Below, one piece after another: positions 1 through 29,787 of a stretch of 29,787 nucleotides of DNA (position 1 is the first letter of the stretch; the number at the start of each line of letters is the position of its first letter). Source of the DNA: a virus (Duplodnaviria; Caudoviricetes); IMG/VR virus record IMGVR_UViG_3300022936_000189, positions 1 to 29,787 of that record. One strand, 5' to 3'. Both the position numbers and the translations under genes were made by a program. A model generated the notes under the pieces. The model was not told where the DNA came from, ran no database searches, and saw only the letters and a program-made list of their open reading frames with translations.

Positions 1-1764
1 TTCACTATGTGCTTTAAGATAGGTTTTTAGTTCGCGGTCGGCATTTTCAACCGCAACAGCAGCCTGTGCTTTTGCAAGGTCATTGGTAATTTTGGCGTCG
101 GCAATTTCCTTTTGCAATTTGGCATTCGCCGATTTATCTGATGCGGCAAATTCGGCTTGCGCCAATTTTCTCTTTGCCGTAGCTACCTTTTCGGCCAGTT
201 CCAGTTCGTCTTTAAGGCTTTTTGCCTTAACGCCCTGCTGCTCTATAAAGAGGTTAAGCGACAAGCTTTGCCTTTGCACCTCGTCATCCAGCGCCTGTTT
301 TGCCTTTGCCTTGCGGGCATCTTCGGCCTGCTGGCGTTTTTGCTGGGCATCATCGTGTATTTTTTGCTTTGCAGCCTCCTGGCTTTCCACCATTTTAACT
401 TCTTCGCCACTAAGGCGCATTTTTGCCACCTGTGCTTTTTGCAATGCATCAATTTCGGCTTGTGTAAAGCCCATTACCTTCATCATTTTTTCGGCGTATG
501 CCGCACCCTGTTCCTGCAGGCTGCTAAGTTCCTGGGCGGTAAGGCCCTTGCCTAAAGCCGCGTTGCGCACCGTTTGGTTATAAGCATCATCGGTAAGCTT
601 TTTACGTTGAGCCATGTTTGTGCTTTCTATAGCGGCGGCGGCGGTAAGGGCATCAAGGCGTTCCTTTTCGGATAACTTCTGGTTCTCCGACACCTTAATA
701 AGTGCTTCTGCCTGCTGCTTTGCCTTTTCGTTATTTACCTCCTGCACCGCCATTTGTGTGGCAAGTTCTTCCTGTGCTTTTTTAAGGCTTATGGTTTCTT
801 CTGCAGTCTTTTTTACCTCGGCAGTAAAATTAGTAACACCCTTTGCTGCATCATCAAACCCTAAAAAAGCAAGCCCATCGGCTATAAAGCCCATGGCTGC
901 CTCTGCTGCTTTGCCTGCCAGATCAAACCCTGCTGCAATACCGTCTATTAATATTTCGCCCAGGGGGGTTAGCAAATCCATGAGCGCATCTGTAATGACC
1001 GAGAAAGTTGTAAATATCTTTGTAATTTTATTAGCACTTTCTGTACTGTTGTTCATGGCATTTTGCACCAGGGCAAAGACCAGTACCAGTGCCGCAAGTA
1101 TAGCACCTATAGGGGTAGCCACAAAAGCAATCGACGATTTTGTCATGCCCATTATACCTTGAGACATACTCTCGAACGCGCCCTTAAGCAAAGGGCCTGT
1201 ACCGCCGGCTTCCTGTGCGCGGCTTATTAACCCTGTAAGCCCGCCGTTAAAAATATTAATGCTGTTAAAGCCTTCCTTTACCTGGTCTTTATAATCGCTC
1301 ATGGTGGTAATGAGCTTTGTGTTAGCCGACCCATTTTCTTTTAACCAGTTGTTATTTTCCTGAAGTTTCGCGTTTATTTTGCCCAACCGTTTCTCATAAT
1401 CATCATCGGTACTATTCAGGTTTTTTTTAAGTTCTATAAGCTGCCTGTTGTTGTTAAGGTAGTCATTCTCTGATTTATTAACTTCATTAACTGCATCTTT
1501 TACGGCTCTTTTTACCGATAATAATTTGCCGTCTTCTGTTGTTTGTGCTGCAATCGCTGCCGTTTGTAACGCGTAAGCCGATGTAAGATTTTTTATGGCG
1601 GTGGCGTTTGCCATAAACTGTATAGACCCTTCTTTGCCTTTTGTGGTAAGTTCTGCCTGCTTGGCATTAAGTTCGTCAATTTGCTTTTTTGAGTCTATAG
1701 CACTTTGCACTAATGCTTTAGTATCTATATCTAGCTTGCCCAATATTATTTTGTCTTTTGCCAT
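1..1764 (-). CDS. Phage tail tape measure protein (3' end runs off the window)
   Basis: Not in the ORF track. Open frame from ATG at 1764 (MAKDKIILGKLDIDTKALVQ...) to the window edge. Ala/Lys/Glu-rich helical sequence with a hydrophobic segment FVATPIGAILAALVLVFALV. TAATG coupling to the upstream ORF. Confidence 0.85.
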   Translation of the reverse strand, partial: MAKDKIILGKLDIDTKALVQSAIDSKKQIDELNAKQAELTTKGKEGSIQFMANATAIKNLTSAYALQTAAIAAQTTEDGKLLSVKRAVKDAVNEVNKSENDYLNNNRQLIELKKNLNSTDDDYEKRLGKINAKLQENNNWLKENGSANTKLITTMSDYKDQVKEGFNSINIFNGGLTGLISRAQEAGGTGPLLKGAFESMSQGIMGMTKSSIAFVATPIGAILAALVLVFALVQNAMNNSTESANKITKIFTTFSVITDALMDLLTPLGEILIDGIAAGFDLAGKAAEAAMGFIADGLAFLGFDDAAKGVTNFTAEVKKTAEETISLKKAQEELATQMAVQEVNNEKAKQQAEALIKVSENQKLSEKERLDALTAAAAIESTNMAQRKKLTDDAYNQTVRNAALGKGLTAQELSSLQEQGAAYAEKMMKVMGFTQAEIDALQKAQVAKMRLSGEEVKMVESQEAAKQKIHDDAQQKRQQAEDARKAKAKQALDDEVQRQSLSLNLFIEQQGVKAKSLKDELELAEKVATAKRKLAQAEFAASDKSANAKLQKEIADAKITNDLAKAQAAVAVENADRELKTYLKAHSE

Positions 1765-2051
1765 TAGGTTACAATCAAGGTTAAAATATTACTTTCAAGG
1801 CTTATTTTTTTATTTGTAGTACTTACACTTAGTTTAATGGTATAAGTGCCCGGTTGCGCACAGGTAACCACATATTCATAATTAGAAATTTTAGTTACCG
1901 CACCCTGCGCCGTGAGTGCAAAACTGTACACCTCCTGGTTGTACAGCGTGTTTAGCCACACGGTAACGGGCGTGTTTACAGCAACTTGTTTTTGCATAAT
2001 ACCAAAGCCAAAATCTATAGCGGGCGGTATGTTTTTAAGCTGATCTATCAT
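1764..2051 (-). CDS. Small beta-rich (Ig/PKD-like) tail-associated protein
   Basis: 95 aa, PGTYTIKLSV motif, overlaps both neighbours in the tail operon. Confidence 0.55.
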   Translation of the reverse strand: MIDQLKNIPPAIDFGFGIMQKQVAVNTPVTVWLNTLYNQEVYSFALTAQGAVTKISNYEYVVTCAQPGTYTIKLSVSTTNKKISLESNILTLIVT

Positions 2052-4306
2052 GGTATGGTAATTAAAAAGATGTTAGAATAATTAATTACAGAGCTGTTTG
2101 TATAATCGTAACTGCTTATCCTAAAGTAATGTGTGCCACTGGCTAACCGTGTAGTGGTATAGGGGCTGGATAAATTTTCAGATACTCCCGAATAGCTCAT
2201 CCAGTCAACGGCATCTATAGATTTTTCTATAACGCAGGGGTAATTATCTATAGCCCGCGTAAAGTAAATTATAGCCCTTAGCCCACCTGTTCTTTGTATA
2301 CCTGTAATAGTAAAAACAGGCGGTGCAGCAACCGGTGGCGGTGTGCTGTAGGCCACTTGTACCAGTTCGCAACTTGTAACCTTACCGGGTATGTAATTGT
2401 TTACCTTGTTTAAAATGTAATAGTTAGACAATTGCTCTATATAGTACATCTTTTTAAAATCAAGGTTGGCAATGTCAACATCGGTAAGCCATAGCTGTGC
2501 CGTGACCAGCACAGCGTTGTTAAGTATAGCTTGTAACGGTGCATAAAATCGCTCTGTTATACTTTTAAAGCTAAGGCCGCTAAAAGTTTCTCTATAGTAA
2601 CCGTTTGTAGGATTATTTAAATCGCCAAGAATATTAGATACCACATTTATAGTGCCCGATACCTGCTGCGATTTTAAAAAGTAGTAACGCTTATCTAATG
2701 GTTTATAAGTAACAGTGGGCTCGCCGGGCTGCGGGTCTTCTACCACCTCTTTTTCCCAAAGCTTGTACACATTGCTGTTTTGGCCAAGGTAGAGTGATGG
2801 CACCCGCTCCGGGCTGTATATTTTAGATTTTATAACATCGCGGGTATCGGGCAGGTTTACATTAGCAATACCTATGGCCCAGTCGTTATGCGAGCTCTCC
2901 TTATCATTATAAGTATATTTAAACCAGTTGCTCTGGGCATAAGTGCCATATATATAATTTTCGCCTGTTTTTTTACTTAATTTATGGCTCCAGTTTACAA
3001 CATCAGCTCCCTGCAATTGCTCCTGCAGCGTTAAAAACCGGTAGTTATTGCTAAACTTTTCCTTATACATGGTAAGCCCAAAACGGTGCACCACTTCATT
3101 AAGAAAATCCTTTACGGCAAAATCTGAAAGTACTATACTAAAATCTACACTCTCGGCATCTAAACGTATAAGCTCTATAGTAAGTTCATCGGCATACCAG
3201 TCTTCATTAAGCTCATAACTATCGGTACCCTGCCCGCCTATAATACCGCAGATACTATCAAAAGCATTAAGCTGAAAGGGGTTAGACGTAAACTCAAAAT
3301 CTTCGCCATATATTAAATAAGGCTGCTCGTTAAACACGTTTATAATATTGTTGCCCGCCTGATAAGCATGAAGGTTGTCGCAGTTTTTACCAAATTTTAT
3401 AAAACTGTCTTTATGAATGCCCGAATTGCCATCGCGGTGCCCAAAAAGCTTGCCCTTTATTTTAAGCTTGTATGATGCCGATGCCAGTACTTTTAAGTGA
3501 ATGCCGCCGTTATTGCTAAGCCATTGCGACTGGTACTGCTCTGTAGTCATGAACCTGCAATAGTATATCTTTCGTGAAAATATACCATTGCCGCTGCTTT
3601 GTATAAAATGGTAATCGCTGCATTTAAAAAGTGGCACATCGTTAACCTCGCTGCGCTCCTGCCCCTTAGGGAACGTCATGTAGAGCTGTTTAAAATCGGG
3701 CGAATTAAATATAGATCCTGTAGGCTGCACGTTGTTATTGTATTTTTCGAAGATCTTTTTCCAAAGCCACGACACACTCACAGATGGCACTAAATAATCT
3801 ATGTTTACCCGGTTATTACCGGTGCCAAGCGGGGCATTGTTACCATTATAATCGGCAATGATGTAGCGGTACGGCAGGGTAGCAGCCCAGGAACCCTTTA
3901 CCCCCTGCACCGTTTTGTTGTGTGTAAGTTCTTCCAGGCCTATATCGTTCAGCATCTTGTTCTCTATAACCTTATAGAGTTCTATAATGCCATCGTAAAC
4001 GGCAACATCATAATTGTCGCCACCATCTGTAACCACAGCCCAGCCTTTATAAACAAAGCATTCGCCCGAAGCACTATAAAGTGAACACTCATTTTTTTGA
4101 TAGGGTATTGCCGATTTGTTACCCACGAGGGTTAAAAACTGCATAATGCGGATATTGTTTGCCGTTTTAGGCAGGCTAAATTTGTTCGTGTAACTGGCCT
4201 GCCGGTTATCGAGGCTGTTAAGGTCGTTTACCTGCCGGGTTTGGGCAATAACGGTACCGGCATCAACATCTGTAAGTTGCCCGTTAATGTATAATAGTAG
4301 TGCCAA
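2048..4306 (-). CDS. Tail tip/hub-like minor tail protein with C-terminal FN3-like domain
   Basis: 752 aa, TTG start. N-terminal SYTNKFSLPKTANN is of the type seen in Bacteroidota siphophage tail proteins. Pro-rich linker, then an FN3-like end (IEKSIDAVDW...GTHYFRI). Confidence 0.7.
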   Translation of the reverse strand: MALLLYINGQLTDVDAGTVIAQTRQVNDLNSLDNRQASYTNKFSLPKTANNIRIMQFLTLVGNKSAIPYQKNECSLYSASGECFVYKGWAVVTDGGDNYDVAVYDGIIELYKVIENKMLNDIGLEELTHNKTVQGVKGSWAATLPYRYIIADYNGNNAPLGTGNNRVNIDYLVPSVSVSWLWKKIFEKYNNNVQPTGSIFNSPDFKQLYMTFPKGQERSEVNDVPLFKCSDYHFIQSSGNGIFSRKIYYCRFMTTEQYQSQWLSNNGGIHLKVLASASYKLKIKGKLFGHRDGNSGIHKDSFIKFGKNCDNLHAYQAGNNIINVFNEQPYLIYGEDFEFTSNPFQLNAFDSICGIIGGQGTDSYELNEDWYADELTIELIRLDAESVDFSIVLSDFAVKDFLNEVVHRFGLTMYKEKFSNNYRFLTLQEQLQGADVVNWSHKLSKKTGENYIYGTYAQSNWFKYTYNDKESSHNDWAIGIANVNLPDTRDVIKSKIYSPERVPSLYLGQNSNVYKLWEKEVVEDPQPGEPTVTYKPLDKRYYFLKSQQVSGTINVVSNILGDLNNPTNGYYRETFSGLSFKSITERFYAPLQAILNNAVLVTAQLWLTDVDIANLDFKKMYYIEQLSNYYILNKVNNYIPGKVTSCELVQVAYSTPPPVAAPPVFTITGIQRTGGLRAIIYFTRAIDNYPCVIEKSIDAVDWMSYSGVSENLSSPYTTTRLASGTHYFRISSYDYTNSSVINYSNIFLITIP

Positions 4307-4376
4307 TGGTTTTGTATTGGAGGAAATATTGATTTTGGACAGGAGGTTTTATGTCCGATGTCCGAAGCCTGTGTAA

Positions 4377-4793
4377 AAGGAACGCGGATTAGCGCGGATT
4401 TTATTATGTGCATCTATCCGCTTCTTTCTTCCCGCGCTGTCATTGCGAGGCACGAAGCAATCTTTGTTCGTATTTTACTATTAACACACCCCTAACCCCT
4501 CTCAAGAGGGGAACAGCCCCCAACACCGTAATGAGCACGTGAAAAAAAGAGTGATCTTTACAAGCACAGCTTTAGGGCAGGAGTGTAGCTGGCTCCCCAC
4601 TTGAGAGGGGTTGGGGGTGTGTTTTTATCGTGTGAACAAATATTAACCTCACCCCTCCCGATAGCTATCGGGACTCTCCAAAGGAGAGGGGAACTCCTGC
4701 CGACTTACTCCTGTGAATTTTTCTTTACGATCGAGTGAATACATCCGAGTGTAGCTGCCCCCCTCTCCTTCGGAGAGGGGCTGGGGGTGAGGT
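4377..4793. repeat. Composite REP-like palindrome cluster
   Basis: GGAACGCGGAT unit (from 4379), TGTCATTGCGAGGCACGAAGCAATCT (4438-4463), and inverted pairs of CCCCTCTC-AA-GAGGGG / CCCTCTCC-TTC-GGAGAGGG units (4484-4514 with 4581-4622; 4646-4694 with 4747-4793). Confidence 0.85.
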
Positions 4794-4832
4794 AAAAAGG
4801 CGTTAGGGGTCTGTTCCAACCAAGTACAGCTC

Positions 4833-4909
4833 AATCTAAAATCTCACTTCTAACATCTATAATCTCACATCTATCATCTATCATCTCACATCTATCATCT
4901 ATCATCTAC
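4833..4909. repeat. Heptamer tandem repeat (CATCTAT-like, about 11 units)
   Basis: aatctaa aatctca cttctaa catctat aatctca catctat catctat catctca catctat catctat catctac, abutting a stop codon. Confidence 0.85.
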
Positions 4910-6063
4910 TAAAGAATCTGCGTAAACCTCACCGGCAGCTCAATATCAAAAGTAAAATTAGTAAGCGGCTGGCGTGGATTTTTAATGCGTACCCCTGTGG
5001 TTTTAAGCACCACCTCTACCCAGTCGTTATAGCTATTACGGGCGTAGGGCTGACCTGTAAAGAGGTAAATTTTTGGCGAATCAAGAATCCCCTCTACAAT
5101 GCGGCGTTCCTCTTCAGTAAGCAGTTCGGCAACAATTTTTAAAGTATCCTGACTCTCCTTCCCCATCTGTATCGTTCGCCCAAAACTATCTTCGGGATTG
5201 TCGTTATCGCTGTCCAGTTCGCCCAGTTGCTTTGTGTTGCGGTCTATACTGTAGGTATCTTCAAACAGCCAGTAGCTGTAGCCGCCCATGGCGTTAAGCC
5301 ACTTAAGGTACACGCCGGGTTTGTATGGCACCTTATTAAGGGATATAAAAACATCCTCTTCAGACGGTTCATCTGTAGCCAAAATGCGCAGGCTGTTGTG
5401 CCCGTTAGATAGTGGCAATACATCTTCCAGCGTTTCATCATCATCGCCATTGCTAAACACCAGCCTGAAAACCGGGTTTGCCACAGTAAACTGCTGCGTG
5501 AGCAAATTAGTCTCATTGCTTACCCTGAACGGTGTTGCAGGCGCATAGACCGAAATATCGTAGGGGTAGCCCTGCCAGTAGTTTAAATACCAGGCATTCG
5601 CCGAAGCTTTTGCAAACGGGCTTAATACATAAGTTCCTAACGTGCTGAGTGGCGTGTAGCTGCCGGGTTGTACCGCTCCCGCAATCCAGGTTAGGGTGTG
5701 GGTAACATCATTGGTACTATCATCTGTAAACGTGATTTCTATATTTACGTTAAGCTGTAAGAGTGTGCCGGGCGTGGCATTATATACAAAAGTATCGGGG
5801 TTTGTACGGTTAAGTTCCGGCTGCAATGTGTCCTGAAAATTACGTGTGTTTATAAGTGCGGTAACATAGGGCTTAAAGTTGAAAAAGAACGTGCCGTCGG
5901 GCGCAGGATACAGCATAATGTTAAGCGCGGTAGTATCATTTCGATTTGTTATGGTGCAAAATTTTGCCGCCACAGTGCTATCCGAATAAAACCTAAGCAC
6001 ATCGTTGTTATAGGCCATACGTAGTTTTGTTGCTTCTATGGGCTTAGAGAAAATAATACTCAT
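4909..6063 (-). CDS. Minor tail protein (distal-tail-like)
   Basis: 384 aa with YLKWLNAMGGYSYWLF and ILDSPKIYL motifs, in tail operon context. Confidence 0.6.
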   Translation of the reverse strand: MSIIFSKPIEATKLRMAYNNDVLRFYSDSTVAAKFCTITNRNDTTALNIMLYPAPDGTFFFNFKPYVTALINTRNFQDTLQPELNRTNPDTFVYNATPGTLLQLNVNIEITFTDDSTNDVTHTLTWIAGAVQPGSYTPLSTLGTYVLSPFAKASANAWYLNYWQGYPYDISVYAPATPFRVSNETNLLTQQFTVANPVFRLVFSNGDDDETLEDVLPLSNGHNSLRILATDEPSEEDVFISLNKVPYKPGVYLKWLNAMGGYSYWLFEDTYSIDRNTKQLGELDSDNDNPEDSFGRTIQMGKESQDTLKIVAELLTEEERRIVEGILDSPKIYLFTGQPYARNSYNDWVEVVLKTTGVRIKNPRQPLTNFTFDIELPVRFTQIL

Positions 6064-6515
6064 AAGGCAATTTGTTTTAAGTAATCAGAAATCTGGGTAG
6101 TAAAATTGTTCAGGTACACTTCGCCCACCTTATCCAGTATTTCCTGAATTCGCTGTGGCGTAACCACGCTGTCCGTTACATTAGGCGTGCCTGCTTTGGG
6201 CTGCCAGCCTTCCCGCCCTATTTTGCGGGCAATTAAAAAGGCAAGACTGCTTACGGTCATGTTCTTTTGCAGCCTCGTGGCAATACCTTTTTGTTGTATC
6301 CATTGCTCTATAGCTTCGCTGGGCGGCGGGGTTCCCGGGGCACGGCCGTTTATATAATCGGCAGCGGTAATGCTGTAGCCGTGGGGTGTGGCTTTAACCA
6401 TAACCGTATCTGCCCAGTTGCCGCTTACCGCCTGCCCGCTGGCTTCATACGCCGCAATAATATCTGCCCTAAGCAGTTCAAACTCGGCTGCCAAAACTTG
6501 GTTGGCATCACTCAT
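6060..6515 (-). CDS. Neck/tail-completion protein (HK97 gp10-like)
   Basis: GRAPGTPPPSEAIEQWIQQKGI...LAFLIARKIGREG pattern. Confidence 0.6.
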   Translation of the reverse strand: MSDANQVLAAEFELLRADIIAAYEASGQAVSGNWADTVMVKATPHGYSITAADYINGRAPGTPPPSEAIEQWIQQKGIATRLQKNMTVSSLAFLIARKIGREGWQPKAGTPNVTDSVVTPQRIQEILDKVGEVYLNNFTTQISDYLKQIAL

Positions 6516-6957
6516 AATTCACAGGAAATTTAATGCGGTAACTGCACAACAGGCCATCCATATTAGCATCGAGCGCATCGGTAACGTCTATATTGTCCCA
6601 CTGCAATACTTCGGCATCAAGGCACGCGAGTGTATTACCAATATCCTGAAAAACATCAAGCAGCGGGGCAATGTTTACGGCATATTTAGACGTTTCCTCA
6701 TTACCCCTTTCGGCAAAATACTGCTGGTCAAAGTCGGCGTGCTTTACCAAAAAGAATTTCCCCTCATAGGTAGCGGCCGTAATTTTTGTACCCGACGTGT
6801 TGTATTCGCTCTTACGGTTGGTAAACTCATGCAGCAGGAAAATTTTGTCAGGCTCGAGTGTGCCATCCAGGAGGTTAAGCGCGGCTTTCTTGCCGTAATG
6901 ATATGCCAGGTTTTTGCTAAGCGCAATGTCCTGGAGAATGCGTACTATGTCTTTCAT
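6508..6957 (-). CDS. Putative tail terminator/head-tail joining protein
   Basis: 149 aa acidic protein overlapping the neck gene. Call rests on size and position only. Confidence 0.45.
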   Translation of the reverse strand: MKDIVRILQDIALSKNLAYHYGKKAALNLLDGTLEPDKIFLLHEFTNRKSEYNTSGTKITAATYEGKFFLVKHADFDQQYFAERGNEETSKYAVNIAPLLDVFQDIGNTLACLDAEVLQWDNIDVTDALDANMDGLLCSYRIKFPVNYE

Positions 6958-7004
6958 TTGAGAATGTGGATTTGGTTATTTGTTTTTTGTTGATGTGATT
7001 TAAA

Positions 7005-7510
7005 AAGGAACGCGGATTTTTTTGTTGCTTTCTTCACGCGTGAGTGTAGCTGGTTCCCCTCTTGAGAGGGGTTAGGGGTGTGTTATTTATAAGAAATATT
7101 ATAAGGGAACACGGATGGTCACTGCTGCTGCGCAATCGCGGATGAACGCGGATTTTTTTGTTGCTTTCTTCACGCGTGAGTGTAGCTGGTTCCCCTCTTG
7201 AGAGGGGTTAGGGGTGTGTTGTTTATGTGTTTTACCTTTTTCACATCCCCTTCTTTACGTCGTCGTCATTGCGAGGCACGAAGCAATCTCATCATTTAAA
7301 GATTGCCGATACTTTTCTCATTTTATAAAGATAACACACCCCTAACCCCTCTCAAGAGGGGAACAAGCCCCCAACACCGGAAACTTCCTGAATAAAAAGA
7401 TTGCTTCGTGCCTCGCAATGACAGTACGTGAAGAAAAGTTAACAAAAGAAATATCCTAAAAGAAATCCGCGCTAATCCGCGCTTTCAATCCGCGTCATCC
7501 GCGTTCCCTT
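7005..7510. repeat. Nested REP-like cluster with an internal direct duplication of about 77 bp
   Basis: GAACGCGGATTTTTT...GAGTGTAGCTGGTTCCCCTCTTGAGAGGGGTTAGGGGTGTGTT at about 7008-7084 and 7144-7220. GTCATTGCGAGGCACGAAGCAATCT at about 7265 is inverted at about 7399-7423. ATCCGCG units at 7465-7510. Confidence 0.9.
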
Positions 7511-7549
7511 TCTGTAAACTGCGAACAAATAACCATCAACCGACAACGA

Positions 7550-8089
7550 TCAACTGTTCCTCGAAAGTTTCCCATACTCTGCCTCTACCTCGTTTTGGGT
7601 TTTAGTTTGGGCAAGGAGGTTAAAGATCTCGCTATACGGTTTCCTGCCCAGGTCGAAAGGGTATTGCCCAAACAGCTTGCCCAGTTGCAGTAGCGGTAGC
7701 GTGTCGCTGTAGGGTTTCAGTTTATCGGCACCGGCCATTTCCCACAGGTGGGTATCGGTATTTTGCGTGACGAGCAGCTTGTTTTCGGTAGCAATTATGC
7801 GTTCAAATTCGGCTATCATAAACTTCCGCGCCGAAAAATACTCTATAACCGTTGCCCTCCAAAAGTCTTTTTCGGGCACTTCAAAGCAAATCTCAAACAG
7901 TTGCTGTATGCCCTGCCAGCTGATTACTTTTGGCAACTGCCGTATGCAGTATTTTACATTGGCATAAGGCATTTGGTTTACGTTCATTTGCCTTTTGGCG
8001 AAGTGGTTCTTTGGGTTTAAGTGGGTTAGTATATCGTAAGGCGCAGGGTCTTTAAGGGCGGTGTATTGTTTTAGGGTGATGTTTTTCAT
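7550..8089 (-). CDS. Phage protein, possibly a tail assembly chaperone
   Basis: 179 aa helical protein directly downstream of terL. Function is a guess. Confidence 0.45.
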   Translation of the reverse strand: MKNITLKQYTALKDPAPYDILTHLNPKNHFAKRQMNVNQMPYANVKYCIRQLPKVISWQGIQQLFEICFEVPEKDFWRATVIEYFSARKFMIAEFERIIATENKLLVTQNTDTHLWEMAGADKLKPYSDTLPLLQLGKLFGQYPFDLGRKPYSEIFNLLAQTKTQNEVEAEYGKLSRNS

Positions 8090-8104
8090 GTAAGATTGTA
8101 ATTA

Positions 8105-8391
8105 AACGTGGATTATGCAGATGCTGCGCAGTCGCGGATATTAACTGATTTTATAAGAAGAGTAAGAGATTCTGAGTGAAGTTCTTCCCCTCTTGAGAGG
8201 GGTTAGGGGTGTGTTTACCAATGAATTTAAAGTAGATTTAAAAGACACACCCCCAGCCCCTCTCAAGAGGGGAGCCAGCCCCCAACGCTGGATAGAACCG
8301 TGAAGAAAGGAACTTATAAAAATCAGTGTAAATCCGCGTTCCATCCCTAAAGGGTCAAGGCAAAATTCCCCCTTTGGGGTTAGGGGGCTCC
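8105..8391. repeat. REP-like cluster
   Basis: Inverted pair of CCCCTCTTGAGAGGGG units (about 8187-8214 and 8246-8278) bracketed by inverted CGCGGAT/ATCCGCG units. Confidence 0.8.
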
Positions 8392-9711
8392 CACCCTGAT
8401 TTTAGTCTGATACGTTTTTCGCAATGCAAACCAGTACCGCATCATGATGCTGTCCCACTCATCGGGGCTGCGGCCTATAAGCTCCTTAATGCGGTCTTTT
8501 GGGATGATGCCCTGCCTGCCGTCTTTATCAATATCCTTAAGTTTAACCTGCTCCATCTCTTCGGCGGTTGTTTGCTTTACGGCATCATTATCGCAAACTT
8601 CGCCTGCAAGGCGATTGGTAATCATCTCTGCCATTTTTATAGAACACTGACTCTTAAGGTTGTCGTAGTTGGGTTTAATGTACGTGTTGCCCTCGAGCAT
8701 TTCGAGCGGTGACGAGTTGTTTACAAAACCCTTGCATTTAAGAAAGTCTACCACGCCGCCACCCACACCATCTTCGTCGGCCACAATGTTAGAAAGGGCA
8801 ATGCCGTAGCGGGTTTGCAAAATTTTAGCACGTCCCACTACCTCATCGAGTCCGCTCTTGGCAATGCTTTCCCGCGCGATGCACACCCACCCGTGCCAAA
8901 TGCGAAACACCGTTTTGTCGCGGCCTTTACGGGCAACATCAATCGTCATGAATTTGAGTCCGCTTGGTGTAAGGTGCGAGGGGTTAAAATAATCGGCAAT
9001 GCTGTCGTTGTCCATTAGCGTTGCAGGGTCGTCGTCATACTCCCAGTTGCCGTAGTACAGGCGTTCGCGGCTGTTTTTATCGAGCCGTAAAAGCGACTGT
9101 AAATAACTGGGGTGCAGGTACGGGTTATCTGTAGGCAGACTCTGAATGAACCTCCTGTGCAACGGCAGCACACCATCACGCTGTGGTTTGTAGAACTCTT
9201 TATATGCCCAGTTCTTGGCGGGGTTGCAGGAACCCAGCATCTTGGGGATAAGGCCATATTGGGTTAGTTTATACCGAATACGGCTCTTTACAATTTGCCA
9301 GGCATGATAGGCCACCTGGTTGCATTCATCTATAAAAGCGCCGCTGATTTCGAGCGAGCCAAGGCTGTCAAAGTTAGGGTCGGATGGATACGAAAACAGG
9401 TCTTTGAGCAGTATCTGGCTGCCGTTGTTAAACTGAATTACATGCTCTACAGATTTGTACTTGAACTGGTTGCCCAACCGTAGCAGCGTTGCCTGTTCAA
9501 AAAAGGTGTTGAGCGTAGTTTCCTTAAGCGTTTTTAATTTAGACCGACCCATAAGCCAGCGCGTGCCCGGATATTTTTGGCACATTTCGATTAGCCAAAG
9601 GCAGCCAAGGGCACTCTTGCCACCACCGGCAGCACCGCCGTAGAGCACCTCTTCGGTTACCGCATCTTTTAAGTAAAAGACGGCATGCTCCTGTTTAACC
9701 AGCAGTTTCAT
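8380..9711 (-). CDS. terL: Terminase large subunit
   Basis: Walker A YGGAAGGGKS, Walker B AFIDE, coupling motif GSCNP, nuclease IDVARKGRD and RSPDEWD. Confidence 0.95.
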   Translation of the reverse strand: MKLLVKQEHAVFYLKDAVTEEVLYGGAAGGGKSALGCLWLIEMCQKYPGTRWLMGRSKLKTLKETTLNTFFEQATLLRLGNQFKYKSVEHVIQFNNGSQILLKDLFSYPSDPNFDSLGSLEISGAFIDECNQVAYHAWQIVKSRIRYKLTQYGLIPKMLGSCNPAKNWAYKEFYKPQRDGVLPLHRRFIQSLPTDNPYLHPSYLQSLLRLDKNSRERLYYGNWEYDDDPATLMDNDSIADYFNPSHLTPSGLKFMTIDVARKGRDKTVFRIWHGWVCIARESIAKSGLDEVVGRAKILQTRYGIALSNIVADEDGVGGGVVDFLKCKGFVNNSSPLEMLEGNTYIKPNYDNLKSQCSIKMAEMITNRLAGEVCDNDAVKQTTAEEMEQVKLKDIDKDGRQGIIPKDRIKELIGRSPDEWDSIMMRYWFALRKTYQTKIRVGAP

Positions 9712-10216
9712 CTGTAAGGGGGTTTTGGCCGGAGCCCAAATTGAGCGTTACGGCACCGGGAGATGCTTCATCGCTATCGTCATACTTTTCGTTCCACTGG
9801 GCAGGGTTGCGGTTGCGCAGCCAGAACTGCTGACTCCTGAAGTCGGCCGGAATATGCTTCTCGACCTCTACAATTTCTATGCGTTCTTTTTCAACGCGTT
9901 TTCCGTTCTCGTCATAATAAATTTCCTTGCACTTAATGGCCTGTCGCGTGGTTATAACCCTGTCTACCGTGGCCTGGTACAGCGAATGTGCCACCTCCAT
10001 ATCGGCCTGCCGTTTGCCCCGGTTTAGGGCATCGGCAAACTCCGGGTGGTCTTTTTTCCAGCGCGTGAGCATGCGCCGGCTTACGCCAAAAAACGTTGCC
10101 AGGTCCTGCTCTGTCAGCCCCAGCAGCGTTAGCTTTGTTGCCTGCGCCGCATAGGTTTCGCTATATTCTTTTTGTGTGGTTTTATGTATGACGGAAGCTG
10201 TTAGTGCTTCGTTCAT
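9695..10216 (-). CDS. terS: Terminase small subunit
   Basis: N-terminal HTH (LATFFGVSRRMLTRWKKDHPEF), FWLRNRNPAQW motif, overlaps the terL start. Confidence 0.88.
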   Translation of the reverse strand: MNEALTASVIHKTTQKEYSETYAAQATKLTLLGLTEQDLATFFGVSRRMLTRWKKDHPEFADALNRGKRQADMEVAHSLYQATVDRVITTRQAIKCKEIYYDENGKRVEKERIEIVEVEKHIPADFRSQQFWLRNRNPAQWNEKYDDSDEASPGAVTLNLGSGQNPLTDETAG

Positions 10217-10260
10217 TTTTTAAAAGGTGAGGAAATATTGGGGAAGGAAAAAAGCCTCAA

Positions 10261-11112
10261 TTAGGATGAGGCTTGTAAATCAAAATAAGGAGTTACTCCT
10301 TTATCATCTATATATTCTTTAATTTTATCGGTTTCGCTAAAATCAACATAGTCAACTAATTTATTGCTTTTAACATATTCCCATGTTATGTGATTTTTGA
10401 TTTGTTCTTTAGGCGGCTCCTGGCCCACAACAAAATAATGCCCTTTTTTACCGTCTTTAAAATCAGCTGCCTTGGTAAAGGTTATATATTTATTTAAATC
10501 GTTTTCTAAATTATAAAGCCTTTTAGAAAAGTCCATAGTTTGTCCAGCAACAATTATTCCGTTTTTTCCAATAAAATCAACTTCAACAGGAGTTATTAAT
10601 TCTTCAAAATCAAAAGGAGTTATCAACCTGTTGATGTTTACTTTGCTTTCAATTTTCGGATATAGTTTTTTCTCTACTATTTCTTCAAAAGATGTAGTCT
10701 TATCTTCTGTTTCTTCATCAAACTGAAAAATATATTTTTCAAAAATTCTCCTGAAATTAGTATTATTTAAAGGAATTTCGATTGATGTAACATCTGAGAA
10801 TGTAACCATGTTATTTGCATACTTATGAAGGTATGACATATATGATTCCTTTACCCAGCTTGCTTTATTTGCAGTATCTATTCTTAACGCCTCTAAATTA
10901 CCACCTTTATTAAGTTCTTTTTCTAAACTTTTAAAATATGTTTTTAAAATTGTAAAGTTTTGAGTTGGGATTAAACTCCTGATAGCATTTAATTTTGTTT
11001 CAGAAATTTTGAAGAAATCATGTTCATTGTCAAACATAATTAGCCCAATACTCACTTTTTCATCCAAAGCTGCATTTAAAGGTATATATATTATGCTGAA
11101 AAATGTTTTCAT
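10261..11112 (-). CDS. Partner of HipA-like kinase (DUF3037-like N-terminus)
   Basis: FSIIYIP...DEKVSIGLIM N-terminus, 4-bp overlap with the kinase gene, AT-rich. Confidence 0.65.
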   Translation of the reverse strand: MKTFFSIIYIPLNAALDEKVSIGLIMFDNEHDFFKISETKLNAIRSLIPTQNFTILKTYFKSLEKELNKGGNLEALRIDTANKASWVKESYMSYLHKYANNMVTFSDVTSIEIPLNNTNFRRIFEKYIFQFDEETEDKTTSFEEIVEKKLYPKIESKVNINRLITPFDFEELITPVEVDFIGKNGIIVAGQTMDFSKRLYNLENDLNKYITFTKAADFKDGKKGHYFVVGQEPPKEQIKNHITWEYVKSNKLVDYVDFSETDKIKEYIDDKGVTPYFDLQASS

Positions 11113-11930
11113 TTATTTTGAATTTTTATCTGAATAAATGACCTGAAAGATTTTTCGCACTCTTTAAGCCATTGCTCGTTAAATAAGTTTTTCTTGATAT
11201 TATTTTCAAGTGCTTCACTATCTATTCCCCATTGTGGAGGAATCAGATTAATAATTTCCGTCAGAGCCTTTTCGCATTCAGATGCGCAAAGGTAAAAATT
11301 TTGTACAATTTCATCAACAATCTTTGTTAATTTTGCACCTCTTTTGAATAATACATTTGCAAGTTCAGTGTTTATAATAGACTCATCTTCACTAATTTGA
11401 AAAAGTCCGTGTTTTAAGTTTCCCGAGTTAAATATTTCACCATGGTCAAGAGCAAAGAATTTGTGTTCCGATAGGTCAGAAAAATCTACAAAAAGATTAC
11501 TGTTATTTTGATTGCGATCTTCATTGCTTAACCATATATCAAATAAGGCTATTTTAAGAAAATCTTTTTTGTTCTTAATTTTTGTTTTGAAATTTTTATC
11601 TTTAAACATCAGTACAGATGAATCATCTATTTGGGTACAATTCTTTAAGAGCAATGACCCAAAGCATAACTTTCTAAAATTTATTTCTTGTACATAACGT
11701 TCAGGCAATCGTGGTATATGTTCATCAGATACTTCAAGCAAACATATCTCAGGCGTATTTATATTCCATATTTCTGCAAATTTCGAACCAATTATCTCAT
11801 TAACGAGTTTTGCTACGTGATCATGCTTGCATACCCAGTCTTGTAAATCATCGCATGTAACAAGTATAGGCTTGGTGCCTGTATCGTATATTGTGTTAGA
11901 TTGGTGTATGGTTTTACGGATGGGTAGCAC
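11109..11930 (-). CDS. HipA-like (HipA_2 type) Ser/Thr kinase
   Basis: GTKP, WVCK (Lys), VNEII (Glu), catalytic loop FDIWLSNEDRNQNNSN, Mg-binding LDHG; GTG start. Confidence 0.88.
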   Translation of the reverse strand: MLPIRKTIHQSNTIYDTGTKPILVTCDDLQDWVCKHDHVAKLVNEIIGSKFAEIWNINTPEICLLEVSDEHIPRLPERYVQEINFRKLCFGSLLLKNCTQIDDSSVLMFKDKNFKTKIKNKKDFLKIALFDIWLSNEDRNQNNSNLFVDFSDLSEHKFFALDHGEIFNSGNLKHGLFQISEDESIINTELANVLFKRGAKLTKIVDEIVQNFYLCASECEKALTEIINLIPPQWGIDSEALENNIKKNLFNEQWLKECEKSFRSFIQIKIQNK

Positions 11931-11950
11931 TAAAAAAGAATATGTTACAC

Positions 11951-11958
11951 CAAATATA
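11951..11958 (-). promoter_or_regulatory. Bacteroidota -7 promoter element for the kinase cassette
   Basis: TATATTTG (TAnnTTTG) 20 nt upstream of the GTG start. Confidence 0.55.
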
Positions 11959-12068
11959 ATGAAACTTTTCTTGTTAATGATTACATATTGGTGCAGTCAT
12001 TTGTATTGTTTTTACATTATGTCAAAGAACGAATTAGTTATTAGGCTTTAAATCTTCAGCCTGTAGAA

Positions 12069-12154
12069 ACACACCCCCAACCCCTCTCAAGAGGGGAGCC
12101 AGCTACACTCCTACCGGATACTCCTGCGACTGATCACTGATCACTGATCACTGA
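12069..12154. repeat. REP-like unit plus (TCACTGA)n heptamers
   Basis: ACACACCCCCAACCCCTCTCAAGAGGGGAGCCAGCTACACTC, then cgactga and tcactga x3. Confidence 0.8.
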
Positions 12155-12157
12155 ATA

Positions 12158-12706
12158 CTAACTCTTACTACTCATGCCTCCCCATATCCTCCGTAGGTTA
12201 CTGCTGTAGTTAAACGTGTCGCGGGAGGCAAAATCGGCGTGGTCGCGCTGACTCTCCAGTTCGGCTAAGGAGCAGCGGTCGTCAAAGTACTGGCGGAAGA
12301 ACGTAAGCACCTTTTGTACCGTGAGGCTCTCGTAAAACTCGCCATACTGCCCACTGATTATCTTGCGAAACAGGTAGGTAAGGTCGCTCATTTTGAGGGA
12401 GCCGTACAGGCATATAACCTCGGTGGCGCAGTGCTCAATCTGGTCTTCGGTCATCGGTTTGTTAAGGTTTAGCATGTCGTTTAGGTACACGAGCCAGCCC
12501 ATGACCAGGGCGACAGAGAATTCTTTCCCGTTTTCGCGGTGTATAGCCGCCAGTGTGGGTGCTGTAGTGTTCATTGCCGCGCTAAGGTTAGTAAGCTTGT
12601 GAGCGTGCAGCATACAGTTATTTGGACTGTAAACGGTTAGCAATTTTTCTTTTGAAATCGTCGCTATAGCGCACTTTGCCTTTGCCGGCAGCGGGTTTTG
12701 TTGCAT
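12158..12706 (-). CDS. Replication-associated protein (DUF6633-like, helicase-loader position)
   Basis: LFRKIISGQYGEFYE motif. Overlaps the 3' end of the initiator gene. Start uncertain. Confidence 0.55.
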   Translation of the reverse strand: MQQNPLPAKAKCAIATISKEKLLTVYSPNNCMLHAHKLTNLSAAMNTTAPTLAAIHRENGKEFSVALVMGWLVYLNDMLNLNKPMTEDQIEHCATEVICLYGSLKMSDLTYLFRKIISGQYGEFYESLTVQKVLTFFRQYFDDRCSLAELESQRDHADFASRDTFNYSSNLRRIWGGMSSKS

Positions 12707-13544
12707 CGTGTTTTAGTTCAAAAAATCCTTTCCAGCCCTTGCCCATGCTTTGGTGCAGTATGGCTATAGCCGTTGCTTCGCTGGTGTGTGCCAGGGTACC
12801 CAGTTCGGCAAGGGCGGCCTGCTCGCTTTCGGCGCTGCGGTAGGTAAAGTTATGCTCGGCAGCACGGTACCGCTTCCAGGCCTGCCACTGGACTGTAAAT
12901 TCTGCGGAGGCGAAAGGCAAAACTACCTCACCCCCAGCCCCTCTCCGAAGGAGAGGGGAGCCAGCTACACTTGCCGAAGTTAGAGAGCCATTCTCATCTG
13001 GTTTTTCTCCCGAACCCTCTTTTCCTTTTTCAATTTCAATTTCAATTACATTTGCATCTGCATTTTCATTTGCTAAATTGTTAACCATTTGGTTAAGCAT
13101 TTTATAAAACCATTCTTTTACAGTTTTACTAATTTCATTTTCGTTTAAAGTCTCATAATCAGTAATTTTAAATGCTTTTTTAATACTAAACTTCTGCTTA
13201 TCTGTAAGGGTTTTATTTGCCGAAATTAAACCGGCCAACGTTGCCGATGCAAGTTTCTTGGGCTTGGCAGTGGCACGCAATGTTGTTTCTATTTGTAACC
13301 GATGGTTAACCAAATGCTCTCCTTTTTCGCTGAACTTATGGCTAACCATTTGCCAGACCATATTGAATTTTTCTGTCGAAAAAATCCCTGTAATACGCAT
13401 CAGCCTTTCGATATTAGATGGTATATGCCCGTGCTGATGCTGGTAAAGCAAAAGCCTTAAAAATGCGCCTACTTCTTCACAACTCATGTCCTGGGTGCCG
13501 CTCTGAAAATCTTTGGTGTAAAAAAGAAACGCAGGATCTTTCAT
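12618..13544 (-). CDS. Phage replication initiator (YdaU/DUF1376-like)
   Basis: PAFLFYTKDF...MSCEEVGAFLRLLLYQ N-terminus; C-terminal WQAWKRYR...QSMGKGWKGFF. Confidence 0.8.
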   Translation of the reverse strand: MKDPAFLFYTKDFQSGTQDMSCEEVGAFLRLLLYQHQHGHIPSNIERLMRITGIFSTEKFNMVWQMVSHKFSEKGEHLVNHRLQIETTLRATAKPKKLASATLAGLISANKTLTDKQKFSIKKAFKITDYETLNENEISKTVKEWFYKMLNQMVNNLANENADANVIEIEIEKGKEGSGEKPDENGSLTSASVAGSPLLRRGAGGEVVLPFASAEFTVQWQAWKRYRAAEHNFTYRSAESEQAALAELGTLAHTSEATAIAILHQSMGKGWKGFFELKHDATKPAAGKGKVRYSDDFKRKIANRLQSK

Positions 13545-13792
13545 TATACCCTTGCTATATGGTCTATAATCACGTTGTTGTACGTACCCTTAGACCCGCA
13601 AATATGAAATTCAAGCTCGGCTACATCGCCCGGCAGCATGTCGCTTAACAGCTCTATTTTTGTACCCAGTGCCGATGGGTAAAACATCCTGCCGGTTTCC
13701 TGTTCAAAATGCAGCTGCTGCACCGCAGTGCCCAGCTTGGTGGTTTTTATATCGCCTACGGCAGTTATTATGCCTTTTATTTTGTAGTTCAT
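13544..13792 (-). CDS. Small OB-fold ssDNA-binding-like protein (DUF3127-like)
   Basis: IKGIITAVG...PGDVAELEFHICG...YNNV pattern. Confidence 0.6.
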   Translation of the reverse strand: MNYKIKGIITAVGDIKTTKLGTAVQQLHFEQETGRMFYPSALGTKIELLSDMLPGDVAELEFHICGSKGTYNNVIIDHIARV

Positions 13793-13941
13793 GATTTTAA
13801 AAGTTGAAAGTTTGTAATGTTATCAAGTCTTAAAGTTGTAAGTGGTTGTTGGTTGTCGGTTAATGGTTGATGGTTGATAGCCGTAAGGCCTGAGTGATGT
13901 TCCCGGCAACGGACAACCGGCAACCAGCAACCAATACCTTT

Positions 13942-14190
13942 TTAACTGAGCACGCTCTGCGCCACCAGGTTATTATACTGTATGCCGCTGTTCTTGCTTA
14001 TTTTGCCTTCCAGGGTTACGGCTACCTGTATCTCGTCGTTTTCTTTGTAGGCATCAAGGTCGTCCATGCGGCGGCCGCGAAATTCTACAAAGGCCCTTTG
14101 CCTGCCATCGGGCGCCAGGGTTACTACTTTTTTTTCATGGCCTGCTGTGTTGCGATACTCAATGCTTTCAATTGTTCCTGTAATTGTCAT
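13942..14190 (-). CDS. Small OB-fold ssDNA-binding-like protein (DUF3127-like)
   Basis: ITGTIESI...FVEFRG...ENDEIQVAVTLEG...YNNLVA pattern. Confidence 0.65.
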   Translation of the reverse strand: MTITGTIESIEYRNTAGHEKKVVTLAPDGRQRAFVEFRGRRMDDLDAYKENDEIQVAVTLEGKISKNSGIQYNNLVAQSVLS

Positions 14191-14321
14191 CTTTAAATAA
14201 GTTTAAAAGTTTATAAAGTTGTCAAGTCTTAAAGTTTGTTGTTGGTTGATGGTTATTGGTTGTTGGTTTCCTGGAAAGAGTGAAGTTGCCAGCAACAAAC
14301 AACCACTAACCAACAACCATA

Positions 14322-14678
14322 TTACTCTGTAATCGTAAACCGCCTGTCGCTGTTAAACTGCATAATAGCAAGGGTTTCGAGTGCTTTAAATTCTGCCGAC
14401 GCAAAGTACTTACCAATTGTAAATTGCTTATTATCTATTGATGGTTGCCCATTGCTTATTGCCCATTGCTTACCGCCTGTTGCCTGTTGCATATTTAACT
14501 GCTTCAGTTCCTCAAAAAGCTCCCGTAGTGAGCGGTTTATTACACATAGGTTATAATGCAGCTGTGTGGTATTTTCCACTTCAAATATCGAACGCCCAGA
14601 GGCTAAATAGTGGTTATAGGAAGCTTTTATTGCACTTAGTTCCACTATTTCTTTGGTTAAGAGTTGTTTGTTACGCAT
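14322..14678 (-). CDS. Hypothetical protein, first gene of the leftward operon
   Basis: ATG directly downstream of a consensus promoter. Contains a heptamer repeat tract. No HTH visible. Confidence 0.6.
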   Translation of the reverse strand: MRNKQLLTKEIVELSAIKASYNHYLASGRSIFEVENTTQLHYNLCVINRSLRELFEELKQLNMQQATGGKQWAISNGQPSIDNKQFTIGKYFASAEFKALETLAIMQFNSDRRFTITE

Positions 14679-14694
14679 TTCTTTTGTATCTTTG
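14664..14694 (+). promoter_or_regulatory. Putative promoter of the repressor gene
   Basis: TTG (14664-14666) - N20 - TATCTTTG (14687-14694). Confidence 0.5.
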
Positions 14695-14706
14695 TGAAGT
14701 ATATTG

Positions 14707-14737
14707 CAAAATTAAGTGTAATATTCCACTTTGCAAA
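14707..14737 (-). promoter_or_regulatory. Leftward promoter with embedded palindromic operator
   Basis: TTTG-N19-TAATTTTG on the minus strand. Palindrome AAGTGTAATATTCCACTT (14714-14731) fills the spacer. Confidence 0.75.
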
Positions 14738-14803
14738 ATCATTTTGAGTTTATTTTTTCACTTTGTTGTGAAATTTTTTTAACTGTTGGCTAAAGTTTTG
14801 ATT

Positions 14804-15538
14804 ATGGAAGGATTAGAGATTAAACAAAAGCGCGAAGAACTGGGACTGACCCAAAAAGAGTTGGGCGACCTTATAGGTGCCAGCCGCGAGACAATTATTA
14901 ATTATGAGAAGGGCAGGCCGATACCTAAGAGTAAAAGTGAAATATTACACAAAGTATTAGAACCCAGCGTAGCTTATAGTAAAGTGGTGGCAAACGAGGA
15001 GGTGGTAAGCATGGTAGACGATTTTGAGAACAAGAACGGCAACCGCTTTATACAACTGCCCAATGGCCAGTATTACATGCTTATGCCGCTGGCCGAGTTT
15101 AATGTGCAGGCAGGTTTTTTAAGCACGTATCAGGATGCTGATTTTTTGATGGACCTTAGCCAGCATGGTATCCTTGTAGATAAGCCTGTGCAGGGCCGCT
15201 ATGTGGCCTTTCGCGTTAACGGCGATAGTATGGACGATGCCAGTTCCCGCGCCATAACCCGCAACAGTGTAGTAAGTACCCGCGAGCTGCAGCGCCACCA
15301 CTGGAACGGCAAGCTGCGCTACCGCGATTTCCCGTATTGGGTTATTTACACTACCCAAAGCAAGATGCCACTGCTTAAAGAAATTATAGAGCATAATACA
15401 GAGGAGGGCTATATTACCTGCCATTCCCTGAACGACAGCCCGGAGTTTACCGATTTTAAACTTCATGTAAACGACATCCAGGCGCTCTTTTATGTTATAG
15501 ATGTAAACAGGACGGTGGGTAAAAAGAGTTTTTATTAG
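14804..15538 (+). CDS. XRE-HTH / S24 peptidase repressor (CI/LexA-like)
   Basis: HTH LGLTQKELGDLIGASRETIINYEKG, VQAG cleavage-site-like Ala-Gly, FRVNGDSM catalytic Ser. ATG at 14804 preferred over TTG at 14786. Confidence 0.9.
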   Translation: MEGLEIKQKREELGLTQKELGDLIGASRETIINYEKGRPIPKSKSEILHKVLEPSVAYSKVVANEEVVSMVDDFENKNGNRFIQLPNGQYYMLMPLAEFNVQAGFLSTYQDADFLMDLSQHGILVDKPVQGRYVAFRVNGDSMDDASSRAITRNSVVSTRELQRHHWNGKLRYRDFPYWVIYTTQSKMPLLKEIIEHNTEEGYITCHSLNDSPEFTDFKLHVNDIQALFYVIDVNRTVGKKSFY

Positions 15539-15607
15539 GGAAGTTTGAACTTGTGCAAAAAATGCACTAGTTCGATTTTACAGCAATTTACATACCGTAC
15601 CCGTAAC

Positions 15608-16031
15608 TGTCATTCTGAGCGAAGCCTGCCTGCCGGTAGCAGGTGCAACGCAGCCGAAGAATATCTAATGAAACATATTGTTATTACACAAAGTTTCGCA
15701 AAGAAAACACAAGACACACAAAGAGAACGGCCAAGTGTCATTCTGAGCGAAGTGCAACGGAGTCGAAGAATCTCTTTTTGCTAAACAATAAGACTGCTTT
15801 GTGCATAGCAGTGACGGCGTGTGAATAAATCTACTAATATGCCGCTGTCATTCTAAGCGAAGTCTGCCTGCAGGTAGGCAGGCGCAGCGCAGTCGAAGAA
15901 TCTCTAATGAGAATATAGCTCACACAAAGTTTCACAGAGAATATATACGGTGGTTTTGTCATTCTGAGCGGAGTGCAACGGAGTTGAAGAATCTTGTCTA
16001 AAAGAGAGATTCTTCCTTCGTCAGAATGACA
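15608..16031. repeat. Cluster of TGTCATTCTGAGCG...GAAGAATCT REP-like units
   Basis: Four direct copies (about 15608, 15736, 15846, 15957) and an inverted relative (about 16006-16031) between convergent genes. Confidence 0.88.
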
Positions 16032-16075
16032 AACCGGCCGTATATAAAACAAGTCATGCTCGCAATTACAACTAC

Positions 16076-17164
16076 CTAAAAATCAAACTTCAATTGTACT
16101 GCAACCGCTTTTTTCTCGCCTGCCTCATTATTTAAATTAGACAGCGAAATACCCAGCAGCCGTACCGACTCTTTGGGGCGTTCCTGGTACAGGAGCTCTT
16201 TAGTAGCTTCTAATATCAGGCTTTTGTCTGATATAAAATAAGGGAGTGTCTTGCTGCGGGTTTGCACCGTAAAATCAGAGTATTTGATTTTGAGGGTAAT
16301 GGTTTTTCCGGCAATTTTTTTCTTTCTTAGGCGTCGGTCGAGCTCAATGGCAATATCCTCCAGCTTTTCGAGCATAAAAACCTCCGACACTAAATTTTCG
16401 TCAAACGTGTGCTCTGTCCCTACCGATTTTACAATCCTGTCGGCCTTTACCTCACTGTTATGTATGCCCCGCACCACATAGTAATAAAACGTTCCTGCCT
16501 TGCCAAAATGCTGTGCCAAAAACTCTATAGATTTTTCTTTAAGATCCTTGCCCGTAAAAATACCAAGCTGGTACATCTTCTCGGTAGTAACTTTGCCCAC
16601 ACCGTAAAATTTACCAATCTCAAGATTTTCTAAAAAGGGAAGCACCTCATCGGGTGTTACCGTTTTTTGTCCGTTAGGCTTGTTGTAGTCGCTGGCAACC
16701 TTGGCAATAAATTTATTGATGGATATCCCTGCCGATGCCGTTAACCCGGTTTCCTCCAGTATGCGCTGCCTGATTTCTTTGGCTATAATTGTCGCGCTGG
16801 GGTTGCCTTTTTTATTAACGGTAACATCAAGGTAGGCCTCATCGAGCGAGAGGGGTTCTACCTTATCGGTAAACTCATGAAAAATGCTGCGTATTTTTCG
16901 GGAAATCTCGGTGTACCGTTCAAAGCGGGGACGCACAAAAATAAGCTCCGGGCAGCGTTTCTTAGCAAGAAAGCCACTCATGGCACTGCGCACGCCAAAT
17001 TTTCGCGCCTCATAACTGGCAGCCGCCACCACACCACGTGTTTCGCCACCCCCCACAGCAAGGGGCTTACCCCGCAGGGCAGGATTATCCAGCTGCTCTA
17101 CAGAGGCATAAAAGGCATCCATATCTACGTGGATTATTTTGCGCTGCGGTATTGTGGACTCCAT
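16076..17164 (-). CDS. dinB: DNA polymerase IV
   Basis: IIHVDMDAFYASVE, AASYEARKFGVRSAM, SLDEAYLD, ASDYNKPNGQ; full length with little-finger domain. Confidence 0.98.
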   Translation of the reverse strand: MESTIPQRKIIHVDMDAFYASVEQLDNPALRGKPLAVGGGETRGVVAAASYEARKFGVRSAMSGFLAKKRCPELIFVRPRFERYTEISRKIRSIFHEFTDKVEPLSLDEAYLDVTVNKKGNPSATIIAKEIRQRILEETGLTASAGISINKFIAKVASDYNKPNGQKTVTPDEVLPFLENLEIGKFYGVGKVTTEKMYQLGIFTGKDLKEKSIEFLAQHFGKAGTFYYYVVRGIHNSEVKADRIVKSVGTEHTFDENLVSEVFMLEKLEDIAIELDRRLRKKKIAGKTITLKIKYSDFTVQTRSKTLPYFISDKSLILEATKELLYQERPKESVRLLGISLSNLNNEAGEKKAVAVQLKFDF

Positions 17165-17168
17165 ACTG

Positions 17169-17176
17169 CAAAATTA
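17169..17176 (-). promoter_or_regulatory. -7 element of dinB (near-leaderless transcript)
   Basis: TAATTTTG-CAGT-ATG. Confidence 0.6.
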
Positions 17177-17262
17177 GTGTATTTTGTATTGTGATGGTGT
17201 AGGGAAAACCATGCCGAAGGGGGATGGGGAGTTAAATAGCGGAGTATTGGAACCGCTTTGCA

Positions 17263-17850
17263 ACCTCACCCCTCTCCGAAGGAGAGGGGAACTCAACCCT
17301 TAAAGCAGAAGTGCAGCTAAATCTAAAATCTACATTCTGAAATCTGAAATCAATTTACCACTAAGCGCACCAGGATAAACACACACTAAGAACACAAAGG
17401 AAAACGCTTCGCTTTAGGACACAAGGCTGTGCGGAAAAGCCTTGTGTCCTTTGTAAAACTCCCAATAGCTATCGGGATGTTGTCCGCCGCGTGCAATATT
17501 TATGCAGCCTTGTGGCCCTTGTGAAAAACCTTGTGATCCTTGTGGTGAAATTAAACTATTGCAAAACCCGCTTTAGTACTCTAATAAAAAAGTTAGGAGT
17601 GCAGCTCAATCTGAAATCTACATTCTGAAATCTGAAATCAATTGAACCACTAAGTGCACTAAGATAAGCACACACTAAGAACACAATGAAAAACGCTTCG
17701 CTTTAGTACACAAGGCTGTACGGAATCGCTTTACAACCTCACCCCTAACCCCTCTCCAAAGGAGAGGGGAACTCAAACCCGCTCACTCAACCCTTTAAGC
17801 AGGAGTGCAGCTAAATCTAAAATCTACATTCTGAAATCTGAAATAAATTT
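17263..17850. repeat. Mosaic of REP units and a direct duplication of about 125 bp
   Basis: GTGCAGCT(A/C)AATCT...CACAAGGCTGT(G/A)CGGAA at about 17311-17436 and 17599-17725. CCCTCTCC-GAA/AAA-GGAGAGGG units at about 17263 and 17736. Confidence 0.85.
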
Positions 17851-17852
17851 AC

Positions 17853-18384
17853 TGCAACACCCGCTTCAGTACTTAACTAAAATACCCGCCGTAACTTTGC
17901 AAAAGAAGATTTCAATTACTAAATAATTTAATTAGTCACAGGGGAACTCAAACCCGCTCACTCAACTATATATATCTGTAAGGTGTAATTGCTCCGACCG
18001 AGTGAAGCTCAAGGCCTTAAACTTCGTTGCGTTAAACAAATTTGAAGTTGAGGCGTTAAGAATCATTTGCTGTTTGAAGCGAAGCAAGTTCAAATGATTT
18101 AGCCGAAGCTTTAAATTTGTAGCATAAGAAGTTCCAGCCTTGAATTTTTGCTTCTTTTATTTCAAGACAAAAGAAGAACCTAGTGCAACACCCGCTTCAG
18201 TACTTAACTAAAATACCCCCCGTAACTTTGCAAAAAAAATTTGAAAGACTATTAAATAAGATAGCTCAACCCAAAGGAGAGGCATCGGTGCAGCTCAATC
18301 TGAATTCTACACTCTTAAATCTGAAATAAATTTACTGCAACACCCGCTTCAGCGCTTAACCAAAATACCCGCCGTACCTTTGCA
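17853..18384 (+). promoter_or_regulatory. Three copies of a promoter module of about 50 bp upstream of the head/lysis operon
   Basis: TGCAACACCCGCTTCAG(TA/CG)CTTAAC(T/C)AAAATACCC(G/C)CCGTA(A/C)CTTTGCA at 17853, 18184 and 18336, each ending in TAnnTTTG. Confidence 0.75.
18000..18176 (+). repeat. Long-hairpin element of about 175 bp, copy 1
   Basis: Nested inverted repeats; inverted homologue at 21045-21218. Confidence 0.8.
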
Positions 18385-18489
18385 TCATCAAAACAAGAAA
18401 CCTTTATAGCTATAAAGCCTTACTTAATTCTTCTCTCAATACTTCTTCCGCTTTCAATCATTCAATATTTCAATACTTAAATAAAATGA

Positions 18490-19512
18490 ATGACAGCAAA
18501 CATTTATATCTCCGGCCAGATAGGCACGTTTGACGGTACCACCGGCATAGAACTTATAGACGTGGTAAGCCAGGTAAAAAAGCAGCCCAAAGCCACCGCC
18601 TATAATGTGCACATAAACAGCGAGGGCGGACTGGTAGATGTGGGTTTCGACATTTACCAATATCTAAAATCGCTTAAAAAGCCCCTTACCACCATAGGCA
18701 GCGGCATTGTAGCCAGTATAGCCACCGTAATTTTTATGGCAGGCGATAAAAGGCAGGTGCGCGAAAATACTCCGTTCATGATTCACCTGCCGTGGGGCGG
18801 GTCTATGGGTACGGCAGACGAGCTGGAACAATTTGCCGACCAGCTTCGTGCTATAGAGAAAAAAATGGTGGGCTTTTACAAAAAAGCGCTTAACGTGCAG
18901 GAGCAGGCCATTATGCCGCTCCTTAAAAACGAAACGTGGCTTACGGGCAGGCAGCTTGCCGCCCTGGGCTTTACTACCTCGCGGCAGGTTAAGGCCGCAG
19001 CAAAAGCTTTCATTAACCCCAACTCTACTATGAGAGGAACATTTACCGAGAACGACAGGCACTGGATGGAAGGCCTGTTTACTAAAGTACTGGGCAAGTT
19101 TAAAAGTGCCCACATTTTTAACAAAGTGGTGCAGGATGCTACCGGTGCCGAACTTGATTTTACCGACCTGCCCGATGATGCAGTGATCGAAGTGGGTGCA
19201 ACCGCCACCGTAGACGGTTCTCCTGCCGAAGGCGAATACCTGTTGCCCGATGGCTACACGTATGTGTTTGAAGCCGGTGAATTAACCGAGATCATTGAAC
19301 CCGAAGAAGACACCGAGGCAGCATCGTTACGCACAGAGAACAAGGCTTTAAAACGCCAGCTAAACACTATTAAAAGTGAGGTACTGGCACTAAAAAAGCA
19401 GGTAACAAGCAAATTTAGTGTAGATGGTAAAAAGGTGGCGCAGCGCAGGGCGGGAGAAACCGACAGGCTTGCCGGAATGAAAGAATATTTGAAACAAAAC
19501 ACCCGTAAGTAA
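18490..19512 (+). CDS. ClpP-type (S14) prohead protease with C-terminal scaffold-like region
   Basis: HINSEGG, VASIA (Ser), FMIHLP (His), ETWL; acidic region then coiled-coil tail. Confidence 0.9.
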   Translation: MTANIYISGQIGTFDGTTGIELIDVVSQVKKQPKATAYNVHINSEGGLVDVGFDIYQYLKSLKKPLTTIGSGIVASIATVIFMAGDKRQVRENTPFMIHLPWGGSMGTADELEQFADQLRAIEKKMVGFYKKALNVQEQAIMPLLKNETWLTGRQLAALGFTTSRQVKAAAKAFINPNSTMRGTFTENDRHWMEGLFTKVLGKFKSAHIFNKVVQDATGAELDFTDLPDDAVIEVGATATVDGSPAEGEYLLPDGYTYVFEAGELTEIIEPEEDTEAASLRTENKALKRQLNTIKSEVLALKKQVTSKFSVDGKKVAQRRAGETDRLAGMKEYLKQNTRK

Positions 19513-20570
19513 TGAGCGTTATTAATGCAGATGGATTAACACTACATGCCCGTGAGGCCGAAACGGTAAGCGAGGTAATTTTTGCGAGGGTTTTTAACGA
19601 AAGCGACCTTGCCGAATACCACGAGATAGAAACGGGTATTGATGTAAACACCCAGATTGCCTTTGCAGGAAGGCTTGGCCTGCTGGGTAAAAAAACGGTG
19701 GGGTGCCAGCCCAATGAGGCAGGCGGTTTTGCACTGACCGAGAAATTCTGGACACCCGTACTCGAAGATTTCAGGCTGAGGCATTGCCAGGCAGATATGC
19801 CGGCACTGTTTAAAATGTTCAGGAAATCGCAGCGCATTAACCCCGACTTTTTTGATGCCGTGGGCTCTCAGGAGTTTGGCGTTATCATATCGGCGGTAGA
19901 GACGGCTTTGCAGGAAAACATTCACCGCAAGGTATGGTTTAACGATACCGCTGCTGCCACCACAGCAAACGGCGGGGTGTTTAAAGTGGGTACAGATCTT
20001 GATTACTTTAACTCTTTTAACGGGCTCTTTAAGCAAATCTTTACTGCGGTAACGGCAAACAAAGTTACCCGTGTGCCTATAGATGTTAACACCGGTGCGG
20101 GTTATAATGCCCAGGCTCTTGCTGCAGATGCTGCCATTGGTATTTTCGAAAAGCTGTTAACCGCTGCCGATGAAAGGCTTGTTGCTGCAGATGATGCTTT
20201 TATACTTGCCTCGCGCTCTCTTGCCGATAACTACCGTGCCACGCTGCGCAACAAGAACTTAGGTTCGGGCTACATGGAAGTGGTTGAAGGTGGCCGCCCT
20301 AAACTGTTGTTTGATGGTATAGAGGTTAAAGTACGCTACGACTGGGACCGCTATATTAAAACCTACCAGGACAACGGCACTAAATACAACCTGCCACACA
20401 GGGCGGTATTTACTACTAAGAGCAACATACCCGTAGGCACTCTTAGCGACGCCGACCTTGCCAAACTGGATGTGTTTTATGACAAGACCCTTAAAACCAA
20501 TTTTATGGATGCTGCCTATACTATTGATGCCAAATTGCTGGAAGAATATATGGTGGTAGCGGCGTATTAA
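19512..20570 (+). CDS. Major capsid protein
   Basis: 352 aa, TAATG-coupled to the protease, composition and position of an HK97-type capsid protein. Confidence 0.8.
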   Translation: MSVINADGLTLHAREAETVSEVIFARVFNESDLAEYHEIETGIDVNTQIAFAGRLGLLGKKTVGCQPNEAGGFALTEKFWTPVLEDFRLRHCQADMPALFKMFRKSQRINPDFFDAVGSQEFGVIISAVETALQENIHRKVWFNDTAAATTANGGVFKVGTDLDYFNSFNGLFKQIFTAVTANKVTRVPIDVNTGAGYNAQALAADAAIGIFEKLLTAADERLVAADDAFILASRSLADNYRATLRNKNLGSGYMEVVEGGRPKLLFDGIEVKVRYDWDRYIKTYQDNGTKYNLPHRAVFTTKSNIPVGTLSDADLAKLDVFYDKTLKTNFMDAAYTIDAKLLEEYMVVAAY

Positions 20571-20621
20571 AGTTTAGAGTTTAAGGTTTAAAGTTATGAG
20601 TAGCTGGTAAAGGCGCAAAAA

Positions 20622-21296
20622 ACCTCACCCCTAACCCCTCTCCGAAGGAGAGGGGAACTCGGATGGCTGACTCAGACGGTTTTCAATTTCGAAGGAGAAT
20701 ATCTTAAATTAATAAAAAGAGATTCCTCAATTCCGCTGCGCTGCATTCGGAATGACACTTAAAGCCGCTATTTCAAACGGAGCTTTGCTTAAGGAGTGTA
20801 GCTATTCCCTTCCCATGGAGGGGTGGCTGAAAGCCGGGGTGGTTTTCGTTATAACCTCTCCCCTAACCCCTCTCCGAAGGAGAGGGGAACTCAAACCCAC
20901 TTATTCAAACGTAACACTGTTCACCAGGAGTGTAGCTGGCTACCCTCTCCTTCGGAGAGGGGCTGGGGGTGAGGTCAAAAAAGAGTGGTTATGGAGATAT
21001 GTCCACACGATAGCTCTTGAGAGGGGTTGGGGTGTGTCAGTCTTTTCTTTTGTCTTGAAACAAAAGAAACAAAAATTAAAGGCTCTAACTTCTTATGCTA
21101 CAAAACATAAGTCTCCGCTAAAAGATTTGAACTCGCTGCGCTCAAACAGCAAATCTTTCTTAACGCCTCAACTTATGTTTTGCTTAACGCAACGAAGTTT
21201 AATGCCTTAGCTTCACTCTAACCCGCTAACTCAATTGCATTAGATTTATGAGTGTAGCTGCTCCCCTCTCCTTCGGAGAGGGGCTGGGGGTGAGGT
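20622..21296. repeat. REP-like cluster between capsid and tail tube genes
   Basis: CCCTCTCC-GAA-GGAGAGGG-type units at about 20622, 20854, 20929, 21014 and 21250; GGAATGACA unit at about 20719-20757. Confidence 0.88.
21045..21218 (-). repeat. Long-hairpin element of about 175 bp, copy 2 (inverted relative to copy 1)
   Basis: Reverse complement aligns along its length with 18000-18176. Confidence 0.8.
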
Positions 21297-21382
21297 CATC
21301 TACTCCACTTCGAGGTCCTTCCGACTTTCAACATTAAGACTTTCGAATTTCAAAAAATACTTCAACAAAAAACAAAAACAAT

Positions 21383-21988
21383 ATGCCAACAGCATTTGAT
21401 TGTACAGGACATTTAACAGCAGACATTTTATTTGATTGCGCCAATGCGCCCACAGGTGGTATAGAACAAAACGTATTGCTTATTAATAAAGACGACATTG
21501 ATGTTTCTGCCACCACCCTAAGCGCAGACAGCAGGCTTCAGGTAACGCAAATACAGCTTAAACCGGGCAAAACAGGCTATAAGCTTACGGGTGTTAAGCA
21601 AAGTAACGGCAAGGCGTGGGAACTGGTTAAAAAAGAAAATGCACCCGACAAATTTAAGCACACCTTTAGCGGTGTGATCTTTAACCCCAGCCTTGCCAAT
21701 AAAAAACAAGCTGATAACCTTAGCAAAGGCGGCAAGTATGTGGTGGTTATAGAGCAGGTGTGGAAAGGTGCAGCCAATGCAGATGCTTTTGAGGTACTGG
21801 GTTACCACTCCGGCCTGGAGCTTACAACCATGACCAACAGCTCTAAGGAGAATGACAACATGATTATGTTCGAACTCGCATCTGCCGATGGTTTTGAGGA
21901 AACCACCATGCCAAAAACCTACTTTAAGGAAGCCGAAGCATACGGAATAAGGAAAGCGCTGTTCGACAATAATTTTATTGAGGCATAA
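21383..21988 (+). CDS. Major tail tube protein (probable)
   Basis: 201 aa; DCANAPTGGIE N-terminus and FEVLGYHSGLEL pattern of Bacteroidota phage tube proteins. Confidence 0.65.
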   Translation: MPTAFDCTGHLTADILFDCANAPTGGIEQNVLLINKDDIDVSATTLSADSRLQVTQIQLKPGKTGYKLTGVKQSNGKAWELVKKENAPDKFKHTFSGVIFNPSLANKKQADNLSKGGKYVVVIEQVWKGAANADAFEVLGYHSGLELTTMTNSSKENDNMIMFELASADGFEETTMPKTYFKEAEAYGIRKALFDNNFIEA

Positions 21989-21997
21989 CCTCCCCTT

Positions 21998-22486
21998 ATG
22001 GATTTTACCACTATGGATATTGCCACCCTTACCCAGTCTGTTACTGGTAAGGGTGTGCCATACCTGGAGCTGTTTCTTAAAGAATACACCTCCCTTTTTG
22101 GCGGATCGGTTAACCCTTCCTGCCCTAAATGCTTAACGGCTTATTTAACTAACTATCAAAACCATTTTAATGCTATGCAAAATACCTGCGCTTACAAACT
22201 ACACAAAAAATACGAAAACATACCGTTGCAATTTGGCTCGCCCATATTAGTAAACAACAGCAACATTACTAATGAATATGCCGAAATACTGTTGCAGCAG
22301 CCCGATGGCATAAGGTTTTTTGCAGAGATACCATCGGCAGGCGATCCGTTTGACGGTTCGTTTATGATTGCAGATGATAGTGTAACATACCCGGAAGCCG
22401 AAGAGCCATTGGCCGATTTAGCTGCTGATGTACCGCTTGAAGGAAGCGATGATATTGATATTTACAATACCGGACAACCCGAATGA
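21998..22486 (+). CDS. Hypothetical phage protein with CxxC motif and acidic tail
   Basis: NPSCPKC; 4-bp overlap with the portal gene. Confidence 0.6.
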   Translation: MDFTTMDIATLTQSVTGKGVPYLELFLKEYTSLFGGSVNPSCPKCLTAYLTNYQNHFNAMQNTCAYKLHKKYENIPLQFGSPILVNNSNITNEYAEILLQQPDGIRFFAEIPSAGDPFDGSFMIADDSVTYPEAEEPLADLAADVPLEGSDDIDIYNTGQPE

Positions 22487-23637
22487 GAACTCTTTTAATA
22501 GACGTATGGAAAAGGCTCACACCCTGGAGTAAAAGTGCCGACGTATATGCCAATGATACCGATAACACCTACCCGGAACGTATGGACAGGCTGGTAAACA
22601 ACAGCGTTACGGCAAAGAGTGCAGCAGCTATAATGGTGCAATACCTCATCGGGAAAGGGTATGGCACGGATGCCGACAGCATTATCATCAACAAAGAAAA
22701 AAACCTGAAACTGATAGATTTTGCCGATGATGTAGCCGACGACCTTGTTAAACAACGCGGCGTGTTTATTCACATAAACTGGAATGCCCTGTACCAAATT
22801 GCCGATTGCAGCGTGGTGCCTTATGAGTGGTGCCGAATAGGCAAAAAAGACAGCAACGATTATGCCGGCAAGATAGCCATAAGCAAAGAATGGCTTAAGC
22901 CAAAGCGCAGCGAAATAGAGTTGGTAGATGTTTACAATCCGCGTAAAGCGGTCATAGACGCACAGGTAGAAAAGGCAGGCGGGTGGGAACATTACAAAGG
23001 GCAGATACTCTTTGTAAACATGGACACGAAGCTTATTTACCCGCTGTCGCGCATCGACTCGGTTTCCGAAGATTGCGATAGCGAGGCGCAGGCATCCATT
23101 TACAAAAACAAGTTGTTGCGTAAAGGCTTTTTTGGCAATACGCTGGTAGTTACACGACCACTTGTGGGCGAAGGCCTCGAACCCGGCAGCACTGCACTAA
23201 CAGAGGCAGAGAGTGAACGGGAGCGTTTTCAGCAGGCCATAAAAGACAGCCTTGGCGCACAAAATACCGGTGGCGTGCTGTGCCTTGAAATGGACTTTGC
23301 AGGAGAAAAACTGGACGATGCCATATTGATAAAACAGATAGAAAGCAAGATAGACGACAAGCTATTTAATTATACCGAAACCAGCGTACGCGAAAATATA
23401 CTTGTGGCTTTTAATAACCTGCCGGCAGGACTGGTAAAAACAAACGATTCGTCGCTGTTTGGCAATTCGGGCGAGGCCATCCGCGAAATGAAACGCACAT
23501 ATTGGGAAAACACAAGCAAGGAGCGGAGTTTACTTACAGCGGTTATCAATCAATTATTGCAGCGGTCGCAAGACTACGCGAGCCTTATTGTACAACCCCT
23601 AAAACTGATAGACGATGCAACCCCTGATAACCCGTAG
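22483..23637 (+). CDS. Portal protein
   Basis: DNTYPE, NSVTA, VFIHINWN and LGAQNTGG motifs; 384 aa. Confidence 0.8.
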   Translation: MRTLLIDVWKRLTPWSKSADVYANDTDNTYPERMDRLVNNSVTAKSAAAIMVQYLIGKGYGTDADSIIINKEKNLKLIDFADDVADDLVKQRGVFIHINWNALYQIADCSVVPYEWCRIGKKDSNDYAGKIAISKEWLKPKRSEIELVDVYNPRKAVIDAQVEKAGGWEHYKGQILFVNMDTKLIYPLSRIDSVSEDCDSEAQASIYKNKLLRKGFFGNTLVVTRPLVGEGLEPGSTALTEAESERERFQQAIKDSLGAQNTGGVLCLEMDFAGEKLDDAILIKQIESKIDDKLFNYTETSVRENILVAFNNLPAGLVKTNDSSLFGNSGEAIREMKRTYWENTSKERSLLTAVINQLLQRSQDYASLIVQPLKLIDDATPDNP

Positions 23638-24109
23638 CGATATTGCCCGCTACAAGCAAATATCTAAAACGCCATATGACGACAAGCTGCACGAGCAAAT
23701 ACTCGATGCGCAGCTGCTGGACCTTCAGCCGCTTATTGGCGAAAGCTTTTTCAACAAAATACTTTCTGCCCCCGTAGATTACGCCGACCTATTAGAAGGC
23801 TGCATTTATGAACACGACGGCATAAGCTATACTAACTATGGCCTTAGCATGGTGCTTACCTATTTTGCTTATGCACGCTACATGATGTTTTCATCGGCAA
23901 TAGACACACCTTTCTCTGTAGTCGAAAAACTAAGCGACAACAGCAGGCCGGTAGAGGTATCGGCTAAAAAAACCTTGTATACACTAAACCGTGAAGCAGC
24001 CGTGCAGGTGTGGGAGAATGTAAAAAATTACCTCGTTCGCACGGCACACCCCGATTTTAAAACCTGCAAAACCAAACAGGGAGGATTTCGATTTAAAAAA
24101 ATAGGCTAA
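23615..24109 (+). CDS. Head-tail adaptor (DUF6712-like)
   Basis: DAQLLDLQPLIGE and LTYFAYARY motifs; follows the portal gene. Confidence 0.65.
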   Translation: MQPLITRSDIARYKQISKTPYDDKLHEQILDAQLLDLQPLIGESFFNKILSAPVDYADLLEGCIYEHDGISYTNYGLSMVLTYFAYARYMMFSSAIDTPFSVVEKLSDNSRPVEVSAKKTLYTLNREAAVQVWENVKNYLVRTAHPDFKTCKTKQGGFRFKKIG

Positions 24110-26607
24110 TGAATATTATATCAACTGTAAACGACAAGCGCTTTTCTATAAACAACATACAGTACCTAAAAAATTATGTTACAGAGGTACACGGCAATAA
24201 AATAGAGCTATTTAATTGTTACGAACGTCACGATGTACTGTTAGAGTTAACGCATTACAGCAACTTTATGGTAGACGGGGTGCGGTACCCTAACGTGACA
24301 GATTTGCAGGCGGCACTGCTGCCGGTACTATATTCGCGCAATAATTTGGGTGGGGACAGCCCCGATATCGACCAGGACAATATAGATGTTGTGCATTACA
24401 TGAGGAGCTCATCGGCTTTGCCGGAAAGTATACTGTCACAAATAAACAGCCTTGACATGTATACGCTCGATGATAAGCAGAGCCTGTGGTTTATAGTATC
24501 TGTACCGGGTGCTCCTGGCTTAAACAACAGGATTACAACCCCCCATGTTTATAAATACAAAATGATTAACTATGGTAAGGGTACTTACGGGCAGGGCGCA
24601 TTTGAGTTAACCATAACCGATATAGAACTGGTTAATGCCGCACAGGCTACCGTGCAGGACATTAAAGCGCAACCTAACACGCAGATTATTAATTATGGAG
24701 CCATTACAACAACCATTTTATCGTGGGTAGTAGTACATAACCCTCCTTTTACTATACCGTCACCTGCCGACGCTTACACTATTTTTACAGGAACTATAAA
24801 TGGTACTGCAATAACCTACTTATGGGTAGGCACAGGTGGTAGTAACGGCTCAGGCGGCAGGCTAACATCATCATCAGACTTTTTAGCAATCCCTGAAATA
24901 GTAGTTGCCACAAATCAGGATAATATAGACATAAAAAAAACCATTTCTTTACAAGGCAGATTCGACAGCCTAACGATAATCAACACTATTAACAGCCTGC
25001 CGGCTTATACTGTAAACGACAACCAGTCGTTGTGGTTTGTGGTTAGGGAACTTACGTTTATAGATGACGGCAACTTAAATGTACCCCGCCCCCCAACAAA
25101 TACTAATCCGTTACTGCTAAAATATAAAATGCTTAACAAAGGCAAAGGTATTTATGGCTCCGGGCAAACACAGTTACGATCGACGGATATTGAATTGGTT
25201 TATAGCAATGAAGCCTCTTTAAACGACCTTGAAGTTGCCGTTGAGACCGATATTGTTTTATTTACACTTACCGAAGGACAAACCATAAGCCAGTGGCTTA
25301 ATGCTCAAAACCCAGCAATAGTAATACAACCCCAGCAAGAAGGCTACACCATTTTTAAAAGCACGGGTACCAATAACCAGTCGTATTTATGGATAGGCAA
25401 CGCAGGCACTTATGGTAGTGGCAGGACACAATCGGTATCAGATAATTTTCAGTTGCTTAATGAGGCAATCACCCCCGTAAATCAGGACAACATAGACATT
25501 AAAAAGACGTTTACCATACCTAATAATTATACAACTGCAAGTATACTTTCGGCAATAAATAATTTAAGAGCTTACGAAATAAAAGATACACAGTCGGTAT
25601 GGTTTATTGGCCGTCAGCAAACTACACTTCAAAGACCGGATGGCCCCGGACCCGAAGTGCCTATACGATTTATTGGCCCGTTAATATTAAAGTACAAGAT
25701 GGTTAATAAGGGCAAAGGGTGGTATGGCAGCGGGCAAACCCAATTAACATCGGCTAATATAGAGTTGATTTACACTAACGAGGCTACACTGGAGGATGTG
25801 GAGTCTGGTGCAGAAACCCAGATAATACAGTTTAGCCTGTCGGAAGACCAAACAGTAAGTGAGTGGTTAAATAGCCAAAACCCCGATGTAACATTACAGA
25901 CGCAGGAAGAAGGCTATACCATTTTTAAAGGAACAGTAAATAACGAAGAAATATCGTATTTATGGATAGGCACAGCAGGAAGATATGGCACCGGGAGATT
26001 GCAAAGTACCAATACCGATTTTCAGCAGCTTAATGATGTTGCTCCGGCACCATTTATGCCCTCTTATGCGCAGGTACTGGGGCAAAACAACAGTACTTTA
26101 CAATATGCTGTGCATGTTCACGAAGATACCGATGCTACAACGGCTTATGGTGCCAATATAGTACATAGAAGTAGAAATGCGCAGTCGGTTACTATAGATT
26201 TTGCAGAGCCAACAGCTACTGTTAGCTATATTGTGCCTGCAAAACAGGTTAATGATGTTTTTGCAATGGTTAGCGATGTACATAAACCCGTTAAGACAGT
26301 TATAACAGAAACACCAGGGTTTGAAAATGGAATTTATACCCTCGCGGCAGAAGATAAGGATAAATGGTTGTTGTTTAAAATCCCTGTAGATTTTACCATT
26401 AAAATTCCCGATGCTGTATTTACAACAAATACTCTTATAGAGGGAGAGACTGCAGATATTGGTCAGGCTACATTTACAGGCGGAAGTGTAATATTAAATT
26501 ATGGTGCTTCGGAAAACCCAAAAACAGCAGAAAAGAATAGTGTGTTTGGGTTGAAATTCAGGTCGGTTACAGAGGTTTCTTTATATGGTAAACTCGAATT
26601 AAGATAA
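24109..26607 (+). CDS. Virion appendage/fibre-like protein with three tandem domains of about 185 aa
   Basis: QDNID...QS(L/V)WF...KYKM.N.GKG.YG...YTIF...YLW(V/I)G repeated three times. Confidence 0.7.
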   Translation: MNIISTVNDKRFSINNIQYLKNYVTEVHGNKIELFNCYERHDVLLELTHYSNFMVDGVRYPNVTDLQAALLPVLYSRNNLGGDSPDIDQDNIDVVHYMRSSSALPESILSQINSLDMYTLDDKQSLWFIVSVPGAPGLNNRITTPHVYKYKMINYGKGTYGQGAFELTITDIELVNAAQATVQDIKAQPNTQIINYGAITTTILSWVVVHNPPFTIPSPADAYTIFTGTINGTAITYLWVGTGGSNGSGGRLTSSSDFLAIPEIVVATNQDNIDIKKTISLQGRFDSLTIINTINSLPAYTVNDNQSLWFVVRELTFIDDGNLNVPRPPTNTNPLLLKYKMLNKGKGIYGSGQTQLRSTDIELVYSNEASLNDLEVAVETDIVLFTLTEGQTISQWLNAQNPAIVIQPQQEGYTIFKSTGTNNQSYLWIGNAGTYGSGRTQSVSDNFQLLNEAITPVNQDNIDIKKTFTIPNNYTTASILSAINNLRAYEIKDTQSVWFIGRQQTTLQRPDGPGPEVPIRFIGPLILKYKMVNKGKGWYGSGQTQLTSANIELIYTNEATLEDVESGAETQIIQFSLSEDQTVSEWLNSQNPDVTLQTQEEGYTIFKGTVNNEEISYLWIGTAGRYGTGRLQSTNTDFQQLNDVAPAPFMPSYAQVLGQNNSTLQYAVHVHEDTDATTAYGANIVHRSRNAQSVTIDFAEPTATVSYIVPAKQVNDVFAMVSDVHKPVKTVITETPGFENGIYTLAAEDKDKWLLFKIPVDFTIKIPDAVFTTNTLIEGETADIGQATFTGGSVILNYGASENPKTAEKNSVFGLKFRSVTEVSLYGKLELR

Positions 26608-26609
26608 CT

Positions 26610-28154
26610 ATGGGAGCAATTTTAGCAAGCAGGATGAGGCAACGGACACTGCCTTTTATATCCAGATGGAAAACCGATAATATAAGTGTTGGCAGCAGTA
26701 CCGAAAACCAAATTAAACTCCCATTATACGATGGTGGTATTTACGATTTTAAGGTTGATTGGGGAGATGAAACAACATCAAGAATTACGTCGTACAATCA
26801 GGCAGATACAGTACATGATTATACAACGCCCGGAACCTATACTGTAACGATAAAAGGCACGCTTATCGGGTTTAGATTTAACAATCAGGGAGACAGGCTT
26901 AAGTTGTTAAGCGTACAACAATGGGGATGTTTACTAATAGGAAACTTAGGACGTGTTTTTTACGGTTGTACTAATTTAAAGCTTAGTGATGTAAGTGATA
27001 CTCTGAATTTAAAAGGTGTTACCGATATAAATTACATGTTTGCCCAATGTAGTTCTTTAGATATAGTTAATTTAATATCAGATTGGGATGTTAGCACAAT
27101 TACTACTATGAGCGCCATGTTTTGGCAGTGTACAGCTTTTAATAGTCCGCTTAATGGATGGAACACGGGTAAAGTAACAGTTATGACCAGTATGTTTAGT
27201 AATGCTTCATCCTTCAATCAAAACATAAACGATTGGGATGTTAGTAAAGTGAAAAGTATGTTAGCCATGTTTAGCGGTGCTTCTTCTTTCAATAAGCCCC
27301 TAAATAACTGGAATACAAGCAATGTAACCGGAACGAATAGTATGTTTAGTAACGCCATTTCCTTCAATCAGCCGCTAAATAATTGGGATGTCAGTAGCGT
27401 TATTAATATGCAATCTATGTTTTATGTAACATCCTCTTTTAACCAACCATTAAACAATTGGAATACAAGCAATGTTACAGACATGGCACAAATGTTTGGC
27501 CGCGCAACTGCCTTTAACCAACCTTTAAATAATTGGGATACCAGCAAAGTTACTAATATGACCAATATGTTTCGCCTTGCTGCTGGCCTTTCAGGAGTGT
27601 TTAATCAGGATATATCTTCATGGGATACCGGCAATGTAACAAACATGTTTTACATGTTCGCTTATAACCCGGTTTTTAACCAGCCATTAAATAACTGGAA
27701 TGTATCTAAAGTAACAATTATGGATTCGATATTCAGGCAAAATTTTGCTTTTAATCAGCCCTTAGATAAGTGGGACACCAAAAATGTAGTAAATATGGAT
27801 GGTATGTTTATTGATGCGAAGGCCTTTAACCATCCCATTAATTCATGGAGCCTAAGTAACGTTACCTCTATGATCGCAATGTTTCAAAACGCTACGGCAT
27901 TCAATCAAAATATAGCGGCCTGGGATGTTTCAAAAGTTAACAATTTTATAAATTTCATGTCGGGAAAAACATTTTCTGATTATTCTTCTGAAAACTATAA
28001 TGCACTACTTAACAGCTGGGCTGCACAAAATGTTGTTACTAACAAGTCTATTAATTTTGGGACTATAAAATATACTTCGCAGGGACTATCCGGCCGTAAT
28101 TTTTTAACTTCTACAAAAAGGTGGAATATTACTGATGGAGGATTGTCTTTATAA
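26610..28154 (+). CDS. BspA/DUF285-type leucine-rich repeat protein with N-terminal PKD-like domain
   Basis: VDWGD...HDYTTPGTYTVTIKG, then about a dozen 25-aa repeats FNQPLNNW(D/N)(T/V)S.VT.M..MF. Confidence 0.9.
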   Translation: MGAILASRMRQRTLPFISRWKTDNISVGSSTENQIKLPLYDGGIYDFKVDWGDETTSRITSYNQADTVHDYTTPGTYTVTIKGTLIGFRFNNQGDRLKLLSVQQWGCLLIGNLGRVFYGCTNLKLSDVSDTLNLKGVTDINYMFAQCSSLDIVNLISDWDVSTITTMSAMFWQCTAFNSPLNGWNTGKVTVMTSMFSNASSFNQNINDWDVSKVKSMLAMFSGASSFNKPLNNWNTSNVTGTNSMFSNAISFNQPLNNWDVSSVINMQSMFYVTSSFNQPLNNWNTSNVTDMAQMFGRATAFNQPLNNWDTSKVTNMTNMFRLAAGLSGVFNQDISSWDTGNVTNMFYMFAYNPVFNQPLNNWNVSKVTIMDSIFRQNFAFNQPLDKWDTKNVVNMDGMFIDAKAFNHPINSWSLSNVTSMIAMFQNATAFNQNIAAWDVSKVNNFINFMSGKTFSDYSSENYNALLNSWAAQNVVTNKSINFGTIKYTSQGLSGRNFLTSTKRWNITDGGLSL

Positions 28155-28175
28155 TATTCGCATCTCACTGAATAT

Positions 28176-28628
28176 TTGCAAATAGTCTTAAACGTGAAAC
28201 TTATTCAATCATTTAGTATATCGCTACTCGCATTTTTTATGCCTGTACATGGAATACTTATTGCAGTAGGTGCTGCCATAAGTTTAGACACCTTAATGGG
28301 CATTTACAAATCGGTTAGAACAGAACAACCTTTAATAAGCCGCCGTTTTGCCGATGTTATCCTTAAAATGTTTGTTTATGAACTGGTAATACTCATGCTT
28401 TTTGGCATTGACTATTTTTTACTATCAGAGTTTTTTTGCGTGTGGTTCTCTGTAAACTACTTTTTTACCAAAGCTTGTGCTATGGTACTCATTTTTACCG
28501 AGATGGTTTCTATCAAAGAAAATATAGAACAGGCGCATGGCATTAATATCCTAAAGCAATTACGCAATGCCCTTAAGCGTACTAAAGACTTGAAAGATGA
28601 TGTATTTGACCTGACTAAAAATATCTGA
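28176..28628 (+). CDS. Holin
   Basis: About three hydrophobic segments, LDTLMGIYKS and EMVSIKENI motifs, upstream of the endolysin. Start uncertain. Confidence 0.85.
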   Translation: MQIVLNVKLIQSFSISLLAFFMPVHGILIAVGAAISLDTLMGIYKSVRTEQPLISRRFADVILKMFVYELVILMLFGIDYFLLSEFFCVWFSVNYFFTKACAMVLIFTEMVSIKENIEQAHGINILKQLRNALKRTKDLKDDVFDLTKNI

Positions 28629-29158
28629 TGGATGCCTTAACCTTAACCCGGATAAATTGCCTGCACCCTGCCGTAAGGCAGGAGGTGCTTACTGCTTACA
28701 AACACATTAATAACAATCTTTTTGGTAAAAAAATCAGGCTTAGGTTTGCGCATACACTGCGAACATTTAATGAGCAGGGTGCACTTTATGCCATTGGGAG
28801 AACCCAGCCCGGTAAAAAAGTAACCAATGCTAAAGCAGGGCAGTCCATCCACAATTACGGATTAGCTTTTGATATCGTAATCCTTATTGATAAAAATGGC
28901 GACGGTACATTTGAAATTGCTTCCTGGAATACTACAAGCGATGACGACAAGGATGGCATGCCCGACTGGATGGAAGTTGTTATTTACCTTAAAAAACTGG
29001 GCTGGGCATGGGGCGGCGACTGGAAATCTTTTCCTGATTATCCTCATTTCGAGAAAACCTTTGGAAACAACTGGAAATCGCTACAGGTAAAGTATAATGC
29101 AGGAGATGTATTTACCAACGTTATAGATGGCATAACCTTTAAATGGGTAAATTTATGA
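28628..29158 (+). CDS. Endolysin, M15-family (L-Ala-D-Glu type) peptidase
   Basis: LRTFNEQ, SIHNYGLAFD, WGGDW, DYPHFE zinc-peptidase motifs. Confidence 0.92.
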   Translation: MDALTLTRINCLHPAVRQEVLTAYKHINNNLFGKKIRLRFAHTLRTFNEQGALYAIGRTQPGKKVTNAKAGQSIHNYGLAFDIVILIDKNGDGTFEIASWNTTSDDDKDGMPDWMEVVIYLKKLGWAWGGDWKSFPDYPHFEKTFGNNWKSLQVKYNAGDVFTNVIDGITFKWVNL

Positions 29159-29787
29159 AAAACCATACCTGTACTGCCATTGTAATTGTGCTGATACTAA
29201 TGCTGTTTGTAACGGTGCAACGCTGTCACTCAAATCTACAAAATGCCACTAAAAATTATAATGCCTTAACCGATAGTATAACCTATTTTAAAAATCGCGA
29301 CGGTACACAATTGGCAAGTATCAAAACGCTTAATGTAGATAAAGCGCAATTACAGCAAACTCTGTTAGCAAAAGATAAACAACTGGCCAGTTTTGCTAAA
29401 CAATTTAGCCAGATTAAAACTGTTATAAAATATAGCCAGCTCATAAAATACGATACTATTACTATAACCTATAAAGATATAGTGCCATGTGCTTTTAACA
29501 GGTTTGGCAAAATAAACACTAAGTGGTACCGGTTTAATTACACCACAAACAATAAAGGATTTGCTATAGATAGTTTAACTATAAACACCCAGGCAACTGT
29601 AATAACGGGTTTTAAGCGTTCGTGGTTTTTAGGTAAAGAAACCTTAATTACCACTGTTACTAATACTAACCCAAATATAGCTACAACCTCTCTTACATCG
29701 GCTCAGGTTGTTGTACCTGTGCCGTGGTATAAAAGGTGGTATGTATGGTTAGGTGCAGGTATTGTGGGTGGGATGCTAACTCAATAA
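29155..29787 (+). CDS. Spanin-like lysis protein (candidate unimolecular spanin; DUF6549-like)
   Basis: ATG at 29155 overlaps the endolysin stop. Hydrophobic signal ending VQRC, coiled coil, beta region, C-terminal WYKRWYVWLGAGIVGGML anchor. Confidence 0.6.
   Translation: MKNHTCTAIVIVLILMLFVTVQRCHSNLQNATKNYNALTDSITYFKNRDGTQLASIKTLNVDKAQLQQTLLAKDKQLASFAKQFSQIKTVIKYSQLIKYDTITITYKDIVPCAFNRFGKINTKWYRFNYTTNNKGFAIDSLTINTQATVITGFKRSWFLGKETLITTVTNTNPNIATTSLTSAQVVVPVPWYKRWYVWLGAGIVGGMLTQ

Follow-up and report, generated by a model that had tools for sequence, protein, structure and literature searches.

A candidate host-maintained phage particle, apparently immobile and vertically inherited, in a subclade of Flavobacterium

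A cluster of phage packaging, head, tail, and lysis genes carried by Flavobacterium rivuli and its relatives is, to judge from its sequence, a domesticated, immobile, and vertically inherited prophage. This interpretation follows from the lack of an integrase and of att repeats, from gene trees that resemble the rpoB tree, from low dN/dS ratios, and from the conservation of an operator and a late promoter. The element is real, is no ordinary prophage, and is a new variant of host-kept phage particle. The reading that we prefer, at a probability of roughly 0.45, is that the genome of an old temperate phage without integrase has been inherited under purifying selection and likely serves its host as a locked-in lateral-transduction particle.

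Relatives that are still mobile coexist with immobile and with decayed copies, and cultured type strains are available, which makes the step from phage to host-kept particle directly testable; such clusters also get filed as viruses in viral databases. The literature available to us yielded no description of this Flavobacterium element, and prophage tables in PMC13626063 may include these loci. The reviews of gene transfer agents (GTAs) that we consulted place characterized GTAs only outside Bacteroidota and describe new ones as hard to tell from decayed prophages.

Gene content, regulatory sites, and layout

The window, that is, the whole stretch of 29,787 nucleotides analyzed here, is a trimmed virus record that holds no further genome. 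The initial annotation had described genes for packaging, head, tail, tape measure, and lysis, all in open frames and closely coupled, set out as two outward-pointing arms around a full-length dinB (362 aa), with an early region of five genes. Our searches for open reading frames (ORFs) and protein families agree with this inventory and layout, and the gene junctions overlap or almost touch. On the minus strand, the left arm begins with the five early genes, continues with terS, terL, and neck and tail genes, and closes with a tape-measure gene that is truncated at the window end. On the plus strand, the right arm opens with the protease and capsid genes, which are followed by a predicted tail tube, portal, and fiber-like genes and then by the holin, endolysin, and spanin genes. 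Between the arms are cI and dinB.

The early genes comprise a 118-aa first gene and two SSB-like genes of 82 aa each, the second of which alone has a family match (13544..14678), followed by a primosomal or replication-initiator-like pair, DUF6633 and DUF1376 (12158..13544), present in the window and in 14 of 26 genomes and absent in the other 12. A low-GC cargo of a HipA-like kinase and its partner (10261..11930), an insertion overlooked in the initial annotation, occupies a variable slot outside the core. The small terminase subunit encoded by terS (9695-10216; phrog_309) has an N-terminal helix-turn-helix (HTH), and terL (8380-9711) encodes a large subunit of the Terminase_3/PBSX type (PF04466, TIGR01547 below cut-off). 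Farther out, the left-arm neck and tail-tip labels are given by position and conservation only; they apply to four conserved neck/tail genes (384, 151, 149, and 179 aa; 4909..8089) and to a putative 752-aa tail-tip or baseplate-type protein (2048..4306), which is conserved in the element and its mobile relatives and has no family match. A conserved 95-aa gene (1764..2051) is likewise assigned to the tail region by its position. The 5' part of the tape-measure gene (1..1764) reaches the window end; the protein has 965 aa in the F. rivuli type strain, and the full-length orthologue matches phrog_3336.

On the right, a Clp-type prohead protease gene (18490-19512) precedes the gene for the major capsid protein (19512-20570). 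The latter matches phrog_38780, a family labeled "unknown," and its assignment comes from its position and from a distant homologue annotated as XkdG/major capsid in Bacteroides phage BS-TP3, where the gene order is the same; its structure model was unusable (pLDDT of 35). The predicted tail tube protein (21383-21988) was modeled as a siphophage tail tube with a pLDDT of 94, and its top Foldseek matches are tail tubes, at E values of about 0.01 only. A 162-aa gene, the portal gene (22483-23637; phrog_11226), and a DUF6712 gene for a likely head-tail adaptor follow (together 21998..24109), succeeded by genes for an 832-aa variable fiber-like protein and a DUF285/PARCEL-repeat protein, both likely receptor binding (24109..28154), and by the holin, M15 endolysin, and spanin genes (28176..29787). 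Sequence searches against the PDB returned no match.

The repressor gene cI (14786-15538, plus strand) encodes a CI-type protein with an HTH and an S24-like domain, in which A109-G110, S148, and K198 are invariant; we take these to be the S24 residues. Phage repressors usually diversify fast; this one is at least 73% identical across 23 genomes. A conserved operator palindrome, GTG(T/G)AATATTCCAC, lies at 14716..14729, with a second copy inside cI (14937-14950), and is almost confined to the element in five genomes: in four it was found at the element only, and the fifth has one extra site. We rejected cI as the host LexA. No copy of the operator was found upstream of dinB in the five genomes searched. 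TAnnTTTG is a Bacteroidetes promoter box, and repeated copies of a late-promoter motif containing it, ACTG(C/A)A-N-TTCAG...CCG-TAnnTTTG, stand upstream of the protease gene (17805..18384, plus strand); the late promoter is present in 37 of 39 element rows, and mobile relatives, L044 excepted, are without the motif. A phage-derived SOS repressor of Bacteroidetes is reported to have its operator upstream of dinB and other repair genes (PMC8565304), from which the cI of this element differs in having no operator before dinB.

Host-type repeats in the larger gaps between genes, as well as heptamer arrays, were recovered as initially described. The palindrome CCCCTCT-N2-7-AGAGGGG, present in 14 copies in the window (0 expected), is a repeat of the host: F. 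rivuli has 88 copies, F. subsaxonicum has 65, and two mobile relatives have none.

The proposal that the element is wrapped around dinB as its organizing feature did not survive comparison. Among 20 species loci with at least 9 kb upstream of the capsid gene, dinB lies between the arms in one, and no dinB stands ahead of the protease gene in the other 19. As a rule the cluster is colinear, from cI and the early genes through terS, terL, neck, tail, and tape measure to protease, capsid, tube, portal, fiber, and lysis genes. The F. rivuli type strain is colinear as well, but its tape-measure and protease genes are separated by several host genes, of which dinB is the last; relative to this strain, the cI-to-tape-measure block is inverted in the window and in three other records. 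Only the F. rivuli lineage has dinB (16076-17164, minus strand) within the element; in F. subsaxonicum the gene lies about 8 kb past the right end of the element, and in F. akiainvivens and one metagenome-assembled genome (MAG) it is an outside neighbor, about 4 kb past cI. With this distribution and with no element operator upstream, dinB was rejected as a core or regulated gene and is likely incidental to the system. We infer that a translocation and one inversion could explain the layout of the window, dinB being a neighbor caught by a local translocation, after which the cI-to-tape-measure arm would have inverted in the window's lineage. That the right arm is served by a conserved promoter of its own is the likely reason why the split of the arms was tolerated.

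An assembly artifact as the cause of the layout is ruled out, since a single assembled contig from run X2 spans the stretch between cI and dinB (15278-16276) and three other records have the same gene order. In three of four read runs, positions 21520-29787 are almost uncovered at 95% likeness and the rest is covered, which may reflect strain alleles; this gap was not used as evidence because no contig joins across it.

Site, host range, and descent

The initial annotation reported no integrase in the window and proposed that the element is immobile, and both statements gained support from the flanks of related loci. In 18 genomes recO bounds the element at its spanin end, lying at most 80 bp from spanin in 15 of them, at the very place where mobile prophage relatives have a tyrosine integrase directly after spanin. 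Neither an integrase nor att repeats were found at the element ends, and the positive control, the mobile prophage of F. rivuli with 49-bp tRNA-Phe att repeats at both ends, was detected. Three integrase queries from mobile relatives gave no tblastn match in any element locus. Pfam searches recognized tyrosine or serine recombinases or transposases in 0 of 103 unlabeled ORFs within or next to elements (of the 117 listed, 14 were dropped as already annotated or plainly housekeeping), a scan that, for excisionases, covered those of 200 aa or more, and none of the 150 PF00589 matches listed of 186 in 28 genomes was in an element. The longest terminal repeat was at most 14 bp in 16 recO-site copies, none above shuffle level, and did not exceed 15 bp in 6 tRNA-side copies; the MAG G409, whose left flank ends at the contig end, was covered up to that point. 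A PF10136 "site-specific recombinase" beyond porZ in F. akiainvivens was not counted as an integrase, being a lone gene on the host side with a further match to a transporter family.

An orthologous locus recurs across species, the recO site being shared by 18 genomes. One of the observations named at the outset as refuting the proposal is partly borne out, in that the locus is not invariant: the beibuense group and three MAGs have the element at other sites, in the neighborhood of tRNA-His in the beibuense group and one MAG and at tRNA-Ser in one MAG, and in some species the element is partly or wholly lost. The recO site is empty in the genomes that carry the element near tRNA-His or tRNA-Ser, and the genes adjoining the empty recO are those that flank the left end of the element in F. 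cerinum and its relatives.

The host of the window is close to F. rivuli (capsid 99%). A capsid search of a species-level set, with one genome per species, gave 26 loci at 76 to 99%, F. rivuli being the nearest, and these 26 genomes were thus picked up by the capsid itself. In an even sample of 401 Flavobacterium genomes, any capsid match occurred in 18 and a match of at least 78% in 11; ten of the latter fall among the 15 genomes with the most similar dinB, and the eleventh belongs to the same rpoB clade. The other five of these 15 hold a sibling element (three), a remnant (one), or nothing that we found (one). A family-wide sample gave matches in 3 of 401, one of them F. rivuli itself. Therefore, the element is typical of one Flavobacterium subclade, outside which these samples gave no close match.

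Element trees (FastTree, SH-like support) were built without L028, L029, L032, and L036, near-duplicates of G002, G003, G160, and G001, and without L030, L009, and L024 (short); congruence counts exclude G073, G356, and G380. The head tree has 9 of 22 splits in common with rpoB (random mean, 0.18) and holds 8 of 9 strong splits, the early tree holds 6 of 8 without strong conflict, and the packaging tree holds 4 of 6 with three strong conflicts; the Mantel P value is 0.001 for each module. Element and host trees are thus congruent, with some conflicts in the packaging module, and monophyly of the element in TerL received weak support (0.41). Divergence at four-fold sites is 0.54 for the element versus 0.42 for rpoB and 0.62 to 0.65 for recO and porZ, and the GC3 of the element tracks that of the host (rho = 0.77, n = 25). 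The long residence suggested at the outset is upheld. The suspected purifying selection was likewise confirmed for capsid, portal, terL, and cI (0.01 to 0.15 overall): in up to 13 pairs, dN/dS is 0.03 to 0.08 for terL, 0.01 to 0.15 for capsid, 0.02 to 0.06 for portal, and 0.02 to 0.09 for cI, and it reaches about 0.4 for tail tip, tape measure, and spanin. No GC3 gradient was seen downstream into recO/porZ, and a GC3 peak at terS/terL was rejected as a recombination signal because mobile relatives show it too.

Candidate packaging in place and competing explanations

We hypothesize that DNA damage would lead to self-cleavage of CI, as its invariant A-G, Ser, and Lys suggest, and thereby free the leftward early promoter, and that a late activator, for which the 80-aa pair after the tape measure and the 118-aa gene are candidates, would switch on the conserved promoter ahead of the protease gene. 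TerS with its HTH would then start headful packaging in place, at or near terS and running outward; with the arm inverted, as it is in the window's lineage, packaging would proceed to the left and leave dinB behind. The filled heads would carry late genes and neighboring chromosome and, because the element cannot excise, no whole phage. Cell lysis would release tailed particles that inject this DNA into related cells, where homologous recombination would follow. Where DUF1376/DUF6633 is retained, replication in place may amplify the region first. Selection on portal and terminase would imply that DNA is packed, and without excision the packed DNA would have to be chromosomal.

The HTH region could be aligned in 20 of 20 element TerS sequences, with Pfam HTH matches mostly below cut-off, and no pac motif was found in terS. 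According to PMC11841831, known GTA small terminases are without a DNA-binding domain. The retained HTH thus leads us to prefer packaging started at the locus, that is, permanent lateral transduction, to a GTA that packs at random and to a killer of the PBSX kind, and the variation in the recognition helix may fit relaxed specificity just as well. As regards replication in place, it belongs to known lateral transduction, yet 12 of 26 genomes lack the initiator pair, which speaks against this version.

A true GTA that packs near-random chromosomal fragments without a pac site would also be immobile, vertically inherited, and under purifying selection, and it could dispense with the initiator pair as those 12 genomes do. 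The recognition helix of TerS drifts while the C-terminal part is 80 to 92% conserved, and the GC3 of the element is above that of flanking genes in 18 of 19 genomes, both in keeping with a GTA. GTAs are said to be biased toward cheap amino acids; such a bias was not seen in the element relative to its mobile relatives (carbon per residue, 4.90 to 4.95 versus 4.86 to 4.93). As the element further has its own phage-type CI switch and its TerS keeps the HTH, against the GTA trait published in PMC11841831, we consider a GTA unlikely. The element should not be filed as a GTA, because one GTA trait, a TerS without DNA-binding domain, fails and the defining ones, host DNA packed without preference for the particle's own genes and markers passed on to recipients, are hypothetical here.

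PBSX of Bacillus subtilis is a fixed defective prophage with its own repressor, head, tail, and lysis genes and no integrase. This outline, together with the terminase, is shared by the element, down to the PBSX-type TerL and the fixed site, and would suit particles whose DNA-filled heads and tails kill competing strains without useful gene transfer, as would the strong variation between species of the fiber-like genes after the portal. However, PBSX is from another phylum and only distantly similar, and the element has a predicted noncontractile tube that models as a siphophage tube, with no sheath recognized. As portal and terminase, needless for a killer, are as constrained as the capsid, we regard this role as rather improbable; if the particle does kill, it would be a new PBSX-like weapon in environmental flavobacteria. 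A tailocin was rejected, since head, portal, and terminase are all present and constrained.

The element might instead be kept for immunity, programmed lysis, or defense cargo, its particle genes persisting via helper phages or recombination in slow decay. The most reduced copies (G205, RHBU_24) retain cI and lysis genes, cargo slots hold HipA, AbiJ, AbiH, AbiZ, Panacea, and R-M genes, and the DUF1376 N terminus comes in two swapped types among close strains. We find this explanation quite improbable: with synonymous distance close to saturation, a dN/dS of around 0.05 for capsid, portal, and TerL cannot come from drift, the cargo varies by species, and the mobile relatives are only 64 to 72% alike in capsid and, apart from L044, do not have the late-promoter motif. 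Finally, an ordinary active prophage whose integrase was trimmed from the window, as its location just past spanin in mobile relatives could suggest, is scarcely credible given the host genes inside and the inverted left arm, and it is already contradicted for F. rivuli, the closest genome, where recO lies 8 bp past the spanin stop with no integrase or att at either end.

Mobile relatives, known systems, and sibling elements

The mobile relative G820 is complete, with 39.7 kb, terminal repeats, and an integrase; its TerL is 83% and its cI 55% identical, and it has about 23 early ORFs versus 5 in the window. Together with G818 and the tRNA-Phe prophage of F. rivuli, it shares gene order and protein families with the element (capsid, 64 to 69%; TerL, 59 to 83%), but these three have kept the integrase and a long early region, and the host repeat is absent from them.

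For the preferred lateral-transduction reading, the int/xis mutants of P22 and ES18 offer a parallel, as they are integrated and repressor controlled, have a TerS with a DNA-binding domain, and do not excise, and lateral transduction is reported to be raised in those of P22 (PMC8575938). They are, however, laboratory mutants of mobile phages, whereas the locked state of the element is natural, clade-wide, and selected, and its initiator is often lost. RcGTA and BaGTA are also domesticated head-tail clusters with vertical descent and purifying selection (PMC11841831, PMC12946183), and DUF1376/DUF6633 might parallel the phage-derived run-off origin with which BaGTA is described as paired (PMC12946183). 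In contrast to these GTAs, the element has the TerS HTH, the CI/operator switch, and close mobile relatives. A Sphingomonadales prophage next to sod is similarly reported as an ancient phage cluster at a locus shared by many species (PMC5381585), but it is alphaproteobacterial and, as far as tested, unrelated.

Decay has taken several forms. RHBU_24 and F. coralii are without the terminase-to-tape-measure block and the portal, G205 is reduced to cI and lysis genes, terL and clp are split in F. akiainvivens, and no element was found in G105. Integrase-less siblings occur in the same clade at three further (tRNA) sites. Tentatively, and with less confidence than in the reading given at the outset, we suggest that the element may be the first particle for gene transfer that a host maintains in Bacteroidota, a prophage that is naturally locked in, serves lateral transduction only, and is intermediate between temperate phage and GTA; this clade would have re-recruited it several times (at recO, tRNA-His, and tRNA-Ser, and with a different head-tail module at tRNA-Phe), each time by integrase loss with the particle kept. 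At tRNA-Ser, the integrase-less copy in G080 has a repressor 89% like that of a mobile relative. In G073 and G356, recO is empty and tRNA-Phe is the site of an integrase-less element whose repressor, SSB-like, and TerL proteins belong to the families described above but whose head-tail module is another one; most of its genes are 84 to 98% conserved between the two genomes.

Putative promoters and regulators

In the interval that separates cI from the first early gene, two TAnnTTTG boxes (14686-14730), the Bacteroidetes promoter motif, point toward one another, an arrangement that suggests a convergent-promoter switch. Several copies of the late-promoter unit, whose motif is conserved upstream of the protease gene, occur together with heptamer arrays at 17300-18384, and two copies are also present in several relatives. 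Located 3' of the tape measure gene, two conserved 80-aa genes (locus L053, 14186-14674) are common to the element and its mobile relatives; they matched no known family and are candidates for the role of late activator.

Mobile and integrase-less relatives

F. rivuli carries a temperate prophage (G001:C2:482864-516164; L060-L062) that belongs to the element's family and looks intact; it has an integrase and 49-bp att repeats and could be a helper or a confounder of induction tests. The mobile relative best suited as a reference for losses from the element is G820 (L296, L297), a temperate phage with a complete 39.7-kb genome and terminal repeats.

A second integrase-less element (G073:C2:326215-356987, G356:C1:1632823-1661173, and G380:C22:32805-59432) shares its cI, SSB-like, and TerL families with the window element; it encodes an XkdF-type protease, and its capsid and portal differ from those of the window element. 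In G073 and G356 it is located at tRNA-Phe, which is also occupied by an integrase-bearing prophage in F. rivuli.

Cargo, host palindromes, and reduced copies

Varied defense and toxin-antitoxin genes occupy 10261-11930 and the equivalent slots of other element loci, including a HipA pair, AbiJ, AbiZ, Panacea, R-M, and Old-like genes; the HipA pair of the window is also present in F. suzhouense and one MAG. The host palindrome reaches a density of ~0.5/kb in 4496-21283, compared with ~0.02/kb across the F. rivuli draft genome, and one copy lies in frame within the DUF1376 gene (12938-12958), the N-terminal half of which occurs as two unrelated types between close strains.

Reduced copies of the element in RHBU_24 (L008), F. 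coralii (L015), and G205 (L119/L164) lack terminase and portal genes and retain cI and the lysis genes, with protease and capsid genes additionally retained in two of them.
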